Source: a virus
Length of the DNA: 64,000 bases
Reading direction: 5' to 3' (one strand)
IMG/VR virus record: IMGVR_UViG_3300045988_070370
Location: 3,495 to 67,494 of that record
Shown: positions 1-64,000 of the stretch, in pieces
Position numbering within the stretch: the stretch's first letter is position 1
How the letters are laid out: every line of letters begins with the position of its first letter
The notes under the pieces: model-generated
Told to the model about the DNA's origin: nothing
Seen by the model: only the letters and a program-made list of their open reading frames with translations
The model's database searches: none
Program-made: the position numbers and the translations under genes

Positions 1-411
1 ATAACCTAATATGATTAGCAGCATACAAAGTGCGCCAAATGACCATACAGCATACTTCAACTGAAACTGCTCCCACTTGGACAACTCCTTCTCTACAGGA
101 TAGGGCACTGGGACGGAATCTCTTTTCAGGAAGGAATCTACCTTAACCTTATACACATTCTTGAAGATAGTTTTCTCATGCCATCGGTCAAGGTAGCAGG
201 TATCTCCCTTTTGTCTGAGATATATAGAATCACGCACAAAAACGCTATCGTAAGTATGCAGCGTATCGTGTTTTATCACATCCTGATATACAATTTTTTC
301 CATCGGAATGTACTTCGTTTTGCATCCCGACAGAAGAAATGCCACCAGCAAGATACCAATCACGTAGAGTGCTACTTGCCAAAAATAAGTATCATACCAC
401 TTTGTTTTCAT
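1..411 (-). CDS. u-spanin-like lysis lipoprotein (C-terminus runs off the window start)
   Basis: Own translation of the minus strand from the ATG at 411-409 gives MKTKWYDTYFWQVALYVIGILLVAFLLSGCKTKY..., open to position 1 (137 codons). It is absent from the ORF track because no stop lies in the window. A lipobox LLSGC follows a signal helix, and a second hydrophobic helix (AVWSFGALCMLLIILGY) sits at the truncated end. The gene lies directly downstream of holin and endolysin. Confidence 0.5.
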   Translation of the reverse strand, partial: MKTKWYDTYFWQVALYVIGILLVAFLLSGCKTKYIPMEKIVYQDVIKHDTLHTYDSVFVRDSIYLRQKGDTCYLDRWHEKTIFKNVYKVKVDSFLKRDSVPVPYPVEKELSKWEQFQLKYAVWSFGALCMLLIILGY

Positions 412-414
412 AGA

Positions 415-963
415 CTAAACATTGAAAACCTTCTTTGCTCTTGTTAGGAACTTTCGCCTTGATTCCAATCCGTTAGTTCCACCATTGATGGTCTTGGTAA
501 TAGCCACGAAACAATCACTATCAGCCAGTTTGTTCAGGTCGTGCTTCCACCACCACCACATCGCACTCTTTGTTGCACCCAAAGGCTTCTCCAGCAATTC
601 AGGATGCTCCATGATGTCACCAGTACAGTGCTTGCTATTCTGATAAGCCTGATAGTTCGCCCTGCCTGTAATCTGTATCAATCCCCTACCACGATACTTA
701 TACCCGTCACCATCTTTCAGGTTTCCGAGCATATTCTTCAATCTACCAACATCATACTTACGGAAGTAGTTCCTGTTGCCGAGTTCCTTGGTATATCTCA
801 GTTCGCCACTCTCATGAGCAATCTGAGCCAAGAAGTGAGCCATACGTATAGGAGTATCAATATGATACGCCTCAGCATACCCATTAATGTAAGGCAGAAA
901 ATCATTCACCCTATCCTTTGCATTCGGCATGATAGCTAGAATCTGTTCTCTTGTTACCTTCAT
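415..963 (-). CDS. Endolysin, GH19-like (chitinase-class-I-like muramidase)
   Basis: 182 aa. Motifs AHFLAQIAHESGELRY and YRGRGLIQITGRANY are typical of GH19/COG3179-type phage endolysins. The start overlaps the holin stop (TAATG). Confidence 0.85.
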   Translation of the reverse strand: MKVTREQILAIMPNAKDRVNDFLPYINGYAEAYHIDTPIRMAHFLAQIAHESGELRYTKELGNRNYFRKYDVGRLKNMLGNLKDGDGYKYRGRGLIQITGRANYQAYQNSKHCTGDIMEHPELLEKPLGATKSAMWWWWKHDLNKLADSDCFVAITKTINGGTNGLESRRKFLTRAKKVFNV

Positions 964-1226
964 TACTTACCCTCCTTTACTTGTTTCAGCATACTTACGA
1001 GTTCGTCCTTCACCTTGCTCTCAAAGTTGCCTAATTTTGTCTTAAAATAAATGTTCACTCCGAATATTGCTCCAGAGTAAACAAGTGCTTGACTGATGTA
1101 CCAGAGCACACCATCCGAAATAATATAGTTGTTCAGAAAGAATGATAGGAAGGCAAGGACGATGCCGCTAACTACCATTCCAATGGCTGTACCATATTGC
1201 AATCCTTCACGTACGTTTGGAGTCAT
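963..1226 (-). CDS. Holin-like small membrane protein
   Basis: 87 aa with two hydrophobic helices (TAIGMVVSGIVLAFLSFFL, VLWYISQALVYSGAIFGVNIY) and a charged C-terminal tail. It lies immediately upstream of the endolysin. Confidence 0.55.
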   Translation of the reverse strand: MTPNVREGLQYGTAIGMVVSGIVLAFLSFFLNNYIISDGVLWYISQALVYSGAIFGVNIYFKTKLGNFESKVKDELVSMLKQVKEGK

Positions 1227-1294
1227 AACTTATCTTTTTATACTATTAATATTAATAATATGCAAAAATAAGTTATGCCTTTCAATTCATCATC

Positions 1295-1780
1295 TTATCC
1301 GTTAATGTTATGCCATATCTTGCTCGTTGGATGCAAACAGTCTGGGTCTTGAAGGTATTCTATCGCCATCAACACTACCATTTCTTTCAGCTCCCCTGCA
1401 TCCTCACTATATCGCTCCAGCAGAACATGATGGTCACTCCTCAGTAAATTCATAGTTACCGCCAAATCATGGATGGTATAGTCTGATATATCATCCTTAT
1501 GTTTATCGAAAACCTCCTTTATTTCTTCGTCCGTGAAGAAAGGAGCCATGTGCTTGGTTCCATCAGCATCCTCATACCACATCTTACTGATAGCATCATC
1601 AGCAAAGTACTTGTCAAAATGTTCTTCACTCAAAACACCATGCACCATCGCACAAAGATGATGCACCTCTACATCGCTCAACTTGTACGAGAGATACTTA
1701 CCCATAGCCTTAGCTATACTCAACATCTGTTCAGGAGTCATATCCTGCTGATACTTTTCGACAAACTCTATGAAATTCAT
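1295..1780 (-). CDS. Hypothetical protein
   Basis: ORF 1295-1852. I prefer the internal start MNFIEFVEKY (ATG at 1780-1778), about 31 nt downstream of a minus-strand TAtcTTTG box. No recognisable motif. Confidence 0.55.
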   Translation of the reverse strand: MNFIEFVEKYQQDMTPEQMLSIAKAMGKYLSYKLSDVEVHHLCAMVHGVLSEEHFDKYFADDAISKMWYEDADGTKHMAPFFTDEEIKEVFDKHKDDISDYTIHDLAVTMNLLRSDHHVLLERYSEDAGELKEMVVLMAIEYLQDPDCLHPTSKIWHNING

Positions 1781-1810
1781 ACCTATAAAATTTAAAAGTT
1801 TATGATGCTG

Positions 1811-1818
1811 CAAAGATA
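1811..1818 (-). promoter_or_regulatory. Bacteroidota-type -7 promoter box (TAtcTTTG on minus strand)
   Basis: The plus strand reads caaagata. The box lies upstream of the 1780 start codon, ahead of the lysis genes. Confidence 0.45.
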
Positions 1819-1913
1819 AGAATATCTTCAACGCAGCACCATAAACTCGCAAATATTCCTGTAGCTATCTGAGTATCAGACAAATACAGTTACGATAAAA
1901 ACACCTCCTTTCT

Positions 1914-2135
1914 TTATTCGTCCTTATATTTGGTTCGTTTCTCTTTGCCCCTCGCCCAGATGTCGTTTTTCTTGCGTTTCGACACCTTGCCGAGTACATC
2001 ATTTTCGTAAAGTTCGGGCTTATCTTCCCTACCTTTAGTCTCTGTAGCTATACCATTATTGGGATTGCTACCTTGGCTGGCATCGGGTTTTCCGTTGCCA
2101 TACCATTCCTTGTCGCTTGGTTTGTCTGCAATCAT
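1914..2135 (-). CDS. Small head-module protein carrying the shared GIATETKGRE...IWxRGxEKRT module
   Basis: ORF 1914-2174. The likely start is MIADKPSDKEW (2135). The C-terminal 45 aa are homologous to the scaffold C-terminus, and the central part to the MCP N-terminal region (see findings). Confidence 0.5.
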   Translation of the reverse strand: MIADKPSDKEWYGNGKPDASQGSNPNNGIATETKGREDKPELYENDVLGKVSKRKKNDIWARGKEKRTKYKDE

Positions 2136-2163
2136 ACTATTATCTATTAAAAGAATAACTAAA

Positions 2164-4200
2164 TTAAGCAGCAAGCGGTGGGGTCTGTCCGTCAGGACTC
2201 ACTCCCTGACCGCTCATCATCTGCTGCAACATCGCCTGAGCCTTCGGATTGCTCTGTGATGCCTGAGCCACTTGCGCTTGCAACTGAGGAGAGAATCCTT
2301 GTGGAGTCTCACCATTCTGTATGGCTTGCTGGTTGGATGCAACCGATTGCAGCAACTCCTCTCCAAATGGGAAATCTCCTACTTGCAGCAACTGCTCCAG
2401 CGTGATAGCCTGATTCTGCCACAAGGTCATAAGGAACTCATTCGCCATCTGTCTATAAACAGGAGTAGCCGTACTTTCCGTGATATTGATGTCAAACTCA
2501 ACGTCTCGTATCTTCTTAGGGTCATAGCGTACAATCTGCCCTGCCCTACCAACGATATTGAAGTTGCGAGCCACATCATAGTACTGCTGCATATTCTTCA
2601 CGGTCTTGTAAGCACCATCAATGATAAACTGGCTGAAACTCTCCAATATATCAAGCAGCGACATGGTGGCATTCTGAGTCTGCTGGGCATAGAGCGAACC
2701 GCTCGTTCCTGAAACTCCTGGCTTTCCTTGTAGAGCACCATTTACTCCAGATATATCTTCAAAGAACTTCAACTGATAACTGAGCAAATCACCGATACCG
2801 ATATTCGTTGAGTTGTTCGCCACTTGCTGAGGAACCTGACCGCTCTTGTTCGGCTTGTATCTCACCACACCATTGAACCTACTCCACTCATCGCAGAAAT
2901 CATCCCAACTCATATCGTCAGGCAGACAATCCTCAGGACAGAGCAGCACACCCTTGGCACTTGCACGCATAATGAAGTCGTACATCGTGATAAGTCGGTT
3001 AACATATCTCTGCTGGTCAATCACATCTTCCACGAAACTGTGAATCTCACCATCTATAAACGGATAGAACTTAAAGCAGTATGGATGCTCACCATGAGCA
3101 TAAGGAGTCTCACCCTCTCTCAGAATATCACCGAAAGGAGAAAGATAATAGAAATGCCAGTAATCATCCATGAACCACTCAGCTTCAATCAGAGGAATAT
3201 CATCTTCCACCATACCAGCAGCCAATCCTCTCTGTCTTCTGTCCGCATTCTCGGCATCTACAATATCTGCCTTATCCTCAATATCAATCTTGAAATCATC
3301 GCCATTGTTGTAGTCGTGGCATCGGTATCTCGGTTTACTCTCCTTGCGCCAAACCTCAATCACTCGGCAGAGCGAAGGGTTGGCAGGATTCATGAAGTCG
3401 ATGGTCTTAGGGTCGAACTCACCAAATCGCTGAGTGCAGTCAGCAATCACGAAATCTCGGTTAGCCGCCAGTCTGTATATCTCCTTCAACTTACGAGCCT
3501 CAGCAGGAGACTTGGCAAACTCTCGCAGTACGTTGCCGATGGTGATGTCATGCACCTCACCTAAGCAACTCACGTCCCAACCACGGAAATCCCTCATATT
3601 GTTGTCTATGAAGAAATTGTTCGGGTTCACGTAGTCCGTCCAGCAATCCAACCTACCTCTTCGCCATCCATACTTTTTCTTATAGATAGCAGCACCGCTT
3701 ATCAGGAACTCTTCCATGGTTCGGGCATCCAGCTCCGCCTCTCGGTTCAGTTGTCGGCTACATTGCAGCACCACGCTCATGGTCTCACCATATCGTTTCT
3801 CATCCTTATCTCTGGCGTTGCAGGTTGGTTCCTTGCTCTGGGAGCGATATACACCAAGCACATTCTTCACCAATCTTCTGATAAGGTTGTTCTTCAATGG
3901 CTCGCTACCCTGCTCACGGATATAGTCTTCCTCCCTGATACGCTTTTTAAAGCCACACTTACTTTTGAACTCAATGGTATCTCCCCACTGGTCTCCATAG
4001 CAGTATCGCTTGTTTCGTAATCTTCGCTTTCGGAAGTTATCCATGTTGTCGTAATATCGCTGAGCTTCAAACAGGACAGCATACGCTCGTTCATAGGGCT
4101 GGTCGTAGTTTTTGAAACTCTGCTTGACGGTATCAAGCTCATCTCTATCCACCACCTTGCTCAGCGACATCAACTTAGCCTTATCATTTTTCTTTGCCAT
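2164..4200 (-). CDS. Portal protein (probable)
   Basis: 678 aa, the largest head-module protein. It has an N-terminal RYYDN...YCYGDQWGD segment and a Q-rich acidic C-terminus, and there is no other portal-sized candidate. The call rests on size, position and general resemblance only. Confidence 0.6.
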   Translation of the reverse strand: MAKKNDKAKLMSLSKVVDRDELDTVKQSFKNYDQPYERAYAVLFEAQRYYDNMDNFRKRRLRNKRYCYGDQWGDTIEFKSKCGFKKRIREEDYIREQGSEPLKNNLIRRLVKNVLGVYRSQSKEPTCNARDKDEKRYGETMSVVLQCSRQLNREAELDARTMEEFLISGAAIYKKKYGWRRGRLDCWTDYVNPNNFFIDNNMRDFRGWDVSCLGEVHDITIGNVLREFAKSPAEARKLKEIYRLAANRDFVIADCTQRFGEFDPKTIDFMNPANPSLCRVIEVWRKESKPRYRCHDYNNGDDFKIDIEDKADIVDAENADRRQRGLAAGMVEDDIPLIEAEWFMDDYWHFYYLSPFGDILREGETPYAHGEHPYCFKFYPFIDGEIHSFVEDVIDQQRYVNRLITMYDFIMRASAKGVLLCPEDCLPDDMSWDDFCDEWSRFNGVVRYKPNKSGQVPQQVANNSTNIGIGDLLSYQLKFFEDISGVNGALQGKPGVSGTSGSLYAQQTQNATMSLLDILESFSQFIIDGAYKTVKNMQQYYDVARNFNIVGRAGQIVRYDPKKIRDVEFDINITESTATPVYRQMANEFLMTLWQNQAITLEQLLQVGDFPFGEELLQSVASNQQAIQNGETPQGFSPQLQAQVAQASQSNPKAQAMLQQMMSGQGVSPDGQTPPLAA

Positions 4201-4202
4201 GA

Positions 4203-4862
4203 TTATTGTGTTTTAGAAGGTTCTGTTATGTTGGCAAGTCCAAATGCCGTGGACTTCAAACTTGAAGCTGTATCAGTATCACCAAGTGTCGTACAAACCA
4301 AAGATGCAGCCATATAAAGAATTGACTCCTTCAATTTCTTGCACATGAATATGACACCATTGTCTATATAAGGAATAGGTATGTATGTACAGTTGAGCGT
4401 TTCCGTAGCAGTCTTGCAAGTATATAGCTCCAATTGTAAGTCACCATTGCTTTGAACCACGGCAGCGATTGGACGTTGAGGATTTCCACGGACTCCAAAA
4501 CGATTACTCTGCCAACCATACTCATCGTCCAACTCAGAAATTATCTTAGCAGGTCTCTCCCATCCAGACATCCTGACACTCAATAAGCGCAACAAGTCCT
4601 TTGGAAGCGGAACCTTACCAACATACATGCCGTTGTTAGCCTCCATCCGTAAGCTGCCATTGTCCTTGTAAGAATAGCCTGATAACATCTGCAATGGAGC
4701 ATTGAACTCTATCAGTTTCGTTGCGTCAACCAACTTGCTCTTGATAATCTCACCCTGAGAGAGCGTATCGGAATCCGTTGGTATCAACTCTGCATTTTCT
4801 TGGTTACGGTCAAGTATATTTTTGATTTCCCTAACCAAACCTTCAACCGCATAACTATCCAT
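4203..4862 (-). CDS. Hypothetical head/neck structural protein
   Basis: 219 aa, tightly packed between the 135-aa protein and the portal on the same strand. Confidence 0.5.
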   Translation of the reverse strand: MDSYAVEGLVREIKNILDRNQENAELIPTDSDTLSQGEIIKSKLVDATKLIEFNAPLQMLSGYSYKDNGSLRMEANNGMYVGKVPLPKDLLRLLSVRMSGWERPAKIISELDDEYGWQSNRFGVRGNPQRPIAAVVQSNGDLQLELYTCKTATETLNCTYIPIPYIDNGVIFMCKKLKESILYMAASLVCTTLGDTDTASSLKSTAFGLANITEPSKTQ

Positions 4863-4863
4863 A

Positions 4864-5271
4864 TTACTCCAGTCCTTCTAGTTCAACACCCTTTTCCTTA
4901 GCAATAGCCAAGATGTCTTCCTTGGTCTTCATCTTGGAACGGCTCACACCATAGGTCTCAGCCAGATAGTCCTTGGCATCCTCAACGTCTGTCACTACGT
5001 GTGTCTTCTTCTCGTCAGCCACTTTCTTCTTTGCCTTGGCAGCGGCCTTCTTCTTTGCCTCAGCAGCTTCCTTCTTCTCGTCAATACTCTCCGCCAAGAA
5101 GAACTTGTCGTTGAACCAATAATGAGACTCGATAGCCTTCTGTACCTTTGGGTCTCTTGTCATATAGACACTGCTGCCCATCGTTTTACCCTCAAAGACA
5201 ATACGCATTCTCTCATCACCTACCATAACGCTGAATGCTAAATCTGTACCAGCTTGATATTTATTAAACAT
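4864..5271 (-). CDS. Hypothetical head-associated protein with K/A/E-rich linker
   Basis: 135 aa. It has a central EKKEAAEAKKKAAAKAKKK stretch and lies immediately downstream of the MCP terminator. Confidence 0.5.
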   Translation of the reverse strand: MFNKYQAGTDLAFSVMVGDERMRIVFEGKTMGSSVYMTRDPKVQKAIESHYWFNDKFFLAESIDEKKEAAEAKKKAAAKAKKKVADEKKTHVVTDVEDAKDYLAETYGVSRSKMKTKEDILAIAKEKGVELEGLE

Positions 5272-5301
5272 GATTATACCTTATTATATATATGTGTTAC
5301 T

Positions 5302-5333
5302 AAAAAAGGGATGGGGCTAGTGCCCACACCCCT
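5302..5333 (-). terminator. Rho-independent terminator after the capsid gene
   Basis: The minus strand reads GAGGGGTGTGGGC-ACTA-GCCCCATCCC followed by TTTTTT. This is a roughly 10-bp stem with one bulge. Confidence 0.55.
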
Positions 5334-5370
5334 CACTATTTGATGAATAAATTTGCAATTCTACTTGCTG

Positions 5371-6909
5371 TTAGGCAGCAGCCTTGGTCTCTCCCGTCTC
5401 AGCCATACCATCTGTTGCAGGAACCGCAGCAAGGCGCATACGAGCGTGTGCCTTAGGGTACTTCAAGTACAGACAAGCAACCTCCTGAATGACTACAGCA
5501 TCGGTGTTGCGAATACCAGCCTTCTTCAAATCGAGTACGTTACGAGTCCAAGACAAGTGTACTCGCTTAACCAAGAACTCTGGGTCAAGAGCAAAGCCAC
5601 AGTCGCTCATACCGAAGATGTCAAACAACTCAGAGTGAATCATCAGAACCTCACCAAAGTCGGTCTCCCAACTCTTGAACTTCAAGTTCCAAACCTCTAC
5701 GGTGTCCTTCAAGCGGAACTTGTCAGAATCAATCTTGCTGAATGCACTCACGAAGTCAGAACCAGCGATAATCACCTTGCGCTTGTTGCCGATACCAGTG
5801 CCAACAAACAAGTCCTTGGAAATGTCAACCAACTCCAAATCTGTGATAACTCGCTCATTCTTGTTGTAACCCTTCTTCATATCATCAGCAGTTGCAACAT
5901 GACCAACTTCAATATCCTTACCAGCCATCCACCAGATACCCTTGGTAAACCACTGAGCAGAGTTGTTCTTGGTAGTATGCTTAATACAAGCCATATCACC
6001 GAAGAGGTAAGTACCCTCCATGGCAAGGCGCATATCGTAAATACTATCCTCTTCTATGTCTGAGAAGTCCCAATCCACTCGCTTAGCCGCAATCTTGTTG
6101 AAGGTACTCTCCTCAATCTGAATCATAAAGTTCTGACAGAACTGAGTCTCAGAATCAGGAAGGTTGTTGAAACGACCAGTCTGAACATCCAACTCGCCGC
6201 AACTCTTCGCCATACGGATAAGCACCTGACCCTTCTTCAAGGCTGGAATGCCGATAGCCTGCTTGTTGACCAATTCACCATTTACTGCAAACACAATAGG
6301 ATAACCCTCATTATCCTTGCCGCAAACACAAAGTTCCAAATCAGGAGTAGGAGCATCTTTAATAGTTGAATAAGCAACACCCTTATAGTTGGTAATTGCC
6401 TTCACATTTACCACTCGGATAGTATCATCCAGTGTGAACATTTCAGGGTCTTCCACCTTCAACACCATAGATGTACCAGTACTCTTCACGGTGTCCTCCT
6501 TGACAGTTGTCTTGATAGGACGAGTGCCGATACTCCAGTATTCTACCACAAACGAACTTGCAGACTTGGTTGTCGCATAGCGTGAAATCTGGTCAACAGG
6601 AGTAGCCATCGGACGAATCTTGGTAATCTTGTCGTTGATGTCGTTCTCATAGAACTCCGTACCTTTCTCGTTATAAGCTTCACGACCCTTGGTTTCGGTA
6701 GCGATACCATCATCCTGACGAGCCGCACCACCATTGCCAGCTTCATCGGCAGCGGTAGCACCGCCAGCCTCAGCAGCATGACCACTCTCGGTAGTACCGC
6801 CATCAGGCAGAGCAGCCTCAGCCATGACCACATTACCATTCACTCCAAAAATAACTGCCATAACCATCAGAAAAATGGAAAGCAGCCGATTAAATGTACT
6901 TTTCTTCAT
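5371..6909 (-). CDS. Major capsid protein (HK97-fold type, probable) with signal-peptide-like N-terminus
   Basis: 512 aa, directly after the scaffold-like gene and followed by a strong terminator. The KITKIRPMATPVDQISRYA segment and overall beta-rich composition fit a capsid protein. The N-terminal 30 aa look like a Sec signal (MKKSTFNR-LLSIFLMVMAVIFGV-NGNVVMA/EA). An alternative start is M29 at 6825. Confidence 0.65.
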   Translation of the reverse strand: MKKSTFNRLLSIFLMVMAVIFGVNGNVVMAEAALPDGGTTESGHAAEAGGATAADEAGNGGAARQDDGIATETKGREAYNEKGTEFYENDINDKITKIRPMATPVDQISRYATTKSASSFVVEYWSIGTRPIKTTVKEDTVKSTGTSMVLKVEDPEMFTLDDTIRVVNVKAITNYKGVAYSTIKDAPTPDLELCVCGKDNEGYPIVFAVNGELVNKQAIGIPALKKGQVLIRMAKSCGELDVQTGRFNNLPDSETQFCQNFMIQIEESTFNKIAAKRVDWDFSDIEEDSIYDMRLAMEGTYLFGDMACIKHTTKNNSAQWFTKGIWWMAGKDIEVGHVATADDMKKGYNKNERVITDLELVDISKDLFVGTGIGNKRKVIIAGSDFVSAFSKIDSDKFRLKDTVEVWNLKFKSWETDFGEVLMIHSELFDIFGMSDCGFALDPEFLVKRVHLSWTRNVLDLKKAGIRNTDAVVIQEVACLYLKYPKAHARMRLAAVPATDGMAETGETKAAA

Positions 6910-6962
6910 TGTTATTTTGAATATTAATTAAACATTATATATTATCTTTTCACCTTGTCGAA

Positions 6963-7778
6963 TTATCGAATGTGTGTTCTCTTCTCGTTTCCACGTTCCC
7001 AAATGTTACCCCTACGTGAAGCCCTACCAAGCGCACCAAGGTCAGGCTGGTTATCCGTCTGCTTGGTCTCTGCATTGGCAGAATCAAGGTCAGCAGTACC
7101 ATCACCCTTCTTTCTCAGTTCAAGGTTCTTGACGTGCTTGCTGTTCTTGCCGCGGACTTCACCCTCATGGGCAGCATCAGCCACATCGGTATCATGATTC
7201 TTTGCCTTGATGAACGCAGTAATCATTTCCTCAGTAAACTTGCCAGTCACCACATTGCGCATAGTCTGAAAGCATTGGTCGATAGCATTGTTCACCGCTT
7301 CCTCGCCATACTTCTCTTCCAATTTGTCGAAGACTTCATAGCTGGAAGGCATGTTCTTGTCATACTCCTCCTGCAACTTCTTGCCGTTGGCAGCATTCTG
7401 CAAGAACTCCGACTGAGCCGATGCAATCTCATCCGCATTGTCAGGGTCTGAATAGTAGTCAATAGCATCCTCGCCATGCGTGCGAATCAACTCAGCGTAA
7501 GGACTCTTGCCAGCCTTCATCGCTTGAAGGAAGGTAGCCGCCTCAGGGTCACTACCCAGCCAATCGCCCATCGCCTTTTCGTTATCCTTGTAACCCTGCA
7601 AAGCCTTCTGGTCGGCATCATAATCATCATTGATTGCCCCATAGATAGACTCATCATCCGCATACTCCGTATCAGGATGGCGGGTCTTCAAACGCTCCAA
7701 AGCCAAGTCTCTCTTGGTCTTGGTGTCTTGCTGTTTTGCAGCACCAGCATTCTGCTCAATATTTGTATTATCGTCCAT
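6963..7778 (-). CDS. Scaffolding protein (probable)
   Basis: ORF 6963-7805. I prefer the start MDDNTNIEQ (7778), about 22 nt after the predicted TSS of the 7810-7817 box. The protein is acidic and helix-prone, lies immediately upstream of the MCP, and has a basic C-terminal tail RRGNIWERGNEKRTHIR. Confidence 0.55.
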   Translation of the reverse strand: MDDNTNIEQNAGAAKQQDTKTKRDLALERLKTRHPDTEYADDESIYGAINDDYDADQKALQGYKDNEKAMGDWLGSDPEAATFLQAMKAGKSPYAELIRTHGEDAIDYYSDPDNADEIASAQSEFLQNAANGKKLQEEYDKNMPSSYEVFDKLEEKYGEEAVNNAIDQCFQTMRNVVTGKFTEEMITAFIKAKNHDTDVADAAHEGEVRGKNSKHVKNLELRKKGDGTADLDSANAETKQTDNQPDLGALGRASRRGNIWERGNEKRTHIR

Positions 7779-7809
7779 ATATATATGTGTAAATTTATAA
7801 ATCAATGCC

Positions 7810-7817
7810 CAAAAGTA
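7810..7817 (-). promoter_or_regulatory. -7 promoter box (TActTTTG on minus strand) for the head operon
   Basis: The plus strand reads caaaagta. The divergent intergenic region 7779-7919 holds one box per strand. Confidence 0.5.
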
Positions 7818-7900
7818 ACACTTTTCAACTTATTATTAATCTTATCCGTTAACTATACTTAATCATATCCGATTAATTTGGTTATTTCAATACATTTTTG

Positions 7901-7908
7901 TATCTTTG
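7901..7908 (+). promoter_or_regulatory. -7 promoter box TAtcTTTG for the packaging/tail operon
   Basis: tatctttg lies 12 nt upstream of the ATG at 7920. Confidence 0.45.
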
Positions 7909-7919
7909 CATCATAGACG

Positions 7920-8375
7920 ATGAAACATAAAGGCTCACGATGTGACTTTACAAAAGAACGTGACGCTGACATATTGAGAGCTTACAAAAAGATTATATCA
8001 GTAAGAGACGATATAGGCATCTTGGAGATTGAGCGAAGACTATTGCAATCTCCAAGCAAACGTTTTTGGGTTTCCTCTGACCGAGCATACAATGTCATTC
8101 TCAATATGCTCAATGGTAAATCCATCAGCAGCATGAATCCACAGAAAAGAGCAATGTTTCAGGAGATTTTCCGAAGATACAAGATTTATTCCAAGGAGCA
8201 TCCTTCTCTCACCAAGATGGATGCCATTTGGCATGTGTGCAATCAGGAAGCACCGAGTTTCTATCTCACTCCAAAATCCATGCACGTCATACTTCATCGG
8301 GTGAGGAAGGAGGAGAAGAAAAGATGCTACGAACTTCGTCAGAGAAGATTGCGCTTTATGCAGGGTACATTATAA
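7920..8375 (+). CDS. Hypothetical protein (possible DNA-binding or small-terminase role, unsupported)
   Basis: 151 aa, basic, first gene of the operon containing TerL. No motif recognised. Confidence 0.45.
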   Translation: MKHKGSRCDFTKERDADILRAYKKIISVRDDIGILEIERRLLQSPSKRFWVSSDRAYNVILNMLNGKSISSMNPQKRAMFQEIFRRYKIYSKEHPSLTKMDAIWHVCNQEAPSFYLTPKSMHVILHRVRKEEKKRCYELRQRRLRFMQGTL

Positions 8376-8803
8376 TAATATGTATCACGCTCATAGGATA
8401 TGATGGCATGGGTCTCTATGAAGGTTGCTCTATTCAGAACCGACTAAGTTACCCTTTCTTCCATCAGAACATCTTTCATGCAGCCATCAACCTCTATGTG
8501 TTTCACCAATGTTACCGAGCAATCCCTTGCGGTATCGGTCACATGGTAGCATTCTATCTCATAGCCGTAAGCTATCCTTTTGCATCATCCGCACCAATCA
8601 TCGGTCTCAGCGGATTTATCTATGCTTACATGGGCTTTATTGCCCCATACGTTGAGAATAAGGTAAGATACAATCTCACCATTCTCCTATATATCTGTGT
8701 TGGAATCTTCTTCCCTTGCATGGCTGCTGGAGTCCACATCTATTGCTATGTACTTGGTCTGTTGTGGGGTTATTTAAATGCACCGCTATGCCAAGACAAG
8801 TAA
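8324..8803 (+). CDS. Rhomboid-family intramembrane serine protease
   Basis: ORF 8228-8803, with likely start MLRTSSEK at 8324. There are six hydrophobic helices in about 159 aa. The TM2 motif HQNIFHAAIN matches HxxxxHxxxN, the TM4 motif is GLSGFIYAYMG (GxSG), and TM6 carries GVHIYCYVLGLLWG (His plus GxxxG). Confidence 0.75.
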   Translation: MLRTSSEKIALYAGYIIIICITLIGYDGMGLYEGCSIQNRLSYPFFHQNIFHAAINLYVFHQCYRAIPCGIGHMVAFYLIAVSYPFASSAPIIGLSGFIYAYMGFIAPYVENKVRYNLTILLYICVGIFFPCMAAGVHIYCYVLGLLWGYLNAPLCQDK

Positions 8804-10929
8804 AACTGACAGATGCTGTAGACAAACATGTACTGGGCATCCTGAAAGAGAACGAGAAACGCATCAAGGAAATCAACACACCATTCAATCCTATCAAGGG
8901 TGAAGGTTGTGGAGATAAGCGATTCCTGCTCTTCCTTCCCGACTTCCCGATTCAGAGACAGCAGCTTCCAGTTTCGATGAAGAAGATTCCGCTCGTCAAG
9001 ATGCTCATCGAGTTGGGTAGCTGCAAGGCAGTAATCGAGGAACTGCACAAGGATATAGACGAGCCGTACAACCTAGAGGAAGAAATGGAGCAACTGGTGG
9101 AGCAGTTCACTCGCATCAGGATGAAACACGACCCCTTCTTCTTCTTTGCGACATTCATCTATATCAAACCGAAAAGTTGCGGTTTACCATTCTTATTCAA
9201 ACTCAGAAGACCGCAGCGAAGGCTGCTCAGATGGTTGGAGGAGCGAAGAAAAAAGAATCGCCCTATCCGTCTCATTCTTCTGAAAGCAAGACAATGGGGA
9301 GGTTCTACGGTTATCCAGATGTACTTCCTTTGGCTACAACTCATGTGGAAGAAAGGTCTTAACTCGCTTATTATCGCTCAGGTTAAGGACACAGCAGAAA
9401 CCATCCGAGGTATGTTCGATGAGGCTTTGAAGATGTTTCCTGTAAAGTTCCTGCACGAAATGGGGGAAGCTTATTCTGAAAACGAACAAAAGTTTGTTGG
9501 ATTCGGTACATCAGGTAACGTAAAGAAAGTACCTCAGAGATTCTGCAAAATTAAGGTAGGTTCAATGGAACGTCCTAAATCTCTAAATGGTGAAGATTAT
9601 ACGCTAATCCACTGCTCCGAGGTTGGTTTATGGGAAGCAACAGATGGAAAAACACCAGAAGATGTTGTTAACAATGCCACAAATGGTGTACTCTACCGAC
9701 CATATACTATGATTGTATATGAATCAACCGCAAACGGTACAGGAAATTTCTTTCATAAGGAATGGTTGGCAGCAGAATCAGGGGAATCACAATTTGAGCC
9801 GTTTTTTGTCCCATGGTTCGAGATTTACGACCTATACCATCTTGATTTTGAAAGCAAGAAACAGAAAGAAGAATTTGCTAGATGGTTATACGAGAATCGC
9901 AACAACACCAACACGATGTCCGACCGTGAAGAGCCATGTACATATCTTTGGAAGTTGTGGCAAATGGGTGCGCCTTTAGAGGCGATTAACTGGTACATTA
10001 TGGAGCGAAGGAAGTTTTCTGACCATGGTGACATGGCTAGTGGTTATCCATCAAATCCAGTAGAGGCCTTCAAACACTCAGGAGCCAAGGTATTTGCCGA
10101 AGACAAGGTTGACCAGTTCAAGAAAGGTTGCCGTGCACCTAAGTTCATCGGTGATGTTTATGGCGATGGTTATAAGGGTAAGAAGTGCCTACAGAATGTG
10201 CGATTCTCAGAAGACAAGACTGGTCAGTTGTGGATATGGAGCAAGCCTGAGTACTTTGATGATTGCAAGGTAACCAACCGCTATCTGGTTGTTGTGGATA
10301 TTGGTGGTAGAGGTAGTAAGGCAGACTGGTCTGTTATCTGTGTCTTCGACCGCTATTGGATGATGGAAGGCGGCAAACCATACGTGGTAGCCCAATGGTA
10401 CGGACACATAGATATGGACTTGCTGGCATGGAAGGCAGCACAGATAGCCAAGTACTACGACAATGCCCTGCTGGTGATTGAATCCAACACCTTGGAGACG
10501 AAAGACAAGGAGCACATCTTGGAAGGTGGTGACCAGTCTGAGTTCATCCTGAATCAAATCAAGGATGAGTACGATAATCTCTATGCTCGCAAGCAGAGCG
10601 AAGCAGACATCAAGGAAGGTCTTCCACGTAAGTACGGATTCCATACCAATGTGGCAACCAAGCCGATGGTTATCTCTGTACTGGTTCAGGTAGTCAGAGA
10701 ACATCTATACGTTGAGCGAGACCAGCGATGCCTGAACGAGTTCCTTACCTACGAGCGTAAGAAGAACGGAGCATACGGAGCCATCGACGGAAAGCACGAT
10801 GATTTGCTCATGACCAGAGCCATCGGACTCCACATCTGTTTCAATGAAATGGAAATGCCTAAGATGATAGAGAATAAGACAAGAGTAATGACAAGAAAGG
10901 TTTCTGTTTCGGCAGCAACCATCATATAG
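8788..10929 (+). CDS. terL: Terminase large subunit
   Basis: ORF 8716-10929, with likely start MPRQVKL at 8788. It has the ATPase P-loop-like LLKARQWGGST, a Walker-B-like LIHCSEVGLW, and a C-terminal RNase-H-like nuclease segment VVVDIGGRGSKADWSVICVFDR. Confidence 0.85.
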   Translation: MPRQVKLTDAVDKHVLGILKENEKRIKEINTPFNPIKGEGCGDKRFLLFLPDFPIQRQQLPVSMKKIPLVKMLIELGSCKAVIEELHKDIDEPYNLEEEMEQLVEQFTRIRMKHDPFFFFATFIYIKPKSCGLPFLFKLRRPQRRLLRWLEERRKKNRPIRLILLKARQWGGSTVIQMYFLWLQLMWKKGLNSLIIAQVKDTAETIRGMFDEALKMFPVKFLHEMGEAYSENEQKFVGFGTSGNVKKVPQRFCKIKVGSMERPKSLNGEDYTLIHCSEVGLWEATDGKTPEDVVNNATNGVLYRPYTMIVYESTANGTGNFFHKEWLAAESGESQFEPFFVPWFEIYDLYHLDFESKKQKEEFARWLYENRNNTNTMSDREEPCTYLWKLWQMGAPLEAINWYIMERRKFSDHGDMASGYPSNPVEAFKHSGAKVFAEDKVDQFKKGCRAPKFIGDVYGDGYKGKKCLQNVRFSEDKTGQLWIWSKPEYFDDCKVTNRYLVVVDIGGRGSKADWSVICVFDRYWMMEGGKPYVVAQWYGHIDMDLLAWKAAQIAKYYDNALLVIESNTLETKDKEHILEGGDQSEFILNQIKDEYDNLYARKQSEADIKEGLPRKYGFHTNVATKPMVISVLVQVVREHLYVERDQRCLNEFLTYERKKNGAYGAIDGKHDDLLMTRAIGLHICFNEMEMPKMIENKTRVMTRKVSVSAATII

Positions 10930-10951
10930 TTCAAACTAAATAATTACGATT

Positions 10952-11257
10952 ATGAAAGTAACAAAGATTTTCAAGCGCATCAAGTGCGAAATCATGTACC
11001 GCCAAGCTACGGCTAAGGCAGACTACGCATCCAAGAAGAACAATGGAGAAATCTTCTATGTTCTTCCTACACAGAAGGGCAACCTGATGATTATGAACCG
11101 CTCACTATTCGAGACGTTCAAGAGAACAAAACTGGTTGACAACGACATGAAGGTTAGAGACCTGTTCAGGGATTGTGTCTATCATACCAACTGCAAGAGC
11201 AAGAAGGGTAAGGCGAGCCGCAAGCGCAAATTCCTAAGATGGAAAGGACTTATTTAA
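10952..11257 (+). CDS. Small basic hypothetical protein
   Basis: 101 aa with a K/R-rich C-terminus, between TerL and the tail fibre. Confidence 0.5.
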   Translation: MKVTKIFKRIKCEIMYRQATAKADYASKKNNGEIFYVLPTQKGNLMIMNRSLFETFKRTKLVDNDMKVRDLFRDCVYHTNCKSKKGKASRKRKFLRWKGLI

Positions 11258-11302
11258 CAGTACTTCATTAACTGATAAGGTTATACAATTAGAATAAAAA
11301 TA

Positions 11303-11310
11303 TAACTTTG
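11303..11310 (+). promoter_or_regulatory. -7 promoter box TAacTTTG upstream of the tail fibre gene
   Basis: taactttg lies 15 nt upstream of the ATG at 11325. Confidence 0.45.
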
Positions 11311-11324
11311 CAGAAAAAAAGGAC

Positions 11325-13400
11325 ATGGCAGAAACTATCAATACACAGACTACTGGATATGAATGCGTTGGCATTGAAAAGATAGAGCAGACTTACGAAG
11401 GTCTGTTCGACAACAAGCCAAACATCATAACCATATATCTTACAAACGGAGACACTCATCAGTTTAAGGTGATGAATGGCTCACAAGGAGTAGGTATAGA
11501 CAGGATTGAGCAAAGGCAAACGTCCACCGTTAGTGGTGGAAGAAACGAGTTTGCCATTATTCTCACGAATGGAAAGGAATATACGTTCTCTACATACAAC
11601 GGAAGCGGTGGCTCTGGGTCAAGTGGTAGTTTCAACCAAGTCCTACAGCAGCTGAACAACTTGTTGATGCCATCAGGAAAAAGCTACCTGTATTATAACG
11701 GAAGTGGCTTTGAGTGGAAATCTCCAGATGGTTCTACAGGTGGTGGCACGGCAGACCTCTCTGAGTACAGTTGGTGGGGAAGAAAGTTTGACCCTGCGTC
11801 TAAGTCGATTACAGGCGAAATGTCTAGTGTCACCTGTATAGAGTTTCAATCAACCAATGGCGAAACAGTCATCAGAAAGAAACTCCATCTTGACAAGAAC
11901 GGTGACTTGTGCTTTGACGGAAACTTATATGCCACTGGTGGAATAACAGCTTTAGGAGTAGGAACTACAACTGGTGGTGGTAGCTCATCTTCATCCCGCT
12001 ATCCGTTCACCATCTACAATGGTTCATCGGATAATGACTATATTACTTATGATGGTAGTTCTTCTGCATATTTAAGGTTCAAAAGCGGTTTTTCTATATC
12101 AAAAACAGGCTTGGGTTATGAGATTTCAGTTTCTGGTGGTGGAAGTGGTGGTTCTATACAAGTTGCACAAACACCAGAATATGCTGGAGAAAGTGAGAAT
12201 TGGGTTAGTACAACTAAATTACGTTTTGTAGGTATTACTGGTACAAAACCAACTATTAGAACAAATTCTGAAAAAAGTTGTGTAGATGTTGGTATTCCTG
12301 TTGGTGGTGGAAGTGGCTCTAGTGGTACTACTGCTGGTAAGTTACGTTTCTACCAAGATAGTTCAGAAGAAACGTGGAATGGTGAATCTGACTTCAAGAT
12401 AATCTTTGGCAGTGGAATCAACGTAACTTGGGATAGTCATTCACAGATTACTTTATCTGCTTTAGGCGGAAGTGGTGGTTCTACGTCAACAAGTGTATCT
12501 TGGTCAGACGTAACAAACAAGCCGAGCACGTTTACACCTAGCAGTCATACTCATTCAACAAGTGACATCAATGGTCTCTCTAATTACGTGCGGGGCATCA
12601 CAGTTAATAATGCTGACAAAGCAACGCAGTTGGCAAACCCACGACTCATTTGGGGACAGAGCTTCAATGGAACTGGTGACATCAACGGCAACTTGAAAAT
12701 GGGTTCGGCAGGAGGTGGTTCTATTCAGCTTTGGATGAACAATGGCAATATGCTCGATCGTACAAACAATATACTCCATATTGGTTATGGACTGAAAGAA
12801 TCGTCTTATGCAGAGATAAATTTGGATGCCTATGCAACGAAGGTTTATACCGACAACATGAGCAAGCACTATGATTTCAAGAGCAATGTCTTCGATGTTA
12901 ATTCAAACCAAATACACTTTGGTTCTGAAACTAATGGTGGTAAAATCTCTTGGGATGCAGCTAATAAAGCTTTCAAAATAGAAGGAAATATTTATGCTAC
13001 TGGAGGTATAACTGCACTTGGTGTAAGTAATAATGCTACTACAAGCAATAATGTTGACTTTACTTTTAAAAGTGTTACTGCAAATACTTTTAATGTTATA
13101 GATAGTATTCAACTATCTGATAGTCTTATCTTAAACAGGATTGACAGTAATGTTTACTTAGCTAGTACAGATGTTACTCAGGCTAGTTATATATATCTTG
13201 ATGGTAATGACCAAAATTATTATTTAAGTTCACAAGGAGACGCTTATTTTAATAGTTTAAATTGTGATATTTTTAATTTTTCTGGAGTTACAAATTTTGA
13301 AATTGTTGATGCAAATGATACAGGTTTTAACATTCAATTTAATTATAATGGTAAAACATATAAATTTTTTCCATCTGATAACAGTGTTACTGTAAGTTAA
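11325..13400 (+). CDS. Tail fibre protein
   Basis: 691 aa. Two N-terminal roughly 40-aa repeats are present (GIEKIEQ...ITIYLTNGDTHQFKVMNGSQG and GIDRIEQ...AIILTNGKEYTFSTYNGSGG). Several GGGS/GGSGGS linkers occur, and the motif YATGGITALGV appears twice. Confidence 0.75.
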   Translation: MAETINTQTTGYECVGIEKIEQTYEGLFDNKPNIITIYLTNGDTHQFKVMNGSQGVGIDRIEQRQTSTVSGGRNEFAIILTNGKEYTFSTYNGSGGSGSSGSFNQVLQQLNNLLMPSGKSYLYYNGSGFEWKSPDGSTGGGTADLSEYSWWGRKFDPASKSITGEMSSVTCIEFQSTNGETVIRKKLHLDKNGDLCFDGNLYATGGITALGVGTTTGGGSSSSSRYPFTIYNGSSDNDYITYDGSSSAYLRFKSGFSISKTGLGYEISVSGGGSGGSIQVAQTPEYAGESENWVSTTKLRFVGITGTKPTIRTNSEKSCVDVGIPVGGGSGSSGTTAGKLRFYQDSSEETWNGESDFKIIFGSGINVTWDSHSQITLSALGGSGGSTSTSVSWSDVTNKPSTFTPSSHTHSTSDINGLSNYVRGITVNNADKATQLANPRLIWGQSFNGTGDINGNLKMGSAGGGSIQLWMNNGNMLDRTNNILHIGYGLKESSYAEINLDAYATKVYTDNMSKHYDFKSNVFDVNSNQIHFGSETNGGKISWDAANKAFKIEGNIYATGGITALGVSNNATTSNNVDFTFKSVTANTFNVIDSIQLSDSLILNRIDSNVYLASTDVTQASYIYLDGNDQNYYLSSQGDAYFNSLNCDIFNFSGVTNFEIVDANDTGFNIQFNYNGKTYKFFPSDNSVTVS

Positions 13401-13406
13401 AATATT

Positions 13407-13760
13407 ATGAATAAGAATATAAATACAAATGGAAGAGCTGCTTTATATGCGAGTATATATCCAGCTATAGAAAGAACCTGTGTTGCTAATGGGTGGTGTA
13501 GTGCAGTTCATGGTAGTGTAGTTACTGACTTTGACTTAACACTACAACCTTATACAGATAAAGCAATACAAATTAAGGAACTTCTTTATAAGATAAGAGC
13601 AGCTTTAGAACTTGGTAATATTCCAGTTTTATATGCAGGTAAATCTCATCATAATAGATGTATGTTTGGTATTTGTATAACTGAGAATATGTATCTAGAT
13701 ATATCTGTTATTGATGATGGTACTATAGGTGTTGAACATTTAAAGAAAGGAATGGTATGA
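13407..13760 (+). CDS. Hypothetical protein in the low-GC tail cassette
   Basis: 117 aa. Its stop overlaps the next start (ATGA). Confidence 0.5.
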   Translation: MNKNINTNGRAALYASIYPAIERTCVANGWCSAVHGSVVTDFDLTLQPYTDKAIQIKELLYKIRAALELGNIPVLYAGKSHHNRCMFGICITENMYLDISVIDDGTIGVEHLKKGMV

Positions 13761-13945
13761 AAAAATTTATTCAGTGGTTGGCAAAGGTATTCAATGCCAA
13801 CATAACAACAGAGAAAGTAGTAACCAAGGAGGTAGTAAAATATGTATCTGCTGGTACTATTAGTGGTGATGTTTATGTAGATGGAAATCTTGTTGTAAAT
13901 GGCAAGATTGAAGCTACTGGTGGTATAACTTGTTTAAAGAATTAA
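13757..13945 (+). CDS. Small protein with tail-fibre-like DGNLxxNGKIEATGGITCL motif
   Basis: 62 aa. The C-terminal 25 aa parallel the (D/E)GN(L/I)YATGGITALG segments of the fibre. Confidence 0.5.
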   Translation: MKKFIQWLAKVFNANITTEKVVTKEVVKYVSAGTISGDVYVDGNLVVNGKIEATGGITCLKN

Positions 13946-13948
13946 GGC

Positions 13949-15379
13949 ATGAGTATAGTAAATGGAATTATAACTGCTCCAGTTAGTATTGAGGATGTAA
14001 AGAAAATCCTTAATGAGAGTAGTAATGATATTGCTACTCTATGTAAGAACCACAATATAAATATGTGGTCTAAGTATAAGCCAGTAAACCTTAGAAAGAA
14101 GTTTGTGACTGATACTTTAAATTCTGATGGTAGAAGTTGGACTGCACCTAGTGGAAAATTAGGTTGGTGGTTAGGAAATAATACTGTTAATGATGCAGCT
14201 TTGGTTATTCCTTTAGTGTCTAGAAAATCAGACTTTGATAGCGATAAAGCAAAATGGATATACAACAGACCTTATGGAGGTAATGAATCTCCTTATCGTC
14301 TTTCTGATTTTGCAGGCTATTATGATGACGCTCAACCACCAATTTATCCAGCATATCCAAATACTAATGAGTTTTTCATATCAGAGACTGCAACATTTAG
14401 TATATATGCTACTAATACAAGCGATATAGACTATCCTAATCAATGTGTATCATTAAAAGATATATTCCAAATACTTACGCAAATTACAGATGGTGAAGTA
14501 TATCCTGCTATTTATCTATATAATGTAACAAAGAAGAGAGGTAGTTATTATTCTAAACCTGACCCTATCGATACAGGTCTTGATGATGAAGGTTATCAAT
14601 TTTCTGTCAAGTTTAGCTCTGGTGCTCCTATATCAGAGGGAGGTTGTGGTTTTAGTTGTAATGTTGGTGATGTTATAAGAGTTTATCTTCTTCTATGCAC
14701 AACTGGAGGTGTAGAAGATAACTATTTCTTCAATAGTTTTTCGTTGCAACACAGTGTTTATGTAGGATATAAGGAATACACTTTGAAGTCTGACAAAGAT
14801 AAACCTTATGATTATGATACAGCAACAATTAATATAAGAGATAAAACTACTAATCAAAGAAATGATTATGCAGGTAAATATGTGCTTAATGGCGATGGAA
14901 ATCCTATGTTGCTTGCTGGTATTCTAGAAGTGTCGGGCAATTTCAACTACACATTCTCTTCCTCTCATCCACCAAAGGGAATGACATATACAATTCTTGC
15001 TCAATATCAGGATGCTAATGGTGATGTTTCTACTTGTGCTTCTGAAAGCAAATATGTTCGTGCAGCAAGTACTTTGACTGGTTATGATTTTAGTAACTTA
15101 GGTGTTACAGTATATCAAACTTTAAAAGATGCAGAGAATCAAGAAGGAGGTGTTAGAGTTGAAGGTATTCCACTTATAGAAAAAGAGGCTGGTAGTAGTT
15201 CTTCTATTGTTGCAACAGATATTAACTTGCATGTATATTTCGACCCTTATGAAGGAGATACACTTATTACTGCATATAATGTATCATATATTGGAAATCC
15301 TTTATATTCTTATGGTGATTTTACAAAAGCAAAGCCTGTTGAATTTAAACTTATAAATAGTTCTGATAAGATAGAATAA
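13949..15379 (+). CDS. Hypothetical distal tail / receptor-binding candidate
   Basis: 476 aa, beta-rich, low-GC, last large gene of the tail operon. The assignment is by position only. Confidence 0.45.
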   Translation: MSIVNGIITAPVSIEDVKKILNESSNDIATLCKNHNINMWSKYKPVNLRKKFVTDTLNSDGRSWTAPSGKLGWWLGNNTVNDAALVIPLVSRKSDFDSDKAKWIYNRPYGGNESPYRLSDFAGYYDDAQPPIYPAYPNTNEFFISETATFSIYATNTSDIDYPNQCVSLKDIFQILTQITDGEVYPAIYLYNVTKKRGSYYSKPDPIDTGLDDEGYQFSVKFSSGAPISEGGCGFSCNVGDVIRVYLLLCTTGGVEDNYFFNSFSLQHSVYVGYKEYTLKSDKDKPYDYDTATINIRDKTTNQRNDYAGKYVLNGDGNPMLLAGILEVSGNFNYTFSSSHPPKGMTYTILAQYQDANGDVSTCASESKYVRAASTLTGYDFSNLGVTVYQTLKDAENQEGGVRVEGIPLIEKEAGSSSSIVATDINLHVYFDPYEGDTLITAYNVSYIGNPLYSYGDFTKAKPVEFKLINSSDKIE

Positions 15380-15417
15380 AATATTGAAATAACAATAACA
15401 ATTTAAATATTATAATT

Positions 15418-15687
15418 ATGAAGAAGATTAATTTCGCTGCGTTGCAGATTGCAACAAACATCAAGAAGGACGAGTATATAACCAAAGACATCCGAGAGGA
15501 GTTGGCAAATGCCATGTACCAGAACGCCAGAGGCATCGGCTATATGGCATTGGCTATGAAGATATACAAGTCGGATGGTGAGGTTGAGCTTGACGATAAG
15601 GAGTTCAAGCTGTTGAAGGACTTCGGACAGGGATTCCCTCTCTTCTACCAAGATGCACTTGGACTGCTCGAAGAGGAGAAAAAGTAA
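15418..15687 (+). CDS. Hypothetical protein
   Basis: 89 aa, same strand, followed by a bidirectional terminator. Confidence 0.5.
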   Translation: MKKINFAALQIATNIKKDEYITKDIREELANAMYQNARGIGYMALAMKIYKSDGEVELDDKEFKLLKDFGQGFPLFYQDALGLLEEEKK

Positions 15688-15897
15688 CGAGTATTATAAA
15701 TAACAAGGTGTAAGATATGATTTACAAGATAGTACAAGGTAACAGCTTCAAGCTTCACATCTTGGTTCGCAAGCCAGATATATAAGTTAGAAAGGTTTGA
15801 ATTGGAGGATATTATCAGATACTCTTTTGTGATAATATTAGGCTCTATTATTTGTATTTTATTATGGCAATAATAAATAGCAAATAGCTTTACAGAT

Positions 15898-15934
15898 AAA
15901 AAGATAGGTAGATTAAATTTTACCTATCTTTTTT
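15898..15934. terminator. Bidirectional rho-independent terminator
   Basis: AAAAGATAGGTA-GATTAAATTT-TACCTATCTTTTTT is a perfect 9-bp stem flanked by an A-run and a T-run, between convergent genes. Confidence 0.7.
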
Positions 15935-16316
15935 ATTGTTGCACTACCTGAAAAAGCTGCTCGCACAAACTACCCATCATATAGCATGGTTCTTCGCTCA
16001 GCATATCTATTCCGTCCCGATCACAGATATGCGCTACCACATGAAGAAGCTCATGACCGATAGTATTGATGATGCCGCCATCAGATTCACACTCCCCAAT
16101 GGCAAGAACACTTCTTCTTTCCGATAGGTTGGAATAGGTAAGACCTCTGTCTGCACTCTCCTTGGTTAGATGTTCGTAGGCCTCTGATAGCGGAGTTCCG
16201 TTGCAGCCTATATCAGAAAGAGCATGGCATATCTTATCGGCATCAGGTGGCTGATAACCTATGAAACATACTATGCTCCATTCGTACTTCGGAAGGTATA
16301 TTTCTCTTCTCATCAT
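15933..16316 (-). CDS. Small standalone zincin-like metallopeptidase (HExxH)
   Basis: ORF 15933-16331. The start MMRREIY overlaps the upstream stop (ATGATGA). The motif is TIGHELLHVVAHICD. Confidence 0.5.
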   Translation of the reverse strand: MMRREIYLPKYEWSIVCFIGYQPPDADKICHALSDIGCNGTPLSEAYEHLTKESADRGLTYSNLSERRSVLAIGECESDGGIINTIGHELLHVVAHICDRDGIDMLSEEPCYMMGSLCEQLFQVVQQ

Positions 16317-16741
16317 AACACATCTTCCCAAGGGATAGGCACACCATTATGGCAGCAGTCGGCATAGAATCGGTTGAAGATAAAACCATCCTTCTGGTCG
16401 GCATCATCCACCATATCCTTGATGAACTGGGCTAACTGCTCCTCATCCTTTATGGAAGACTTGTAGAAGTCAGCCCTCGCCATATTCGCCACATATACAT
16501 GGTCGTAGCCTATCTTATTCTTCACCTCAATTCCCTGACCAAGCAGAAGGGAATCCACCTTCTCCTTATCCCAAAACGAGATACTTACATCACGCTTGGA
16601 GGAAGGGTCATACTTGTACATCAGGCTTACCGCCCACTCACACATCTTCTTGCTGAAATGATAGCCATTGTATCTGAGATAGGCAACCATTGCCTCAGGT
16701 TTGAGGTCATACATATCCAATGACATTCTGCATTTTCCCAT
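16313..16741 (-). CDS. Hypothetical protein
   Basis: 142 aa, translationally coupled to the zincin-like ORF. Confidence 0.5.
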   Translation of the reverse strand: MGKCRMSLDMYDLKPEAMVAYLRYNGYHFSKKMCEWAVSLMYKYDPSSKRDVSISFWDKEKVDSLLLGQGIEVKNKIGYDHVYVANMARADFYKSSIKDEEQLAQFIKDMVDDADQKDGFIFNRFYADCCHNGVPIPWEDVL

Positions 16742-16808
16742 ATTGCTGAATATTAAAGGGAGTCTGGTCCCGACATAAATGTCACTACCAAAACTCCCAA
16801 GTTAAACA

Positions 16809-17090
16809 TTAGCGACCGCCACCATTGTAGCCGCCACCACCTCTTTCACCATAGCGGTTCGGGTAGTTCCAATCATCGTTGACGTTGTTGAATCTGCGTC
16901 TGTTCTCACGCTCTTCACGCTCCTCACGTTCTCTTCTCCAATCGTCACGATAATCAGGCATACGTTCACCCATACGCTCCTGCTTCATCTTTTTCAGACA
17001 AGACATAGCCTTGCTGCCAAAACCAAGCATAGACTCGATGTTGTCATACAAATCATCGAACTTATCTTCTGTAATCTCAATCATTACCAT
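16809..17090 (-). CDS. Small acidic/RE-rich protein with RGG-like tail
   Basis: 93 aa, containing WRREREEREERENRRR and a C-terminal GERGGGGYNGGGR. Confidence 0.45.
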   Translation of the reverse strand: MVMIEITEDKFDDLYDNIESMLGFGSKAMSCLKKMKQERMGERMPDYRDDWRREREEREERENRRRFNNVNDDWNYPNRYGERGGGGYNGGGR

Positions 17091-17124
17091 AGCTATAAAT
17101 TAAAGTGAATAGATAGGTAGGAGA

Positions 17125-17625
17125 TTACTTGCTCATGGTCTGCTGGAGCCATCCCATCATCTTGTCAATCTTGCCCTCAATGCCTGAAACCTTACCTTCC
17201 AGTTTGTTGATTTTCTCGGTCTGTTCCTTCTCCTTGGCTATCTGGGGGTTGAGTTGCTGTAGCATTCCCTCACAAGATTCTACTACCCTCTTGTTGTAAT
17301 CTACGCTCTCCAGTATCGCCTTGGATTGTCTCAGCATGGCATCCACCTCGGCACTCATGGCATCCTTATTGTCGCTAACCACAAGGTTCTTGTCGTTGGC
17401 TATCTGTCCGTTTGCTGGAAGTTGCTTGAAATCCACTTCCTCGTCACCCAGCTTCACCTTCACATCAACCACAGTCTCCATAGGCTGAGGTGTGAAGCCG
17501 TTATTAAAGGTAGGGTATTTCGTCTGAGGATTGCTTACCGAAACCACCTGACCGATTCGCAAATTCGGGTTTTCGCCCTTGTCGAGAACATAAAATAAGG
17601 AATTAGTTCTTAAACCTTGAAACAT
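17125..17625 (-). CDS. Hypothetical protein with coiled-coil C-terminus
   Basis: 166 aa. Confidence 0.5.
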   Translation of the reverse strand: MFQGLRTNSLFYVLDKGENPNLRIGQVVSVSNPQTKYPTFNNGFTPQPMETVVDVKVKLGDEEVDFKQLPANGQIANDKNLVVSDNKDAMSAEVDAMLRQSKAILESVDYNKRVVESCEGMLQQLNPQIAKEKEQTEKINKLEGKVSGIEGKIDKMMGWLQQTMSK

Positions 17626-17651
17626 AATGTAATCTCCTATATCTATTCTTG

Positions 17652-17996
17652 TTAAACAATACCCGTCATAAGTTGAAGGGTGTTAGTGTCTCTCTCAAAC
17701 CAGAGTTGAACTACTCCAGTACCAGGCACATCTGCAACCGTCAATGGTGCGCCATTGAACTTGCTCACAGCTTGTGTCGCTCCGTTGGTCTCGAAAAGGA
17801 TAGGCAGCGTACCAGTCGTTCCAGTCGGAATAGCCTGACGTAGATTCACGAAAATCGTTCCTCTATAGTTGGCATTCACGAAAGCGTGATTCTTGAAGGT
17901 GAACACCACATTGGCAGTATTCACCGTCACACCAGTAGAAGCGATAGCCGCTGAGCCGTTACGATTCACCCAGGTAAATGGTCTTAACCAAAGCAT
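17652..17996 (-). CDS. Hypothetical beta-rich small protein
   Basis: 114 aa with T/V/N-rich beta-strand-like composition. Confidence 0.5.
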   Translation of the reverse strand: MLWLRPFTWVNRNGSAAIASTGVTVNTANVVFTFKNHAFVNANYRGTIFVNLRQAIPTGTTGTLPILFETNGATQAVSKFNGAPLTVADVPGTGVVQLWFERDTNTLQLMTGIV

Positions 17997-18014
17997 AGCA
18001 GCCTCCTTTCCTTA

Positions 18015-18953
18015 TTAACCCCAGAATCCTGCATTGTTAGCAGCATTCAAACCATACTGATAAGCCACGCAGTTAGGAACCGCAGTAAATGGACTGTAAG
18101 GAGTAGTCACGGTCTCAGGCAACTTACACTTGATACCAGCCACCTCGTTCTGCAATCCAGCCAATACCGCATTGATAGGAGCCACCGCCTGACCAACAAT
18201 CTGAGAGGTCATAGCAGAAGACTTGAAGGTGCTGTTCTCCTCACGGAGTGCATCAATCTTGTTCTGCATTTCCCTGAACTCAGCTTGCTTCTGACCATCA
18301 ACGATAGTCTGAGTACTTTCCTTGATAGCATTGTGCAAGTCGCAAGTCTGTCGCTGAGTCTCGTAAGCCACGTTAGAGAAGCCACGTTCCTGACCAGTAG
18401 CTACGTTGTTGATTGCATTCTGCAAGGTTCCAGTCTGCTGGCAGATAGCCAAGCGGTTCTCGCAGCAGCAGTTTGCAATCTGCTGAGCAATCTGCATATT
18501 ACCCTGCTGCAAGGCATTGATGGTCTGCATACCACTCATGCCTACCTGATTACCTACACTCTGAACCTGAGAGGTCAGGGCAGAAATTGCATTCTGAATC
18601 TGACCTTCTGTACAGTTCAACTGGGTAGCCAAGTTGCTGAGAGCATTGCGGTTGCCACCGATGGCATCCATCAGGAGACCACGACCATAGTCATTGTTAA
18701 TCTCGTTTGCGAGACCACCACGACCATTATTACCGAAACCTCCCCAGCCGTTTCCACCCCAGCCCATGAGGAAGAAAAGGAAGATTACCCACATAAACCA
18801 TCCACCTTCACCACCGAAACCATTGTTACCCTTCATGGCAAGGAGGACATTTGGGTCAACACCCTGCTTCTGGAGCAGAGGCGCAAGAAGACCAAGCATC
18901 CCATTGTTAGATGTGGAGCCTTCATTTCCGAATACATACGTTTTACTTTCCAT
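18015..18953 (-). CDS. Gly-rich membrane-inserting / Q-N-rich Cys-containing repeat protein
   Basis: 312 aa. A Trp/Phe-rich helix WFMWVIFLFFLMGW sits inside GGxG tracts. It is followed by three Cys-containing QNAI-type repeats. Confidence 0.5.
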   Translation of the reverse strand: MESKTYVFGNEGSTSNNGMLGLLAPLLQKQGVDPNVLLAMKGNNGFGGEGGWFMWVIFLFFLMGWGGNGWGGFGNNGRGGLANEINNDYGRGLLMDAIGGNRNALSNLATQLNCTEGQIQNAISALTSQVQSVGNQVGMSGMQTINALQQGNMQIAQQIANCCCENRLAICQQTGTLQNAINNVATGQERGFSNVAYETQRQTCDLHNAIKESTQTIVDGQKQAEFREMQNKIDALREENSTFKSSAMTSQIVGQAVAPINAVLAGLQNEVAGIKCKLPETVTTPYSPFTAVPNCVAYQYGLNAANNAGFWG

Positions 18954-19160
18954 ATTATCCTGAATCTTTTGTTAAACATTAATTGATTAATACTCTGTAA
19001 CGTTACGGACACAAAGATACGAATAATATGGATAGGTATTGATAAACTCGTAAAAGGTTGTTTAAGTGTTTGAATAGCAGCGATTTGTGATTACGGAAAA
19101 GGTCATAAGAGTATAGGAGAGGCTATTTAGTTTCTCCTATATGTATCAGTTTAGCTATTC

Positions 19161-19538
19161 CTAAATATTTATGCTATACTTCTTTGCTTGCTTACGGAAG
19201 AAAGCCTTCTTATTAGCAAAGAATCGGATAAGGGATTTATTCCACTTTTTCTCATGTCCGAACTGGTCATGGATGCCTTCTGGTATCTTGCCATCGTGAA
19301 CATACTTCTCGAATGACGAGATAGACTTACCCATTTCGTGGGCGCACCAACCCTTATTGGCTTGCGTATCATTCATCATGGCGGTAAGGAGTGCTACCAG
19401 TTCCAAGTCCCCTTCTGACAGACCACAAGGTATTGGTTTGCCTTCTTCTTGCGCTACTGCTGATTCATGCGCTTTATCAGCAAGAACACGAAGTCCTGCC
19501 TCTATGATTCTGTAATTTACTAATTGCGACATAAGCAT
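19161..19538 (-). CDS. Hypothetical protein
   Basis: 125 aa. Its 5' end overlaps the upstream ORF. Confidence 0.4.
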   Translation of the reverse strand: MLMSQLVNYRIIEAGLRVLADKAHESAVAQEEGKPIPCGLSEGDLELVALLTAMMNDTQANKGWCAHEMGKSISSFEKYVHDGKIPEGIHDQFGHEKKWNKSLIRFFANKKAFFRKQAKKYSINI

Positions 19539-19956
19539 ATAAAATTAGAATGAGTGTAATCAGGAACATATCACAATAATACATATCGTTTGTGACAACA
19601 ATAGAACCGAACATGATGTGTATCACATTGACTCCTGCAATATACAAGATAGGTATTCGCCATTCTACACACAATCTGTGTAACACCTGCCCTTTCCAAA
19701 GGGAAATAGGGTAAAGGATATAAGTGATGAAATAGAAGAACCAGACGGGTTCTTCGTTCTCTTCATACCAAAGGGTAATCTCCATATTGTTGTCATAGAA
19801 TTGAGATATACCATACCATCTGATAAGCATGACCAAGATTGGTGCATACTTAAAGTAAAGTAAATCTGTTTTTATTTTACTGCGTTCAGGGAGAAGTTTA
19901 GTTATCTCTCCTATCAATTTCCTGACCCGTTGGTCTTCATCATCATCTTGTTTCAT
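19477..19956 (-). CDS. Hypothetical multi-pass membrane protein
   Basis: 159 aa with at least three hydrophobic helices. Confidence 0.45.
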   Translation of the reverse strand: MKQDDDEDQRVRKLIGEITKLLPERSKIKTDLLYFKYAPILVMLIRWYGISQFYDNNMEITLWYEENEEPVWFFYFITYILYPISLWKGQVLHRLCVEWRIPILYIAGVNVIHIMFGSIVVTNDMYYCDMFLITLILILYAYVAISKLQNHRGRTSCSC

Positions 19957-20020
19957 AAGCCTTCATTTTTTAGTTTATTTTCGATTAAGAATTTTAAAAT
20001 TATAGAATTTATGAACATTC

Positions 20021-20039
20021 TTAGATTTGGCAAATCTAA
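20021..20039. promoter_or_regulatory. 19-bp perfect palindrome carrying TAgaTTTG on both strands
   Basis: TTAGATTTG-G-CAAATCTAA, in the AT-rich gap between the giant gene and the 19956 gene. Confidence 0.35.
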
Positions 20040-20160
20040 TAAAAATAAATGGAATATATTGATTTATATAAAACTTTAAATATTAAACTTTGCAAATACT
20101 AACAGATTGAAAGTTTTATCCAAATTAAAGAAACAAAAAGTTTCAGAATGAAAGTAAATA

Positions 20161-20190
20161 TCCCCCGAAAGCCTTATGCTTTCAGGGGAT
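20161..20190 (-). terminator. Hairpin immediately after the giant ORF stop
   Basis: CCCCGAAAGC-CTTAT-GCTTTCAGGGG is a 10-bp stem with one bulge. The downstream U-tract is weak. Confidence 0.45.
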
Positions 20191-20198
20191 AGCCATAT

Positions 20199-23100
20199 TT
20201 ATTTTTTCTTAGCATTCGCTTTCTGGTTAGCCACAACTACCTTGTTAGCCTTCTCCAGCACGGAAATAATCTTCTTTCTCAGTTCACGAATCTGTTTCAT
20301 GTCCTCAGCGTTGTAGGCATCCTTGCCATCATCCAGAAAACCTTTCTTCAACTCGGAAATCTCCTGCTTATCAAGGGAAATCTCATCAATGGCATCAATG
20401 GCAGCCTTGTTGGTGTTGTAGTAGCCATCACTCTGACTAGGAGCCGTATCAACCAAGAGGTCATAGGAAGTCTTGAATCCGTTCAGTTTGGTGTAGAGTT
20501 GTTTCAGCTTCAAGTCCTCGAAATCATCCTTTGGGGTAGCATGAGCCTTGTATATATCCTCGGCATTCAACTTGTGAGGTCTATACTCCTCCCCACTCTC
20601 CTCAGCACGTTCCTTCTTCTTGTCTTCCTCATACTTCTTCACCTTCACATCATCCTGCTTATACTGCTTATACTCCTCTGAGCCGTAGAACCGCTCCAGC
20701 ATAGAGTAATCTCCATCCACCTTAGCTTGTTTCTTCAACTTGCTCAGGGTATTGGCTGCACGGTCGTGGTTCTCCTTCATATCCCAGAACTCATCACCTT
20801 GTTTCTTTGTAACCGGTCTATCATCAGGATTGCTGACGAACTTGCTGAATAATGGAATATCAGCCACCTTGATTTCCTTCGGGTCGTTGAGTGACTTGGT
20901 AAGAACACCGAGCACCTGACTGCCCATGGTGTAAGCACCACCGAGATAAGAAGACAATACATGGTCAACCACAGCAGGGTTATTCAGATTGTATCTTGGG
21001 TCACCGAAAGCATCTATGCTATTCTGCTGCACATCAGGATAGTCGTTTCCGATTGAGTTAACCATCTTGGACGCACGAACCAACCAATCAGGAGTGCCCA
21101 CGTATGCCTTGGTAAAGTTAGGATCATACTTGTTGTACTCTGTGTCCTTGAATAATGGCTTGCCAGTGAAGTCAACATTGAAAGCCAACTCAAAGACTGG
21201 ACGAATAGCATTCGGCATCAGACTGACCGCAATATTGCCATCATATCCAGTAGGGTCGAGCGGAAGCATATCCACCACCTGACCGAGCAAGTCTTCACCA
21301 TACTGACTCCAACTCTCCTCAGCCAACTCGCCACCCATCATCTTGGATGCAATCATATCACCCAAGCCATAGAAAGCACGGAACTCCTGAGCAAGAGGAA
21401 TCTTCACAAACTCATGAGTAAACGGAACCCACATAATCAGGTTGTTTCGTCTATCCCACTTGGTGAACTGCCAGTACTTATCCTTATCATCATCACCACC
21501 CAACATACTCATCAAGGCAGCATTAACGATAGGAACCAGTACACCACTCGCCAACCATGATGCAGTAACAGCCGTAAACTTGAAAGGATGATGCTTGACA
21601 AGCGCACCCAAGGTCTGCAAACTCTGTACCGCTGGATTGATGAAGAGATAGAGGTTTCTAATCATCTGCCAGCCATATTCGCCAGTACCCTTGCGGTTGA
21701 AGTTCAGGGTCACGTCCTTGGCATCATTCACCGCCTCATCAATGGAACGTCCATACTGAATAGAGGTCATGTAAACCGCAAATCGGTTACTATCCTCGAT
21801 TGCTCTATTCAGGAACTCGATACCATCCATGATGGTGTGCCCTACCTTTACTGGGTTCGCCTTCCATCTATCCAAATCCTTCAAGTCGTTCTTGAATTTC
21901 TTCTTCAAGTCTTCCACGTCAAGCGAAGAGACAAAGCCAGTCTCGCCACCATTCATCATAAAGTCATAGAACATCTGTTCCTTTGGAGTAGCGTTTCCGT
22001 TGTTTACCTTCTCTCTCAACTTGCCGTTCTGATAGTCTCTCAGCATGAAACCGAGATTCCAAGAGGTAGCCAGATTCTTTCTTAGCATATAGTTGTATCT
22101 TCCATCCTCACGAATAGCGGTAGATGCAAGGGTCATGGTCAGGTCTCGGAAGTAGTTGGAAGGGATGAAGAGAGGTGAAAGACTGGTATAGGCAGCAGCC
22201 ATCTTTCTGCCCAACCAAGCAGCAGCCCTATCAAGTTTGCCGCTCTGAATCTCTCTTACTCGGTGTGCTCTAGTATTGTTCATCGCCTGAGCCAACTGAG
22301 GGTCACCATTCACATAGATAACGTACTCCTCGCCATCCTTCATCACTCTTACCTCATGTTCTCTCTCCTCGCTGTGAGTCTGAGGATAGGCTATGTTCAA
22401 TCCGTCTCTCTTCTGAGTAGCATCGCCAGTCTGAGCCATCTGCTCCATCTTCTTCTCGAAAGCATCAATGGCAGTCTTCACCTGATTACTATTCATCTGA
22501 GAAGTAATCTGAGGTGTAGCAGGAATCCACTCTTCGTTTCCGTTGGCATCCGTACTCTTCACGTACCAAGCCTTGCTCAGGGTCAGCAGGGAAGTTGGAT
22601 GATTCTGAGCCAAGAGCATCAGGTGTTGCTTCACCCAGTTCTTGTTGTTCAGCAGGATTCCACTCTCTGCCATATTCTCGATGTAGGCGATAGGGTCGTC
22701 AGCGATAGAGGTTCGTCCGTGTGCCGTTTTCAAGGTTTGATTGAACGCACCCTTGCCACCACCAATATAGTCCCATACTTGGTCGGCAGTAGTGCCATCC
22801 CAGCCACGGAGAGGAATATAATGGCTATACATATCTCGCACATACTGATAAGTATCTTTGCTCATCATGCCAGCCTTATAGCCATCACGGAGAATCTTCT
22901 TGGTAGCCGCATTCGTTGCGTCCCAGAGGTTGTGAGTCTCGGTTATATACTTACTCTCAATATCCTTTATCAGTTTGTGGGCAGCTTCCTCGAAGTCTGA
23001 GCCATCAAATAGAGCAGACAAGCCTGAGTAATCGTAGGCGATACCCATCTTATCATAACGATAGTTCATATAGGATGGAGAGTATTTCACTCTGAGTGCA

Positions 23101-26100
23101 TTATCTCTCTGTCTCCAAGTAGTGAAGTCTATGTAGCCAAGTTCAAAGCCGCTATCATTGCCCATTCGGTTCATGTCGCCCTTGTAAGCCCTGTATGCCG
23201 CACTTCTCTGAGCCACGTCCTCATAGTCAGCTTCCAGAGACTTCTTGAAAGCCATCTGAGCATCACGCTCCAAACCATGCTTAGCCATCATGTAGATACG
23301 GACATTGTCATAACTATCACCCAGCACCTTCTTCATCTGATGATAAGCCTTTCTCAATGGCTGCAAGAACTCATTGTTGTACTCCTCGAACTCGTTCTTA
23401 CCCTTGCCATGACTTCTGTTCTCGGCAGTATAGGCATCCTCAGCCATGTTCAGGCGGTCAACACCCACTTCCTTCATAATAGCTTCCTGAGCCTTGCGGA
23501 TAGCCAGCATACTATCTTGGAAGGCGATTCTTTTGAGCACAGAACCACGCTGCAACTCTCGGTTGAACTCTCCAAGGGCAGTATCATCACTCAGAAGATG
23601 CTGTTCGTAGGTTGGAGCAGTCTTCCACAGAGCCATCTGTTTGCGGTAGTCGTCCACTCTCCTCAGGAAGTCAACGGCACTCTCGCCAGCGTTGCGTTGT
23701 GGGATGGATGGTCGCTTGGCATCCTTAGGCAGATTATTATCCTTCTTCCACTGGTTCAGGTCGTGCTCAAACTGGTCATAGCGCAAGGAGAATCGGGTAT
23801 TACCAACGATATTGGCATTGTTCTCATCGAATATCACGTAGTTGTAATCGCCTTCCTTAGCACCGCCAAATATATTACCAGCCTTATACTTGATACCAGT
23901 GAAACCAATAGAAGACAGGAACTTACTAACTGCACGACTAGCATCTACATCTTTCCACTTTTTTGTTCTTCTTAAAGCATACATTAGAAAATCATAGGCA
24001 TTACCGCCAAATGAACCATCAAAAGAAAAACCACGCTTTTTAAAGTCGTCAAAATCTATTTTTAATCGCCTTAATTCTTTAATGATTGTATTCTTCTGTT
24101 TATCTGTCAAAGGAGCATCCCAATCAAGATAATCTCCATTATCATCAGGAATATCCACATCATAAAGATAAGCAATATTATCAGGAACAGCTATTTCCTC
24201 ATTCTTCTTTGCAAGAATATTGCTAAGTTCCTTTAAATCATCATCATCAGGGAACATTTCTAGAGCAGAAGGAAGGTCTTTTCTCATAGCATCCAATCCC
24301 TTGTTTACATCTTTATATTTATAGATATATTGTCTTACCATATCTTTGTTATTGGCAGACATATCTGTCACAAATTCAAAACCGCCATTATCTTTCCTTA
24401 TCTTGGCACGTCTTGTGTAGTCCTCAGCAATATCCTTAGAGTTAGTAACATAACCACCCCAGCCAAACGCTTGTGAACCTTCGCCTTCACCCATGTGGCT
24501 GAAATCGAACTTATCAAAGCTAGCCCCAGTACCATGATAGGTGCGGATGCTAAACTTAGGGTCAGAACCAGTAAGCAGTGGAGCAATCACATGCTCGGTC
24601 AACTGGGTAGGGATTCCGTTGCCGATGATGGTATGGCTCAGATTTTCAGAGAATGGCATCTTGTAATCATCGCTCACTCCTGATACTCTTGCGAGCACTC
24701 TGCCCATAGCACGATACACCTTGCCATCAGGCATAACAATCACATCACCACTCTTGGTTCGGAGCGTTGGCAGGAGTTCGTCAGCAAAGGCATGAGGAAT
24801 CTTGCCATCAGCATAAGCACTACCCATCACATACAATGGCTTGTCAATGTTTCTCCAGTCAATGCCATCAGCCTTCAAGCGAACGTCCATCCAAGGAGCC
24901 ACACCATTCTTCTTCTCGGTCAGTGTCGGGATAATATCAGCCACAGCTTCATACCATCCGCTCTTGTGTGCCATCTTCTTTGGCTTGTCAGGAAGTTTGC
25001 CATCACGAACCGCACGGACAATCAATCTCTCTCGGTTGGTGTAGCCGCCATAGTCAGCAGCATTATAGACATCAGCATCCCAAGTATAGCCATTGGCATC
25101 CAGCGCATCCGTGATAGTCTTCATCGCTTCTGAATCCTTATATCCCTTCACGTTTTCAATGGTCACAACCTTTGGCTTGATAGCATTGATGAACTCGGCA
25201 GTACTTGCAGCAGTCTCCTTGTCAAGTTCCAACTCAGCATGGTTACTCTTCGCCTGAGAGTAGTTCTTGCAGACTGGGCTGGCATGGAAGTACTCTACCT
25301 CGCCATCTATCTGTTTCACCAACTCCTTAGGGTCAACATCACGAACATCAGCAGTAACGATGTGCTGTCCGAAGTTGTTGCGATATACACCGCTTATCTT
25401 CTCATCATACTCCACTGCCACTACTGGGTCGATGATACCCTTCAAGCCTTCCTCAACAAGACCGCCACCGCTAAAGTATGTTCCAGCCTTAATGAGAGTG
25501 CCATCCTTCAGGGAGAACTTAGGCTCCTCGCCAGCAATCTCTGCCTTGCGGTTCTCGCCCAGAGCCTGAGCAATATGAATCATCTTCCTGTTAGCCATCT
25601 GCCAGCCGCTCGGCATATCATCAATGGCAGTCTTGATAGCATCATCCACCTCATCAGGAGTGTTCAGACTCTTCAAGTCCTCAGCCATATCAGCCGCCCC
25701 ACTCTCCTTTCCGTCAGCCATATCACGGAGAGAGAAGGACACATCGCCAACGCCCAAGAAAATCTGGTCTTTGCGAGCCACGTCCTCAGTAGATTCAGCG
25801 AGAGTTTTTCTTCTCTCCTCAGGAGTCATGTTAATTCGGGCAGACACATTACGAGCTTCCACCTCTCCAGCGAGTGACTTGTAACTGTTGTAATCATCAT
25901 TCGCCTGATAAGCATTATAAAGACCTCTGTTCTTCTCAACAATAGCCTTAGCCTCATCTTCCTTGCCTTCTGCACGCAACTGGCGAATCTGCTTAGTAAC
26001 CTCTGCTAATCTCTTCTTAATCTCACCTCTAACCAATCTAGGGCTACCTCCTCTATCAAAGCCCTCAATAGACTGGATTGCATGCTGAATCTCGTGATTC

Positions 26101-29100
26101 AATATACTATTCATATATTTCAGCTCGTCAGCATGGATGGTAATGGTGTTTGTCTTGGCATTATATTCACCATTTGAAGGCATATCGTTCATAATGGCAT
26201 CCGTTTCAATACGTACATCTTTCAACTGAGGATAAGCCTTAAATAATTCAGGTGCATCAATCACCTTAGATAGTTTGCCGCCATTCCAGAGCATATCCTC
26301 CTCATAACGCTTAACGATTTGTCCACCGCCTACGTCCATCGTGTCCTTTATCTTGGCATCAGGCATTTCGTATCTCCACTTGCCATCGGCACCACGCTCC
26401 CAGCCAGTAGCCATCTTGATAGCCTTGGCATCCTTCTTCTCCTCTTCCATCTTGCGAGCCACTGAAAGGAAATCCATACGAGCAGTACGCTCCTCTGCCT
26501 TGTCAGCAGCAGCCGCACCACGCTCACCAGCGAGAGAGAAACGAATATCATTGTTGTCGGCAGAGAAATCGCCATTGTTATTCTCGGCAGACTTGATTTG
26601 GTTGGCATTAAATGCTACATAAGAAGTCCCACCAAACTCCTCATCATCTATAACAACACCATCATATCCATCCCTTATCTGCTCTTCTCTAAAATTATTT
26701 CCCGCCTCAATTATTGGAGCAACATTTTCATAATCTTCCTCGTAAGAATTGAAATCTTCATCGCTTATATAATTATTCAGATAATCAGCAAGACCTTCCA
26801 AAGTGTAGCCATCGAATGGTTCTACTATATTTAGGAAACACGCCATAGGTTTACCCATATATTCAGGTTGTTTTTTATTTGATGTAAACCAATGACCGAT
26901 AGTTGTTGTTGCAGCATAACTCGCATTAGTGGCATTGCCAAATGTATTTTTGCCAACTTCTTTATCTTTCCCAAATATAGTAAAGCTCTCATCCGTATAA
27001 TGGTACATCACCATAGGCTCGCCATTCTCATCCACCACCTTGGAAGCATTCTCAGGGTCATTCTCCCAATCACCGAACCAGTTCTTGAAGTTGGCAGTAC
27101 GGACGGTTGCCCATTGTTCTGCATCCAGTTTGGTCTTCTCACCATTAGGAGCCGTCATATAGGTTCCGTTTGACTTGGCATCAGCCACAATCTTCTCCTT
27201 CTCTGCTTTCAGAGAGAATCGTATATTGTCACTACTATTGATAGCTTCATTGAAGGCACGACTGCGGTCACCTTCCTTATTCGGGTCGTAGTCATACATT
27301 GGTAAGCCAGCATCCTCAATGCCCTTGCGTACATCTTCGCCCAAGTTGTCAGGAACCACGGCAGCAGCAAACTCGTTTAGACGGAGAGGTCTGTTGTATT
27401 TAGTCTCAAAGTACGCACTCTTCAACTCAGTCTGTACTGCATTCTTCAAGGCATCCAGTTTCTTCATGAAGGTAGGAGTAAGGGTAATGCCATATTCTTT
27501 CTTGGCATACTTCTTAGGGTCAGACTGCAATACAATATCGTGAAGTCTCTGCTCACCATAGAACACATCATTATACAAGAACTTGGCAAGGTCATAATAA
27601 ACCTCACTCCATTTCTCGTAAAAAGCTTCCTTATCCTCATTAGAAGATAACTTATCCTTGTTGGCACGCATTTCGTCTGTAGAATCAACACGACTAGCCA
27701 ACTTTGCGATAAAGCTACCAAACGAGGTATATTCGCTTCCATTGGTCTGCCCATCTGCTTCTTCCCTCATAGCCTTTGAAACATTTTCAAGAGTCTCAGG
27801 CACATACTTTCGGGAACCATCCTTAGTATAGCCACGGAAGATACGGTTCTTCGTTCCGAACTCATCCAGTTTGTTCTCCTGCCATCTGATGTAATCATCA
27901 TAAAGACCATTCTTGTTGACGTAATTACTAGCCTTCACCTTAGACAGATAGAAGTCATACTTCTTGGTATCGTTATGCTCCTTCACAATATCCTCAACAA
28001 CCTTCTTCACATCTTTTTTTCTTGGACTTCCGTCCTTGTTAAGCAAGGTTGATTTATAGTCACGCTCAAAGATTTCCTTAGTCTGTTTTCTTACTTGTGG
28101 ATTGATAGGGCTAGCCTTAACGCCAGTCTCCTTATACATCTTTCTTCTTACCTCCAAAGAAACCTTTTCCCAAGTAGGATGGATGATGGCATGCTTAGCC
28201 AGACTTGTAACCTTTTCATTCAGTTCAGGGTCATTCTGCATACTGCTCAGAATATCCTCGGCAGTAGGATGGTCATTGATAATCTCTTTCCAGCGATAAT
28301 CAATTCTTGAATCATACGCTTTAATATCAATGCCCTTTTCTTTAAGATACATCAACTCCCAAGCAGGAACACCATTGTCTTCCATTACATCCTTGGTCTG
28401 TCTCTTAATCTCTGCCTTAGCAGCACTAGGGTATTCAAGGCTGTCAACCCAGTCTTCAAACTTCTGACTGCCCTTTTCGCTCATTTGCCGCTCTACGGAA
28501 GGATAACGCTGAGTATAGGCATCAGTTATCCAAGTACCAGCAGTCTTGCCAGTGCGCTTATCTACAAGGGCAGAAGGAGCAATAAAAGAAATCTCTCCAA
28601 AGTTGTCGTGACCACTCTTGTTGGTATCAATCACAGCCAAAGAAGGATTGGCAAAGCCACCCAGTTTCAAAGCCTTTCTCAGCTTCTCCTCTGTAATGTT
28701 ATGCACTCCTGCAAGAGTTTTTTCATCCTTCAATGAAAACTTTTCTCCATTTTCCTTGGCAGTTTCAGAAGAATTGTCTATCTTTGCAGCAGATAAGTCA
28801 TCCGTAAGGTTGGAAAGACCACCAACCTCTTCTGATTGTTCAGAAGGCAGTATGAGGACTTGGTCGCCCTCACGGATGGCTTGTTTCTTTATCAATCCCA
28901 AATTTTTATCATTCACAAAGTGCCAATGAACGATTTCCACATTGTCTTTATTAGGATTTACCTCTAATAATACTGTGCGGTTATTGCCCTTCTCGTCCTT
29001 CGTGTTGATAAGCACCCAATTATATGGTCTAGTTTTCTTTTGATTCTGACCATACAAATCAGGATTGTACAAAGCAGACTTAAAGATTACTTTACTCAAT

Positions 29101-32100
29101 TCAGGAGTAACGTCCTTATGTCTCATATAATTACGCTCAAAGATATTCTTCTTGATAACAACTGGCTTGCCTTCTGTTCCGATAGCATCAGCAATTTTCT
29201 TTGGTAAACTAGGCAATTCTACATTTCTGGTAGGATGCAAGAAGTCTTCATCCGTCAATTCATCAACGGACTTAATCTTATCCAGCTTCAAAGTACCATC
29301 CTGATTCAGAGGATTCCCCTGATTATCCTTCAACGAGAACTTTACCTTAGTATAGTCTTTAAATGGCTTTAGCTTACGTTTGCTTGTATCAAGCCACTTG
29401 TCGAACTCATCCTTACTTACTCCAGTAATATTTCCAAGACCTTTCCATCCCTTGCTATAGTTGGCGAGATAAGCCTTTTCTGCATCATCCATGGAGTCAT
29501 AGCCGTACATCACCTTATGCTCATCAAACGAGCCATCAGGATTCACTTGGTCAACGACAAACACATCACCATCCCAATTATCAAGGTCTGCCTTGTCGTT
29601 AATAAACATATCCAGATGGTCGCCATCCTTACCGAACTTACCACGGATATAGCCATAGGTATCGTGCATGGTTACTTTCCACTCTTTGCCATTAGCATCC
29701 TTGCCTGAGCGAGTCGAACCCTTTGGATTCTCTATAGTATAATCGTAGCCACCGAACTTGATGTGTCCCTTCTTGTAGTTGCCACTCTCTTTCTGTGCGT
29801 CAGACGGATTGGTTTCTGTTTCTTCAATAGCAGACTTCAAACGGAGAGAGAACTTGGTGTGATTAGTAATTTGAGCATTGTTCTCGTCAAAGATAACATA
29901 GTTCATCTTGCCTTCCTTGTTACCGCCAGTAGTGCGGTCTGCAATAACCTTAACTCCAACAATACCTTGCTTATTTAAAGCCAAAGATGCTAACTTATCG
30001 GAATGCAGGACTTTGGAAAGTTCGCTGTAAAGCCCATTACCTTTTTGTCTATTCCACAACTGCCAATACTGATACTTTCCATTCTCTGTCTTCTCAAAGT
30101 AATCGTAGTTCCCATCAGAATCATACATAGTATAGCCATCTTCCTCCATAACACGTCTCTTTGCTTCGAGCATTTTAGGAGTGATAGGCTCATCCCATCC
30201 GATGTAGTTATCACCAGTATCATCAGGAATATCAACAGAGTAAAGGTTTCGTGGTTTTCCTATGGAATCCAACTTCTTCTGCAAAGCGTCAATCTTAGTC
30301 TTTACATCTTTGATGTCACTTTCCTTAGTTTTTACATTCTGCTTATATTTTTCAACCTGTTCGCTATAATACATAACATCAGATTCGTACATGTCAACAC
30401 CAAGACCTGTGCCACTTTCCTTTGCCTTTGAAAGTTCTCCCTTAGCCTCATCAAGTCTTGATTGGTACAAATCTACATAGGATTTTGCATCTTTCAACTC
30501 ATCCTCCAATAAATCAAGACCAGACTTGGTATCTGCCAAATTCTGTGCGACAGTATCATAGTCTTCATTAATCTTAAAGTCAGAAGGATTCAAACCTTTC
30601 AAAACATTCAGCTCATCTTGAACTTGCTTGGCTTTCATCTTCGCAAACGGGGTGTCGTCAACGGATGCAAGTTTCTTCTCACCAGCATCTATCATCTGTG
30701 ATATAGCCTCTTTAGCGGAAATGTTAAACTTATCCATATTAAAGGCAACTTGATAGATAATTGATGGAGTTTTATACGTCATAGGTTTATCTTGATACAT
30801 CAGTCTTGAAGGTGCATTCTTCTTTGCATTCTGCTTAGCATAAGCCTTGGCAATACCTTCCACCTCGCTTACATAGGTTCCCCAGCCATAAGCCTGAGCA
30901 CCCTCACCACTACCCATGAAGGAGTGGTCGAACTTGTCAAACGATGCTTGGGAGCCGTGATAAGTCTTGATGGAGAACTTAGGAGCATCAGCTATCTCCT
31001 GATTAATGCTGTTCACAACATCATCAGTAACAATATCGCCCTCCTGAATCTGCTGAGGTTCACGACCAGCCTTGCTTACCAAGTCAGCTTGCTCTGCTCT
31101 GGTCAAGATACGGTTCACCTTCATCGCACCAGTAATCACCCAAGGGTCAGTCTCAGGGTTCGGATTGGTACGATACATATAATAGCCATCAGTAGGCAGA
31201 TGTTTCAGACCAGCCAATGAATGCTGATACTTACCAGATGGATTGATACCCTCTTGGCGAGCTTCCTCCTGATAATCAACATCAGCAGCATATTCCACCT
31301 CAGCGAAGACGAAGTTCTTAGGAAAAAGAGTCTTGTTTCCCTCAGCATCCTTGCGGTTGAACTGGATAGCGTAAGGCACTACACCAAGATGCCAGCCTGG
31401 TCTATAGGCTAGCTTACCGCTACCGCCTTGTGTTCCCTTGCCGCCCTGCTTAACCTGAGGTCTGCCAGTCTTGCTTTCTCCTGCTATAGGAGCCGCATCG
31501 GCATCGAGCCATACACCAACTGGAGTAGCAGCACCATCAGGGTTCGCTACCATTGGTGGATAGAGTTTGCCATCCTTTAGCACGAACACCTTGTAGCCGA
31601 CACCCTTCTTCTTAGGTTCAGGCTTTTGACGGAGAGAGAACGAAACATCTTCGCCAGTCTCAGAGTTTGTCACCTCACCTTTGGCAGTCTTCACGTAGGC
31701 TTGTTCGATAGAGCGGATGATGTTCTTGGTCACATCGCTATACTCAGTACCAAAGAATGCCAACTTAATCTTCTGCAATATCTCATGGATAGCAGCGAGC
31801 AGAGGATGAGACATCTTCATAGCGAGAGTATGAGCCAAGTTGAGGTCACGAATCATTTCACCTACCGCATCAGCAACAACCTCCTCAGCATAGTAATCTC
31901 TAGCACGTCCAGAGAATCCAGCATCGGAATATCTCAGCATGGTCTCATCTACCGCCTTGTCGAAGGCATCAGAGCCATAGGTATCAAGCACAAGCTGAGT
32001 CAACTCATTGTATGCAGCAGGGTTCAGGCTCTTGATTTGGTGAGTCATTTCGTGACCGAAGATGAACTGGGCACCTTCCGTGATGGAAGAGTCTAGAGTG

Positions 32101-35100
32101 ATGAAGATTGTACGATGAACGTTGCCATCAGCATCCTTGGTCTCCTGAATCCAGCCGTTGCCCAACTTGTCGGAGTACTGCCACTGAATGTTGGCACCCA
32201 TCATCTTAGCCAGTCTCTCGAAAGCCTTGCGAGTTTTCTGCCCCACGATGTTGTCAACGACCTTCATATCATCCACCTTATTCTTCTCTACGTCGGCTGC
32301 ACGCTCGGCAGTTGTCTGCTGCTTGCCATTCTCCTTAGCAGAGAAAGGAAGGTCAGATTCATCAAGTTGTTCACCCAAAGGCTTCTCATCCGTTGCATCC
32401 TCGGGAGCCTCAATAGCATTGCTACCCTCTCTTAGTGTGTCAGGGAACTTTGTCTGCTCATTTACAAAATCTCTAAACTCTTTAGCGGTAGCAGCATCAT
32501 AGAACGTTGCACCTTCTGTGATTTCGCTATCTATATTAGAAGAATGATTGAGGTCACGTCCTGCATTGAACTCCTCTTGCAGTTTTCCGAGTTGCTCAAC
32601 GACTTCCGCATTGTCTGGGAAATAAATCACTTGGTTTATATTCTTGCCCTCATCAGGAACAAGAGTACTAACACCAAAGCCATCTTTGCACATCAAGAAC
32701 AAATCAGCGTAGCTATTTAACTTAGATGTAGGGTCTATCTCTAAGCCTTGCTTCTTTGCCCATTTTGCAAGTTCTATAATATTGTTATTAATAGGTTCTC
32801 CTTGTTTATCAATAGCTGGTAAATCTATATTCTCCTCAGCCTTTTTCTTTTCCTCTTCTGCTTTCTTCTCCAGTTCAGCCTTTTTCTTTTCTTCCTCCTC
32901 CTTAGCTTTCTGTTGCTCGTAATATGCAGCATTCTCAGCAGCAGTCCTTTCTTCTTCAATGAGTTTTTCTGCCTGAGCGATACGAATATTCTCAATAAAA
33001 CTTCTTGCTTCCGAAGCCTTGAAACCGCTTGTGAGCACATCAATAAGAGCATTACGAATATCTTGTGTATCGAGAGATTCAAGGTTGGATGGACGATTAT
33101 CCCACAGACTATGTACGAGTGCATCTATAGTCGTTCCTTTGCCATCAGCAGCGAGCAACTGGGTCTTGGCAAAGTCTTCTCTGCTCAATCCAGTCTCTTG
33201 CTTAACACCCTTGCTTGTTTCTGTTCCCTCATAGTTGAGAGAGTGAGCACCGAGGTTGCTAGCCACATACTCCTCAGCAGTAAGCGGAATGGTATCTGTC
33301 ACATCAATGCCTGTACCATCATACAGACGATGCAGCAGAGTTCCAACCGTCTCCTTATAGATTTGAGCAACAGCCTCTGCATCATCCTTCACCGCACTCT
33401 TCAAGCGAGCAAACTTTCTTCTTGCCTTCTCAATAAGATTCTTTCTGCCCTCAGCAGTATCTTCCACCTTGGCAAGTTGTCGCTCATTATAGGCATCACG
33501 GATAGCGATAGCAGAGTCATAAGCCGCCTGAGCATCAGCAATAGCCTTCTCCTTAGCATCCTTGGAAGCCTTCTGTTCTAAGAAAGTCTTACCCTTCACG
33601 GTCATGTTGTTAGCCTTGTCGAGTGCCTTCTTTGCATCAGACACATATCCAGATACGATACTATCTGCATCCTCACCAAACTGATTATCATATAGCTCAG
33701 CAGTCTGTGCGGCAGTCAGCTTCGAGAAGTCAGGATTGCCATCCTCCAGCATAGGTACGATGGTTCCATCTTCAAGGGTAATGGTAGGAGCAGCAGGAGT
33801 CTGTTCTGTTGCAGGAGTCTCAGTAGTCTCATCAGAAGGAGCAGTAGTCTCTGTATTCTCTGCTACCTCAGGAGTTGTTTCATCCTCTATTGTAGGAGAT
33901 TCCACCTCTATCTCACCTCTATTCTCTCCACTATTATCCTCTATCATTGAGGAGGCAGCAAATGCTTGCTTATACTCATCGAGCGACATAGAAGAGATTG
34001 TAGCCACATCTTCTTTGTTCACAGCATGAGGAACAATAGTACCATCACTCTTCAACTCAACTACCTTAGCCTTAGCACCAGTATCACGAATAAGGAACAA
34101 CTTGGAGTCAGGGTATTTAGTGTTACCATCCTCATCAAGTACATCAACGAGCACCACGTTTCCATTATCATTAAGTATTTGATTGAAATCAAATGAAGGT
34201 TGAGTCTCTTCTGTCTCCTGAGTCTGTTGGTCTGCACGTTCCTTCTCCAACTGCTCACGCTGAGCCTTAGCAGCTTCCAGTCTCTTCTGGTCTTCCAAGT
34301 CTTTCATCTGCTGCAAGTCTGCAAGCGAATAAGGATTCTCCACCACGTTACCATCTATAGAGACAGCAGCAGTACCATCACCATAATCAGCCAACACCTC
34401 ATAGGTATGTTCAATACCATCAGTATCAGTCACATTGAACTGAGAGCCAACCTCTACAGTTCCGTCAATGATGCCAGCAATCTCTTTGATAGCATTCTCT
34501 TTTGCATCAGCTACCGCCTGAGCCTTCACATCATCAGCAGGAAGTTCTTCACCCAGTTCAGCAAACATCAACGCATCAGCATGTTCTACACTATTCGTTG
34601 TCGGGTCGTAGTAGAGAATCATATCATCACTATTGCTTACATCAATAGAACCATCTTCATGAGTAGCAATATTACCGCTGATAATATACACACCATAATC
34701 TTCCAAACCGCCTGATGCTTTGATGGTAGCGTTACGAACGGAGCCACGACTTCGGTCTGTGTACATATCCACTTTCTGTGCCGCCTGATGAGCAGCTATA
34801 TCAACCTTGTCTTGTGCATCATCAATCACACCTTGGTATCGGGCAGAAGACAACTGATAATCATAGATAGCTTGGTCAAGTTTATCATCCTGTCCTGTCA
34901 GGGATTCCAGTTCCTCATCACTCATGGCAGATAGCTGCTGCTCAGAGATGCCAAATGCTGCTGCAAGAGTCTTCATCTGGTCTTCCTGCTGAATCTGAAT
35001 ATCATGCTTGTCTGCATCATCTGCATTATGACCTTCCGTATAAGCATCATCAAGGTCGTTTGATAATGTTGGAGCAGTATCACCTTCTTCAACCTTATCT

Positions 35101-37253
35101 TTTGTCTTTGCATCTGATGCCTGATTGAATCCACGAAGTTTGCTAAGGAACATAGCATAATTGATAACTGCACCTTTTTGCTTAGCAGTCATGGAGTCTG
35201 AGCGAGTAGCATCCAAGACAGTCTTAGTCAAGTCTGCATTGGTTGACACATCAATTTTGCTTTTTATTTCGTCCCAATTATCATTAAACAACCATTGACC
35301 GAACTTGTCTGCTTTGTTGACCTGATGCTTAATCTTGAAATATTGAACTGCATTTATAGCGCCAACAGCAGTTCGAGGAGCCTGCATGAAACCAACAGAA
35401 TAGAACATTCCAAGGCAAGTATCAATCTGCTTTTCTCTCGCATCAGGATTTGTGAAAACATTGAAGTCACTCCAGCTTCCGTCTCCATCACCCCATGCAG
35501 CATGAAGGGCAGTACCAAATTCCTCTTCGGAAATCTCAGCCATCACACCTTGTATTCCAGACTTGTTGGTTGCATTGCTCAACCATTTATAGTAAGCATT
35601 ATTGCCTATCTTTTCAAAGAAGGAAGATACTTTTGAAAGACCCAACTTAGACAACAACTTAGACGCACCAGGCAGATACTCACCGAACATTTCCGAGAAG
35701 TTCTCTATTGTAGCTGAGCCAAAGCCATCCTTGATAGCCTTACCAAGACTGACACCTTCATTGAACTTCAAATCGCCATTCTTGTCTTGGGTCACACCTC
35801 CATTCTCGTTGTTCATTCCAACATAACGTTCTATCACATTATTATATGTAGAACCAAGTTGGTTGGTAGCTGCCAATGCTGCACTACCAGTCATATCACC
35901 GAGCATACGACCAGTATTTTTAGTAAACCATTTGCCAAGAGCACCGAGAGCCATTTTCTCTCCAACCTTTTCTCCTGTCTTGGTGAAACCAGTGGTCATA
36001 ACATTTCTCCAGCCGCTTAACGCAAAGTCTCCCATGAACTTTAAGGAGCGACCGCTCACATCTCCATACTGATAAGCCTTTGTGCCATACTGCTGCTGTT
36101 TAGCAGCTTCTCCTTGTTGCTGCTGAATAGCACCAAGCATAGCTTGTGCTGCATTTCCTGCATTGGAACCTTTCTTGATTGTTCCATCTTCCATGCCCTT
36201 CTTTACTTGGAGCAAATTGTTTGATATAGCTGCATCCATAACACCCTGAGAATATAACTTCGGGTCAAGCATGGTATTAAACATCGCACCAAAATAATTG
36301 GAAACGTCATTCCACTTATCTTTCCACCAACCAGCATTTTCATTTCTCTGCTTTTGTTCCTTCAACTCCTGAAGCAGAGTTGTACGCAACATCTGATTGT
36401 AAGCCTTGGCGGTATTATAAGCACCATACTCTACATCAGACAAGCGGTTTGCCTCATTGCTTATAGCTGTATTAAATGAAGAAGGAGCAACTGCTCCACC
36501 AGATGCAACAAAAGGAGAACCCTGCAAGTGCATAGACTCATTCAATTCCTTAGAACGTCTGTCCTGATTCTCGTTAAGCCACTCTTGTCTTCTCTCCATT
36601 TGTCGCATAGCAACATCTGTGTCGGACAAATCTGGGTCAGCCTTATCCAATTCAGAAGGAACAATGCCCATATCAACTGCATTGTTCCACTCTTCCCCAT
36701 ATTTATCCAACTGGTTCTGATACTGGGAAGCATCATACTCGTTGTCGAACTCTACACCATCTGTTGTAGTATAGGTTCCAGTCTTGCCTGTTGTCGAATT
36801 GTAGTTGAACTCATTCTTCTGTACATTCTTATTCTGTAAAGGATTCTTGAAACCGATAGTCACCTTACCACCATTTGCATTAAACTTCTTTGCTCGCTCA
36901 ACCGTCTTACGGATATTGCCAGATGCACGCTTAACTTGTCTAGCAGTATTCAGGACAGATTGTGTCACAGACAAGTAACGAGCACGGTCAGCAGCACTCA
37001 TAGGTACACTACCACCCTTCGCCCTTGATGATGTCCTACTACGAGGTACAAAGAGTGCAGAATAGAAACGCTCATAAGTAGATGGAACATCAAAGTTCTG
37101 AGCCTTCAAGTTCTCATAAATAGCGTGTCTGTTATCTGCACCGCTCTTTCCGTCTCTGGTCAGGGCACTTTCAAACTTATTGTAATCATCAGGCACATCA
37201 TAGTTCTGTGCTTTCAGATTCTTGTATAAAGTGTATAATGGTCTTTCTGCCAT
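20199..37253 (-). CDS. Giant polyvalent virion/ejection protein (5,684 aa) with multiple embedded enzyme modules
   Basis: One uninterrupted 17,055-nt ORF, co-oriented and tightly spaced with two ejection-like protein genes. Modules read from motifs are listed as separate features below. Confidence 0.85.
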   Translation of the reverse strand: MAERPLYTLYKNLKAQNYDVPDDYNKFESALTRDGKSGADNRHAIYENLKAQNFDVPSTYERFYSALFVPRSRTSSRAKGGSVPMSAADRARYLSVTQSVLNTARQVKRASGNIRKTVERAKKFNANGGKVTIGFKNPLQNKNVQKNEFNYNSTTGKTGTYTTTDGVEFDNEYDASQYQNQLDKYGEEWNNAVDMGIVPSELDKADPDLSDTDVAMRQMERRQEWLNENQDRRSKELNESMHLQGSPFVASGGAVAPSSFNTAISNEANRLSDVEYGAYNTAKAYNQMLRTTLLQELKEQKQRNENAGWWKDKWNDVSNYFGAMFNTMLDPKLYSQGVMDAAISNNLLQVKKGMEDGTIKKGSNAGNAAQAMLGAIQQQQGEAAKQQQYGTKAYQYGDVSGRSLKFMGDFALSGWRNVMTTGFTKTGEKVGEKMALGALGKWFTKNTGRMLGDMTGSAALAATNQLGSTYNNVIERYVGMNNENGGVTQDKNGDLKFNEGVSLGKAIKDGFGSATIENFSEMFGEYLPGASKLLSKLGLSKVSSFFEKIGNNAYYKWLSNATNKSGIQGVMAEISEEEFGTALHAAWGDGDGSWSDFNVFTNPDAREKQIDTCLGMFYSVGFMQAPRTAVGAINAVQYFKIKHQVNKADKFGQWLFNDNWDEIKSKIDVSTNADLTKTVLDATRSDSMTAKQKGAVINYAMFLSKLRGFNQASDAKTKDKVEEGDTAPTLSNDLDDAYTEGHNADDADKHDIQIQQEDQMKTLAAAFGISEQQLSAMSDEELESLTGQDDKLDQAIYDYQLSSARYQGVIDDAQDKVDIAAHQAAQKVDMYTDRSRGSVRNATIKASGGLEDYGVYIISGNIATHEDGSIDVSNSDDMILYYDPTTNSVEHADALMFAELGEELPADDVKAQAVADAKENAIKEIAGIIDGTVEVGSQFNVTDTDGIEHTYEVLADYGDGTAAVSIDGNVVENPYSLADLQQMKDLEDQKRLEAAKAQREQLEKERADQQTQETEETQPSFDFNQILNDNGNVVLVDVLDEDGNTKYPDSKLFLIRDTGAKAKVVELKSDGTIVPHAVNKEDVATISSMSLDEYKQAFAASSMIEDNSGENRGEIEVESPTIEDETTPEVAENTETTAPSDETTETPATEQTPAAPTITLEDGTIVPMLEDGNPDFSKLTAAQTAELYDNQFGEDADSIVSGYVSDAKKALDKANNMTVKGKTFLEQKASKDAKEKAIADAQAAYDSAIAIRDAYNERQLAKVEDTAEGRKNLIEKARRKFARLKSAVKDDAEAVAQIYKETVGTLLHRLYDGTGIDVTDTIPLTAEEYVASNLGAHSLNYEGTETSKGVKQETGLSREDFAKTQLLAADGKGTTIDALVHSLWDNRPSNLESLDTQDIRNALIDVLTSGFKASEARSFIENIRIAQAEKLIEEERTAAENAAYYEQQKAKEEEEKKKAELEKKAEEEKKKAEENIDLPAIDKQGEPINNNIIELAKWAKKQGLEIDPTSKLNSYADLFLMCKDGFGVSTLVPDEGKNINQVIYFPDNAEVVEQLGKLQEEFNAGRDLNHSSNIDSEITEGATFYDAATAKEFRDFVNEQTKFPDTLREGSNAIEAPEDATDEKPLGEQLDESDLPFSAKENGKQQTTAERAADVEKNKVDDMKVVDNIVGQKTRKAFERLAKMMGANIQWQYSDKLGNGWIQETKDADGNVHRTIFITLDSSITEGAQFIFGHEMTHQIKSLNPAAYNELTQLVLDTYGSDAFDKAVDETMLRYSDAGFSGRARDYYAEEVVADAVGEMIRDLNLAHTLAMKMSHPLLAAIHEILQKIKLAFFGTEYSDVTKNIIRSIEQAYVKTAKGEVTNSETGEDVSFSLRQKPEPKKKGVGYKVFVLKDGKLYPPMVANPDGAATPVGVWLDADAAPIAGESKTGRPQVKQGGKGTQGGSGKLAYRPGWHLGVVPYAIQFNRKDAEGNKTLFPKNFVFAEVEYAADVDYQEEARQEGINPSGKYQHSLAGLKHLPTDGYYMYRTNPNPETDPWVITGAMKVNRILTRAEQADLVSKAGREPQQIQEGDIVTDDVVNSINQEIADAPKFSIKTYHGSQASFDKFDHSFMGSGEGAQAYGWGTYVSEVEGIAKAYAKQNAKKNAPSRLMYQDKPMTYKTPSIIYQVAFNMDKFNISAKEAISQMIDAGEKKLASVDDTPFAKMKAKQVQDELNVLKGLNPSDFKINEDYDTVAQNLADTKSGLDLLEDELKDAKSYVDLYQSRLDEAKGELSKAKESGTGLGVDMYESDVMYYSEQVEKYKQNVKTKESDIKDVKTKIDALQKKLDSIGKPRNLYSVDIPDDTGDNYIGWDEPITPKMLEAKRRVMEEDGYTMYDSDGNYDYFEKTENGKYQYWQLWNRQKGNGLYSELSKVLHSDKLASLALNKQGIVGVKVIADRTTGGNKEGKMNYVIFDENNAQITNHTKFSLRLKSAIEETETNPSDAQKESGNYKKGHIKFGGYDYTIENPKGSTRSGKDANGKEWKVTMHDTYGYIRGKFGKDGDHLDMFINDKADLDNWDGDVFVVDQVNPDGSFDEHKVMYGYDSMDDAEKAYLANYSKGWKGLGNITGVSKDEFDKWLDTSKRKLKPFKDYTKVKFSLKDNQGNPLNQDGTLKLDKIKSVDELTDEDFLHPTRNVELPSLPKKIADAIGTEGKPVVIKKNIFERNYMRHKDVTPELSKVIFKSALYNPDLYGQNQKKTRPYNWVLINTKDEKGNNRTVLLEVNPNKDNVEIVHWHFVNDKNLGLIKKQAIREGDQVLILPSEQSEEVGGLSNLTDDLSAAKIDNSSETAKENGEKFSLKDEKTLAGVHNITEEKLRKALKLGGFANPSLAVIDTNKSGHDNFGEISFIAPSALVDKRTGKTAGTWITDAYTQRYPSVERQMSEKGSQKFEDWVDSLEYPSAAKAEIKRQTKDVMEDNGVPAWELMYLKEKGIDIKAYDSRIDYRWKEIINDHPTAEDILSSMQNDPELNEKVTSLAKHAIIHPTWEKVSLEVRRKMYKETGVKASPINPQVRKQTKEIFERDYKSTLLNKDGSPRKKDVKKVVEDIVKEHNDTKKYDFYLSKVKASNYVNKNGLYDDYIRWQENKLDEFGTKNRIFRGYTKDGSRKYVPETLENVSKAMREEADGQTNGSEYTSFGSFIAKLASRVDSTDEMRANKDKLSSNEDKEAFYEKWSEVYYDLAKFLYNDVFYGEQRLHDIVLQSDPKKYAKKEYGITLTPTFMKKLDALKNAVQTELKSAYFETKYNRPLRLNEFAAAVVPDNLGEDVRKGIEDAGLPMYDYDPNKEGDRSRAFNEAINSSDNIRFSLKAEKEKIVADAKSNGTYMTAPNGEKTKLDAEQWATVRTANFKNWFGDWENDPENASKVVDENGEPMVMYHYTDESFTIFGKDKEVGKNTFGNATNASYAATTTIGHWFTSNKKQPEYMGKPMACFLNIVEPFDGYTLEGLADYLNNYISDEDFNSYEEDYENVAPIIEAGNNFREEQIRDGYDGVVIDDEEFGGTSYVAFNANQIKSAENNNGDFSADNNDIRFSLAGERGAAAADKAEERTARMDFLSVARKMEEEKKDAKAIKMATGWERGADGKWRYEMPDAKIKDTMDVGGGQIVKRYEEDMLWNGGKLSKVIDAPELFKAYPQLKDVRIETDAIMNDMPSNGEYNAKTNTITIHADELKYMNSILNHEIQHAIQSIEGFDRGGSPRLVRGEIKKRLAEVTKQIRQLRAEGKEDEAKAIVEKNRGLYNAYQANDDYNSYKSLAGEVEARNVSARINMTPEERRKTLAESTEDVARKDQIFLGVGDVSFSLRDMADGKESGAADMAEDLKSLNTPDEVDDAIKTAIDDMPSGWQMANRKMIHIAQALGENRKAEIAGEEPKFSLKDGTLIKAGTYFSGGGLVEEGLKGIIDPVVAVEYDEKISGVYRNNFGQHIVTADVRDVDPKELVKQIDGEVEYFHASPVCKNYSQAKSNHAELELDKETAASTAEFINAIKPKVVTIENVKGYKDSEAMKTITDALDANGYTWDADVYNAADYGGYTNRERLIVRAVRDGKLPDKPKKMAHKSGWYEAVADIIPTLTEKKNGVAPWMDVRLKADGIDWRNIDKPLYVMGSAYADGKIPHAFADELLPTLRTKSGDVIVMPDGKVYRAMGRVLARVSGVSDDYKMPFSENLSHTIIGNGIPTQLTEHVIAPLLTGSDPKFSIRTYHGTGASFDKFDFSHMGEGEGSQAFGWGGYVTNSKDIAEDYTRRAKIRKDNGGFEFVTDMSANNKDMVRQYIYKYKDVNKGLDAMRKDLPSALEMFPDDDDLKELSNILAKKNEEIAVPDNIAYLYDVDIPDDNGDYLDWDAPLTDKQKNTIIKELRRLKIDFDDFKKRGFSFDGSFGGNAYDFLMYALRRTKKWKDVDASRAVSKFLSSIGFTGIKYKAGNIFGGAKEGDYNYVIFDENNANIVGNTRFSLRYDQFEHDLNQWKKDNNLPKDAKRPSIPQRNAGESAVDFLRRVDDYRKQMALWKTAPTYEQHLLSDDTALGEFNRELQRGSVLKRIAFQDSMLAIRKAQEAIMKEVGVDRLNMAEDAYTAENRSHGKGKNEFEEYNNEFLQPLRKAYHQMKKVLGDSYDNVRIYMMAKHGLERDAQMAFKKSLEADYEDVAQRSAAYRAYKGDMNRMGNDSGFELGYIDFTTWRQRDNALRVKYSPSYMNYRYDKMGIAYDYSGLSALFDGSDFEEAAHKLIKDIESKYITETHNLWDATNAATKKILRDGYKAGMMSKDTYQYVRDMYSHYIPLRGWDGTTADQVWDYIGGGKGAFNQTLKTAHGRTSIADDPIAYIENMAESGILLNNKNWVKQHLMLLAQNHPTSLLTLSKAWYVKSTDANGNEEWIPATPQITSQMNSNQVKTAIDAFEKKMEQMAQTGDATQKRDGLNIAYPQTHSEEREHEVRVMKDGEEYVIYVNGDPQLAQAMNNTRAHRVREIQSGKLDRAAAWLGRKMAAAYTSLSPLFIPSNYFRDLTMTLASTAIREDGRYNYMLRKNLATSWNLGFMLRDYQNGKLREKVNNGNATPKEQMFYDFMMNGGETGFVSSLDVEDLKKKFKNDLKDLDRWKANPVKVGHTIMDGIEFLNRAIEDSNRFAVYMTSIQYGRSIDEAVNDAKDVTLNFNRKGTGEYGWQMIRNLYLFINPAVQSLQTLGALVKHHPFKFTAVTASWLASGVLVPIVNAALMSMLGGDDDKDKYWQFTKWDRRNNLIMWVPFTHEFVKIPLAQEFRAFYGLGDMIASKMMGGELAEESWSQYGEDLLGQVVDMLPLDPTGYDGNIAVSLMPNAIRPVFELAFNVDFTGKPLFKDTEYNKYDPNFTKAYVGTPDWLVRASKMVNSIGNDYPDVQQNSIDAFGDPRYNLNNPAVVDHVLSSYLGGAYTMGSQVLGVLTKSLNDPKEIKVADIPLFSKFVSNPDDRPVTKKQGDEFWDMKENHDRAANTLSKLKKQAKVDGDYSMLERFYGSEEYKQYKQDDVKVKKYEEDKKKERAEESGEEYRPHKLNAEDIYKAHATPKDDFEDLKLKQLYTKLNGFKTSYDLLVDTAPSQSDGYYNTNKAAIDAIDEISLDKQEISELKKGFLDDGKDAYNAEDMKQIRELRKKIISVLEKANKVVVANQKANAKKK
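23796..24542 (-). other. YHGT module copy 2, aa about 4238-4486
   Basis: KFSIRTYHGTGASFDKFDFSHMGEGEGSQAFGWGGY ... GDYNYVIFDENNANI. Confidence 0.35.
24558..25505 (-). other. Complete C5 cytosine DNA methyltransferase module, aa about 3917-4232
   Basis: Motif I is YFSGGGLVEEG (25461-25475). Motif IV is HASPVCKNYS. Motif VI is IENVKGY. Motif VIII is YTNRERLIV. Motif X is IGNGIPTQL. Confidence 0.8.
25740..26528 (-). other. Zincin module 2 (HEIQH at 26082-26096), aa about 3572-3838
   Basis: TGWERGADGKWRYEMPD...ITIHADELKYMNSILNHEIQHAIQSIEGF. Confidence 0.55.
26544..27206 (-). other. YHYT module (divergent third copy of the YH[GY][ST] module), aa about 3346-3570
   Basis: VMYHYTDESFTIFGKDK...GYDGVVIDDEEFGGTSYVAFNANQI. 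The start and end architecture matches the two YHG[ST] modules. Confidence 0.3.
29343..29840 (-). other. Inorganic-pyrophosphatase-like module, aa about 2470-2637
   Basis: GNYKKGHIKFGGYDYTIENPKGSTRSG...TYGYIRGKFGKDGDHLDMFI...VFVVDQ...FDEHKVMYGY parallels the NYGYI...DGDPVDV core of family I PPases. Confidence 0.45.
29856..30980 (-). other. YHGS module copy 1 (possible H-Y-E-type ADP-ribosyltransferase-like), aa about 2092-2466
   Basis: It starts KFSIKTYHGSQASFDKFDHSFMGSGEGAQAYGWGTY and ends GKMNYVIFDENNAQI. It contains a coiled-coil insert. Confidence 0.35.
32040..32054 (-). other. Zincin motif 1 (HEMTH) in the giant protein, about aa 1734
   Basis: The reverse complement reads FIFGHEMTHQ. 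Confidence 0.6.
37053..37238 (-). repeat. Tandem protein repeat LYxNLKAQNxDVPxxYxxFxSAL (2 copies) at the giant-protein N-terminus
   Basis: PLYTLYKNLKAQNYDVPDDYNKFESAL and HAIYENLKAQNFDVPSTYERFYSAL. Confidence 0.7.
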
Positions 37254-37272
37254 GATATATGTATATTATTAA

Positions 37273-38409
37273 TTAACACAACCAGTTCACACCAGTCTTC
37301 TTCTTACCACCTTTGTTGGATGATGGCTTATGGTTCAGTTTACCCTTACCATGCTTACGCTGATAAGCAATCTTCTGAGCCTTCTTTCCAGCAGCAGTCT
37401 TCGGTGAGTAACCCATCTTCTTCACTTCCCTTGCAGCCTCAGCCATGCCCTCAGGGTCTTTTTCCATCAAATCCATGTACTCATCTACCTCTCCTGAGTA
37501 TGAGCCAGTTCTCGAACTGCCACCGCCCGACGACTTGTTAGCACGAATACGACCAGTCTCAGCATTCATACGCTGGATAGCCTCCTGCGCTTGCCAATGA
37601 GAAATCTGCCCATCAGCCAGAGCCTTCTTGATAGCTAAGACAGACTTCTTATAATCAGCATCAGTATCATACTTCATCTTCGATAAGTCAAGTCTTCTGT
37701 TACCTTGGTCAATTCTCTGTTGACTCTGGTCTAGCTTTGTTTTAGCGATACCCTCATTCTCCACGTTATGTCTAATCTGCTCACCGAGAGTCAGGTTATT
37801 CTTTCGAGCTTCCTCATCAAGAGCCATCGCCCTCTGATAACCAGCCAGCCATGCCGCCCGATTCCTTTCTCTCTGAGCATCCATGTACTCCTTGCGCTTA
37901 TTCACTACCTTAGTCATATCCGACTCAGGATTGTGTACCACCTTGGCACCTTTGGTAGAGAAGTAGATATTAGAGAGCGCACGGAGACCATCACCCAGTG
38001 CAGCGATACGAGCCTTGGTACGTTCCTTCTTCTCTCTATTCGCCTTCTGTTCGGCAGTCTCTTCACGCTCAGGATTCAGTATCTTATACATATCTGCATA
38101 AGATAACTGCTTAGGCTGAGGTTTCTGCTCATCCTTCTTCACGATAGGAACGGAAGGCTTGTCTGTAGGAATAGAGCCATTGAGCATACCCTCAGCAGTC
38201 TGCTGGTTCATCCTTGCAGCCTGTTCGTGTGCATTCTTGGGAGGAGTAAGTTGTTCTCCTTTCCCTTGCAACATAGCTTGTGCAGTATTCATATTCATCT
38301 GCTCAGGACTCGCCTTTTGTGCAGCATCTACACCGCTCTGCTGCTTGTTGAGTACACTCTGTGTAGTCTTCAAGCCATTGTTGTTACGTAACATATCTGA
38401 TGCTTTCAT
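37273..38409 (-). CDS. Internal virion / ejection-like protein (Q/K-rich, coiled coil)
   Basis: ORF 37273-38457. I prefer the start MKASDML (38409), 5 nt after the upstream stop. The protein is highly charged and low-complexity, with a basic C-terminus. Confidence 0.5.
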   Translation of the reverse strand: MKASDMLRNNNGLKTTQSVLNKQQSGVDAAQKASPEQMNMNTAQAMLQGKGEQLTPPKNAHEQAARMNQQTAEGMLNGSIPTDKPSVPIVKKDEQKPQPKQLSYADMYKILNPEREETAEQKANREKKERTKARIAALGDGLRALSNIYFSTKGAKVVHNPESDMTKVVNKRKEYMDAQRERNRAAWLAGYQRAMALDEEARKNNLTLGEQIRHNVENEGIAKTKLDQSQQRIDQGNRRLDLSKMKYDTDADYKKSVLAIKKALADGQISHWQAQEAIQRMNAETGRIRANKSSGGGSSRTGSYSGEVDEYMDLMEKDPEGMAEAAREVKKMGYSPKTAAGKKAQKIAYQRKHGKGKLNHKPSSNKGGKKKTGVNWLC

Positions 38410-38413
38410 AAGG

Positions 38414-39073
38414 CTATGCATTAATCTTCTTTGGCGCATTATCGCCAACCATATCATTCAATTCACTCGCTACCTGCTGCTGGGAAGGAGCCGCACCAAC
38501 CTTGGCATCCAACTTAGCCATGTCTGAATCAGTAGGCGATGTCACGTCAGGACGCTTAGGAGTCTTGCTACTACCACCACTATCAAGCGTAGCAGCGATG
38601 TTGGCAGCAGTACCAGCCACACCAGCTGCAACGTTAGCAGTATCAGCAGACTTCTCGGCTTCCATCTGCATCTGTTGCCCCTGAATAGAACGCTTATTCT
38701 GCTGATACTGCTGCTCGATAGCATCCTTACGAGATTCGTTTGCAGCTACAATCTGAGAGGTCGTATCAGCAAGAGTCTTGTTGTTCGCCTCCTTCACCGC
38801 AGTAGTAGAATCTTCCGTACCGCCCATTACGGCTTGTCTGCCCTTAGCTGCTCTGTTTCTGTTCTTAATCTGCTCCTGCATCTGAGTGAGCAACCTGACT
38901 GTATCGGCACGTTTGGTAGGGTCTTCGTTATACTTTCTATCATACCATGCCTGATTATCTCTCTGCTGCTGGGCAAGCATCTGCTCCTGCTTTTTTCTCG
39001 CCTTGCGGTTAGCTATACCGCCAGCGATACTGCTTGCAAGCCCAAGCCCAGCACCTATTAATGTACCAATCAT
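38414..39073 (-). CDS. Internal virion / pilot-like protein with N-terminal glycine-zipper helix
   Basis: 219 aa. MIGTLIGAGLGLASSIAGGIANRK is followed by a Q-rich coiled coil. It is the first gene after the 39105-39112 promoter box. Confidence 0.5.
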   Translation of the reverse strand: MIGTLIGAGLGLASSIAGGIANRKARKKQEQMLAQQQRDNQAWYDRKYNEDPTKRADTVRLLTQMQEQIKNRNRAAKGRQAVMGGTEDSTTAVKEANNKTLADTTSQIVAANESRKDAIEQQYQQNKRSIQGQQMQMEAEKSADTANVAAGVAGTAANIAATLDSGGSSKTPKRPDVTSPTDSDMAKLDAKVGAAPSQQQVASELNDMVGDNAPKKINA

Positions 39074-39104
39074 ATATATGAAATTAAAATTATTAATAAT
39101 GATA

Positions 39105-39112
39105 CAAAGATA
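39105..39112 (-). promoter_or_regulatory. -7 promoter box (TAtcTTTG on minus strand) for the ejection-protein operon
   Basis: The plus strand reads caaagata, 32 nt upstream of the ATG at 39073. Confidence 0.5.
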
Positions 39113-39207
39113 ATCATACCTTATATTATAGTAACCTTATCTATTAATTAAGGTGTCTGCAATTCCACAAAGTTAATGGATAAGGTTTACACATATCAGG
39201 ATATAGC

Positions 39208-39215
39208 TAACTTTG
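39208..39215 (+). promoter_or_regulatory. -7 promoter box TAacTTTG
   Basis: taactttg lies 20 nt upstream of the ATG at 39235. Confidence 0.45.
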
Positions 39216-39234
39216 CAGCAAAATAGTTTTGATA

Positions 39235-39543
39235 ATGGCAGCAGACAGAAACACTAAAGGTCAGTTCGAGAAAGGTAGAGCAAAAACTGGCGGCAAACAA
39301 AAAGGTTACGAGTCTCCTATCACAAAGGAGTTTCGTGAACTGTGTGCTGACTTTTCTAGAGAGGCTTGGGAAGATTTCATGGCTGCTTGGTATAAGTGTG
39401 AGCCTAAGGATAAGGTGGCAACATTTATCAAGATATTGGAGTTCAACTGTCCTAAGCTACAGACTGTCACTCTTGACGATAAGCGTGAGGTTCACAACGC
39501 TCTCACCGAGAAGTTAAAACAGATGTCAGAAGAAGAAGGTTAG
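39235..39543 (+). CDS. Hypothetical protein (basic G/K-rich N-terminus; possible small terminase, weak)
   Basis: The track ORF is 39229-39543. The ATG at 39235 gives MAADRNTKGQFEKGRAKTGGKQKG. Confidence 0.4.
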   Translation: MAADRNTKGQFEKGRAKTGGKQKGYESPITKEFRELCADFSREAWEDFMAAWYKCEPKDKVATFIKILEFNCPKLQTVTLDDKREVHNALTEKLKQMSEEEG

Positions 39544-39611
39544 TGTTGTTTTCAAACATAAGTTTTTGAGTTATAGGTTTTTGATTAAGGTTAAAAGATT
39601 ATTAGGACGAC

Positions 39612-39645
39612 AATGGGGAATGCGTGAGCACTCCCCATTTTATTT
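39612..39645 (+). terminator. Rho-independent terminator
   Basis: AATGGGGA-ATGCGTGAGCAC-TCCCCATT followed by TTATTT. Confidence 0.6.
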
Positions 39646-39674
39646 ATCACTATCAGCGACCACCTCTTGCCCTT

Positions 39675-40055
39675 CTATCTCCAATAAAGTTCACGATGTT
39701 CCTTCTTTAACAAATTCCCAGTTCTACACCACCAGTCATTCGGACTCATTTTAAGATACTCCTCAAACTCAGGGCAGTACTCTTCGTGAGTAAGATCAGG
39801 ATGAGAGGTTGGTTTGAACTGATGCACACACAGAAAGTCTGCATGATTGCCGCCATAAATACTTGGCGGCATAACATCTTTCGCCTGATGCCAAACCTTG
39901 TTGAGGTCAATGAGGTCAACCCCATCCAGTTCTTTCAGGACATTATCAATCTTATCTAGCACACGATTCAGGACTTCTGCCCTATCCGTGCCACCCTTGG
40001 CAATTAACCACTGAGCATCACTCAGGGCATCTCTAATCAACATATCAAGTTCCAT
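39675..40055 (-). CDS. Hypothetical protein
   Basis: 126 aa. Confidence 0.5.
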   Translation of the reverse strand: MELDMLIRDALSDAQWLIAKGGTDRAEVLNRVLDKIDNVLKELDGVDLIDLNKVWHQAKDVMPPSIYGGNHADFLCVHQFKPTSHPDLTHEEYCPEFEEYLKMSPNDWWCRTGNLLKKEHRELYWR

Positions 40056-40066
40056 AAGCCAAAATT

Positions 40067-40771
40067 TTAATGTCTTTTCGATTTCTCGATGTTATATTGG
40101 TCGCAAATGTCGCAGTATGCGCCATAAGCCAAGCTATCAACCATTTCATTGTACTTGTCACCATTGTGACCTTTCACCCAGTGGAAACGGACTCCTGCCA
40201 AATGAGCAGAACATTTCTTGTATAACTCGTAGAGGTCAGGATTCTTCTTTGGCGGAGTACTCTTCCCCAACACAAGTATGCAGTACTGACTATCCGTATA
40301 AATATCAAGATAAGCACCATCAGGACAAGACTTAGCTGCACTAATGATAGCAAGCAACTCCATACGGTTGTTGGTTGTCTGCAATCTGCCGTGATTCTTC
40401 ATCTTGACAATATCGCCATCCTTCAACACGATGTAAGCCGAACCTCCAGCCTTATACTTAGAGTTATTATCACAACTTCCATCCGTATAGGCAACATAGT
40501 TCATGCCATTATCTGGAAAAGGCTCTACTGGGTCAAAATCATCCGACTTTTCTGCCATTTTTTCTCTGATAGTCTTAGAAAATTTCCCTTTAGCGTTGAA
40601 CACTCCATAATTGGCATCCGTGAGAATCATCCAATTTACAGGTTCTTCTCCATTTGCCTTCTTCCATTTTCTATCATCAAGATAATCATAAAGACTTTTG
40701 ATGAATTTATCAGTTCCATAGTTCTTAGATACACAATATCTTTTGAACTTTTCATAAGTTGGTTTATCCAT
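40067..40771 (-). CDS. RNase HI with about 90-aa N-terminal extension
   Basis: DEDD residues appear in context: YTDGSC, NNRMELLAI, IYTDSQY, NEMVDSLA. WVKGHNGDKYNE is also present. Confidence 0.85.
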   Translation of the reverse strand: MDKPTYEKFKRYCVSKNYGTDKFIKSLYDYLDDRKWKKANGEEPVNWMILTDANYGVFNAKGKFSKTIREKMAEKSDDFDPVEPFPDNGMNYVAYTDGSCDNNSKYKAGGSAYIVLKDGDIVKMKNHGRLQTTNNRMELLAIISAAKSCPDGAYLDIYTDSQYCILVLGKSTPPKKNPDLYELYKKCSAHLAGVRFHWVKGHNGDKYNEMVDSLAYGAYCDICDQYNIEKSKRH

Positions 40772-40837
40772 AACTAATAATTTACTTAATATATTTTCTT
40801 TCTTTCAATGTAGGTTACCAGAATAAACACATAAGAA

Positions 40838-41641
40838 TTAACAGAAAAATCCGTCAGGGATTCCTCCAATATTCATGCCTCTCTGGATAACCTTTTCACT
40901 CTGCTTGCCATAGATAAGATGTCTGAATCCATCCGACACCGCTCTATCAGCGATAGAATAGGAACAGGCAAGAACTACAAAACCAAGAGTACCAATAATG
41001 AAATCAGCTTTTGTTTTTCTCGTTCTCAGCAAAGTTCTCTTTGTTTCTTCGTTATTCCTTATGTCAAAGGAATGTTTCTCTGAAAGAGTAGAATTAATTC
41101 TTCCACTGGCAATGAGCCTTTTCTTGACTCTTGAAACAGAACTAATACTTGTATTGAGAGCCTTATGAAATTGCTTTAATGTGATTGCTTTACCTTTGGC
41201 ACCGACTTTTTCACCCTCAGGTGCTTTCATGCAACAGTCCTTATGCTCGGCAGCACAAATCTGAAACTCAAAAAGCTTCTCATTAATAAGATTGAATAAT
41301 TCCTTCAATGTATATTCTTTCACCTCAAACTTACAGACCATAGCACCACGATACTCATGCCCCTTACGAGTCCACTTTATCGTGTTGTCACGGAATGAAT
41401 GAACAATAACCTTGTTTCCGTCAACGGTAAACAAGTCATCATCCTTCATATCTTGAATAAGTCTTTCTGCTTTTGGCTTTCCAATATGTAACTCCTTTCT
41501 TAATCTATATTCCGTAACATTCCACATTACAGAATTACTATGCTGCATCTTTATCCAAATAGCAACTGCAAGAAGTTCTTTCATGCTCTTGCTTGAAGAG
41601 TATGCTTTCAAAAGTTCTATAGTTATATTTATATACTGCAT
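40838..41641 (-). CDS. Hypothetical HTH-containing protein with C-terminal hydrophobic helix
   Basis: ORF 40838-41671, with an alternative start MQYINITIE at 41641. It has the HTH-like segment ITLKQFHKALNTSISSVSRVKKRLIASG and the helix FIIGTLGFVVLACSYSIA. Confidence 0.45.
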   Translation of the reverse strand: MQYINITIELLKAYSSSKSMKELLAVAIWIKMQHSNSVMWNVTEYRLRKELHIGKPKAERLIQDMKDDDLFTVDGNKVIVHSFRDNTIKWTRKGHEYRGAMVCKFEVKEYTLKELFNLINEKLFEFQICAAEHKDCCMKAPEGEKVGAKGKAITLKQFHKALNTSISSVSRVKKRLIASGRINSTLSEKHSFDIRNNEETKRTLLRTRKTKADFIIGTLGFVVLACSYSIADRAVSDGFRHLIYGKQSEKVIQRGMNIGGIPDGFFC

Positions 41642-41761
41642 AGCATAAAAAAAGAGGAATCCCAAGGTCATGTTGCGCTAACCAAGGGATTCCATATCTA
41701 AAAAGGCATAAAGCCTGAAAGGAGGACAAATCTGTATGTGTCAATCGCAACTTTGACGATG

Positions 41762-41769
41762 CAAATATA
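41762..41769 (-). promoter_or_regulatory. -7 promoter box (TAtaTTTG on minus strand)
   Basis: The plus strand reads caaatata, upstream of the 41671/41641 starts. Confidence 0.35.
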
Positions 41770-41846
41770 GAGGCTTTTTCCGAAACTACCAAATGTGAAA
41801 AATCACTAAATTGTAAAACATTGAGATTTTAGCATTAGTGGATATG

Positions 41847-41862
41847 TAGTGGATATATAGTA
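41847..41862 (+). repeat. Direct repeat A copy 1 (TAGTGGATATATAGTA), preceded by an 11-bp tandem copy
   Basis: It matches 42187-42202 with one mismatch. Locally it reads TAGTGGATATG-TAGTGGATATA-TAGTA. Confidence 0.6.
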
Positions 41863-41973
41863 CAACATATTTTTAGAATGGTTAATCTTGGTTAAAGTAG
41901 TTGTCGGTATAAAATATAATCACTACTTTTGCAATGATACAAATGTGTTACTTTTCAAAATTTAACATTTGAA

Positions 41974-41992
41974 TGTTACTATTTTGTTACTC
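41974..41992 (+). repeat. Direct repeat B copy 1 (TGTTACTATTTTGTTACTC)
   Basis: A perfect 19-bp match to 42217-42235. Confidence 0.7.
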
Positions 41993-42186
41993 ACGCAAAG
42001 CTAATGAACACATAAGTGTCTGATTATTAGTACTTTACAATAGAAATACAAATTGATGGAATTTACCGCTCAGCAATCAAAGAAAAATAGCTTACTAATA
42101 CCTATTACATAGCTAATAACACCTAAAATACTTATTATCAACCACTTACAAATAGCAATCTGATAAATATCTCCGTTTTAGATATT

Positions 42187-42202
42187 AGTAGATATATAGT
42201 AG
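42187..42202 (+). repeat. Direct repeat A copy 2 (TAGTAGATATATAGTA)
   Basis: See 41847-41862. Confidence 0.6.
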
Positions 42203-42216
42203 GTATTAGCATATCT

Positions 42217-42235
42217 TGTTACTATTTTGTTACTC
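42217..42235 (+). repeat. Direct repeat B copy 2 (TGTTACTATTTTGTTACTC)
   Basis: A perfect 19-bp repeat, 50 nt upstream of the integrase promoter box. Confidence 0.7.
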
Positions 42236-42284
42236 GTTCTTAACATTTATCTCCCATTTTCTTGCAAGTAACAAAAAATATAAT

Positions 42285-42292
42285 TATCTTTG
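42285..42292 (+). promoter_or_regulatory. -7 promoter box TAtcTTTG for the integrase
   Basis: tatctttg lies 27 nt upstream of the ATG at 42319. Confidence 0.5.
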
Positions 42293-42318
42293 CAGCGAAA
42301 ACCATAATAAGGAGGCTT

Positions 42319-43479
42319 ATGAAAGAAAAGAACAATTCAAAAGAACCAGTCACTATCAGATACAAGGAGTTAGCCAATGGCAACCTCAGTATCTACCTTG
42401 ACATCTACAAGGATGGCAAGAGGGCATACGAATTTCTCAAACTTTATCTCCTGCCCGAAACAGGTAAGGATAGAATGGAGCACAAGAGGAAGAACAAGGA
42501 GACCAGGGAAGTAGCCAATCTCATCAAATCACAACGCATCCTTGACATCAAGAACGGAATGGCAGGGATAGAGAGCAAAAACAAAGGAAAAATGAAACTC
42601 TCTGACTACATAGACAAATTCATAAAATACAAGAAGGGAGTAAACCCTACCTATAATGACTCCTTCCTTAATCGAACGAAATCGCTTGTTGTAGAATACA
42701 AAGGCGATAATGTACTTATGAAGGATATAAACAAAGAATGGTGCTTAGGCTACATTAGATTCCTGAATACAACAACCTCTCACAGAGGTAAACCGCTCGG
42801 TAAGAACTCAATAAAGACATACTACAGATACTTTGGTTCTGTTATCATCAAGGCTGCAAAGGATGAAATCATACAGAAGAATCCTTTGGATCAGATTGAA
42901 ACAGAAGAAAAGCCAAAGGCAAATGATGATGCAGGAAGGGTGTACCTGACCATAGACGAGATAAGAAAGATGGCAGAGACTGAATGCGAGAAAGAGGTCA
43001 TTAAACGTGCATTCATGTTTTCCTGTTTTTGCGGATTGCGAATATCAGACATCAGGAAGCTGAAATGGACAGATATAGAGCAGACAACAGATGGCGATGG
43101 AAATACTCACTACCGCCTTTCAACGACCATGCAGAAGACTCAGAAGACCATCACCTACCAGTTATCCAATGAAGCTGTCAAATGGCTACCTGAAAGAAGT
43201 GAAGGCGAACTTGTGTTCGACCATCTTACCAAGAAGTCCAAGTTGAGTATGGTAGTGAAAGACTGGGCAAAGGCAGCAGGAATAGATAAGTATGTTACAT
43301 TCCATACCGCCAGACATTCTTTTGCCACAATGATGCTGACACTTGGAGCAGACATCTACACTACCAGCAAGTTACTTGGGCACTCCAAGATACAGACAAC
43401 CGAGATATATGCTAAGATAATTGATAAGAAGAAGGATGAAGCCATGGGACTCATTGATAAGTTCTTTGATAAAGGTTAA
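42319..43479 (+). CDS. int: Tyrosine recombinase / phage integrase (Bacteroidota type)
   Basis: ORF 42262-43479, with likely start MKEKNNSKEPV. The catalytic context is CGLRISDIRKLKW, HTARHSFATMML and LLGHSKIQTTEIYAKI (R..HxxR..H..Y). Confidence 0.9.
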   Translation: MKEKNNSKEPVTIRYKELANGNLSIYLDIYKDGKRAYEFLKLYLLPETGKDRMEHKRKNKETREVANLIKSQRILDIKNGMAGIESKNKGKMKLSDYIDKFIKYKKGVNPTYNDSFLNRTKSLVVEYKGDNVLMKDINKEWCLGYIRFLNTTTSHRGKPLGKNSIKTYYRYFGSVIIKAAKDEIIQKNPLDQIETEEKPKANDDAGRVYLTIDEIRKMAETECEKEVIKRAFMFSCFCGLRISDIRKLKWTDIEQTTDGDGNTHYRLSTTMQKTQKTITYQLSNEAVKWLPERSEGELVFDHLTKKSKLSMVVKDWAKAAGIDKYVTFHTARHSFATMMLTLGADIYTTSKLLGHSKIQTTEIYAKIIDKKKDEAMGLIDKFFDKG

Positions 43480-43523
43480 TAGTTAAACTATGTAATTTGC
43501 TTCTGATTCTCAGGAGAAAACCG

Positions 43524-43531
43524 TAATTTTG
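43524..43531 (+). promoter_or_regulatory. -7 promoter box TAatTTTG
   Basis: taattttg lies 29 nt upstream of the ATG at 43560. Confidence 0.45.
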
Positions 43532-43559
43532 CCTCATAAACTTTATAAACTCATTGCTT

Positions 43560-43964
43560 ATGAATGCTTTAGATGTAGATTTATATGTGCTTCTTGATTT
43601 TCAGTACCAAAAAAGCGAAAAAGAAATCAGGGCATACCGTTACTTGCACGAAAGTCAGCGTGTATTTAGCGACCTTCTTTACAAAGACAGAGTAAAATGT
43701 CTAACAAAGCTTGGCTACCTTGCTCATGGTATCGGAATGAGCGATGATGGTGTCAGAGACCATTGGTGGGTTACCGAAGAAGGAAAAGAAAAAATCAAGG
43801 AGTGTATGGAACGCTCTTCAATATACAAAATAAGAAGACTCTCCAAAAAGTATGGAGTTGTAAGAGACCAGCTACATATCTTTTGGGAAAGCCTTCCTTA
43901 TGCGTTCATTATATACTTCATCGGTCTAATTATATTTAGCTTCATCAGAAAATGGATATTCTAA
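43560..43964 (+). CDS. Tail-anchored small protein, paralog A (soluble N-domain plus C-terminal TM)
   Basis: The ATG at 43560 gives MNALDVDLYVLLDF.... The C-terminal helix is LPYAFIIYFIGLIIFSFI. The architecture and the LYVLLD / YL..G / VT..G motifs are shared with 44007-44432. Confidence 0.55.
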   Translation: MNALDVDLYVLLDFQYQKSEKEIRAYRYLHESQRVFSDLLYKDRVKCLTKLGYLAHGIGMSDDGVRDHWWVTEEGKEKIKECMERSSIYKIRRLSKKYGVVRDQLHIFWESLPYAFIIYFIGLIIFSFIRKWIF

Positions 43965-44006
43965 ATGATAAGATAGCATTAGGCGCAATAATTGGGATTT
44001 CTTTAG

Positions 44007-44432
44007 CTATCGTTGTTTCAGTACTATATATGTAACTACAGAACCGACAATAGCCCCAATGAAAGCGTCTGCAACCATCCACATAATCTTGTAGATTACA
44101 CCATGTTGTTCCTTAAATGAAGACTCCTTCTTTAGAGCCTTCACTTCCTCCTCATGCTCCTTTTTTAACATACTGCCATTCCAAAGGATTGGTATCTGGC
44201 TCCTGCCCTGCTTGGTAACACTATACACCACCCTGGATTCTTGGTTACTATAGGCATACCCTCGGTTGAGGTATTCGCTCTTCACCAATAGTTCTGCAAC
44301 ACCCTCTTTCCAAGCACCATCAGGAGATACGTTATCATAAATGATACTCCATATCTCCTGCTCATACTCAGACTTGTCTCGGATGCTATCCAGCAGCACG
44401 TAAAGCTTCTGTTCATTTGTTATCTCAGCCAT
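44007..44432 (-). CDS. Tail-anchored small protein, paralog B
   Basis: 141 aa, containing KLYVLLDSIRDKSEYE and the C-terminal helix MWMVADAFIGAIVGSVVTYIVL. Its start overlaps the upstream stop. Confidence 0.55.
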   Translation of the reverse strand: MAEITNEQKLYVLLDSIRDKSEYEQEIWSIIYDNVSPDGAWKEGVAELLVKSEYLNRGYAYSNQESRVVYSVTKQGRSQIPILWNGSMLKKEHEEEVKALKKESSFKEQHGVIYKIMWMVADAFIGAIVGSVVTYIVLKQR

Positions 44433-45622
44433 TATTTTATCCCCAAACTTTGTATTTGATTTTTTAAGATTTTTGATTTTGTTATATAATCAATGTTATT
44501 TAAACGGCAATGATTTATGGTTACATCATTGCCAGACATTGCGCCAAAAACCAAACTACAAATATACCCATTATAATCACCTCGTTTCTGAGAAATAGTT
44601 GCCATCATAAGAAAACAACTTCCTATTGTATCGTTAACTCGACCTTTTCCATCAAGTACATCTATTTTGGATAAGCCATATCTATCTTGTAATACAGACA
44701 AACTTTTCTCGAAACAAGAATTTGCTAACGTGTACGCATTTTTGTCGTAATATGCAAAGCCTTGCATATAATATGCATCTCCCAAAAGTTCATTCAACAA
44801 ATTAGAGGAAAGAGATAAGTATTGTCTCTTGTGCTCAATACAATCTATCAGTTTTTCCGAATATAATATCGTGTTATCTCTATCCTTTAAACCGTCATAG
44901 GCTATCATTCGATAATAATATGAATAGAAATAAGAATCGTCTGACAAATATATATAAGGGTCATCAATCCATTCGTTACATACATCAATACACTCTCTAT
45001 CTTTATGTGTACTAAGATAACATCTTGCTAAGTATCTGTAGCCTTTATCCGTTAAAAGGTTTTTATATTTAAAATCTTCCATTTGATGAATAATCATACT
45101 ATAACTTCCAGAAGAAAAATTAGATTCTAAACCTTCATATACTTTATCTATATACTCAGGGCTATAATTTGCCGTTGATTTATTTATAATAAGCTTGTTC
45201 CCATCTATACCAACCTTACCAATTTTCTGAATTGCAGACAAACCTAACAATAAAGGTGCTCTTTGACTATCCAATATAACAGCCTCGACATCATCAATTT
45301 TAATACCACCTATCTCTAATCTTTTTATTTTAACAACAATATGGTCTATACTTTCACCAGACGCAATAGTAGAAGACCCCTCGCCAATAACGTCTGTTTC
45401 ACGCAACAATCCATTACGGAACATATAAGACGCAACCTTAGAAGACAGACTAACATCGGATGCTCCTGTGTCAAATATCATACTAACTTTATAGCCATTA
45501 ACTGTACACGGAACCGTAAAAACACCACCATCTTTTGTCATTTCTATAACTGTTTGTGAAAAAACACATAAGCTAATTAACATAAAAGACAAAACAAACA
45601 TTACTCTTTTCATACCTACCAC
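44432..45622 (-). CDS. Secreted retropepsin-like aspartyl protease domain fused to a TPR-like helical domain
   Basis: The signal peptide is MKRVMFVLSFMLISLCVFSQ. The clan-AA motif is VSMIFDTGASDVSL, with LLLGLSAIQKIG as the flap/closing segment. The C-terminal 230 aa are Y/L/D-rich helical repeats. The region is low in GC. Confidence 0.65.
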   Translation of the reverse strand: MVGMKRVMFVLSFMLISLCVFSQTVIEMTKDGGVFTVPCTVNGYKVSMIFDTGASDVSLSSKVASYMFRNGLLRETDVIGEGSSTIASGESIDHIVVKIKRLEIGGIKIDDVEAVILDSQRAPLLLGLSAIQKIGKVGIDGNKLIINKSTANYSPEYIDKVYEGLESNFSSGSYSMIIHQMEDFKYKNLLTDKGYRYLARCYLSTHKDRECIDVCNEWIDDPYIYLSDDSYFYSYYYRMIAYDGLKDRDNTILYSEKLIDCIEHKRQYLSLSSNLLNELLGDAYYMQGFAYYDKNAYTLANSCFEKSLSVLQDRYGLSKIDVLDGKGRVNDTIGSCFLMMATISQKRGDYNGYICSLVFGAMSGNDVTINHCRLNNIDYITKSKILKNQIQSLGIK

Positions 45623-45629
45623 ACATTAA

Positions 45630-46013
45630 TTATCCTACACTTCTCTTACCCATAACACCGCCAAGATTAGACACCAACATATCGTAGCAATCCTTAATAG
45701 CTTCGTACTTCGCCTTCCAGACAGAATCATGTTCTACTACATCAGATTCTCTTCCTTTAGTATCTTGCATTTTTGCAAGAGTCATTTGTTCACTAATAAG
45801 CATTTCGCCTTTTCCACGCAATAACCATTCGGCAGAAACGTCAGGAAAGACAGAAAGGACTCCCTCTATCACCTTAGATGACAAAGCTTGGTCTCCTTTT
45901 AATTGTCTATTAACCGTACTCGGAATCATTTCAAGCATATTTGCAAGACCATTTGGAGTTTTACAAAAATGCTTTAAAACAACGTTAATACGTTCAATTA
46001 CAGATACTTCCAT
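45630..46013 (-). CDS. HTH repressor-like protein (CI-like; no S24 peptidase domain)
   Basis: 127 aa. The N-terminal HTH is LANMLEMIPSTVNRQLKG, with the conserved AEWLLRGKGEM seen in Bacteroidota phage/ICE regulators. It is divergent from a Cro-like gene. Confidence 0.6.
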   Translation of the reverse strand: MEVSVIERINVVLKHFCKTPNGLANMLEMIPSTVNRQLKGDQALSSKVIEGVLSVFPDVSAEWLLRGKGEMLISEQMTLAKMQDTKGRESDVVEHDSVWKAKYEAIKDCYDMLVSNLGGVMGKRSVG

Positions 46014-46062
46014 ACATTTTACATTTTTATACCATAATTAAATATTGTTAATTTGCGCAACT

Positions 46063-46092
46063 TTTTCGACAAAAGCTTGCATTTTTTGCAAG
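46063..46092. promoter_or_regulatory. Operator-like palindromes in the divergent switch region
   Basis: TTGCGCAA (46063-46070) and CTTGCA-TTTTT-TGCAAG (46076-92) abut the TAccTTTG box. Confidence 0.4.
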
Positions 46093-46100
46093 ATATTATA

Positions 46101-46108
46101 TACCTTTG
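46101..46108 (+). promoter_or_regulatory. -7 promoter box TAccTTTG (early rightward)
   Basis: tacctttg lies 60 nt upstream of the ATG at 46168. Confidence 0.45.
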
Positions 46109-46167
46109 CACTCGTAATCAATAAGTGCTTAATTATTAAAAGCAAAAATACAACAAAAAATTAAGTT

Positions 46168-46365
46168 ATGCAAGCAAAAAAGATAAAAATTATCAAAGTT
46201 CCGCTTGAAGGACGAAAAAAACTTGCAGAGCGATATGGTTGTTGCAGAGAGACAATCTTCAACGCTCTTGCATTTAGGAGTCAGAGCAAGCAGTCCGAGG
46301 ACATCAGGCAAGATGCTCTGAATGACTTCGGAGGAGTGGAGACTGACAAGGTTGTGTTCTATTAA
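46168..46365 (+). CDS. Cro-like small regulator (putative)
   Basis: 65 aa, first gene divergent from the repressor. The possible HTH is LAERYGCCRETIFNAL. Confidence 0.4.
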   Translation: MQAKKIKIIKVPLEGRKKLAERYGCCRETIFNALAFRSQSKQSEDIRQDALNDFGGVETDKVVFY

Positions 46366-46379
46366 AAAAGGAGGTGAGC

Positions 46380-46619
46380 ATGATTAAAAGATTATTCAGA
46401 ACATGGCTGAGGTATAAACTCGTAAGAATGATTGGCGAACGTGAAACCAACTTTGAAGAAGTTTTTGAATGGATTTACAATTCGCCAATCACGGATTGGA
46501 AGATAATGCTCTACTTGGCAAACAAATTCGATGGGTGTATAGATTCACAATCGCATCCGAACAAATTTAAAGTTGATTTGGATAGAGCAAAGGAAGTTTT
46601 AAATTTTATCAAGAACTAA
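46380..46619 (+). CDS. Hypothetical protein
   Basis: The track ORF is 46374-46619. The ATG at 46380 gives MIKRLFRTW. Confidence 0.45.
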   Translation: MIKRLFRTWLRYKLVRMIGERETNFEEVFEWIYNSPITDWKIMLYLANKFDGCIDSQSHPNKFKVDLDRAKEVLNFIKN

Positions 46620-46799
46620 CAATATTGTTATTCTGGTATTTTCACTTCCACCTCGTGTAACTTGCGTACTATTACAAGTTGATACGCTTGATACTTTCCA
46701 ACCATCAAGATTGGATTGACTGACAATAGAGTTAAGATAACTCTCCAAATCATTTAGCTCATCTATTGAGCGTGTGATTGCAACGATTTTCTGTTTCAT
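46599..46799 (-). CDS. Small hypothetical protein
   Basis: The internal start MKQKIVAITRS (46799) lies about 40 nt downstream of the minus-strand TAccTTTG box at 46839-46846. Confidence 0.4.
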   Translation of the reverse strand: MKQKIVAITRSIDELNDLESYLNSIVSQSNLDGWKVSSVSTCNSTQVTRGGSENTRITILLVLDKI

Positions 46800-46838
46800 A
46801 CGAAATTGAATTAAGTTAAAATAAAAATTTGTCAACCG

Positions 46839-46846
46839 CAAAGGTA
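46839..46846 (-). promoter_or_regulatory. -7 promoter box (TAccTTTG on minus strand)
   Basis: The plus strand reads caaaggta. Confidence 0.4.
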
Positions 46847-46955
46847 CAAAATAAAAACTACAATCGGGCAACGGTAGATATAATAATGTATAAAATGAAA
46901 ATTTGTCACTTTCTGTTTCATACACTACCGCCCGATTTTAAAACTGGAGGAAAAT

Positions 46956-47831
46956 ATGAATGAAATTGTTTACAGAGGTGAAAGCAACCAACCTCTAACA
47001 AATAGCAAACTGGTTGCTGAGGTCTTCGGCAAAGAGCACCGCAATGTTGTAAGAGACATTAAAAACCTCATCGAAGGGGGTGTGCTCAAAAATGAGCAGA
47101 CCCCGATGTTTGAAGAAACTACCTACATCAACGAGCAGAACAAACAGAGTTATCCTATGTTCATCATGAACCAAGATGGTTTCACCTTGCTGGCGATGGG
47201 ATTCAATGGCAAGAAAGCGATGGAGTTCAAACTTAAATACATTGAAGCCTTCAACGCTATGAAGAGACAGATTGAGCAATCCAAGCCATCAGTCCCTCAG
47301 AACTATCTCGAAGCTCTCAAATCTCTGGTCAAGGCAGAAGAGGAGAAACAGCAGTTAGCCTTGGAGAACAAGCAGCAGCAAGCAACCATCCTCACTATCA
47401 GCAAGGAGAACATGGAACTTGGGAACAAGATTACCGAAATGCTGCCTAAGGTAAGCTACTACGACCAAATCCTGCAAAGCAATGCCACCATGACCATCAC
47501 CCAGATAGCGCAGGACTACGGAATGAGTGCGGTGAGAATGAACAAAGAGTTGGAATCTATGAGAATCCAGCATAAGGTTCGAGGTCAGTGGATATTGTAC
47601 GGACAGTTCCTTACTGGCGGCTACGTTCATAGCAGAGCAGTTGACATCATCCGTTCAGACGGAAGGCATGACGTGAAGTATAACACCGAGTGGACAACCA
47701 AGGGAAGAATCTTCCTTTATGATGCACTCAAAGCGAAGGGCATTCTCCCCTTAATAGAGCAGGAATGTACTCCCAGTAGTAAAGGCACTGGTAGAACAGA
47801 GTCGTCAAAGACAACTGGTGCCTGTCAGTAA
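46956..47831 (+). CDS. Antirepressor, Rha N-terminal domain plus KilAC/ANT C-terminal domain
   Basis: The N-terminal part is LTNSKLVAEVFGKEHRNVVRDIKNL (Rha-type). The C-terminal part is MTITQIAQDYGMSAVRMNKELESMRIQHKVRGQWILYGQF (KilAC-type). Confidence 0.8.
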   Translation: MNEIVYRGESNQPLTNSKLVAEVFGKEHRNVVRDIKNLIEGGVLKNEQTPMFEETTYINEQNKQSYPMFIMNQDGFTLLAMGFNGKKAMEFKLKYIEAFNAMKRQIEQSKPSVPQNYLEALKSLVKAEEEKQQLALENKQQQATILTISKENMELGNKITEMLPKVSYYDQILQSNATMTITQIAQDYGMSAVRMNKELESMRIQHKVRGQWILYGQFLTGGYVHSRAVDIIRSDGRHDVKYNTEWTTKGRIFLYDALKAKGILPLIEQECTPSSKGTGRTESSKTTGACQ

Positions 47832-47850
47832 ACCATCAAATTCAACTGAT

Positions 47851-48132
47851 ATGATAGACCCACAGATTAAGGAGCAGTTAGACCGCATCGAGCAGTATTC
47901 GATGATAGCTGCAAAGAATGTGCTCAACATTCAGGAAGCTGCAATCATCCTTGGCATGACGGTAGAAGGTGTGAGGTATAATGTTAGAAACAACAAACTT
48001 CCCTGCTACAAACCGAACGTCAACCGACTCTACTTCAAGAAGAGTGAGCTGGAAGACTGGATGATGCAGAACCGCTCGAAGAGTATGGCAGAGATAGAAT
48101 CAGAGGCAGCAGCCTATTGTACAACCCATTAA
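47851..48132 (+). CDS. Excisionase-like HTH (MerR/HTH_17-type) protein
   Basis: ORF 47818-48132, with likely start MIDPQIKEQ. The motif is NIQEAAIILGMTVEGVRYNVRNNKLPCYKPNVNRLYFKKSELEDWM. Confidence 0.6.
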   Translation: MIDPQIKEQLDRIEQYSMIAAKNVLNIQEAAIILGMTVEGVRYNVRNNKLPCYKPNVNRLYFKKSELEDWMMQNRSKSMAEIESEAAAYCTTH

Positions 48133-48143
48133 AAATATAGAAT

Positions 48144-48236
48144 ATGTTCTCAACAGTTATGTTATTATTGTCAATTATCACTTTTTGCGTGATGACAAAC
48201 GAGATTTACCGCTCATTCAAGGAATGGGGCAAATAA
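48144..48236 (+). CDS. Possible 30-aa hydrophobic peptide
   Basis: Own reading gives MFSTVMLLLSIITFCVMTNEIYRSFKEWGK. It is below the ORF-track size cut-off and has no other support. Confidence 0.25.
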   Translation: MFSTVMLLLSIITFCVMTNEIYRSFKEWGK

Positions 48237-48377
48237 GAGACATGGTGAGTGAACCTCAAATAAAGTTCATATAGATAAAAATTTAGTTAGCGTTATTGAT
48301 ATTGTTTAAGTGGAGGTTTTTGAAGTTCACTACTTCCACTCACCACAAGCCAGAAATGTTTTATGTTGATGCGTAAG

Positions 48378-48455
48378 ACGCAAGTAGTTCAGTTGGTAGA
48401 ACAGAAGGTTCCCCATCCTTCGATGTCGTGGGTTCGAGTCCCACCTTGCGTCCCA
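48378..48455 (+). tRNA. tRNA-Gly-like gene with apparent 8-nt anticodon loop (UUCCCCAU) and encoded CCA
   Basis: Manual cloverleaf parse. Acceptor ACGCAAG/CTTGCGT. D arm GTTC-AGTTGGTA-GAAC. Anticodon stem GAAGG/CCTTC (48404-08/48417-21) with loop TTCCCCAT. Variable region GATGTC. T arm GTGGG-TTCGAGT-CCCAC. Discriminator C, then CCA. The D arm resembles bacterial tRNA-Gly(CCC). Confidence 0.75.
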
Positions 48456-48753
48456 ATAGCCTGATTCCAAGGCTTCATATCGGATAGGATAAACCTTCCT
48501 GAAGAGGTACTCGCAGCCAAGAGCAGCGTATGCAACCACAACATACGATTAGACGAGGAAGTGGCAAGACTATTACCTGCACCGCAACAGGTGGAATTGG
48601 GAACGTCTTGGAGTTCACTTGTGAAGATGCAGACCTGATGCCGTGACCATTATTATATAAGGTAGCATTAAGAGGTAGGAGCGCACAACTACAATTCGGT
48701 TCTAATGCAGCCAGCATGAAACAGAATAGATGAAATATTGTAACTACATATTT

Positions 48754-48761
48754 TAATTTTG
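48754..48761 (+). promoter_or_regulatory. -7 promoter box TAatTTTG inside the non-coding region
   Basis: taattttg lies about 120 nt upstream of a strong terminator, with no credible ORF between them. Confidence 0.4.
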
Positions 48762-48767
48762 CTCTTT

Positions 48768-48924
48768 AATCATTTATAATGTATGCGGAAATAGTGCTGG
48801 GAGTCCTAAGCCTCCATGAATGCAGAAGGGAACTTGAAGACACATGTCCTTAGGCGAAAGCGTGGCTCGGCTTGTGTCTTTGGGCGCACGGATTGGATCA
48901 AAGGCCTCGGACGTGCGCCCTTTT
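48768..48924 (+). ncRNA. Predicted roughly 155-nt structured small RNA
   Basis: It is bounded by the 48754 box and the 48882-48924 terminator. Internal helices are CCTAAG/CTTAGG and AAGACACA/TGTGTCTT (48837-44/48873-80). Confidence 0.4.
48882..48924 (+). terminator. Rho-independent terminator
   Basis: GGGCGCACG-(21 nt)-CGTGCGCCC is a perfect 9-bp GC-rich stem followed by TTTT. Confidence 0.7.
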
Positions 48925-48996
48925 CAATAGAAGTTTTTTCATTAGATTCCATACATTTTGCGGTAGCGACCGCTCAGGTGATAAAGAAAACACTCG

Positions 48997-49030
48997 CCCC
49001 ACCATTCGTGAGAATCGTGGGGTTTTATTT
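48997..49030 (+). terminator. Rho-independent terminator with GNRA loop
   Basis: CCCCAC-C-ATTC-GTGA-GAAT-C-GTGGGG followed by TTTTATTTT. Confidence 0.7.
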
Positions 49031-49060
49031 TGAAAGTCAAACAATTAAATATTATAGCTT

Positions 49061-49399
49061 ATGAACAACTCAGCAAGTGGAAACTATCCACCAGGCGCAG
49101 CCAACGACCCTTCTGCACCTTACAATCAGCCAGAATATCCTGAGTATCAGGACTACGATGTTACGGCATCATTCGTACTTGACAAGTCGTTTACAGTTAC
49201 CTCTTCTTCTGATGATGAGGAAGGCATCAAGCAAGACCTCATTGAAGACTACATGACACCTTTAGACCTCATCAAAGAGTTGAAAAAAAGGCTGCAAGGC
49301 GAGTTGAAATTAGACCCGACAAACAAAGTAACCAAGAGTCTTATCAAGGAGTGTGATGGATGGACGTGTGACTGTGACATCTGTGTTGACAACATTTAA
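49061..49399 (+). CDS. Acidic hypothetical protein
   Basis: 112 aa, first gene of the long plus-strand operon. Confidence 0.5.
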   Translation: MNNSASGNYPPGAANDPSAPYNQPEYPEYQDYDVTASFVLDKSFTVTSSSDDEEGIKQDLIEDYMTPLDLIKELKKRLQGELKLDPTNKVTKSLIKECDGWTCDCDICVDNI

Positions 49400-49410
49400 A
49401 TAATATAGGT

Positions 49411-50076
49411 ATGGGCAACTTAGACTTATACAACAAACTCAAAGTCGTACCAGCGGAAGCAATAAAACCAATCCAGAATGGGCGACTTAAAGGCAAGAGT
49501 GACATCAATCCGATGTGGCGCATCAAGACGATAACAGAACATTTTGGTGTTTGCGGAATTGGTTGGAAGTATGTTATTACAAAGCAATGGACTGAAACGT
49601 ATGGCACGGAGACTAAAGCGTACTGCAATATAGACCTTTTCGTCAAGGTTGATGGTCAATGGTCAGATGCTATTCAGGGAACTGGAGGTTCATCTGAGGT
49701 TACGATGGAACGTAATGGTTCATACGTATCTGACGAATGCTACAAAATGGCACTCACAGACGCACTCTCTGTAGCAATGAAGGCACTTGGTGTTGGAGCA
49801 GACATTTACTTTGAGAAAGGAAAGCAAATGGACTATTCATCAAAGTACGATATGCAAGAGGATTTAGCAAAAACTCAGCAGCAAGAAGCCAAGACGCAGC
49901 AGCAGACCGCTACACAGTATCACCCTAACGAACTGAATGAAGGATTGTGTTATCTGAGCAGATGTGTCAACAAGGACAATCTGATATGGGTAGTTCAGAC
50001 ATACAAGCCGCTTACCGCCAACCCTCAGTTTATGCAAGCAGTATCGGCTAAGAAGAAACAATTAGGAATACAATAA
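49411..50076 (+). CDS. Single-strand annealing protein (Rad52/Sak-like)
   Basis: Motifs NGRLKGKSDINPMWRIKTITEHFGVCGIGWKY and YKMALTDALSVAMKALGVGADIY. It is followed by an exonuclease and an SSB. Confidence 0.6.
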   Translation: MGNLDLYNKLKVVPAEAIKPIQNGRLKGKSDINPMWRIKTITEHFGVCGIGWKYVITKQWTETYGTETKAYCNIDLFVKVDGQWSDAIQGTGGSSEVTMERNGSYVSDECYKMALTDALSVAMKALGVGADIYFEKGKQMDYSSKYDMQEDLAKTQQQEAKTQQQTATQYHPNELNEGLCYLSRCVNKDNLIWVVQTYKPLTANPQFMQAVSAKKKQLGIQ

Positions 50077-50996
50077 TGACAGAAGTAAAGAAAATTACAT
50101 TGAATGAACCAAAGGTTACATTCATTGAAGAATCTCATCAGTACTTCCTCGGAAAGAAGGAACTGAAAGGTGTAACAGGAACGCTCATCAAGAAAGCCTT
50201 CCCTGACACATACAAGAATATTCCAGAGTCTGTACTGATGAAGGCAGCAGAGCGTGGAGGTCTCATCCACAACACGTTTGAAACCTTCTGTTCCATCTTC
50301 GATGCAGACATCAAACAGTACCCGAACCCTACCGAAGAGATTCAAGCCTTCCATAGTATGTTAGTCGCATACGATTTACACTATGTAGCATCCGAGTATC
50401 TTGTTACAGATGGAGAGAACTTTGCATCTGCTATAGATGGTATCTTCTCTGATAATGAAGGCAACATCTATCTGGTAGATTACAAGACCACCTCCACTCT
50501 CCATTACGACAATGTATCTCTCCAGTTATCCATCTATGCAAAATGGTTCGAGGAGCAGAATCCCGACTTGAAAGTGAAGGAGATTGTTTGTATGTGGTTT
50601 AAGAACGGACAGAGCAAGTTCCAGCCTCTCCCAAGGGTAGCGGATGAGCAGATAGACGAGTTAATTAACGCTTATCTCACAGACGATGCAGACTATCAGT
50701 ATAAGGTAGAAGTACCTGAACAGTTCTCGGCACTGGAGCAAGAGTATCGCCTGATAACTGCCCGTATTGATGCGATGAAAATTGTGCAGGACGGATTGAA
50801 GGAGAAGATAATGAAAATGATGGAGGCTAACAAGCAGAAATCCATCAAGACTAATATCGGTTCCTACTCTTATGTGGCAGCTACCACCAAGAAGGTCTTC
50901 GACACGAAGCTGTTCAAAGATACGGAGCCAGACCATTACGAGTATTATCTGAAGGAAACGGCTACCAAGCCATCGTTAAGAATCAAACTTAATTAA
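50076..50996 (+). CDS. PD-(D/E)XK recombination exonuclease (Cas4/RecB-like)
   Basis: ASAIDGIF...NIYLVDYKTTS gives the D...(D/E)xK context. It is ATGA-coupled to the annealase. Confidence 0.7.
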   Translation: MTEVKKITLNEPKVTFIEESHQYFLGKKELKGVTGTLIKKAFPDTYKNIPESVLMKAAERGGLIHNTFETFCSIFDADIKQYPNPTEEIQAFHSMLVAYDLHYVASEYLVTDGENFASAIDGIFSDNEGNIYLVDYKTTSTLHYDNVSLQLSIYAKWFEEQNPDLKVKEIVCMWFKNGQSKFQPLPRVADEQIDELINAYLTDDADYQYKVEVPEQFSALEQEYRLITARIDAMKIVQDGLKEKIMKMMEANKQKSIKTNIGSYSYVAATTKKVFDTKLFKDTEPDHYEYYLKETATKPSLRIKLN

Positions 50997-51000
50997 GAAT

Positions 51001-51420
51001 ATGAACGTAAAGTTTACAGGCAAGATTATTGCAGCAGGGCAAGTTCAAATGGGAACTTCCCAAAACGGAACTCCATGGAGTTCTTGTGAGTATGTTATCG
51101 AAGAATTGAACGAGCAGTACCCTTCAAGAGCCGTTATCCAAGTGTATGGCTCTGACAAGTTGCAGCAGTTCAATATCCAGTTAGGAGAAATCATCACCGC
51201 TCACATCGGACTGAAAGCACGTCAGTCTAAGGAAGGACGCTGGTTCAATCAGTTAGACTGCTGGAAAGTTGAACGACCTAATGTTCAGCAGCAAGGTCAG
51301 GTTGCTCAGAACCCTCAGCAACAATTTCCCCCACAGGTTAATGCGAGCGGTCAAGCTACTCAGCAGGGTGTTCAATATTCAGGAGGTCAGCAACAAAATA
51401 TCCCATTCCCTCAACGTTAA
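51001..51420 (+). CDS. DUF3127-type OB-fold ssDNA-binding protein
   Basis: FTGKIIAAGQVQMGTSQNGTPWSSCEYVIEE..QYPSRAVIQVYGSDKLQQF...GRWFNQLDCWKVE matches the remembered DUF3127 pattern. It has a Q-rich tail ending NIPFPQR. Confidence 0.65.
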   Translation: MNVKFTGKIIAAGQVQMGTSQNGTPWSSCEYVIEELNEQYPSRAVIQVYGSDKLQQFNIQLGEIITAHIGLKARQSKEGRWFNQLDCWKVERPNVQQQGQVAQNPQQQFPPQVNASGQATQQGVQYSGGQQQNIPFPQR

Positions 51421-51430
51421 TATATAAGGT

Positions 51431-51868
51431 ATGGAAATCCATCTTGTACGAACATCAACAGGTCTTCGTCCATACTCGGATGATGATTACGAGGAAATGA
51501 AAAAGATAAAGGTTGGTTCCATCGTCAAGGCAAACATAGTTCGACCAAGGAACATCAAGTTTCATCGCAAATTCTTCTCCCTTATCCGTGCGGCATGGGA
51601 TTGTCTTACAGAGCAGCAGCGCACCAACCTACGCTCAGTAGATACATTTCGTGAGCAACTTCTGATAACATCAGGATTCAGCGAACCGCTCTACGACCTG
51701 AACGGACAGAAGTTCTTAGAGAGAGCAAAATCTATCTCCTTCGCCAAGATGGATGAGCCAGCCTTTAATGAAGTATATTCCAAGGTCTTAGACACCATTC
51801 TTACCATCATGGTAGCCAATGGTGTTACAGAAGACGAGTTTAATAACATATTACAAAATTATAGTTGA
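51431..51868 (+). CDS. Hypothetical protein (DUF1367-like)
   Basis: 145 aa, containing VRPRNIKFHRKFFSLIRAAW. Confidence 0.45.
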   Translation: MEIHLVRTSTGLRPYSDDDYEEMKKIKVGSIVKANIVRPRNIKFHRKFFSLIRAAWDCLTEQQRTNLRSVDTFREQLLITSGFSEPLYDLNGQKFLERAKSISFAKMDEPAFNEVYSKVLDTILTIMVANGVTEDEFNNILQNYS

Positions 51869-51869
51869 T

Positions 51870-52622
51870 ATGACACGTAGAAACGACAAGCGCAACAACA
51901 GACATAATCGTCAGCGCAACAACAAAACAGAGTTATCACCATTTGCATCAATGCTTTTCGGAGCACTACTTGGCAAGGGTACGGAAATGATTGCTAAAAA
52001 AATGGCAGAAGAAGCAAAAAAGACTCCTGATATTCATGCAGAAGGCATCAACAATGAGGACATCAACAACATCAACAATGGAAATGCAACCTTATCTAAG
52101 TTGCGCATTCCTGCTGATGGTTCGGCAGTTGAGTACCCTATCCCTGATGGTCTTTCTTTCTTCTTCAACGAAGAAGGCAAGTTGATGGTGCACAAGAAGC
52201 AGGAACAAGAATCCGCTCCTGATACTAAGAATGGCGACCCTATTACTTACGATGATATTTGCAAGGAACTCTTCTTTGGAAAGAACGCATACTGGGTTCA
52301 TTATAACAAAATCAAGAAAGGTGTTATAAGATATTCTTATAGCGATATAGACAACTACACCAGTCTCGCTCAGGCGAAACGCACGCTTGCTTTTAACAAG
52401 TTGCAGAACATCGCCAAGTATCTCAACAAGGGATGGAAACCTGACTTTCGCAGCCCCGAAAAAAAATGGTATATCGTTAAGGGTGGAAAAAGTTACTCTC
52501 CTGTATATGTTCTGGCAATAAACGACGCAAACGTTTACTTCAAGAGTAAAGACCTTGCACTCGAAGCCATCCGTCTGATGGGCGAAGAATCTCTCAACGA
52601 CCTTTTCTCAACTGACTGGTAA
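51870..52622 (+). CDS. Hypothetical protein
   Basis: ORF 51819-52622. The start MTRRNDKRNN at 51870 is 2 nt after the upstream stop. Confidence 0.5.
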   Translation: MTRRNDKRNNRHNRQRNNKTELSPFASMLFGALLGKGTEMIAKKMAEEAKKTPDIHAEGINNEDINNINNGNATLSKLRIPADGSAVEYPIPDGLSFFFNEEGKLMVHKKQEQESAPDTKNGDPITYDDICKELFFGKNAYWVHYNKIKKGVIRYSYSDIDNYTSLAQAKRTLAFNKLQNIAKYLNKGWKPDFRSPEKKWYIVKGGKSYSPVYVLAINDANVYFKSKDLALEAIRLMGEESLNDLFSTDW

Positions 52623-53041
52623 TGACAAGTTACGCTGAAATAAAAGCAAAGTTAGAACAGGAAGGCAAGAAGATACGCAAGCGTTCATCCTATGATGAGC
52701 ACAACTTGCAAGCCGCAGAGGTCAGGTATATCCGTGGGGTATATCCTGACCTTGAAGGTGTCTTCTTTGCCGTTCCGAATGGCGGCAAGCGAACCTCACG
52801 ACAAGCCGCATGGCTGAAAGAAGAAGGTATGAAGGCAGGAGTTTCTGATATGCTACTCCTGAAGCGCACCTCCCAATATGGATTCCTATGTATAGAGAAC
52901 AAGACTCCCAAGGGCAGGCAGGAACCAGCGCAGAGAGTATTTCAGTTTGAAGTAGAACGGCATGGTGGCAAGTATATCATCGTCCGCTCTATAGATGAAT
53001 TTATGGAAGCTATCGACAATTATCTAAATGGTGAACTATGA
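52622..53041 (+). CDS. VRR-NUC domain nuclease
   Basis: FFAVPNGGKR...GVSDMLLL...LCIENKTPKGRQEPAQ gives the PD-(D/E)xK context. Confidence 0.7.
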   Translation: MTSYAEIKAKLEQEGKKIRKRSSYDEHNLQAAEVRYIRGVYPDLEGVFFAVPNGGKRTSRQAAWLKEEGMKAGVSDMLLLKRTSQYGFLCIENKTPKGRQEPAQRVFQFEVERHGGKYIIVRSIDEFMEAIDNYLNGEL

Positions 53042-53580
53042 CAGAAGAAATCAGACAAGCCATCCAACTTCTTGAAGAAAACGGCTACAAGGTTACTGCT
53101 CCTCCCAAGGAAGTCAAAGACGAATATACCTTTGAGCGAGCATGGAACTTGTACGACAAAAAGGTAGGCTGCAAAGCCAAACTCGAAAAGAAGTGGAACT
53201 CCATGAGCCAAAAAGACCGCAAGGCAGCTATAGAGTATATTCCATTATATGTGATTGCAACCGAGGATAAAAAGTATCGCAAGAACTTCCAAACTTTCCT
53301 CAATCAGCGAGGATGGGAAGACGAACTTATCGGAGCGACACCACCGCCAGCAGTTATCAACGAGCAACCATCTGAGATAAGCCAACTTATCGCCAAAACA
53401 AGGGCAGAACAGGAGCGTAATACGGACGATGCAAAGAATCATGCCCTTCGACAACGCATCTTTGGCATGATAGAGGTTCTTGAAAAGAATCCAAAGAGCT
53501 TCTGTAAATCTCTGTTGGAGATATATCGTGAAAATGGTACGTTAGAGCGTTTGGGTATAGAATGGAATCCACAGACATAA
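53038..53580 (+). CDS. Hypothetical protein
   Basis: 180 aa, ATGA-coupled. Confidence 0.5.
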   Translation: MTEEIRQAIQLLEENGYKVTAPPKEVKDEYTFERAWNLYDKKVGCKAKLEKKWNSMSQKDRKAAIEYIPLYVIATEDKKYRKNFQTFLNQRGWEDELIGATPPPAVINEQPSEISQLIAKTRAEQERNTDDAKNHALRQRIFGMIEVLEKNPKSFCKSLLEIYRENGTLERLGIEWNPQT

Positions 53581-54344
53581 ATAAAATGATAGCAATCAAC
53601 AAATACAACAAGCAGCATCCTCTAAGAGTATTCGAGGCATTCGCTGGTTATGGCAGCCAGAGTCTCGCCTTCAAGTACCTTCAAGAGAACCATCCTGAGT
53701 TTGACTTCAAGGTAGTAGGATATTCGGAGATAGAACCTTCTGCCATTCAAGCCTACAGGCTCCTGCATGGGTGGAATATTCCTAATTTCGGAGACGTGAC
53801 AAGAATTGACTGGAACGAGGTTCCCGACTTCGACTTCATCAGTTGGTCTTCTCCATGCCAAGACTTCTCAAATGCTGGTCTCAGGCAAGGTGGCGAGGAA
53901 GGGAGCGGTACACGTTCATCCCTTATCTTTCAGGAGAAGAGGATGCTGACAGTCAAGAAACCGAAATATGTAATGCTGGAGAACGTGAAAGGTCTCCTAT
54001 CCGAGAAAATGAGAAAGTACTTCTTCCAATATCTCAGAGACCTCGACTCTTTCGGCTACACGTCATTTTACAAGGTTCTTAATTCTAAGGACTATGGAAT
54101 ACCACAGAATCGTGAACGTATCTTCGTAATCTCTATCCTAAGAACAGAAGACGAGCCGAACCCTGAGTATCATTTCCCTTCTCCTATCAAGTTAGAGACT
54201 ACGGTTGAGGATATGTTAGAAGACAATGTTTCTCCCGAATATTTCATGTCCCAACAACTCCTCGAAAAGTATCTATCCAAAGCAGACATCAATGAAGCAA
54301 TCCAAAAACTATACCCAGAAGATAGCGATACCGAAAACGGCTGA
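53562..54344 (+). CDS. C5 cytosine DNA methyltransferase, N-terminal part (motifs I-VIII)
   Basis: Motif I is RVFEAFAGYGSQSLAF. Motif IV is SWSSPCQDFSNAG. Motif VI is LENVKGL. Motif VIII is PQNRERIFVI. Confidence 0.85.
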   Translation: MESTDINKMIAINKYNKQHPLRVFEAFAGYGSQSLAFKYLQENHPEFDFKVVGYSEIEPSAIQAYRLLHGWNIPNFGDVTRIDWNEVPDFDFISWSSPCQDFSNAGLRQGGEEGSGTRSSLIFQEKRMLTVKKPKYVMLENVKGLLSEKMRKYFFQYLRDLDSFGYTSFYKVLNSKDYGIPQNRERIFVISILRTEDEPNPEYHFPSPIKLETTVEDMLEDNVSPEYFMSQQLLEKYLSKADINEAIQKLYPEDSDTENG

Positions 54345-54912
54345 TGGATGCTCTGTTGCAGTTACAGCCAGTATAGGTATGTCAAGTGTAATGAACTTCA
54401 TTGATACGGCTCATTATCCGAAAGGTGGAGTTTTAATCATCAAACCAGTATGATAATATACAGAAATAAACACGGAAGTTTTAAAGGTGGTTTGTTTGAA
54501 ACAAAAATATCACCAACCATAACAATAGCATCCTTTGAACATAACACATTTATCTTAAAAATAAAAGAATGTGCGACAAAATTATAAAGCTGGCAAACCT
54601 CCAAATCAAAGGCAGAATAGAGCAGCAGACCAGAGTCTATTCCACCAAGGGAATCTCTCCTACTCTCAATTCTGCTATGGGTCACGGAGGTAACTGCATT
54701 CCACTATTCTTAATTGTCAAAGAGATATGAGAAAAGCCATCCTCTACAAGGAACGAACAGCCGATGGAAGGATGCTACGCAAAGCATACGACACTCATAA
54801 GTGCAGCTTCCACGCAAAGATGAAACATAGAACACCACGTACAGACGGACTCAGTAATACCATCACAAGTTTCTTCACTGACAACTTAGTATTAATCGTA
54901 AGCGAGATATGA
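54226..54912 (+). pseudogene. String of four short overlapping ORFs, each with a C5-MTase target-recognition-like [SAN][PN]T[ILM] segment
   Basis: The ORFs are 54226-54453, 54450-54587, 54569-54730 and 54727-54912, in frames 1, 0, 2 and 1. Their motifs are SVAVTAS, ISPTITIAS, GISPTLNSAMGHGG and LSNTITSFF. Junctions are ATGA or short overlaps. Confidence 0.5.
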
Positions 54913-55361
54913 TAACTGGAGGAAAACGTATGAAATCCCTACTCCTATCAGGGAAGGTCAAGCCTGATATGGGGGGGCAAGTCTTAGACCTCTATAACCA
55001 GCAAGTCTATGACAATATTGCTCCAACAATGCTAACAACCATTGATTCTTCATCAATGACATTCGTAACCATCATGAACAAAGAAATCATTCACACCGCT
55101 CCCAACGGCAAGAAATACTCCATCCAAATCAGGAAGTACACTCCAAGAGATTGTTTCCGCCTGATGGGAGTGCATGAAGCTGACATAGATAAACTCCTGA
55201 GCAAGGAGAAGTCTGGTCAACTCATTATCTGTAAGAGCAAACTCTACGCACTTGCAGGAAACTCAATAGTCACCAACTGCCTGACTGCCATGTTCGAGGA
55301 ACTGATATTTCCATCAGGGAATCACTATCACGACAAGAGCGGTCAGCTTTCACTCTTTTAG
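54909..55361 (+). CDS. C5 cytosine DNA methyltransferase, C-terminal part (TRD remnant plus motifs IX-X)
   Basis: IAPTMLTT, IRKYTPRDCFRLMGV (motif IX) and ALAGNSIVTNCL (motif X). A G7 tract lies at 54971-54977. Confidence 0.75.
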   Translation: MITGGKRMKSLLLSGKVKPDMGGQVLDLYNQQVYDNIAPTMLTTIDSSSMTFVTIMNKEIIHTAPNGKKYSIQIRKYTPRDCFRLMGVHEADIDKLLSKEKSGQLIICKSKLYALAGNSIVTNCLTAMFEELIFPSGNHYHDKSGQLSLF

Positions 55362-55364
55362 CTT

Positions 55365-55622
55365 ATGAATAATTTCGGATATATCAAGATAGGCAAGCGC
55401 ATCAGCAAAGCGCACAAAGCCCTCTTTACCCACAAGACCATGGTACTATGGTACAAAGGCAACCCAATCATCGGGACAATGCACGATGATTTGTGGTACC
55501 AACAAGACATGAACGGAAAATTGGAGCAATTAATGTTCCAGCAACAAGTAACTCACGTATCATTCTTACCATCCCCACCAAATGAAGACAGAAAAAGAAC
55601 AAATCTTAGCCATCATCGCTGA
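55365..55622 (+). CDS. Hypothetical protein
   Basis: 85 aa. Confidence 0.45.
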   Translation: MNNFGYIKIGKRISKAHKALFTHKTMVLWYKGNPIIGTMHDDLWYQQDMNGKLEQLMFQQQVTHVSFLPSPPNEDRKRTNLSHHR

Positions 55623-55794
55623 GATTCAGGAAGAGCGTAAGGCAGCGCATATCGTGCCAAATCATGTTCTTGCCAAAGAAATCATCAACCGAGGATTCCA
55701 TCAGCCGCAGCAAGCCCTCAACGAATTATGCGCAGAAGGCAAGATAGACTGGTGCAGAACCCTCAACGATATAGCATTCACTATCAGGTCATAG
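55582..55794 (+). CDS. Hypothetical protein (possible wHTH)
   Basis: 70 aa. Confidence 0.4.
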   Translation: MKTEKEQILAIIAEIQEERKAAHIVPNHVLAKEIINRGFHQPQQALNELCAEGKIDWCRTLNDIAFTIRS

Positions 55795-55849
55795 CAAAGC
55801 TATGTGGATTGAAACAAATACTATCAGAAATTTATAAATCAAAAACAAT

Positions 55850-56455
55850 ATGGAAGAAAAGTTAGAAATAATCACAAAGGAAGACTTGGAGGTATTATCT
55901 AAGCAAGCCTACGAGTCAGCAAAGGATAAGGGCTTCTACCCTGGTATTAGTACTACATTTCACCTGATGTTCATTATCGTAGAAATGGGTGAAGTGCTGC
56001 AAGCGGACAGAAAAGATAGACATGGCTCCATCGAAGACTACGAAAGCGAAATTGAAATTGGCAGGGATATTCCTACCGCCTACAAAAACACGCTTGAAGG
56101 TACAGTAGAGTCTGAGTTTGCCGACATCGCTATTCGTATTCTCTCGCTCTTGGGTAGCATCATATCAAGCGAGAAAATCGAACTAACAGAAGACGAAGAC
56201 CTGACAGACGAATACAAATTGGCTAAATTTATCTTTGGGTTTGATTTAGTCGAAGACCTATACAGACTCATCGAAAAGATAGGAGTCTGTGACTTGGATG
56301 ATTCTCCAAACTGGTATCTCGTCAAGCATTTACAAGAAATACTGATGGATATTTTTGCGATTGCCCATAGTAACAATATCAACCTGATGGAGCACATCAA
56401 ACTGAAAATGAAGTACAACGAAACTCGTCCGTATCTACACGGATATAAATATTAG
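55850..56455 (+). CDS. MazG-like all-alpha NTP pyrophosphohydrolase
   Basis: ExxE...ExxD context: IIVEMGEVLQA and VESEFADIAIRILSL. Confidence 0.7.
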   Translation: MEEKLEIITKEDLEVLSKQAYESAKDKGFYPGISTTFHLMFIIVEMGEVLQADRKDRHGSIEDYESEIEIGRDIPTAYKNTLEGTVESEFADIAIRILSLLGSIISSEKIELTEDEDLTDEYKLAKFIFGFDLVEDLYRLIEKIGVCDLDDSPNWYLVKHLQEILMDIFAIAHSNNINLMEHIKLKMKYNETRPYLHGYKY

Positions 56456-56466
56456 GAGGACAAAAT

Positions 56467-56667
56467 ATGTTTGGAATAGAACAGATTTCAAGAAGATGCT
56501 TAATGACTTTGAGTGATTGTAGCAAGATTCAAGCTACCATCACCATCCCAAAGCCGACCAAACCCATCTTTCCTGAGCAGATGGAAAGAGAGTTTATCAA
56601 GAACATAAACAACTCACAACCTCTTGCAAAAAACAAGGTTGTAAAGTTACATATAATGAGGAATTAA
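56467..56667 (+). CDS. Hypothetical protein
   Basis: 66 aa. Confidence 0.4.
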   Translation: MFGIEQISRRCLMTLSDCSKIQATITIPKPTKPIFPEQMEREFIKNINNSQPLAKNKVVKLHIMRN

Positions 56668-56671
56668 GCTT

Positions 56672-56848
56672 ATGGAAGATTTACCTATTGGTTCTGAGAT
56701 TACACTGAAAGTGGTTGAAAGTAATAGTTGTGATGGTTGCTTTTTCGCTGAGTTAGCTACCGATATTTATGAAAATGTTTGCAAGCGCATTAAATGTACG
56801 GCTAACGAGCGTAAGGACGGTAAAAATGTTCAATTCAAAAAGAGTTAA
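56672..56848 (+). CDS. Small Cys-containing hypothetical protein (58 aa)
   Basis: Own reading gives MEDLPIGSEITLKVVESNSCDGCFFAELATDIYENVCKRIKCTANERKDGKNVQFKKS. It fills the gap between flanking plus-strand genes. Confidence 0.4.
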   Translation: MEDLPIGSEITLKVVESNSCDGCFFAELATDIYENVCKRIKCTANERKDGKNVQFKKS

Positions 56849-56853
56849 ATGAT

Positions 56854-57849
56854 ATGGAAGAAAAGATTAATATAGCAGAGATACTAAAGGATAAGCCGCA
56901 AGGAACGAAGTTATATGACTTATTACGGAATATTGACGTAGAGTTAGATAAAGTTCATATAACAGATGTTGGGTCTTACATTGTATGTACAGCAACCAAT
57001 GAAGCGGGCAGCACTCGTTCGTTTGGTTATTCAAAATTAGGTACAGAAGAATGTTGGCTTGATGGTTTACAGATTCTCTTTCCTTCAAAATCAATGCAAG
57101 ATTGGTCTAAGTTCGTTTGGAAGAAAGGCGATGTCTTGATTTGTAAAGATAACACACACATTATCTTTGAAAAGTTTGAGGATAATACCTACACAAGATT
57201 TAAAGGCAAGTATTATCTTTCTAAATTATATGCTAAAGAAGATTTTTATGAATCTTGTAAAGAGATACCCAAAATGTTTACTTCTTCGTTTGAGAAAGCC
57301 AACGATTATGATGCTCAGACCTACATCAAAACCGTCGAGGAACGCTTGGGTGGCAAGCTCAATCTTGAATCTTTAGAGATTGAAAAGCAGCCAGAGTTCA
57401 AGGATGGGGATATTCTCTATGCAGAAAAAGATGAATCACATACAGATACGATATTTATTTTAAGAATAGTTGAAGGAGAAAGAAAAGATTACGCTTGTCT
57501 AATTCTTAATCGATGTCCGACGTGTGACTATAGTGGCTTTGGTTTTATAGGCAATGAAACACTTCGCTATGCTACAGAAGAAGAGAAGCGTCAGCTCTTT
57601 GATGCTTTAGCAAAGAAAGGCAAGGCTTGGGATGCTGAGCATAAAATGATTGTGGACTTGAAGCCAAAGGTCGAGCTGAAACCATTCGATAAGGTACTTG
57701 TCAAAGATAATCCTTATGGAAGTTGGGAGCCTGCTCTCTTTTGGAAAAGAGTGGACGTAAAAGACATTCACACCTACAAGATTATAGGAGGTAAAAGATA
57801 TAGATATTGTGAACCTTACGAAGGTAATGAGCACTTGTTGGACAATTAA
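56854..57849 (+). CDS. Hypothetical protein
   Basis: 331 aa. Confidence 0.55.
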   Translation: MEEKINIAEILKDKPQGTKLYDLLRNIDVELDKVHITDVGSYIVCTATNEAGSTRSFGYSKLGTEECWLDGLQILFPSKSMQDWSKFVWKKGDVLICKDNTHIIFEKFEDNTYTRFKGKYYLSKLYAKEDFYESCKEIPKMFTSSFEKANDYDAQTYIKTVEERLGGKLNLESLEIEKQPEFKDGDILYAEKDESHTDTIFILRIVEGERKDYACLILNRCPTCDYSGFGFIGNETLRYATEEEKRQLFDALAKKGKAWDAEHKMIVDLKPKVELKPFDKVLVKDNPYGSWEPALFWKRVDVKDIHTYKIIGGKRYRYCEPYEGNEHLLDN

Positions 57850-57867
57850 AGATGTGGAGGGCTAATT

Positions 57868-58005
57868 ATGGGCAATGAAGATTTAACGAATTGCATACCT
57901 TGGTATTGTAAACCACACTTTAAATGTGAAGATATACAAGATGGTAAGACGCAGAGAAGAATGCATAGAAAGAATCAACTTAGAAAAAGAAAGGGTAGAT
58001 TATGA
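57868..58005 (+). CDS. Possible 45-aa basic peptide
   Basis: Own reading gives MGNEDLTNCIPWYCKPHFKCEDIQDGKTQRRMHRKNQLRKRKGRL. Its stop overlaps the next ATG (ATGA). Confidence 0.3.
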   Translation: MGNEDLTNCIPWYCKPHFKCEDIQDGKTQRRMHRKNQLRKRKGRL

Positions 58006-58340
58006 TTGACGAAAATAAAATAAAAAATGCAGCACGAAGATATTGTAAAGCTACTTATGGCACTGTCGATGACAATCCTTTCATAGCAGAATCTTTTAGG
58101 AAAGGTGCTAAGTGGGCTATCAACAAGTTCTTGAAAGACTTGTGGCATCCTGCTGAGGAAGAGCCTAATCACGAAGCGATAAGAACCTATATCTTGGGGG
58201 AAACAGAAGCAAGTGAGTCAGGTACACTTCCTATGCTATTAAGACCAAACACAAATTGGAAAGAGTTTGTTGTATCTCATAGTGTTACTCACTGGCTTTA
58301 CGTTGACGATTTGCTTCCAAAGGAAGGAGGAAAACTATGA
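58002..58340 (+). CDS. Hypothetical protein
   Basis: 112 aa. Confidence 0.5.
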   Translation: MIDENKIKNAARRYCKATYGTVDDNPFIAESFRKGAKWAINKFLKDLWHPAEEEPNHEAIRTYILGETEASESGTLPMLLRPNTNWKEFVVSHSVTHWLYVDDLLPKEGGKL

Positions 58341-58552
58341 TTAAGCCAGTAACAATGTACTCTGTCGTATGTGACAGATGTGGAAAGACCTTCACTGATG
58401 AGTTTAATGGCATTGTGGCTTGGGTGGACGAAGGAACTGCAAAAGAACAAGCAATGGAAAGCGAATGGGCAGAGATAGGCGATAAGCACTACTGCCCAGA
58501 CTGCTATGAATTTGACGATAAGTTAGATGAGTATATTCCTAAAAAGAAATGA
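58337..58552 (+). CDS. Small zinc-ribbon protein
   Basis: CDRCGK...HYCPDCY. Confidence 0.5.
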   Translation: MIKPVTMYSVVCDRCGKTFTDEFNGIVAWVDEGTAKEQAMESEWAEIGDKHYCPDCYEFDDKLDEYIPKKK

Positions 58553-58845
58553 GTAAGAAAATGAAACAGAAATTATTAAATATCAGGCACAAGTTAATCG
58601 CTTTGTGGTGGTTCTTGACAAGAAAAAACTACTATCTTTTGTCTTACAATGGAAGAAAAAGTGAATTCTTGGAAAGCGGTAATGTTGTAATTCCAGAGTT
58701 CATCGAATGGGTAAGAAAGAAGCATGGTGTTCCTACCAATCACGAGATAATCATGGAGTTGAAGAATATTGGAAACCTCTGTAGAAGCACAGATATTCTT
58801 GCATATAATGAGATTAAGGCATTGATCAAGAAACTTGAAAAGTAA
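58549..58845 (+). CDS. Hypothetical protein
   Basis: 98 aa. Confidence 0.45.
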   Translation: MSKKMKQKLLNIRHKLIALWWFLTRKNYYLLSYNGRKSEFLESGNVVIPEFIEWVRKKHGVPTNHEIIMELKNIGNLCRSTDILAYNEIKALIKKLEK

Positions 58846-59119
58846 GCGTATGGATAAGTTAGAATACATTCCAGGAGATTTGGTAAATTATATATCTTTG
58901 TATAAAGAACCAGTGGCAGAAATCTGTGAGGTTTGTGAGACATCTTATCTTATAAGATTTATGAAAGGGAATTTTTCGAGAGTAGCAAAAGAAGAACTCA
59001 AACCAATTCCTTTAACTCCAGAGATTTTAGAAAAGAATGGATGGGAATATGATGATGCAACATGGATTTTTAAAAAAGGAAATATTAGTATATTTATACT
59101 TCTTGATGATAAAACTTAA
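58835..59119 (+). CDS. Hypothetical protein
   Basis: 94 aa. Confidence 0.45.
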   Translation: MKSKRMDKLEYIPGDLVNYISLYKEPVAEICEVCETSYLIRFMKGNFSRVAKEELKPIPLTPEILEKNGWEYDDATWIFKKGNISIFILLDDKT

Positions 59120-59223
59120 GCCGCATATCTATTAGGAGTGCGAGTTTTAGAATTTCATTTTGTGCATCAGCTTCAACATCTTCTCTTCGGTCTTGGTATT
59201 AATAACGAAATGGAGGTGTAGGT

Positions 59224-59385
59224 ATGGCAAGATTATATACAAACCATGACCATTATTGCAATATCTGTGGTAAGCGCATAGATGATGGTGAGGATTATTA
59301 CAGATGTTCAAGAAACATTGAAGTATGTCTTCCATGCAACGAAAAATACGGAATATGTAATAGTTGCACATTATGTAATAGATAA
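59224..59385 (+). CDS. Small Cys-rich zinc-finger-like protein (53 aa)
   Basis: Own reading gives MARLYTNHDHYCNICGKRIDDGEDYYRCSRNIEVCLPCNEKYGICNSCTLCNR. It is co-oriented with its neighbours, and I prefer it over the antisense track ORF 59147-59371. Confidence 0.45.
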   Translation: MARLYTNHDHYCNICGKRIDDGEDYYRCSRNIEVCLPCNEKYGICNSCTLCNR

Positions 59386-59419
59386 TTGTTTAACGCCTTC
59401 GGGCATAAATAGATAGAAT

Positions 59420-60460
59420 ATGAATGAAAAAGTAATCACCTCGTACAAGGCTTTCAACAAGAATATGCAATGCCGTAATTTCCAGTACGAAGTTGGAAAA
59501 GAGTATGAAATGGACGGAGAAATTAAGTGTTGTAACCGAGGTTTCCACGCTTGCAAGTCTCCAATGGAAGTGTGGGACCACTACGATATGCTTAACTCTC
59601 GCTATGCAGAGGTAGAACAGTCTGGTAAAATTGATGAAGAAGGAGATTCGACAAAGGTTTGTTCTTCGCATATCAAGATTAAGGCTGAGTTGAAGCTGGC
59701 AGACATCATTAAGGTTGGTGTCGAGTGGCTGAAAGATATTACCTCACCATCAAAGTTTAAGACAGATGGTGCGTTGTATGATAACGGAGACAGAAACAAA
59801 CAGATTGGTTCAAGCGGTGACTATGCTCAGATTGGTTCAAGCGGTTACTCTGCTAAGATTGGTTCAAGCGGTGACTCTGCTCAGATTGGTTCAAGCGGTG
59901 ACTCTGCTCAGATTGGTTCAAGCGGTTACTCTGCTAAGATTGGTTCAAGCGGTGACTATGCTAAGATTGGTTCAAGCGGTGACTATGCTCAGATTGGTTC
60001 AAGCGGTGACTCTGCTCAGAATGGTTCAAGCGGTGACTCTGCTCAGATTGGTTCAAGCGGTGACAATGCTCAGATTGGTTCAAGCGGTGACTCTGCTCAG
60101 ATTGGTTCAAGCGGTGACTCTGCTCAGATTGGTTCAAGCGGTGACTCTGCTCAGATTGGTTCAAGCGGTTACTCTGCTAAGATTGGTTCAAGCGGTGACT
60201 ATGCTAAGATTGGTTCAAGCGGTGACTATGCTAAGATTGATAGCACTGGAGAAGATTCTGTTATTATGTGTGCTGGAAACAAATCCAAAGTCAAAGCAAA
60301 GGTAGGCTCATGGATAACGCTGGCAGAGTGGAAATGGAGCGATGAGAAAAATCATAATGTTCCAGTATGCGTTAAGACAGAGTACGTTGACGGAGAAAAC
60401 ATCAAGGCTGATACTTGGTATCAACTTAAAAACGGAAAATTTGTTGAAGTTCAGAAGTAA
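59420..60460 (+). CDS. Repeat protein: Cys/His N-domain (DUF7666-like) plus 16 x IGSSGxxAx nonapeptide solenoid plus C-terminal beta domain
   Basis: 346 aa. The N-terminal part is YKAFNKNMQCRNFQYEVGKEYEMDGEIKCCNRGFHACKSP. The central part has sixteen 9-aa repeats. Confidence 0.7.
   Translation: MNEKVITSYKAFNKNMQCRNFQYEVGKEYEMDGEIKCCNRGFHACKSPMEVWDHYDMLNSRYAEVEQSGKIDEEGDSTKVCSSHIKIKAELKLADIIKVGVEWLKDITSPSKFKTDGALYDNGDRNKQIGSSGDYAQIGSSGYSAKIGSSGDSAQIGSSGDSAQIGSSGYSAKIGSSGDYAKIGSSGDYAQIGSSGDSAQNGSSGDSAQIGSSGDNAQIGSSGDSAQIGSSGDSAQIGSSGDSAQIGSSGYSAKIGSSGDYAKIGSSGDYAKIDSTGEDSVIMCAGNKSKVKAKVGSWITLAEWKWSDEKNHNVPVCVKTEYVDGENIKADTWYQLKNGKFVEVQK
59804..60235 (+). repeat. 27-bp in-frame tandem repeat, 16 near-identical units
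   Basis: The unit is ATTGGTTCAAGCGGTGACTCTGCTCAG. Variants are limited to GAC/TAC, TCT/TAT/AAT, CAG/AAG and one ATT/AAT. A degenerate 17th unit lies at 60236-60262. Confidence 0.95.
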
Positions 60461-60670
60461 CTAACCATCCTCTCCTTGGCAACAGGGAGAGGGTAAAAAG
60501 AAGAGAATATGATAGATTTGTTGTTGTTGGCAATAAATTCGATAAGGATAAGTAAGATAAAGCTATGGTAGATGTAAGTAATCAGCACTGGAATGAAGAT
60601 GGAAGCATTACTATTATACTGAATAGTATTGAAGAAGTTGAGGAGTTCGTTGAGTGCATAAATATATCAA

Positions 60671-60916
60671 ATGGAGTATATGATGAAGAATAATATTTTA
60701 AACTTAATCAAGTCAGCCGTTTGGTTTGTCTTGTGTTTGCTAGTAGGCGCATTGATATTTGAGGGCATTCGCTCGTTGGCTAATAGCAATAAACCCGCAA
60801 ATAAAATTGGTATGTCAGTATTCACAGAGGAAGGACACGATTATCTGGTTGTGGACACGAAACACGGAGTCTGTGTTATTCACGCAGAAAGTTGCCCTTG
60901 TCGCAAAAATAAGTAG
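60671..60916 (+). CDS. Small membrane protein
   Basis: 81 aa (or a start at MKNN, 60683). The helix is AVWFVLCLLVGALIF. Confidence 0.5.
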   Translation: MEYMMKNNILNLIKSAVWFVLCLLVGALIFEGIRSLANSNKPANKIGMSVFTEEGHDYLVVDTKHGVCVIHAESCPCRKNK

Positions 60917-60919
60917 TAT

Positions 60920-61213
60920 ATGAAAAAATTAATATTAGTAGTACTTGCAACTATTCTTATGATAGGTTGCAAAAAGAGTGGAACTCCAGTTAAAACAACT
61001 GATTCCGAAAACAAGTTTAATGTTGTTAAACTATTTGAGATTGATGGAGTTTCTGTGTACCGGTTTTATGATGGTGGTAATTCTGTGTATTTCACTAATA
61101 GTAATGGTAAAGTACAATCTATAAGCAGACGTACATATTACAACCCAACAACCAAGACTACAATGACAGATATTGAGACGACAGAAACTATATGTAATAA
61201 AGATAACGTATGA
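60920..61213 (+). CDS. Lipoprotein
   Basis: MKKLILVVLATILMIGCKKSG contains a lipobox. Confidence 0.6.
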   Translation: MKKLILVVLATILMIGCKKSGTPVKTTDSENKFNVVKLFEIDGVSVYRFYDGGNSVYFTNSNGKVQSISRRTYYNPTTKTTMTDIETTETICNKDNV

Positions 61214-61470
61214 AAAAACTATTATTAGCGTATGCGATATTACTTGCAGGTTGCGCTGGCAGGACAGAAACCGAGCATAAGCATATCGTGATTAGCAATG
61301 ATTATCAGGACACCTGTATGATTGTTGCTAATGGATATAGAACAATACCAATAGAATGCAAGAAAGGCTGGTCGAAAAGCAAGAGCCATGGAACAATTAC
61401 CATATTCTTGTCCGACAAAGGTAACAGTCAAGTATGTAATGTTAATAAGATAATTTGCAAAATAGAATAA
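61210..61470 (+). CDS. Lipoprotein
   Basis: MKKLLLAYAILLAGCAGR contains a lipobox. Confidence 0.6.
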   Translation: MKKLLLAYAILLAGCAGRTETEHKHIVISNDYQDTCMIVANGYRTIPIECKKGWSKSKSHGTITIFLSDKGNSQVCNVNKIICKIE

Positions 61471-62048
61471 TGAAAATAGAAATTACAAGAGTAACCGACT
61501 GGCAGCGTGTTGTAGATGCCGCTCGGTTTACGCAAGGCAAGAAGTCTTTAGGACGTGAGCCAAGCGATGAGTTCAAGAAACAGATGATTCTCAGCGAGCA
61601 TTCACCGCTCAGAGAATTGGAGTTTGATATTAAAATGTATGGCATACCATACTGGGTGAGCAACCACTTTGTTCGCCACGTCCATGCCCAGCCATTCGTC
61701 TCCACATCACGACCAGATATTACTGGCTCCAAGGTATCTCGCCACGATATGCGTCAGGATGATTTGGTCAACTTGCAGCTATCCCTCAACGCTCAGGAGA
61801 TTATCAATATCTCAAAGCTAAGACTATGCAACAAGGCATCCAAGGAAACAAGAGAGGTATGGTATAAGGTAATTGACGAGTTGGTTCAAATAGAGCCTTA
61901 TCTTGCATCCGCTTGCGTTCCTCAATGCGTTTACAGAGGATTCTGCCCTGAGGCAAAGTCATGTGGCAGAAGTTGTGCTGGAACATTTAAATACAACAGA
62001 CAAATGTATATAAAACAAAACATTTACATACCAGACGAAACCAAATGA
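61470..62048 (+). CDS. Divergent ThyX-like (Thy1-fold) protein with Cys-rich C-terminal extension
   Basis: ORF 61455-62048, with start MKIEITR overlapping the upstream stop (TAATG). [41 protein letters not shown] parallels ThyX GHxxxxEHxxFTFxIxxxSRxxxxQxxRHRxxSxxxxSxRY. [13 protein letters not shown] parallels NARSLxNFxxLR. The tail is [23 protein letters not shown]. Confidence 0.5.
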   Translation: [192 protein letters not shown]

Positions 62049-62236
62049 AATATCCAAAATATAACGTAAACGAATTTATAGGAGGGCATTTCGAGTACAC
62101 CACTCCATGCCATTTCGCCATACAAGGCAGATACACTCACGAAATCCTGATGGTAGGTAGTCTTGCTTGCCAGCGATGTGAATACTATCGAGGTATCAAC
62201 AAAGAAGATTGCATCGTATCTTGCGGAATAGTATAG
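62045..62236 (+). CDS. Small Cys-containing hypothetical protein
   Basis: 63 aa, ATGA-coupled. Confidence 0.45.
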   Translation: MKYPKYNVNEFIGGHFEYTTPCHFAIQGRYTHEILMVGSLACQRCEYYRGINKEDCIVSCGIV

Positions 62237-62281
62237 TGCAGCCTATCTGCACTCATCATAATAATTAATCAGATTAACAAA

Positions 62282-62578
62282 ATGAATACAAAGAAAATCT
62301 CAATTATCCAGCGTATCAAGGAGAAATTCCTTGGCAAGCAGTTCTTTATTGCAGTTATCGCAAACAAGGGAACCAGTTCTTACTTCGTCAACTCTTCTAT
62401 CTACCGCTCTGAGAAGGAAGTGAAGGCTTACAAGAAGTACATCACCACCGATGAGAGAATGAAACAGAGCTTCGATTTCGTAGGCTACTACTCCTTCCGT
62501 TCCAAGTTCGACTTCCGTATTCCTCTTAGCGGAAAGCCAGTATCACTTGAAGAAGCGAAGGAACTGGCAAATAAGTAG
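62282..62578 (+). CDS. Hypothetical protein
   Basis: 98 aa. Confidence 0.5.
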   Translation: MNTKKISIIQRIKEKFLGKQFFIAVIANKGTSSYFVNSSIYRSEKEVKAYKKYITTDERMKQSFDFVGYYSFRSKFDFRIPLSGKPVSLEEAKELANK

Positions 62579-62639
62579 TATCGGAGATAAAGTTAATAGA
62601 TAATACATATCTTATCAATTTACTTATTATTTTTGTGAA

Positions 62640-63080
62640 ATGAAATTCAAATATATAATAGATAAAGTCAATGGTTTCAGGCATCGCAACAATTTTGTGA
62701 TACTGGACGGAAGAGCGAACTCTGTCATACTCTCCAAGGGTATCTACGACCATATCATGCAGAAGGAACGAACAGATTACTCTGTCTTCGTGTTCAGGTT
62801 ATCAGACAGAAGAACATACGGATTCTGTATGCGTGAGGACTGGGAAGAACTTCGCAAGTCAAACACCGCCTTCACTCAGCTTCAATTCAATCAGGAGCAT
62901 AAGAAGGTGGGGTTCCGAAGTGACCTTCCTTCCATCACCGCCATCCTTGATGATTACAATCTTCCGCTCAACAGAATGGTTCGCCTGACCTGTATTCCAC
63001 GTAAGTCAGGCAAAGGCGAGCCATACTACGAAATCATGCGACCAAACTTAAATTCAAGCACATGGCAAGACAAGAAGTAA
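62640..63080 (+). CDS. Hypothetical protein
   Basis: 146 aa. Confidence 0.5.
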   Translation: MKFKYIIDKVNGFRHRNNFVILDGRANSVILSKGIYDHIMQKERTDYSVFVFRLSDRRTYGFCMREDWEELRKSNTAFTQLQFNQEHKKVGFRSDLPSITAILDDYNLPLNRMVRLTCIPRKSGKGEPYYEIMRPNLNSSTWQDKK

Positions 63081-64000
63081 TATTCCAAGGACTCACCAAC
63101 TCTCCATCCGACTATGATTGTCAGGATGGGGAGTTGGCAACCTGCCTCAACCTCATCAACGAGGATGGGGCACTACACCCTATCCACCAGCCAGTAGTAG
63201 CAGAGCCGAACATCACGCTTCCAAACAACTCCTGTTCAATCAGGTACGTACATAATGTGACACATGCGAACAAAAATCATTCACACTATATTGTGAATTG
63301 CACTAACAGTTCTCCTTATTCATGGTACTGGACAGAAAAGGGAGGAGACGGAACACCTCATGAGTTAAACCTCGGAGACTTCAAGGTTAACTCAGTTACT
63401 GCTATAGGAAATATTATTTGCTTTGTAGGAGACAAAAACATACTTTATGCTTTTTGGAATAAAGATTCTTACAATATTTTTAATAAGAACGCATTCAACT
63501 ATACTTTTTCCGTAACAAACACGTCAGGAGTTGAAGTTGATGCCATAGCTCAACTTGGCGATGATTTTCAAGGTTGCTTTTGGACGTCATCTTTTGGTTC
63601 GCAAGATTACGATAATTTGATTTTTGAAGGAACCAAACCAAATGGAACTAAAACAATTTGGAATGCCATTGACTCAATGATTAATAAGGCTATGAGTGAA
63701 AATGGAAATACTTACTTCAAATATTTAGTATTTGGAGTAGTTGCTTTGAGACTATACGATGGAACTTATAGTAACATTTCAAACTTGTTCGTCCTTTGCC
63801 CAAAGGATAATCTAAATAACAGCTTTTATTATAACGCAGACAAAGAGACAATAAAAAATACAGAATACTATAAATTTGTTCGTGCCAGCGGCTATATTCA
63901 CAGACATCGGATAAATGTTCAACTCGACCTAACTGGTATAGAAGATTTTGTTCAAGGAGTAGATGTTTTCCTAACAAAAGGAACTGATTTTCTTTACTTA
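63062..64000 (+). CDS. Large hypothetical protein, 5' part only (open to window end)
   Basis: Own translation from the ATG at 63062 gives MARQEVIFQGLTNSPSDYDCQDGELATCLNLINEDGALHPIHQP..., 313 codons with no stop before position 64000. It is absent from the ORF track. GC drops after about 63400. Confidence 0.6.
   Translation, partial: MARQEVIFQGLTNSPSDYDCQDGELATCLNLINEDGALHPIHQPVVAEPNITLPNNSCSIRYVHNVTHANKNHSHYIVNCTNSSPYSWYWTEKGGDGTPHELNLGDFKVNSVTAIGNIICFVGDKNILYAFWNKDSYNIFNKNAFNYTFSVTNTSGVEVDAIAQLGDDFQGCFWTSSFGSQDYDNLIFEGTKPNGTKTIWNAIDSMINKAMSENGNTYFKYLVFGVVALRLYDGTYSNISNLFVLCPKDNLNNSFYYNADKETIKNTEYYKFVRASGYIHRHRINVQLDLTGIEDFVQGVDVFLTKGTDFLYL

Follow-up and report, generated by a model that had tools for sequence, protein, structure and literature searches.

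A predicted minimal rhomboid protease in the packaging operon of temperate Bacteroidales phages, with the leader of the capsid protein as candidate substrate

The gene found at 8324–8803 in the window (the whole stretch of DNA analyzed, 64,000 nucleotides long) very probably encodes an active, minimal rhomboid protease residing in the packaging operon of the phage, as judged from conserved sequence and a predicted fold. The source phage is a temperate gut phage of Prevotella/Bacteroides. The best lead for a substrate, a tentative one drawn from sequence comparison, is the N-terminal leader of the phage's own major capsid protein. An active rhomboid in the packaging operon and the capsid leader as its substrate, taken jointly, are given a probability of about 0.45. 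The gene and its motifs are as follows.

8324–8803, plus strand: predicted gene of a rhomboid-family intramembrane serine protease; 159 aa, six TM helices, extra domains absent
8462–8491, plus strand: TM2 motif HQNIFHAAIN, H47-x4-H52-x3-N56 (residues 47–56), aligning with the same motif of GlpG
8603–8614, plus strand: TM4 motif G94-L-S96-G97, predicted catalytic S96 at nt 8609–8611, aligning with GLSG in H. influenzae and E. coli GlpG
8735–8776, plus strand: TM6 with predicted catalytic H138 (nt 8735–8737), invariant Y142 and G145, small residue G149, aligning with the catalytic His helix of GlpG

The ORF runs from the ATG at 8324 to the TAA at 8801–8803. Hydropathy and the AF2 model agree on six membrane helices plus a short L1 helix (AF2 spans 2–24, 50–66, 71–83, 96–109, 113–129 and 135–152; L1 helix 37–45), and the three rhomboid motifs fall in helices 2, 4 and 6, bearing out the architecture proposed by the sequence-only reading. 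The TM2 residues H47, H52 and N56 presumably correspond to H145, H150 and N154 in E. coli GlpG numbering; the string GLSGFIYAYMG covers residues 94–104, and GVHIYCYVLGLLWG, which includes H138, residues 136–149. According to the positive-inside rule N- and C-termini would both be cytoplasmic, as in GlpG, and the active site would consequently open to the periplasmic leaflet.

The match to the Rhomboid family held for the family, but not for the window protein alone. PF01694 is the sole Pfam match of the latter, at E=0.15 and 12.7 bits, below the 22.6-bit gathering cut-off; in contrast, all 30 homologues sampled match PF01694, the best at E=1.6e-5. Single-sequence searches of Pfam and PDB with the window protein gave marginal matches only, and family profiles were needed. 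The family profile detected H. influenzae GlpG (2nr9) in PDB at E=3.3e-7, in an alignment that keeps the motifs in register. A PF01694 match is precomputed for more distant members of the branch, some of which are named rhomboid or GlpG-like by the source databases. The AF2 model (pLDDT 84, pTM 0.81) is confident in one of five models, the other four being at about 50 pLDDT; with it, Foldseek retrieved nothing but GlpG and iRhom structures among its top 28 PDB matches (TM-score about 0.64), and the top matches in BFVD are phage 'GlpG-like' proteins. No PHROGs family was matched by the rhomboid, nor any phage genome by megablast of the region. Homologues amount to 68 close and 372 profile-level sequences, and a relative is encoded by 209 IMG/VR stretches. 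Scans of IMG/VR with single rhomboid queries from BF1-TP2 and BS-TP4 returned near-identical contigs almost exclusively.

All 112 full-length family members have the same residue at H47, H52, N56, G94, S96, H138, Y142 and G145, the predicted catalytic Ser and His thus being conserved in homologues, as the sequence-only reading required. C141 is near-invariant in the same set, and position 149 is occupied by G, A or S. R40, found in 110 of the 112, aligns with the Arg of the WR pair of the GlpG L1 loop; the residue preceding it is not Trp, and L1 is reduced to about 15 residues. The dN/dS of the rhomboid ranges from 0.06 to 0.15. As read from the sequences, the catalytic apparatus is intact and strictly conserved.

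The genes flanking the rhomboid are listed below.

7806–7919, no strand: divergent intergenic region between the head operon (minus strand) and the small ORF-rhomboid-TerL operon (plus strand), from the gene map
7920–8375, plus strand: first gene of the operon, conserved basic, soluble 151-aa protein; phrog_27246, E=1.5e-35, a phrog without assigned function
8788–10929, plus strand: terminase large subunit (TerL); phrog_2, E=2.6e-19
6963–7778, minus strand: first gene of the head operon, scaffolding-type acidic protein; phrog_22323, with a conserved position upstream of the capsid gene

The rhomboid gene overlaps the upstream ORF by 52 nt and TerL, the ATG of which is at 8788 and not at 8785, by 16 nt. 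No terminator-like sites were found on the plus strand between 7920 and 10929. Small ORF, rhomboid and TerL, in this order, are probably co-transcribed and translationally coupled. The operon diverges from the genes of the scaffold and the major capsid protein, and late promoters presumably reside in the 7806–7919 interval; a scan for sigma-70-type promoters and for terminators did not rise above shuffled expectation, the promoter model being one that does not cover Bacteroidota promoters. If co-transcribed with the packaging genes, the rhomboid would be made late, at the same time as the head proteins, whose expression starts from the divergent promoter region. From its position, the 7920–8375 product may be the small terminase or a DNA-binding subunit; a profile search of this protein against PDB matched nothing meaningful.

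The order small ORF-rhomboid-TerL was found in every rhomboid-carrying phage surveyed (more than 200 loci, down to 24% rhomboid identity), and a TerL homologue lies directly downstream of the rhomboid in all of them; the arrangement is maintained even in the range of 24–30% identity. It is shared by three isolated Bacteroides phages, metagenomic contigs and prophages, including one in the Segatella copri HDE04 chromosome. The view of the gene as an integral, overlapping component of the packaging operon, and not a moron, is supported by this constancy in all carrying lineages. Of 71 TerL clusters, 34 carry the rhomboid, in each case flanked by the small ORF and TerL. In one rhomboid-less locus examined closely, the small ORF is directly upstream of TerL. 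The rhomboid does not reside elsewhere within 10 kb on either side in 53 rhomboid-less loci, where only six ORFs with at least four TM segments were detected, none of them rhomboid-like. MW202692, the nearest TerL outgroup in the phage collection, is distant, has another gene order and is uninformative.

Rhomboid-carrying phages have in common an SU10-type capsid protein, a P22-type portal and a giant polyvalent protein of 5–6 thousand aa. The data strongly support vertical inheritance of the rhomboid as a core gene in a large clade of temperate podophages of Bacteroidales. Hosts, where assignable, are Bacteroidales (Prevotella, Segatella, Bacteroides). The phages concerned are common in the human gut: one cluster of rhomboids at 90% identity comprises 3,702 member sequences, and BS-TP4 was reported in 31% of 930 viromes (PMC12694917).

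The capsid protein and its leader are encoded on the opposite side of the divergent region.

5371–6909, minus strand: major capsid protein, 512 aa, SU10-type HK97 fold; Pfam PF17236 SU10_MCP, E=3.5e-28; phrog_26635
6820–6909, minus strand: capsid leader, residues 1–30 (MKKSTFNRLLSIFLMVMAVIFGVNGNVVMA), a conserved signal-peptide-like sequence and candidate rhomboid substrate

In the mechanism judged the likeliest, the rhomboid would cut the single-segment, signal-peptide-like leader off the capsid protein of its own phage, at or beside an invariant junction, between G-x-S-G-V-M-M-A on the leader side and x-A-S-x-LPDAG on the other. With this cut, the capsid domain would be released from the membrane and could assemble, and the rhomboid would do the job performed in other systems by a prohead protease or a host leader peptidase. 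The leader is an add-on ahead of the SU10_MCP domain, which begins at residue 82, and features a basic n-region, a 15-aa hydrophobic region, a G/N turn and the invariant M29-A30 pair. It is conserved across capsid proteins of only 17–20% overall identity, being among their most conserved parts (L14, A18, G22, M29 and A30 are invariant), and its dN/dS of 0.14–0.41 denotes purifying selection. The junction has a small P1 residue (Ala) and a hydrophobic P4, and so fits the rhomboid recognition motif reportedly described by Strisovsky and coworkers in 2009. No prohead protease was recognized among the head-module proteins scanned. In 16 of the 34 representatives of rhomboid-carrying clusters, the 6–10 kb fetched on each side contain no further TM-bearing ORF.

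Leader architecture varies with the rhomboid. Carrying lineages have a short single-segment leader (33/34 clusters) followed by the GVMMA and LPDAG motifs, whereas leaders are long or made up of two segments in 34 of the 37 rhomboid-less clusters; LPDAG-like motifs occur in 27/34 carrying vs. 0/37 rhomboid-less clusters. The association of leader type with the rhomboid is confounded by phylogeny and reducible to about three independent contrasts only. The N-terminus of the capsid protein had already been suggested as a substrate. In favor of the suggestion stand the conservation of the leader, which is translated, and an architecture that tracks the rhomboid, but leaders are found without a linked rhomboid as well. 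Such leader-bearing capsid proteins are common, as in the large environmental clade L244–L296 (L289 and L295 excluded) and in L169; the Muribaculaceae islands L299 and L300 likewise have leader-bearing capsid proteins and no rhomboid nearby. Leaders of this kind thus do not, as a rule, depend on a phage rhomboid. Truly leaderless SU10-type capsid proteins are those of mini-islands in Muribaculaceae chromosomes, which comprise a small ORF, the capsid protein and a short portal, lack TerL and are not full phages. As leaderless proteins are confined to these elements, the prediction 'no leader, no rhomboid' failed as a clean test.

Topology poses a problem. The leader resembles an N-in Sec signal peptide, and a periplasm-facing active site is expected of the rhomboid; the capsid domain, on the other hand, has to finish in the cytoplasm. 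Alternatively, the invariant Met-Ala may mark an internal translation start. That an HK97-fold capsid protein is made membrane-tethered through its leader, and freed by intramembrane proteolysis with an enzyme co-expressed with the terminase, is a rather doubtful possibility, rated somewhat below the leader as substrate. A hydrophobic leader is present in 97 of 118 representative SU10-type capsid proteins, which would give the idea of capsid release a wider scope. If it were true, membrane tethering of the capsid protein would be a general, unrecognized step, with host enzymes serving the phages that have no rhomboid.

Among the alternatives, the one that survives best, though unlikely, is that the rhomboid targets host membrane proteins, whether to inactivate a membrane-anchored effector of defence or abortive infection, to remodel secretion as AarA does through TatA, or to prevent superinfection; on this view, host enzymes would process the capsid leader, or translation starting internally would bypass it. 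The A-x-A of the junction also suits signal peptidase I, and where leaders exist without a nearby phage rhomboid, host processing, or none, must suffice. Rhomboids carried elsewhere by other phages are annotated as morons, and since all assignable hosts are Bacteroidales, a host-specific need is conceivable. Genes for counter-defence and exclusion tend to be variable, accessory and located in early or lysogeny modules. The position of the rhomboid inside the packaging operon is, by contrast, fixed, with overlap of both neighbours and retention down to 24% identity, a combination better suited to a morphogenetic role than to counter-defence.

Somewhat less probable still is that an active rhomboid acts on another membrane protein of the phage, either the holin, with an effect on lysis timing, or an ejection protein resembling T7 gp14.

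963–1226: two-TM holin, class-II-like, candidate rhomboid substrate
38414–39073: T7 gp14-like ejection protein with a glycine-zipper N-terminal helix, candidate rhomboid substrate

Both had been put forward by the sequence-only reading, and both do have TM helices rich in small residues. In the gp14-like protein the helix is followed by the basic cluster NRKARKK, which predicts an N-out/C-in orientation, that of TatA, the canonical substrate of a bacterial rhomboid; the late head operon ends with the genes of holin and endolysin. The remaining features speak against either protein. The lysis cassette looks complete and conventional, pairing a soluble GH19 endolysin with an ordinary class-II-like holin. 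The 38414–39073 product is of the T7 gp14 ejection type, and removal of a few N-terminal residues would not release it. T7 gp14 itself has a hydrophobic N-terminus, and the helix would then not be specific to rhomboid-carrying phages. The capsid gene is invariably close to the rhomboid; the holin and gp14-like genes are not consistently so. As to a third suggestion, the Gly-flanked helix of the 18015–18953 product, hydropathy reveals no TM segment in this protein.

A rhomboid fold devoid of proteolytic activity, which would thin the membrane or dislocate proteins in the manner of derlins, or chaperone hydrophobic virion proteins, is very improbable. Pseudoproteases with a rhomboid fold are known (the fold matches include iRhoms and derlins), and the protein is unusually small, with a truncated L1 loop. 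Pseudoproteases, however, characteristically lose residues of the catalytic and oxyanion region, and those of the phage family (H47, H52, N56, G94, S96 and H138) are all invariant, on which ground this reading was rejected. That the ORF, or the coincidence of motifs, arose by chance could be argued only from the sub-threshold Pfam score of the window protein, and is refuted by the hundreds of homologues, a dN/dS of about 0.1, the GlpG profile match, fold matches to rhomboids exclusively and the invariant residues.

Rhomboids occur across cellular life, and few bacterial ones have a known natural substrate. A minimal rhomboid locked in a packaging operon, with one obvious, linked candidate substrate, makes a compact test pair, rendered tractable by the existence of isolates and lysogens (BS-TP4, BKO1-TP3, BF1-TP2, Segatella copri HDE04). 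Should the link to the capsid leader be true, the rhomboid would represent a new class of protease in phage morphogenesis, and the first intramembrane protease with a role in that of tailed phages; the link would also account for signal-peptide-like leaders in a large family of HK97-fold capsid proteins, surprising in tailed phages, and provide the first evidence of a capsid protein supply gated at the membrane. Should it be false, the gene would still be a conserved, predicted late-expressed membrane protease of prevalent gut phages.

Novelty is limited, as related genes in isolated Bacteroides phages and in records of uncultured phages are already labelled 'rhomboid' or 'GlpG-like'. The automatically annotated BF1-TP2 gp59, BS-TP4 gp8 and 'MAG TPA: Rhomboid family / GlpG-like protein [Caudoviricetes]' entries belong to the same family (29–37% identity); the two isolate genes occupy the same position as the window rhomboid, and all these labels are pipeline-derived. 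In BKO1-TP3 the family member carries the erroneous label 'glycoside hydrolase', and the TerL genes next to the rhomboid are wrongly called 'tail spike protein'. A rhomboid in Stenotrophomonas phage DLP5, described as a moron, has a different context. A search of the literature library retrieved pipeline-level mentions only, such as that of DLP5, and no functional study of related phage rhomboids, in agreement with the earlier statement that no characterized role of a rhomboid in phage morphogenesis or lysis was known to the reader.

GlpG of E. coli and H. influenzae (PF01694, MEROPS S54) is the best match in both sequence and fold. The two share the six-TM core, H-x4-H-x3-N in TM2, the G-x-S-G Ser in TM4, His and small-residue packing in TM6, the Arg of the L1 'WR' and the predicted N-in/C-in topology. 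They differ in that identity is about 18–22%, and the phage protein lacks the N-terminal cytoplasmic domain and the Trp of WR, has L1 cut to about 15 residues and, at 159 aa, is near the minimum of the fold; it is moreover phage-encoded, lies inside a terminase operon and, taken alone, scores below the Pfam threshold.

Rhombosortase (TIGR03902) and its GlyGly-CTERM substrates offer the likeness of a compact rhomboid that has a matching sorting signal of its own, though the signal proposed in the phage is N-terminal. TIGR03902 is the most frequent weak NCBIfam match (23/30 family members, best E=6.6e-5), but the window rhomboid scores 10.3 bits, far under the 84-bit equivalog cut-off. In a hydropathy scan no ORF of the window paired an N-terminal signal with a C-terminal TM anchor: C-terminal TM segments were found only at 43560–43964, 44007–44432 and 19477–19956, all lacking N-terminal signals, and two tail anchors examined have no GG motif. 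The rhombosortase reading was rejected on the low score and the lack of GlyGly-CTERM proteins in the window.

The prohead maturation proteases (HK97 gp4, T4 gp21) are alike in the role proposed, removal of an N-terminal propeptide from an HK97-fold capsid protein, and in having genes beside those for head and packaging. They differ in being soluble, of unrelated fold and active inside the assembled prohead, whereas an intramembrane rhomboid would act before assembly. Prohead proteases are grouped in S78/U35, U9 and herpesvirus assemblin-like folds; no homology of the rhomboid to these families emerged, Pfam giving Rhomboid only and PHROGs nothing, and the resemblance, itself hypothetical, would be functional only. 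Conceptually, the closest mechanism is that of AarA and TatA in Providencia stuartii, where a dedicated rhomboid trims the N-terminal membrane segment of one protein. AarA activates TatA by cutting a short N-terminal extension beside the TM helix. TatA, however, stays in the membrane and is N-out, whereas the capsid protein proposed as substrate would have to leave the membrane, and its leader looks N-in.

The ORF at 8324-8803 holds all three of the rhomboid signature strings quoted from it by a sequence-only reading, each within a membrane helix:

8324-8803, + strand: rhomboid gene, ATG-to-TAA ORF, 159 codons
residues 47-56, + strand: motif HQNIFHAAIN, helix 2
residues 94-104, + strand: motif GLSGFIYAYMG, helix 4; S96 at nt 8609-8611
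residues 136-149, + strand: motif GVHIYCYVLGLLWG, helix 6; H138 at nt 8735-8737

Six membrane helices and a short loop 1 helix are seen in hydropathy plots, and an AlphaFold2 model built with 30 homologues as input agrees (pLDDT 84, pTM 0.81; one of five models confident). The start ATG at 8324 is common to all homologues, the N-termini of which read MLR.. The gene overlaps both neighbours, as had been claimed, the upstream ORF 7920-8375 by 52 nt and the large terminase (TerL) gene by 16 nt, the terminase ATG being 8788, not 8785. A scan of 7920-10929 found no terminator-like sites on the + strand.

The proposed match to the Pfam Rhomboid family (PF01694) held for all 30 sampled homologues (best E=1.6e-5), but not for the window protein alone (E=0.15; 12.7 bits, below the cut-off of 22.6), which matches H. 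influenzae GlpG at E=0.05. Precomputed PF01694 matches exist for more distant members of its family, some of which NCBI or JGI call 'Rhomboid family' or 'GlpG-like protein'. Searched against the PDB, the 30-homologue profile hits GlpG 2nr9 (E=3.3e-7) and E. coli GlpG (~1e-3); the three motifs align in register, as does the L1 'WR' Arg. The best 28 PDB matches of the model are all GlpG or iRhom (probability 1.0, TM-score ~0.64), and its top viral structure matches come from uncultured podophages and are labelled 'GlpG-like'. H47, H52, N56, G94, S96, H138, Y142 and G145, catalytic Ser and His included, are invariant in 112 full-length, 90%-non-redundant relatives, and dN/dS is 0.06-0.15 in the non-overlapping part of the gene. 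Because of these family and fold matches, the residue invariance and the dN/dS values, 8324-8803 is taken, with a probability of about 0.9, as a real gene for a minimal rhomboid protease predicted to be active; the ORF first noted is confirmed. The positive-inside rule predicts that both termini are cytoplasmic, which is the GlpG arrangement, and the active site would then face the periplasm. A rhombosortase reading was rejected, NCBIfam matches being weak and far under cut-off; no ORF in the window has the GlyGly-CTERM layout of N-terminal signal and C-terminal TM anchor.

The nearest relatives of the phage are Prevotella and Segatella prophages, one of them carried in the complete chromosome of Segatella copri HDE04; more distant are three isolated temperate Bacteroides phages, BS-TP4, BKO1-TP3 and BF1-TP2, described in PMC12694917, where the rhomboid is unmentioned. 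In the isolates' records (PQ571277, PQ571263, PQ571269) the large terminase is mislabelled 'tail spike protein' in all three, and 'DUF2951' or 'DUF5309' is the name given to the capsid protein; the BKO1-TP3 rhomboid is mislabelled 'glycoside hydrolase'. Every rhomboid-carrying phage among isolates, metagenomic contigs, prophages and >200 IMG/VR loci has one layout, scaffold then capsid on one strand, a ~145-aa ORF, rhomboid and TerL on the other, kept at only 24-30% rhomboid and 35-40% TerL identity. When 266 loci were grouped into 71 TerL clusters, the rhomboid was present in 34 and absent from 37. Carriers occur to either side of the midpoint root in a rough neighbour-joining tree, which suggests an old, probably ancestral gene, lost by one large clade. 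Loci devoid of it are ~0.5 kb shorter from TerL start to capsid gene start (~1.29 vs. ~1.86 kb) and have no rhomboid-like multi-TM ORF within 10 kb on either side; in L244, the sole such locus viewed in detail, the small ORF directly abuts TerL. The rhomboid thus belongs to the core of the packaging module; as the sequence-only reading had held, it is not a moron.

The window is a temperate podophage, with the following features:

in the window: tyrosine integrase, Bacteroidota-type
in the window: portal, P22-type (PF16510 P22_portal label taken from relatives)
in the window: capsid protein, SU10-type
415-963, - strand: endolysin, GH19-type, beside a two-TM holin, end of head operon
963-1226, - strand: holin candidate, 87 aa, two TM, beside the GH19-type endolysin
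20199-37253, - strand: single 5,684-aa ORF, with large-protein relatives in related phages
38414-39073, - strand: ejection protein, T7 gp14-like, glycine-zipper N-terminal helix
40067-40771, - strand: RNase H-domain protein (PF00075, E=5e-25), adjoining the T7 gp14-like internal virion protein

The lysis cassette (415-1226, -) is conventional in layout and closes the head operon; at 60671-61213 (+), an N-terminal-TM protein of 81 aa and, after it, a lipoprotein of 97 aa (DUF4884) could be a spanin pair. Relatives of the 5,684-aa ORF reach 5.9-6.0 thousand aa, with ddrB-ParB, InPase, helicase, MuF_C and LPD38 domains, and the BKO1-TP3 counterpart is labelled 'DarB-like antirestriction'; the protein looks polyvalent and is probably injected. 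Adjoining the integrase, 44432-45613 (-) encodes a 393-aa protein in which a signal like that of lipoproteins (..LISLC..) accompanies a retropepsin-type aspartyl protease domain (PF13975, E=2e-15) and a weak match to TPR; such a secreted protease is unusual cargo for a lysogeny module. Between the integrase and this protease gene lie two convergent genes (43560-43964, +; 44007-44432, -) for apparently paralogous tail-anchored proteins, each with one C-terminal TM helix and a common 'YVLLD' N-terminal region, for which no family matches were found.

The capsid protein begins with MKKSTFNRLLSIFLMVMAVIFGVNGNVVMA, then a stretch of ~50 residues in which Gly, Ala, Thr, Asp and Glu abound; its Pfam SU10_MCP domain begins only at residue 82. 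The leader is encoded at 6820-6909 (-). This leader is found in all capsid proteins of the rhomboid-carrying clade. In an alignment with overall identity of only 17-20%, five of 34 invariant columns (L14, A18, G22, M29, A30) fall within the first 30 residues, and the leader dN/dS of 0.14-0.41 indicates purifying selection. Judged on this conservation, the leader is real and constrained. Hydrophobic signal-peptide-like leaders extend well beyond the rhomboid clade, to 97 of 118 full-length SU10-type (PF17236) HK97-fold capsid representatives in a library-wide survey at 50% identity; we know of no described role for them in tailed phages. Leader architecture tracks rhomboid presence, over about three independent phylogenetic contrasts only:

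Leader features in TerL clusters
short single hydrophobic segment then G-x-S-G-V-M-M-A: rhomboid-carrying 33/34, rhomboid-less 3/37
long or two-segment leader (hairpin possible): rhomboid-carrying 1/34, rhomboid-less 34/37
LPDAG-like motif past the Met-Ala junction: rhomboid-carrying 27/34, rhomboid-less 0/37

SU10-type capsid genes, with or without leader, also reside in tiny chromosomal islands of four Muribaculaceae contigs:

L297, 10001-11281: island capsid gene
L298, 648-1892: island capsid gene
L299, 10001-11422: island capsid gene
L300, 10001-11377: island capsid gene, almost alone

The islands comprise a small ORF, the capsid protein, a ~170-aa ORF and a P22-type portal that is short (~470 aa), with housekeeping genes on both sides and no TerL; they could represent domesticated capsids or satellites that form capsids.

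Whereas the identity and packaging-operon position proposed for the rhomboid stood, its substrate stays conjectural. The capsid leader is a tentative candidate. For 16 of the 34 cluster representatives with a rhomboid, capsid protein and rhomboid are the only TM-bearing ORFs of the examined region, and the scan of head-module proteins recognised no prohead protease. At the leader junction P1 is small and P4 hydrophobic, as reported for rhomboid substrates by Strisovsky et al. 2009. Caution is imposed by the few contrasts and by leaders lacking a linked rhomboid (the rhomboid-less clade, locus L169, islands L299 and L300), as well as by topology, since it is not obvious how a periplasmic-side cut would leave the capsid domain in the cytoplasm. 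The leader resembles an N-in Sec signal peptide, and its junction matches signal peptidase I as well. The Met-Ala closing the leader (codon 29, 6823-6825, -) is invariant in all aligned rhomboid-carrying capsid proteins, 18 of the 37 clusters lacking the rhomboid have a similar hydrophobic-x-Met-Ala, and it is roughly here that leaderless homologues begin; this is compatible with a cleavage site or with a conserved internal start codon, which would yield two isoforms. Holin, gp14-like helix and host membrane proteins are further candidates, but nothing here ties any of them to the rhomboid.

Phage homologues were already auto-annotated as rhomboids, and the rhomboid of another phage has been listed as a moron; a literature search found no paper giving a phage rhomboid a role or noting the capsid leader. 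What appears new is a distinct minimal subfamily (~160 aa, truncated L1 loop), its fixation in the terminase operon across a broad clade of gut phages, and the correlated leader architecture. The existing isolates allow a direct test. GlpG-type rhomboids share the fold and chemistry of the phage protein.

Follow-up and report, generated by a model that had tools for sequence, protein, structure and literature searches.

The three-gene operon and its giant gene

The window analysed here, a stretch of 64,000 nucleotides (positions 3,495 to 67,494 of IMG/VR virus record IMGVR_UViG_3300045988_070370), carries on its minus strand an operon of two small genes followed by a giant open reading frame (ORF). 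The giant ORF starts with ATG and continues without an internal stop for 5,684 aa plus the stop codon, and the longest ORF in another frame inside it spans at most 245 aa. An ORF scan thus recovered the uninterrupted 17-kb minus-strand ORF of a preliminary description of this DNA, and the promoter-like box, the terminator hairpin and the two small upstream genes listed there were all present:

39105..39112, minus strand: TAtcTTTG box (TATCTTTG), promoter-like, a Bacteroidetes-type -7 element read directly from the sequence
38414..39073, minus strand: upstream partner 1, 219 aa; its hydrophobic N-terminal helix has a glycine zipper and leads into a Q/K-rich part; T7 gp14-like
37273..38409, minus strand: upstream partner 2, 378 aa, charged and rich in Q and K, without assigned function
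20199..37253, minus strand: giant ORF, 5,684 aa
20159..20191, minus strand: intrinsic-terminator-like hairpin (14-bp stem with 7 G-C pairs, loop of 5, T-rich tail) that closes the operon

The box was called promoter-like on the basis of TAnnTTTG, the Bacteroides promoter consensus; 32 nt separate it from the ATG of the first upstream gene, the first of the operon. The hairpin lies directly 3' of the giant-ORF stop codon. Partner 1, with a hydrophobic segment at aa 2-20, matched the Pfam family T7_gp14 (PF24072) over profile positions 3-176 of 187 with an E-value of 1.1e-5 and 25.8 bits, below the cutoff of 27, and the match was also weak in the precomputed hits. Its homologues BKO1-TP3 gp57 and BF1-TP2 gp70 occupy the same position, and BS-TP4 gp1 matched partially. 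Partner 2 had no match in Pfam, PHROG or NCBIfam, yet it is homologous to BKO1-TP3 gp56 and BS-TP4 gp2 in the same position, which in phi24B, TL-2011c and Vibrio phage 1.205.O is held by proteins of 421-442 aa, of which only that of Vibrio phage 1.205.O is annotated as coil-containing. A layout of a small, a mid-sized and a giant gene is common to BKO1-TP3, BS-TP4, BF1-TP2, TL-2011c, phi24B and Vibrio phage 1.205.O; as in the LPD38-terminated giant relatives, the two small genes of the window precede the giant gene in the same orientation.

The window also encodes a P22-like portal (P22_portal, 5e-36), an SU10-type capsid protein (SU10_MCP, 3.5e-28) and a large terminase (phrog_2), and the phage encodes an integrase. 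Hosts of the lineage are Prevotella or Segatella copri, and with 204 IMG/VR contigs it is abundant among human-gut Prevotella/Segatella phages. Judged from translations alone, the phage apparently encodes a RecT-like annealing protein, an exonuclease and an SSB as well.

Given the metagenome-type data, the giant ORF might have been created during assembly by the chimeric joining of different genes or strains. Furthermore, 54 of the 67 ORFs compared below stem from one IMG data set, so some of their architectures could be strain chimeras. For the ORF itself, however, we consider such an artefact exceedingly improbable. The exact 5,684-aa protein was found on 6 contigs from different sources, its 90% cluster holds versions of 5,681-5,734 aa from other assemblies, and one variant occurs on 13 contigs, the four fetched places of which represented four different sequencing runs. 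Among 80 related IMG/VR loci, the longest ORF measured ~4,500 aa or more in 65 and nearly always touched the 5' end of the locus, indicating that no stop interrupts it in the 10 kb that precede the C-terminal module. Two architectures were seen again in independent data sets, genes encoding 5,391 and 5,553 aa are present in cultured Bacteroides phages, and proteins of up to 7,236 aa occur among the cluster representatives.

Modules of the giant protein

The translation can be divided into a constant N-terminal region (M0), eleven cassettes (M1-M11) and a constant C-terminal carrier (M12):

32346..37253, minus strand: M0, aa 1-1636, constant N-terminal region, acidic and mostly unannotated
31641..32345, minus strand: M1, aa 1637-1871, zincin-like module with HEMTH at aa 1734; candidate processing protease
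30978..31640, minus strand: M2, aa 1872-2092, 'YKVFVLKDGKLYPPMV' module, phrog_30118, without assigned function
29853..30977, minus strand: M3, aa 2093-2467, ART-like module with YHGS at aa 2098; paralogue of M11 with an insertion
29340..29852, minus strand: M4, aa 2468-2638, InPase, type I inorganic pyrophosphatase-like (Pfam E 1e-51, profile 1-134 of 135)
28740..29339, minus strand: M5, aa 2639-2838, LPD13 (Pfam E 2e-48)
27219..28739, minus strand: M6, aa 2839-3345, PBECR5, a predicted BECR-fold RNase (Pfam E 5e-19), then ~400 aa without assigned function
26541..27218, minus strand: M7, aa 3346-3571, ART-PolyVal ADP-ribosyltransferase with YHYT at aa 3417 (Pfam E 3.8e-17, profile 1-140 of 140)
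25737..26540, minus strand: M8, aa 3572-3839, LPD23 (Pfam E 3e-11) and a zincin-like part with HEIQH at aa 3720
25518..25736, minus strand: M9, aa 3840-3912, 73-aa module bounded by junction motifs, without assigned function
24555..25517, minus strand: M10, aa 3913-4233, complete C5 cytosine DNA methyltransferase (Pfam DNA_methylase, PF00145, E 7.7e-29, profile 7-319 of 324)
23793..24554, minus strand: M11, aa 4234-4487, ART-like module with YHGT at aa 4239; paralogue of M3
20202..23792, minus strand: M12, aa 4488-5684, constant 1,197-aa C-terminal carrier, mostly helical
21498-21554, minus strand: hydrophobic helix in M12, aa 5234-5252 (Kyte-Doolittle scan)
20850-21482, minus strand: LPD38 in M12, aa 5258-5468 (Pfam E 1.4e-22)

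M0 carries a duplicated Y.NLKAQN.DVP..Y..F motif at aa 10 and 46, has a net charge of -99 and lacks the junction motif described below. Between residues 281 and 1028 it shows homology to the N-terminal part of BKO1-TP3 gp55 and BS-TP4 gp3, and aa 1-1500 gave no match in Pfam, PHROG or NCBIfam. The cassettes comprise two zincin-like modules, which hold the two HExxH motifs of the protein (HEMTH in M1, HEIQH in M8), three ART-like modules, InPase, LPD13, the PBECR5 RNase-like module, the C5 methyltransferase and two modules without assigned function. In an AF2 model of M1 and M2 (pLDDT 78), M1 folded as a helix, a three-stranded sheet and further helices with HEMTH inside a helix. This topology fits the described zincin core, although the best Foldseek match in the PDB, anthrax lethal factor, was not significant (E 0.05) and a profile search of Pfam and the PDB found nothing to support the fold. 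M1 was nearly always present in relatives covering the region, where it usually adjoins M2 and has no right-hand neighbour other than M2. M2 itself is very widespread and highly conserved (all 124 homologues listed match at 40-99% identity), and had no Pfam match and no convincing fold match in the PDB.

M3 and M11 are 61% identical in the first 49 aa and 34% identical in the final 165 aa. Both matched ART-PolyVal below its cutoff (M3, E 3.7e-5 and 24.9 bits against a cutoff of 31.2; M11, E 3.6e-5) and DUF3990 weakly. The solved portal chain 9b41_L carries the same InPase domain as M4 at its C-terminal end, and phrog_22978 covers the rest of M6 beyond PBECR5. In relatives, M8 is always followed by M9, whose family has 40 members of 68-73 aa. 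M10 aligned with M.HhaI and M.HaeIII over ~280-296 residues, and FSGGG, PVC, ENV, RERL and GNGIP are readable in its translation; M10 has the full conserved C5-methyltransferase motif set including the predicted catalytic Pro-Cys. M12 matched phrog_14770 (E 2e-140), and its AF2 model reached a pLDDT of 75 and a pTM of 0.62. Pfam recognised no MuF, portal-binding or lysozyme domain in the giant protein.

All motifs named in the preliminary description (the duplicated N-terminal motif, HEMTH, HEIQH, YHGS, YHYT and YHGT) were located, and its module order proved correct, with its two unknown modules now assigned by Pfam to LPD13 and PBECR5. The C-terminal hydrophobic helices that it had proposed were confirmed by the Kyte-Doolittle scan for one strong helix (aa 5234-5252), but not for several. 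Its reading of the gene product as a polyvalent protein was essentially right, since InPase, LPD13, PBECR5, ART-PolyVal, LPD23, DNA_methylase and LPD38, hallmarks of the phage type of these proteins (Iyer et al. 2017), occur in one ORF, all above their Pfam cutoffs. As laid out in passages of Iyer, Burroughs, Anand, de Souza and Aravind (2017, PMC5512222), polyvalent proteins fuse many conflict-related domains, 2-15 per protein, and are encoded next to portal and terminase genes; InPase and LPD38 are listed there as phage-type only, and mosaic architectures such as H. pylori jhp1044 are described. Such proteins are believed to act before any other phage protein in a newly infected cell, and almost nothing is known experimentally about their packing, delivery and processing. 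The product of the giant gene is, in our view, quite probably a polyvalent protein of the phage type, belonging to a temperate podovirus-like Prevotella/Segatella phage; it would be packed and ejected, its cassettes would act in the new host, and a cut is proposed at the junctions.

The junction peptide and cassette exchange

FS[LIVA][KRA] was found at twelve module borders. The stricter pattern FS[LIV][KRA] had 11 copies, all at module borders, against 0.44 expected, a number that none of 2,000 shuffles reached. Each cassette starts with (K/R)-F-S-L-(K/R), and over 276 distinct contexts the consensus was [KR]FSL[KR]. Cutting 81 ORFs at the motif yielded 851 segments that fell into 56 families of very tight lengths, with only 27 singletons. 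The units between motifs were exchanged whole among 66 related Prevotella-phage loci: the 67 ORFs complete from M2 to M12 (these loci and the window) displayed 62 architectures. Cassette order is collinear in the relatives, as if each position were a slot, and the M1 zincin-like module belongs to their constant frame. At the orthologous junction before M12 the motif was kept from 95% down to 58% identity with both flanks changing, and it persisted where both flanks had fully diverged. It was not found in relatives at 38% M12 identity or less; FS[LIV][KRA] is absent from BKO1-TP3 gp55 and BS-TP4 gp3 and occurs once in BF1-TP2 gp68. If it is a cleavage site, it would thus be a clade-specific solution.

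The junction motif is a candidate zincin processing site, a standard recombination connector, or both. Passages of Iyer et al. 2017 (PMC5512222) propose autoprocessing of polyvalent proteins by their MPTase and define no cleavage site or conserved junction peptide. In the present case, the putative HEMTH zincin or another protease would cut the chain at the junction peptide into separate effectors, and shared linkers would let related phages exchange cassettes. Cleavage of the giant chain is what we infer from these features; the more specific proposal, that (K/R)-[F/Y]-S-L-(K/R) is a dedicated HEMTH-zincin site from which about a dozen effectors are freed after ejection, with connectors and tails making the cassettes interchangeable, is one that we put forward tentatively. 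In the AF2 model the linker before the M1|M2 motif had a pLDDT below 50.

It is also possible, though we would not call it probable, that junctions and shared tails are recombination connectors or scars instead of cleavage sites. They would allow in-frame swapping of cassettes between prophages and co-infecting phages, and the protein would work as a single chain or be cleaved at other places. Unrelated cassettes have 12-aa linker tails in common: those of LPD13, PBECR1, MuF_C and LPD3 end in the same tails (such as NSSETxKENGEK or TFEEFLNHPSLK) directly before the motif. Codon usage at the motif is biased towards TTC (85% vs 56% background), TCN for serine (95% vs 62%) and CGY. A collinear, slot-like order is expected of homologous exchange, for which the apparent RecT-like protein, exonuclease and SSB (from translations alone) would be at hand, and N4 vRNAP, a polyvalent protein of ~3,500 aa, is packaged uncleaved despite its MPTase according to the passages of Iyer et al. 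2017 (PMC5512222). On the other hand, the tetrapeptide is kept through synonymous codons (TCT, TCC, TCG, TCA and AGC for serine; TTG, CTC, CTG and CTT for leucine), through replacement of F by Y and between unrelated flanks, which points to selection on the peptide, and ordinary homologous recombination needs more than its twelve nucleotides. One role does not preclude the other. The codon bias and the 12-aa tails common to unrelated cassettes are equally compatible with a recombination connector.

The junction peptide provides an exact, testable prediction of possible cut points. If the cleavage-site reading is true, a processing map would have been predicted for the first time for a polyvalent protein, together with an in-frame, integron-like cassette system inside one gene, and the lineage would carry a population-wide library of swappable counter-defence modules. 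The cassette polymorphism represents a natural catalogue of candidate counter-defence modules, among them modules without known function such as M2, M9 and the cassette families f13, f15, f19 and f22. With its help one could look for the defence systems of Prevotella at which the modules are aimed, and it may contribute to an explanation of the strain specificity of the present phages in the gut.

Probable virion location and comparison with known systems

M12 connects the giant protein to a very large, barely described carrier family: it matched 5,259 cluster representatives at E<=1e-3, in the best matches at the C-terminus. Phmmer matches, all C-terminal, included phi24B vb_24B_48 (2e-30), DC1 gp67 (2e-26) and Vibrio NVP1205O_20 (4e-35), and M12 is also homologous to the C-terminus of TL-2011c gp71 (E 1e-29). 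Its model had 72 fold matches in BFVD, of which those listed are phage proteins, mostly C-terminal pieces of long ones; a piece of a PTXU04 polyvalent protein, presumably gp25, was among the matches. The size of the giant protein, not recognised in the preliminary description as that of a described protein, has precedents in this family: 19 of the best 145 representatives have at least 5,684 aa (the largest 7,236 aa; median among the best matches ~4,400 aa) and BKO1-TP3 gp55 with 5,553 aa is in GenBank. The podovirus and ejection context suggested there was supported by the P22-like portal, the SU10-type capsid protein and the T7_gp14-like partner (25.8 vs 27 bits). An 'ejectosome core' in the T7 gp16 sense was an overstatement: Foldseek found no solved structure in the PDB, that of T7 gp16 among them, to be similar to M12 (best E 1.1), and profile searching of the PDB gave no match for a gp16-type similarity.

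Homologues have been observed in virions. For JC1 gp69, 51 unique peptides were obtained by mass spectrometry from CsCl-purified virions, and the JC1 paper groups this protein with those of DC1 and Bcep22 (gp75) among the Bcep22-like 'DarB-like' proteins. The phi24B protein gp47, the 2,811-aa protein of a preprint with which we equated vb_24B_48 by size, was abundant in virions by mass spectrometry and absent from the cryo-EM map; an ejection protein located inside the capsid is the role proposed for it. Another polyvalent protein, PTXU04 gp25, is needed by its phage to form plaques. By analogy, the giant protein probably travels in the phage head and enters the cell along with the DNA; we infer packaging and ejection here from homology. 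Following its homologues at every step, the protein would be made late, together with the T7-gp14-like membrane protein and the second small charged protein, and a few copies would be packed inside the capsid. At infection it would exit via portal and tail, either before the DNA or together with it, and the carrier and the two small partners might help to bridge the cell envelope; since M12 resembles no solved structure, its role in envelope crossing is a conjecture. The cassettes would then act in the new host within the first minutes: the methyltransferase could shield incoming DNA from restriction, the ARTs could modify host proteins, as T4 Alt does, and the RNase-like and pyrophosphatase-like modules could blunt RNA-based or nucleotide-based defences.

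A protein that stays unpackaged and is produced within the cell, during infection or lysogeny, as a factor with several enzymes for anti-defence or host takeover would agree with the virion evidence coming from homologues rather than from this phage, and with Pfam recognising no MuF or portal-binding domain in this copy. We regard it as unlikely, because the gene lies among virion genes and shares its promoter-like box with that of the T7-gp14-like protein, giants with the same C-terminal module are present in purified virions, and relatives contain MuF_C cassettes. Moreover, an effector made after DNA entry would presumably come too late to protect that DNA from restriction.

Packaging and ejection have parallels in well-known systems. 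T7 gp14, gp15 and gp16 and N4 vRNAP are loaded into the podovirus head beforehand and leave it ahead of the DNA. The match of partner 1 to T7 gp14 is weak, with 25.8 bits (cutoff 27). Unlike the T7 core proteins and N4 vRNAP, the giant protein showed no lytic transglycosylase or RNA polymerase domain in the searches, and M12 shows no likeness to solved chains. A gp16-type core protein was accordingly rejected (no SLT or lysozyme match in Pfam; Foldseek of M12, best E 1.1), as was an N4-like virion RNA polymerase (no single-subunit RNAP domain in Pfam, PHROG or NCBIfam). P1 DarB, an N6-adenine methylase with a helicase, is likewise a large protein with a DNA methyltransferase domain, packed in the head and injected to protect incoming DNA from restriction. 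Identity with DarB was dismissed, as Pfam and NCBIfam found only a C5 methylase and neither a helicase nor an N6A methylase; the label 'DarB-like antirestriction' goes back to a composite PHROG profile to which nothing but the InPase region gave a match. The 'DarB-like' giants Bcep22 gp75, JC1 gp69 and DC1 gp67 are also multi-domain proteins (4,500-4,650 aa), and the C-terminus of DC1 gp67 is homologous to M12, but these Burkholderia/Ralstonia podophage proteins carry a lytic transglycosylase, a helicase and a methylase, lack the junction motif and belong to phages of proteobacterial hosts.

In the podoviruses phi24B (gp47) and TL-2011c (gp71; LPD38 proteins of 933W-like Stx phages), the C-terminal ~700-900 aa are homologous to M12. 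These giants are half the size (~2,260-2,810 aa), with LPD5, LPD1 and MuF-C in place of the long effector string, no FSL(K/R) junctions and N-terminal regions not detectably related. The closest cultured relatives are BKO1-TP3 gp55 (5,553 aa), BS-TP4 gp3 (5,391 aa) and BF1-TP2 gp68 (3,633 aa) of temperate Bacteroides phages with integrase-encoding genomes of ~64-68 kb. They share the gene order with two small partners upstream, the portal follows directly downstream in BKO1-TP3 and BS-TP4, and M12 is ~31-33% identical to all three, whereas their central cassettes are different. The main text of the source paper on these phages contains neither 'DarB' nor 'antirestriction' and does not discuss the giant gene. 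Finally, like the polyvalent proteins in the passages of Iyer et al. 2017 (PMC5512222), the giant protein combines ART-PolyVal, InPase, PBECR, LPDs, a methylase and putative HExxH zincins in one polypeptide. It differs from those described there in that the usual hubs (MuF, ArdC-N, SNF2 and N6A-methylase) are missing from this copy and a fixed (K/R)FSL(K/R) peptide marks every cassette border. The kind of protein is already known; what is new is the fixed junction peptide and the swapping of whole cassettes among related phages.

The giant reading frame and its domains

The preliminary description had proposed one uninterrupted minus-strand gene. Indeed, the ORF at 20199..37253 (-) runs from an ATG start without interruption and encodes 5,684 aa, and no ORF in another frame of this region is longer than 245 aa. 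A TATCTTTG box was found at 39112-39105, 32 nt upstream of the operon's first gene, and immediately past the stop codon a G+C-rich hairpin of 14 bp runs into a T-rich tail (20191-20159), both as described before. Likewise, the duplicated N-terminal Y.NLKAQN.DVP motif (aa 10 and aa 46), the zincin motifs HEMTH (aa 1734) and HEIQH (aa 3720), and YHGS (aa 2098), YHYT (aa 3417) and YHGT (aa 4239) could be located. The plural "hydrophobic helices" was an overstatement, as one clearly hydrophobic segment (aa 5234-5252) was present. Cysteine is rare in the giant protein: of its 5,684 residues only 4 are Cys, including the catalytic one of the methyltransferase.

That the giant ORF is an artefact of assembly is unlikely. 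The identical protein was recovered on 6 contigs, in agreement with the contiguity assumed earlier, and its 90% cluster comprised versions of 5,681-5,734 aa from other assemblies. A variant was present on 13 contigs, and those of its locations that were retrieved stem from different sequencing runs. Relatives of the C-terminal module were detected on 204 IMG/VR contigs, 80 of which, with at least 89% identity over this module, were fetched. In 65 of these 80 loci the longest ORF measured at least about 4,500 aa, and nearly all reached the 5′ end of the locus, indicating an open frame throughout the 10 kb that precede the C-terminal module.

Profile searches located the following domains, in this order.

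Pfam domains of the giant protein
aa 2096-2209: ART-like, E 3.7e-5, under the curated cutoff
aa 2485-2621: InPase, E 1e-51
aa 2651-2792: LPD13, E 2e-48
aa 2843-2940: PBECR5, E 5e-19
aa 3408-3563: ART-PolyVal, E 4e-17, full profile
aa 3582-3635: LPD23, E 3e-11
aa 3927-4223: C5 DNA_methylase, E 8e-29, profile positions 7-319 of 324
aa 4237-4281: ART-like, E 3.6e-5, under the curated cutoff
aa 5258-5468: LPD38, E 1e-22

The two weak ART-like modules are mutual paralogues, and about 280-296 residues of the methyltransferase (cassette M10) could be aligned with M.HhaI and M.HaeIII. Furthermore, phrog_14770 covered aa 4578-5554 (E 2e-140), while the PHROG "DarB-like antirestriction", a composite profile, was matched in the InPase region only. 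In its first half, the protein had a single PDB sequence match (aa 2497-2631), to 9b41 chain L. This chain is the "gp19 portal" of a phage and ends in an InPase domain (residues 636-762; E 2.5e-25). In another phage, an InPase effector domain is thus fused directly to the portal, which is compatible with a location inside the capsid.

No Pfam, PHROG or NCBIfam match was obtained for aa 1-1500. The N-terminal region M0 (aa 1-1636), which carries a net charge of -99, is homologous to proteins of Bacteroides phages, and phmmer revealed no match to the phi24B-type, Vibrio and Burkholderia giants. The tandem N-terminal motif, LY..L...GY/NYD.....F..., lies within aa 1-70 (window 37100-37253) and recurs, duplicated and diverged, at the N-termini of BKO1-TP3 gp55 and BF1-TP2 gp68; it could represent a capsid-targeting or portal-docking signal.

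The first two cassettes, M1 (HEMTH zincin-like) and M2, were modelled together with AF2 (pLDDT 78). M1 exhibited a helix, a three-stranded sheet and further helices with HEMTH within a helix, which is the arrangement that Iyer et al. (PMC5512222) give for the zincin core. Foldseek returned weak matches with zincins in the top ranks (E 0.05-0.6); the best was anthrax lethal factor at E 0.05, so that the zincin fold assignment stays unproven. A PDB profile search with the M1 alignment gave chance matches only. M2, the "YKVFVLKDGKLYPPMV" module (window 30978-31640), is among the most widespread and best-conserved pieces, with 40-99% identity in all 124 homologues listed; these include 260-460-aa proteins on >100-kb contigs as well as fusions to DUF4406 (PF14359) and PF14550. 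It belongs to no Pfam family, and Foldseek found no convincing structural match. M2 is a very common domain that as yet has no name.

A junction peptide and exchangeable cassettes

The pattern FS[LIV][KRA] occurred 11 times in the giant protein compared with 0.44 expected, a count reached in none of 2,000 shuffles, and FSAK at aa 1637 represents a twelfth copy. All 12 copies lie at module borders (aa 1637-4488) and thereby delimit the N-terminal M0, the eleven cassettes M1-M11 and the C-terminal carrier M12. Across 276 distinct contexts the consensus of this junction peptide was [KR]-F-S-L-[KR]. Breakpoints derived from BLAST alignment ends were blurred by fragmentation of M0 and cross-hits between paralogues, and motif-delimited segments were clustered instead. 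Cutting 81 related ORFs at the motif yielded 851 segments in 56 families with 27 singletons, and lengths within families were very tight (e.g., 221-221, 354-354, 321-332 aa). Tight lengths and few singletons show that the stretches between motifs behave as whole units.

Among the 67 ORFs that span M2-M12 in full we counted 62 different architectures; two architectures were found again in independent data sets. Cassette order was collinear in these 67 ORFs, each position behaving like a slot, and the frame M0-M1-M2 ... M10-(M11)-M12 was usually retained, with two to ten cassettes between M2 and M12. Relatives also carried cassettes missing from the window, namely PBECR1, MuF_C, LPD3, a HEMLH zincin and several unknowns. 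Within the clade of Prevotella phages, members with M12 identity as low as about 58% still have the motif. Neither the junction motif nor another recurrent tetrapeptide was found in Bacteroides phages, in DC1 or in relatives at ≤38% M12 identity, and we thus rejected the motif as a general feature of polyvalent proteins.

The carrier module, its relatives and the phage

An AF2 model of M12 (aa 4488-5684), built from 27 sequences, was mostly helical (pLDDT 75, pTM 0.62); the module contains no cysteine. A Foldseek search of the PDB matched no solved structure (best E 1.1), and the notion of a T7-gp16-like or other structurally known ejection protein was dropped on this ground. The PDB profile search with the M12 alignment likewise gave chance matches only. 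In BFVD the model had 72 matches at E ≤ 1e-3; the listed entries come from phages and are for the most part C-terminal fragments of long proteins in which lysozyme, RelA/SpoT, helicase or methylase domains occur as well. When 1.84 billion cluster representatives were searched exhaustively with phmmer, 5,259 were related to M12 at E ≤ 1e-3, of which 1,380 reached E ≤ 1e-30; this search also recovered very long relatives absent from the first homologue search. In the best 145 the module was C-terminal and the median length 4,413 aa; 43 had at least 5,000 aa and 19 equalled or exceeded 5,684 aa, with a maximum of 7,236 aa. A length of 5,684 aa thus falls in the upper range of the family and is unexceptional.

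With the whole gene as query, megablast returned no match among 50,697 GenBank phage records, indicating that there is no close cultured relative at the DNA level. The closest cultured relatives are three temperate Bacteroides phages, whose source paper leaves the giant gene undiscussed; more remote proteins share a C-terminus homologous to M12.

Phage relatives of the giant protein
BKO1-TP3 gp55: 5,553 aa, annotated "DarB-like antirestriction"
BS-TP4 gp3: 5,391 aa
BF1-TP2 gp68: 3,633 aa
phi24B vb_24B_48: 2,807 aa, C-terminus homologous to M12, E 2e-30
TL-2011c gp71: 2,263 aa, C-terminus homologous to M12, E 1e-29
Burkholderia phage DC1 gp67: 4,650 aa, C-terminus homologous to M12, E 2e-26
Vibrio phage NVP1205O_20: 3,130 aa, C-terminus homologous to M12, E 4e-35

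As in the window, two small genes precede the giant gene in all three Bacteroides phages; in two of them (BKO1-TP3, BS-TP4) the next gene after it encodes the portal. For several relatives, data from virions or infection have been published. JC1 gp69 (4,515 aa), which is DarB-like and belongs with DC1 gp67 to the Bcep22-like group, was represented by 51 unique peptides in CsCl-purified virions (PMC9144972). In phi24B, gp47 is abundant in virions, the cryo-EM map shows none of it, and its authors proposed a capsid-internal ejection protein (bioRxiv 10.64898/2026.04.10.717836); we equate gp47 with vb_24B_48 because its size (2,811 aa) agrees. PTXU04 gp25 (2,198 aa) was needed for plaques in a CRISPRi-ART screen (PMC11879866), and a PTXU04 polyvalent-protein piece, presumably gp25, structurally matches the M12 model.

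[quoted passage not shown]

Genome landmarks in the window
2164-4200: P22-like portal
5371-6909: SU10-type major capsid protein
8716-10929: large terminase
37273-38409 (-): second upstream partner, 378 aa
38414-39073 (-): first upstream partner, 219 aa
42262-43479: tyrosine integrase

PDB sequence searches with the portal and capsid protein returned no match. An unsystematic scan of ORF lists and a few proteins disclosed no tape-measure or tail-tube gene, which is compatible with a podovirus. The 219-aa partner, with an N-terminal glycine-zipper helix, matched Pfam T7_gp14 over nearly the whole profile at 25.8 bits (cutoff 27); no domain match was obtained for the second partner. Genomic relatives were found in Prevotella MAGs and in the complete Segatella copri HDE04 chromosome (NZ_CP152346.1; locus L094, 572-10600). 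The latter holds a 3,342-aa version with 7 junction motifs that stops about 198 residues into the carrier and may reflect prophage decay or be a truncated variant.

Further genes of the window were noted. The replication module harbours a second, free-standing C5 cytosine methyltransferase gene (53562-54344, +), whose Pfam match covers the profile no further than position 227 of 324 (E 4e-53). About 560 nt downstream, a 150-aa ORF (54909-55361, +) without Pfam match contains a GNSIVTNCL-like motif, and the two may form a split or interrupted methylase gene. A 191-aa hydrophobic ORF (8228-8803, +) with GLSGFIYAY and conserved His residues overlaps the terminase ORF start. Its counterparts in the three Bacteroides phages were annotated as rhomboid protease by structure alignment, an assignment that we did not adopt for lack of Pfam support at E ≤ 0.001; a phage rhomboid next to packaging genes would be unusual. 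The 346-aa product of 59420-60460 (+) combines a DUF7666 domain with about 20 tandem GSSGD(S/Y)A(Q/K)I nonapeptide repeats (~59770-60310), read as collagen-like by Pfam. Near the integrase, 40067-40771 (-) encodes a 234-aa protein with an RNase H domain, and the 396-aa product of 44432-45622 (-) matches the retropepsin-like families Asp_protease_2 and gag-asp_proteas; both were called from precomputed Pfam matches of identical neighbours.

Proposed delivery and relation to known systems

We propose that the giant protein is packed in the capsid and would be ejected ahead of or with the DNA, alongside the gp14-like and the second small partner, thus bringing its enzymes into the cell. There, the C5-methylase would shield incoming DNA and the ARTs would modify host proteins, like T4 Alt. 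PBECR5 and InPase would act against RNA-based or nucleotide-based defences, a role for which Iyer et al. (PMC5512222) argue. That the protein is not packaged is unlikely; its carrier is homologous to proteins detected in virions.

The junction peptide would be the cut site of the HEMTH zincin or another protease. In the AF2 model the linker ahead of the M1|M2 motif had pLDDT <50, and junction flanks were somewhat more polar than average. Before M12, the motif stays [KR][FY]SL[RN] with both flanks wholly changed. The main rival explanation regards the motif and the shared tails as recombination connectors only: 12-aa linker tails ahead of the motif are common to unrelated cassettes, and the motif codons vary synonymously yet are biased (TTC 85% vs 56% background; Ser TCN 95% vs 62%). 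The observations fit either reading, cleavage site or connector, and both may be true.

In domain content and gene context, the giant protein agrees with phage-type polyvalent proteins and with LPD38-terminated giant virion proteins. It differs from P1 DarB, having neither an N6A methylase nor a helicase, and also from T7 gp16 and N4 vRNAP. Mosaic polyvalent architectures have a precedent in H. pylori jhp1044, described by Iyer et al. (PMC5512222). Since relatives are public, one as "DarB-like antirestriction", and mosaicism has this precedent, the protein belongs to a known kind. In titles and abstracts of the listed papers since 2018 that mention polyvalent proteins and phages, and in the portions of Iyer et al. 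covered, we found no description of a fixed junction peptide or of cassette exchange on this scale in an abundant gut-phage lineage. Junction peptide and cassette exchange make polyvalent-protein processing directly testable.

Follow-up and report, generated by a model that had tools for sequence, protein, structure and literature searches.

A five-residue motif, [KRS]-F-S-[LI]-[KRA], bounds the exchangeable units of a giant protein encoded in the 64,000-nucleotide stretch of viral DNA analyzed here (the window): related phages acquire, lose, and trade these units, with breakpoints falling within the motif's 15 nucleotides. The motif is under selection at the peptide level and is this lineage's version of an older [KR]-[FY]-[SR]-x junction, shared with conjugative polyvalent proteins of Bacteroidales and Pseudomonas; the start of a free-standing homolog coincides exactly with the motif. 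Cleavage at the motif is plausible, because a zincin-like HEMTH module lies 137 aa ahead of the first copy. With the motif, giant "polyvalent" proteins have a first concrete candidate site for possible cleavage into individual effectors.

A giant polyvalent protein in a probable ejection-protein cluster

The motif resides in an open reading frame of 5,684 aa (20199-37253, minus strand; from the ORF listing and its translation), and all features of this protein are given below on the same strand. Judged by its sequence, the product is a polyvalent protein of a podovirus-like Prevotella (pro)phage, with Pfam matches to ART-PolyVal, InPase, LPD13, PBECR5, LPD23, DNA_methylase (C5-MTase), and LPD38. 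Homologs of 2,200-5,900 aa are found on more than 100 contigs. The central 2,600 residues consist of about ten self-contained effector cassettes in series, flanked by two conserved blocks. The N-terminal block (31644..37253; aa 1-1870) carries no copies of the motif and no confident family match except for an HExxH module. The C-terminal block (20202..23780; aa 4492-5684, ~1,198 aa), which contains LPD38 (20850-21482; Pfam), is a backbone common to other podophage giant proteins; it matches 5,582 representative clusters at E<=1e-3, with homologs in Bacteroides phages BF1-TP2 and BS-TP4 and in Stx, Bcep22-like, Ralstonia, and Vibrio phages.

The gene upstream of the giant gene (38414..39073, minus strand) bears a weak likeness to the T7 internal virion protein gp14 (Pfam T7_gp14, E=1.1e-5, 25.8 bits, under the 27-bit cut-off); with this neighbor, the giant gene falls within a cluster of ejection-protein genes. 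The order of a 219-aa gene, a ~370-aa gene, and the giant gene recurs in the related contig L004. Judged by position and homology, the giant protein probably travels in the capsid and enters the host by ejection.

Eleven motif copies at module boundaries

A pattern scan of the translation returned 11 matches, all within the giant ORF, with the residues and plus-strand coordinates listed in the earlier note. The first junction, SFSLR (31629..31643; aa 1871), directly follows the HEMTH module, and its context, '...tgedv SFSLR qkpepkkk', is kept in essentially all homologs. Next come KFSIK (30966..30980; aa 2092) ahead of the ART-like module 0, KFSLR (29841..29855; aa 2467) ahead of the InPase module, KFSLK (29328..29342; aa 2638) ahead of LPD13, and a second KFSLK (28728..28742; aa 2838) ahead of PBECR5. 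RFSLK (27207..27221; aa 3345) precedes the ART-PolyVal module, and RFSLA (26529..26543; aa 3571) precedes the LPD23/HEIQH module. The eighth copy, again SFSLR (25725..25739; aa 3839), lies in a stretch of the AF2 model with pLDDT<50; KFSLK (25506..25520; aa 3912) then introduces the C5 DNA methyltransferase module, and KFSIR (24543..24557; aa 4233), with the Ser codon AGC, a second ART-like module 0. The last junction, RFSLR (23781..23795; aa 4487), precedes the conserved C-terminal block. Spacings between copies run from 73 to 507 aa, as previously reported. The 11 sites account for every FS[LIVM] tripeptide in the protein; thus, the ~3,060 residues that flank them contain none. The looser PFSAK that had been placed near aa 1640 was found at aa 1636-1640 (32334..32348), just upstream of the HEMTH module, and the canonical motif is not conserved there in other variants.

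The claim that the copies mark module boundaries also held: none of the 11 falls inside a Pfam domain envelope, and for eight of them the next domain begins 0-18 residues on. Domain starts downstream of the copies are ART-like at aa 2096, InPase at 2485, LPD13 at 2651, PBECR5 at 2843, LPD23 at 3582, MTase at 3927, and the second ART-like at 4238. The ~10 residues upstream of the motif are polar. At the three copies that were modelled, AF2 pLDDT is below or near 50, so these stretches are probably flexible.

From composition alone, 0.057 full motifs would be expected (Poisson P(>=11) = 4e-22) and 1.36 FS[LI] tripeptides. A permutation test yielded a maximum of 2 copies in 2,000 shuffles, and no tripeptide in the giant protein is more over-represented than FSL (9 observed vs 0.79 expected). 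Paralogous modules (aa 2092-2466 and 4233-4486; 62% and 35% identity) account for two pairs of copies, leaving about nine independent contexts, for which P is still ~2e-17. FS[LI] is missing inside the modules, but control tripeptides are depleted to the same degree; hence, there is no specific signal of site avoidance.

Cassette exchange at the motif

Among 120 homologs, each protein carries 4-11 copies, and nearly every FS[LIVM] tripeptide falls in the motif. Segments delimited by the motif in 121 related proteins fall into 78 clusters, arranged in 86 internal architectures with 157 types of junction. Alignment of the homologs revealed that these segments act as cassettes: the motif is kept at the boundaries while the modules vary, and similarity switches at the motif. 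In pairs with a common upstream module and differing downstream modules, identity is 0.72 at position -1 and 0.25 at +1, and across 148 junction types, unrelated junctions have just the five motif residues in common. Likewise, DNA identity across the motif falls from 98% to 22% or rises from 27% to 96%. Homology breakpoints lie inside the 15-nt motif at both the protein and DNA levels, the opposite of an even spread through the modules, and motif residue M1 tends to accompany the module before it and M5 the one after. Rare scars left by internal deletions show that recombination is not confined to the motif and that selection filters its products.

Codon usage within the motif varies synonymously (TTC/TTT; TCT/TCC/TCG/TCA/AGC; CTC/CTG/TTG/ATC), pointing to selection on the peptide. 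TTC TCT CTC is somewhat over-used, with TTCTCTCTC present in 4 of the 11 copies. The earlier note had reported an identical 13-mer in three copies; GTTCTCTCTCCGT is present in two only (29841 and 31629), and it is the 12-mer TTCTCTCTCCGT that three copies share.

Lineage variants and conjugative relatives

Related lineages use variants of the motif, namely R-Y-S-L-K (RYSLK), RFSK, and I-R-F-R-E/D ([IV]RFR[DE]), and the junctions change together within one protein. The FSL form is limited to the Prevotella-phage lineage, where identity of the C-terminal block is at least 58%; relatives in Stx and Rhizobium phages contain no such motif. Conjugative polyvalent proteins of Bacteroidales and Pseudomonas carry I-R-F/Y-R-x or RFSFA, and every R[FY]R tripeptide in the conjugative proteins is a junction. 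The seventh copy, RFSLA, is homologous to IRFRF/IRYRF of these proteins and to RFSFA of the Pseudomonas plasmid pPME5 protein, in which RFSFA precedes LPD23 and HEIQH follows ~178 aa downstream. In the free-standing conjugative homolog P0270, Met1 aligns to position -1 of the RFSLK at aa 3345. In addition, an internal RFRIE followed by DNYTQEE matches an N-terminal 'MENNYTIEE'. Together, the breakpoints, cassettes, peptide-level conservation, lineage variants, and free-standing homolog support the proposal that the motif is a conserved junction for modular recombination.

Candidate proteases and the reading of the motif

Two embedded zincins had been suggested. HExxH motifs are indeed present at aa 1734 and 3720, but the zincin fold is unconfirmed for either module: Foldseek E-values are at least 0.3, the models have mean pLDDT of 55-64, and the giant protein has no match to Pfam MPTase-PolyVal. 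The HEMTH module (31662..32237; aa 1673-1864; HEMTH at 32040-32054), a candidate processing protease, is modelled by AF2 as a sheet followed by the HExxH helix, with no significant Foldseek match. In 109 of 112 HEMTH-carrying homologs, HEMTH precedes the next motif copy, which is normally the first, by 137-138 aa (74 aa in one variant); the other proteins are truncated at the N-terminus. An HMM of this module matches only lineages with [KR][FY]S[LI] junctions. The second region, module 7 (25740..26543), combines LPD23 with HEIQH (26082-26096) and a weak DUF6782 match, and is optional in phage homologs, being present in about half. Its AF2 core reaches pLDDT 70-82 between disordered flanks, and local matches to minigluzincins are weak and non-significant. 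HExxH or HExx[GA]H is carried by 127 of 130 giant relatives. Zincin type co-varies with motif variant (GHEMTH with F/Y-S-L, HE[VI]VGH with RFR[DE]), a co-variation that is confounded by shared ancestry.

The reading we favor, at slightly less than an even chance, is that the motif is a cassette-junction peptide recognized by a factor acting in cis or in trans, probably a protease, and that the chain is cut into effectors. The prime candidate enzyme would be the HEMTH module just upstream of the first copy, and the LPD23-associated HEIQH module a second. If cut in the capsid or after ejection, the 630-kDa chain would give rise to an N-terminal fragment, some ten free effectors, and a C-terminal fragment of 1,198 aa. 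The identical 9-15 nt recurring in frame at each boundary could also serve as microhomology, allowing cassettes to be swapped without breaking the frame.

Autoprocessing of polyvalent proteins by zincins is an existing proposal, and P1 DdrB and DarA do undergo processing (PMC5512222); on the other hand, N4 vRNAP, ArdC, and TraC1, cited in the same work, are well-studied giant delivered proteins that stay uncleaved. These uncleaved precedents lend weight to a rather unlikely alternative in which the chain remains intact and the motif is a short linear motif that is not cut. It would act either as a docking strand for a packaging or ejection chaperone, a gp14/gp15-like internal core, the portal channel, T4SS coupling machinery, or nucleic acid, or as a fixed hinge that lets adjoining modules unfold and refold independently while threading through a narrow channel. 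Peptide-level selection and linker location fit this alternative as well as they fit cleavage, the alternating basic-aromatic-small-aliphatic-basic pattern suits a beta-strand, and phage-ejected and conjugation-delivered proteins, which share the motif, both pass a narrow channel. Cutting every copy would also free peptides of 32-73 aa (segment clusters 10 and 6), which are likelier spacers than released products. However, a non-cleaved motif names no partner, leaves unexplained both the first copy directly after a conserved HExxH module and a free-standing homolog starting precisely at the motif, and sits uneasily with the three modelled copies, which have low confidence and are not packed against a domain.

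The breakpoints within 15 nt, the partition of M1 and M5, and the over-used TTC TCT CTC with its shared TTCTCTCTC could instead reflect a purely DNA-level signal, a 9-15 nt microhomology or recombinase target for in-frame shuffling whose peptide has no function. This is improbable: synonymous sites vary freely, a 12-13-mer is common to just 2-3 copies, and the peptide is kept across phyla despite differing codon usage and GC content, so the motif is not merely a DNA recombination signal. F/Y and S/R substitutions keep chemistry rather than sequence, 9 nt is far under the requirement of homologous recombination, and the deletion scars place recombination elsewhere too. Least probable by far is that the motif holds no junction signal and is the conserved border of a single repeated domain, or an effect of composition or chance. 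Two of the 11 flank pairs are paralogous (module 0 twice), ART-PolyVal modules have long carried the '...nndi RF' tail, and the Pfam PBECR5 and ART-PolyVal models extend to a few residues from the motif; even so, the window holds at least nine unrelated flank contexts, the family's 148 junction types are alike only in the motif itself, unrelated folds (pyrophosphatase, BECR nuclease, C5 MTase, ART) follow it, and shuffles never exceeded two copies.

Comparison with known systems

Junction motifs are familiar from polymorphic toxins, such as VENN in CdiA and PxxxxDPxGL at the end of the Rhs core, in which a short conserved peptide joins variable toxin cassettes to a constant region and coincides with recombination breakpoints; in Rhs proteins, the junction peptide is also a self-cleavage site. 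The giant proteins likewise place a short conserved peptide at the cassette joint, where breakpoints coincide. A polymorphic toxin, however, has a single junction, a C-terminal tip that varies, and a cognate immunity gene, whereas the giant-protein family has up to 13 serial junctions, internal cassettes, and no immunity genes, and the motifs share no sequence similarity.

Phage maturation proteases also recognize short sites, with T4 gp21 cutting at L/I-x-E and phiKZ gp175 at S/A/G-x-E. As in head-protein maturation, viral polyproteins, and P1 DdrB and DarA, proteins bound for the capsid contain a short recurring consensus and, if the motif is cleaved, one chain would yield many products. Here, by contrast, the candidate enzyme is embedded in its substrate and the consensus is basic-aromatic-Ser/Arg; no prohead-protease gene was identified in the window.

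Relatives also include the LPD38-type giant virion proteins: phi24B gp47 (933W/phi24B-like), the 'DarB-like' Bcep22 gp75 and JC1 gp69, and BF1-TP2 gp68. The C-terminal LPD38 block is 31% identical to BF1-TP2 gp68 and 24-26% to its counterparts in Stx and Burkholderia phages, and the gene likewise lies among structural genes. In phi24B, gp47 was detected in virions by proteomics and proposed to be an ejection protein. BF1-TP2 differs in using [IV]RFR[ES] rather than the FSL form, and the VT2-Sakai protein in having no enriched junction motif.

The polyvalent proteins described by Iyer, Burroughs, Anand, de Souza, and Aravind (2017; PMC5512222) also combine ART-PolyVal, InPase, LPD13, LPD23, LPD38, PBECR5, and DNA methylase in one polypeptide in a mobile-element setting. 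Those authors proposed both zincin-like peptidase release of domains and cassette-like recombination, so neither idea is as new as the earlier note supposed. For the junction motif itself, no inter-domain consensus appears in the text of PMC5512222 and no description was found in the literature searched. What distinguishes the present family is a defined 5-residue junction motif that marks every exchange unit, with lineage variants traceable into conjugative proteins.

A recurrent motif at module boundaries

The giant protein is encoded by a single ORF of 5,684 aa (20199-37253, minus strand), and Pfam searches found several unrelated effector and enzymatic domains in this one polypeptide, which mark it as a polyvalent protein. 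The matches comprise a weak ART-like domain (aa 2096-2209), InPase (aa 2485-2621, 2.3e-51), LPD13 (aa 2651-2792, 4.8e-48), PBECR5 (aa 2843-2940, 5e-19), ART-PolyVal (aa 3408-3563, 5.2e-20), LPD23 (aa 3582-3635, 8e-11), a C5 DNA methyltransferase (DNA_methylase; aa 3927-4223, 2.1e-29), another weak ART-like domain (aa 4238-4290) and LPD38 (aa 5258-5468, 2.5e-22). A pattern scan of the translated ORF with [KRS]FS[LI][KRA] returned 11 matches (aa 1871, 2092, 2467, 2638, 2838, 3345, 3571, 3839, 3912, 4233 and 4487), which agree exactly in residues and plus-strand coordinates with the copies listed in the earlier note; one motif-spanning peptide reads ENGEKFSLKDEKT. The protein has no FS[LIVM] tripeptide outside these 11 sites, which bears out the reported absence of the motif from the ~3,060 flanking residues. 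Its placement at module boundaries also holds: all 11 copies lie there, none of the 11 falls within a Pfam domain envelope, eight are situated 0-18 residues upstream of the next Pfam match, and the arrangement recurs in homologs. A short consensus repeated between functional units, with 11 boundary copies and conservation in homologs, is one of the features expected of a protease-processed polyprotein.

The motif is real and non-random. From composition, the full motif would be expected 0.057 times and FS[LI] 1.36 times, giving a Poisson probability of 4e-22 for at least 11 copies, and in a permutation check of 2,000 shuffles the maximum was two copies, against the 11 observed. FSL is the most over-represented tripeptide of the protein. 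Two of the modules (aa 2092-2466 and 4233-4486) are paralogous, leaving roughly nine independent motif contexts, for which the probability is still ~2e-17. At the DNA level, the 13-mer GTTCTCTCTCCGT, previously ascribed to three copies, is present in two; a 12-mer is what three copies have in common. Within modules, no FS[LI] was found against 7.2 expected (32,886 non-redundant module residues), but the control tripeptides FT[LI], LS[LI] and FA[LI] are depleted as much, so these counts give no signal of specific site avoidance inside modules. Elsewhere in the window, non-motif FS[LI] is confined to two plus-strand ORFs of 691 and 476 aa (11325-15379), which have a GC content of 0.34-0.35, run opposite to the flanking minus-strand structural genes, and gave no family match.

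The immediate surroundings of the motif are linker-like. Over the 10 residues upstream, the hydrophobic fraction is 0.18-0.23, compared with 0.29 overall, and polar residues are enriched. In an AlphaFold model of the LPD23-HEIQH module (module 7) with its flanks, RFSLA and SFSLR have pLDDT values below 50, compared with 70-82 for the core; the SFSLR that follows the HEMTH module is likewise of low confidence in the model of that module. Judged from this composition and these predicted structures, the motif is of the short linear type and lies in a linker.

One inter-motif segment of 73 aa (25521-25724; aa 3844-3911) is represented in relatives by a segment of 32 aa (segment cluster 10). These short segments always stand upstream of the methyltransferase module, end in a similar tail ('...ihia.a.......p KFSLK'), and resemble a spacer or propeptide more than a domain. 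Besides the embedded methyltransferase module, the window carries a second, free-standing C5 cytosine DNA methyltransferase gene (53562-54344, plus strand; Pfam 3.7e-53).

Cassette exchange among relatives

The comparison of homologs proposed in the earlier note showed the motif to be kept at boundaries while the modules vary. All 120 homologs carry 4-11 copies, and nearly all of their FS[LIVM] tripeptides stand in motif context. When 121 proteins were split at the motif and the pieces clustered, 78 segment types, 86 distinct internal architectures and 157 junction types were obtained. A single upstream tail, such as ...sinqeiadap, is joined to at least 10 different downstream modules, and a single downstream head, such as dektlagvhni..., is found after a dozen different tails. 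For pairs sharing the upstream but not the downstream module, identity is 0.72 at position -1 and 0.25 at +1. Where junctions have neither neighbour in common, similarity is confined to the five motif positions (0.45, 1.0, 1.0, 0.80 and 0.43), the flanks being ~0.1 identical. The same switch is visible in nucleotides: between the window and a related 65-kb contig, DNA identity falls from 98% to 22%, or rises from 27% to 96%, across the 15-nt motif. Module order is mostly collinear, and the differences consist of the presence, absence or replacement of cassettes. No silent or orphan cassette that could feed such exchange stands out among the ORFs of the window. Thus, the motif bounds cassettes that are exchanged among related phages.

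Some proteins (P0019, P0040 and others; segment clusters 29, 34 and 66) contain scar segments of 18-43 aa between two motif copies. These join the first ~10 and last ~5-25 residues of the ART-like module 0, or of modules 1 and 0. KFSLK-vyhgsgadfteht-KFSLR is one such sequence, and one scar of 18 aa joins the two ends of module 0. The scars have the look of internal deletions that the array tolerates and, rare as they are, indicate that deletions occur elsewhere too. In one variant of the HEMTH module (P0021, P0036 and P0040), the site that reads TLAMK in the window (31815-31829; aa 1809-1813) is occupied by an additional canonical KFSLR, 74 aa downstream of HEMTH; here the motif appears to have been gained or lost in situ within the module.

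Junction variants in other lineages

The FSL form is limited to one lineage, in which identity over the C-terminal block is ~58% or more. Near relatives mix it with [KR]-Y-S-L-[KR]; one more distant relative has RFSK, and [IV]-R-F-R-[DES] is the form in other distant relatives, among them the isolated Bacteroides phage BF1-TP2. A de novo search for enriched tripeptides, covering 130 distant giant relatives, recovered YSL, RYS, FSK, FRD, FRE and RFR as variants, and yielded no junction-like motif in many of their lineages. Any motif of this kind is also absent from the InPase homologs of Rhizobium phages PBC5 and RHph_TM29 and from the giant protein of Stx phage VT2-Sakai. In BF1-TP2 gp68, all four [IVL][RK]F tripeptides are junctions.

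Bacteroidales conjugative polyvalent proteins carry [IV]-R-[FY]-R-x, and their R[FY]R tripeptides are all junctions; a Pseudomonas mendocina plasmid protein has ...pdi RFSFA before LPD23, as well as ...tdi RFKLT. Upstream tails (...nndi, ...iplsqrf..ddv and ...vif..itahe) are common to the conjugative proteins and the window. The start of the free-standing ART module, MENNYT..EEQ..GTY, falls at the exact place of RFRIE|DNYTQEE in the fused versions, and Met1 of the free-standing homolog P0270 aligns with position -1 of RFSLK at aa 3345. On these sequence comparisons, the motif is the form taken in this lineage by an older junction that conjugative polyvalent proteins also have.

Candidate proteases

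The giant protein contains two HExxH motifs, at aa 1734 and aa 3720, and HExxH or HExx[GA]H is present in 127 of 130 giant relatives. Of the 112 homologs that bear HEMTH, 109 have it 137-138 aa upstream of the next motif copy, normally the first (74 aa upstream in one variant); homologs outside this count are cut at the N-terminus. Matches to an HMM of the HEMTH module are limited to F/Y-S-L lineages, and the RFR[DE] lineages carry an HE[VI]VGH[KH]GL module instead. In the conjugative and Pseudomonas proteins, LPD23-HEIQH follows a junction by 150-180 aa. This distribution fits the autoprocessing proposed for polyvalent proteins (Iyer et al. 2017, PMC5512222), as an association in sequence that is confounded by common descent.

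Sequence searches and Foldseek gave no significant peptidase family or fold match for either module. PF18818 (zincin-like MPTase) was not matched in the giant protein, the only Pfam hit of this kind being a weak one to DUF6782 (E=0.012). The HEMTH module was modelled by AF2 at a mean pLDDT of 64; Foldseek against the PDB returned nothing below E=0.3, and sequence searches of the PDB, PHROGs and NCBIfam returned nothing useful. The LPD23-HEIQH model reached a mean pLDDT of 55 despite a deeper alignment with conjugative homologs, and its Foldseek matches were not significant, being local matches of 45-58 residues (E 1.4-2.8) to the minigluzincins selecase, jannalysin and abylysin.

The HE[VI]VGH[HK]GL sequence (HExxGH type) is conserved in BF1-TP2 gp68 (L001:8578-19479, aa 2345), P0249, P0253 and P0148, and is also found in an L005 protein at aa ~707. 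It belongs to the lineages with RFR[DE] junctions and resembles the zinc motif of M49 peptidases; it was assigned to no family. A further ORF, retropepsin-like and 396 aa long (44432-45622, minus strand; gag-asp_proteas 2e-15; weak TPR match below the Pfam cut-off, E=8e-4), lies beside the integrase in a low-GC stretch (35-37%). It was rejected as a conserved processing partner: tblastn against 50,697 phage records gave no match, and in the part of the related 65-kb contig L004 that was read, the ORF is missing from the 3 kb next to the integrase.

Phage setting and probable delivery

The window contains a P22-like portal, an SU10-type major capsid protein, Rha/Ant genes, and a tyrosine integrase with a Bacteroidota-type arm-binding domain; the genes around the giant ORF are those of a podovirus-like temperate phage, a mobile element. 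Homologs of the giant protein carry annotations of Caudoviricetes MAGs or Prevotella. The second gene upstream of the giant ORF is weakly similar to T7_gp14, its 25.8 bits falling below the Pfam cut-off of 27, and family searches with the 394-aa neighbour and with the terminal blocks of the giant protein gave no match to the T7 gp14-gp15-gp16 set. The C-terminal block of 1,198 aa matches 5,582 representative clusters (50% identity) and is common to giant proteins of Bacteroides phages BF1-TP2 and BS-TP4, 933W-type Stx phages, and Bcep22-like, Ralstonia and Vibrio phages. By analogy with the LPD38-type phi24B gp47, which was seen in virions by proteomics and put forward as an ejection protein, the giant protein is probably packaged and ejected. 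The phi24B preprint makes no statement on gp47 running as an intact band.

Three other features of the window were recorded. ARAGORN reports a tRNA-like gene (48378-48455, plus strand) whose anticodon has four bases (cccc) and to which no amino acid could be assigned; it could be a frameshift-suppressor-type or degenerate tRNA. DUF7666 (1e-33) and collagen triple-helix repeats occur in one protein (59420-60460, plus strand), and a 182-aa ORF (415-963, minus strand) matches glycoside hydrolase family 19 (chitinase class I/endolysin-like) exactly at the Pfam cut-off.

Interpretation and significance

The motif is inferred to be a recognition site, most likely for a protease, which would allow the chain to be cut into separate effectors. 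Its in-frame recurrence also provides, we infer, microhomology for cassette exchange. That it is purely a DNA-level signal is a rival reading, disfavoured by the peptide's conservation across phyla and by synonymous codon variation. Over the 11 window copies, Phe is encoded by TTC or TTT, Ser by TCT, TCC, TCG, TCA or AGC, and Leu/Ile by CTC, CTG, TTG or ATC; what is conserved is therefore the peptide rather than a nucleotide string, and selection on the motif acts at the peptide level. A plausible rival at that level is a docking or hinge element in an uncut chain, and some delivered giant proteins do stay intact (PMC5512222).

Returning to cleavage at the motif, a broader proposal, to which we give rather less than even credence, treats as true polyproteins the giant polyvalent proteins that Bacteroidota phages and conjugative elements encode: in these, an embedded zincin-like module would cut each junction, and the sites would double as exchange points. 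Cutting would take place after packaging or delivery, by a module of the HEMTH or LPD23-HEIQH type; cleavage at every [KR]-[FY]-[SR]-x junction would set free as many as a dozen independent anti-host effectors. From lineage to lineage, the specificity of the protease would co-evolve with the sequence of the junction (FSL, YSL, FSK, FRE/FRD and [FY]RF), and in-frame exchange at the junctions would rapidly diversify the effector repertoire.

In size, and in how little they are understood, polyvalent proteins rank among the extremes of the proteins that phages and conjugative elements encode, and it has been a question since their definition in 2017 how unrelated enzymes in a 600-kDa chain are put to use. 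The idea of processing, of which the earlier note knew no description, is not new; the motif itself was indeed not found described in Iyer et al. 2017 (PMC5512222) or in the literature searched. A defined junction peptide makes the zincin autoprocessing proposal simple to test and offers a practical parsing rule, as splitting at the motif isolates single effector cassettes, including those without family assignment. Effector reshuffling in mobile elements of gut Prevotella and Bacteroides is documented at nucleotide resolution. The junction is found in proteins ejected by phages as well as in those delivered by conjugation, which suggests that delivered proteins share a step of their deployment. 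As in modular conflict proteins such as polymorphic toxins, the breakpoints fall at the motif, as the switch in residues, the switch in nucleotides and the 157 junction types show. The giant protein has the domain vocabulary that Iyer et al. 2017 (PMC5512222) described for polyvalent proteins.
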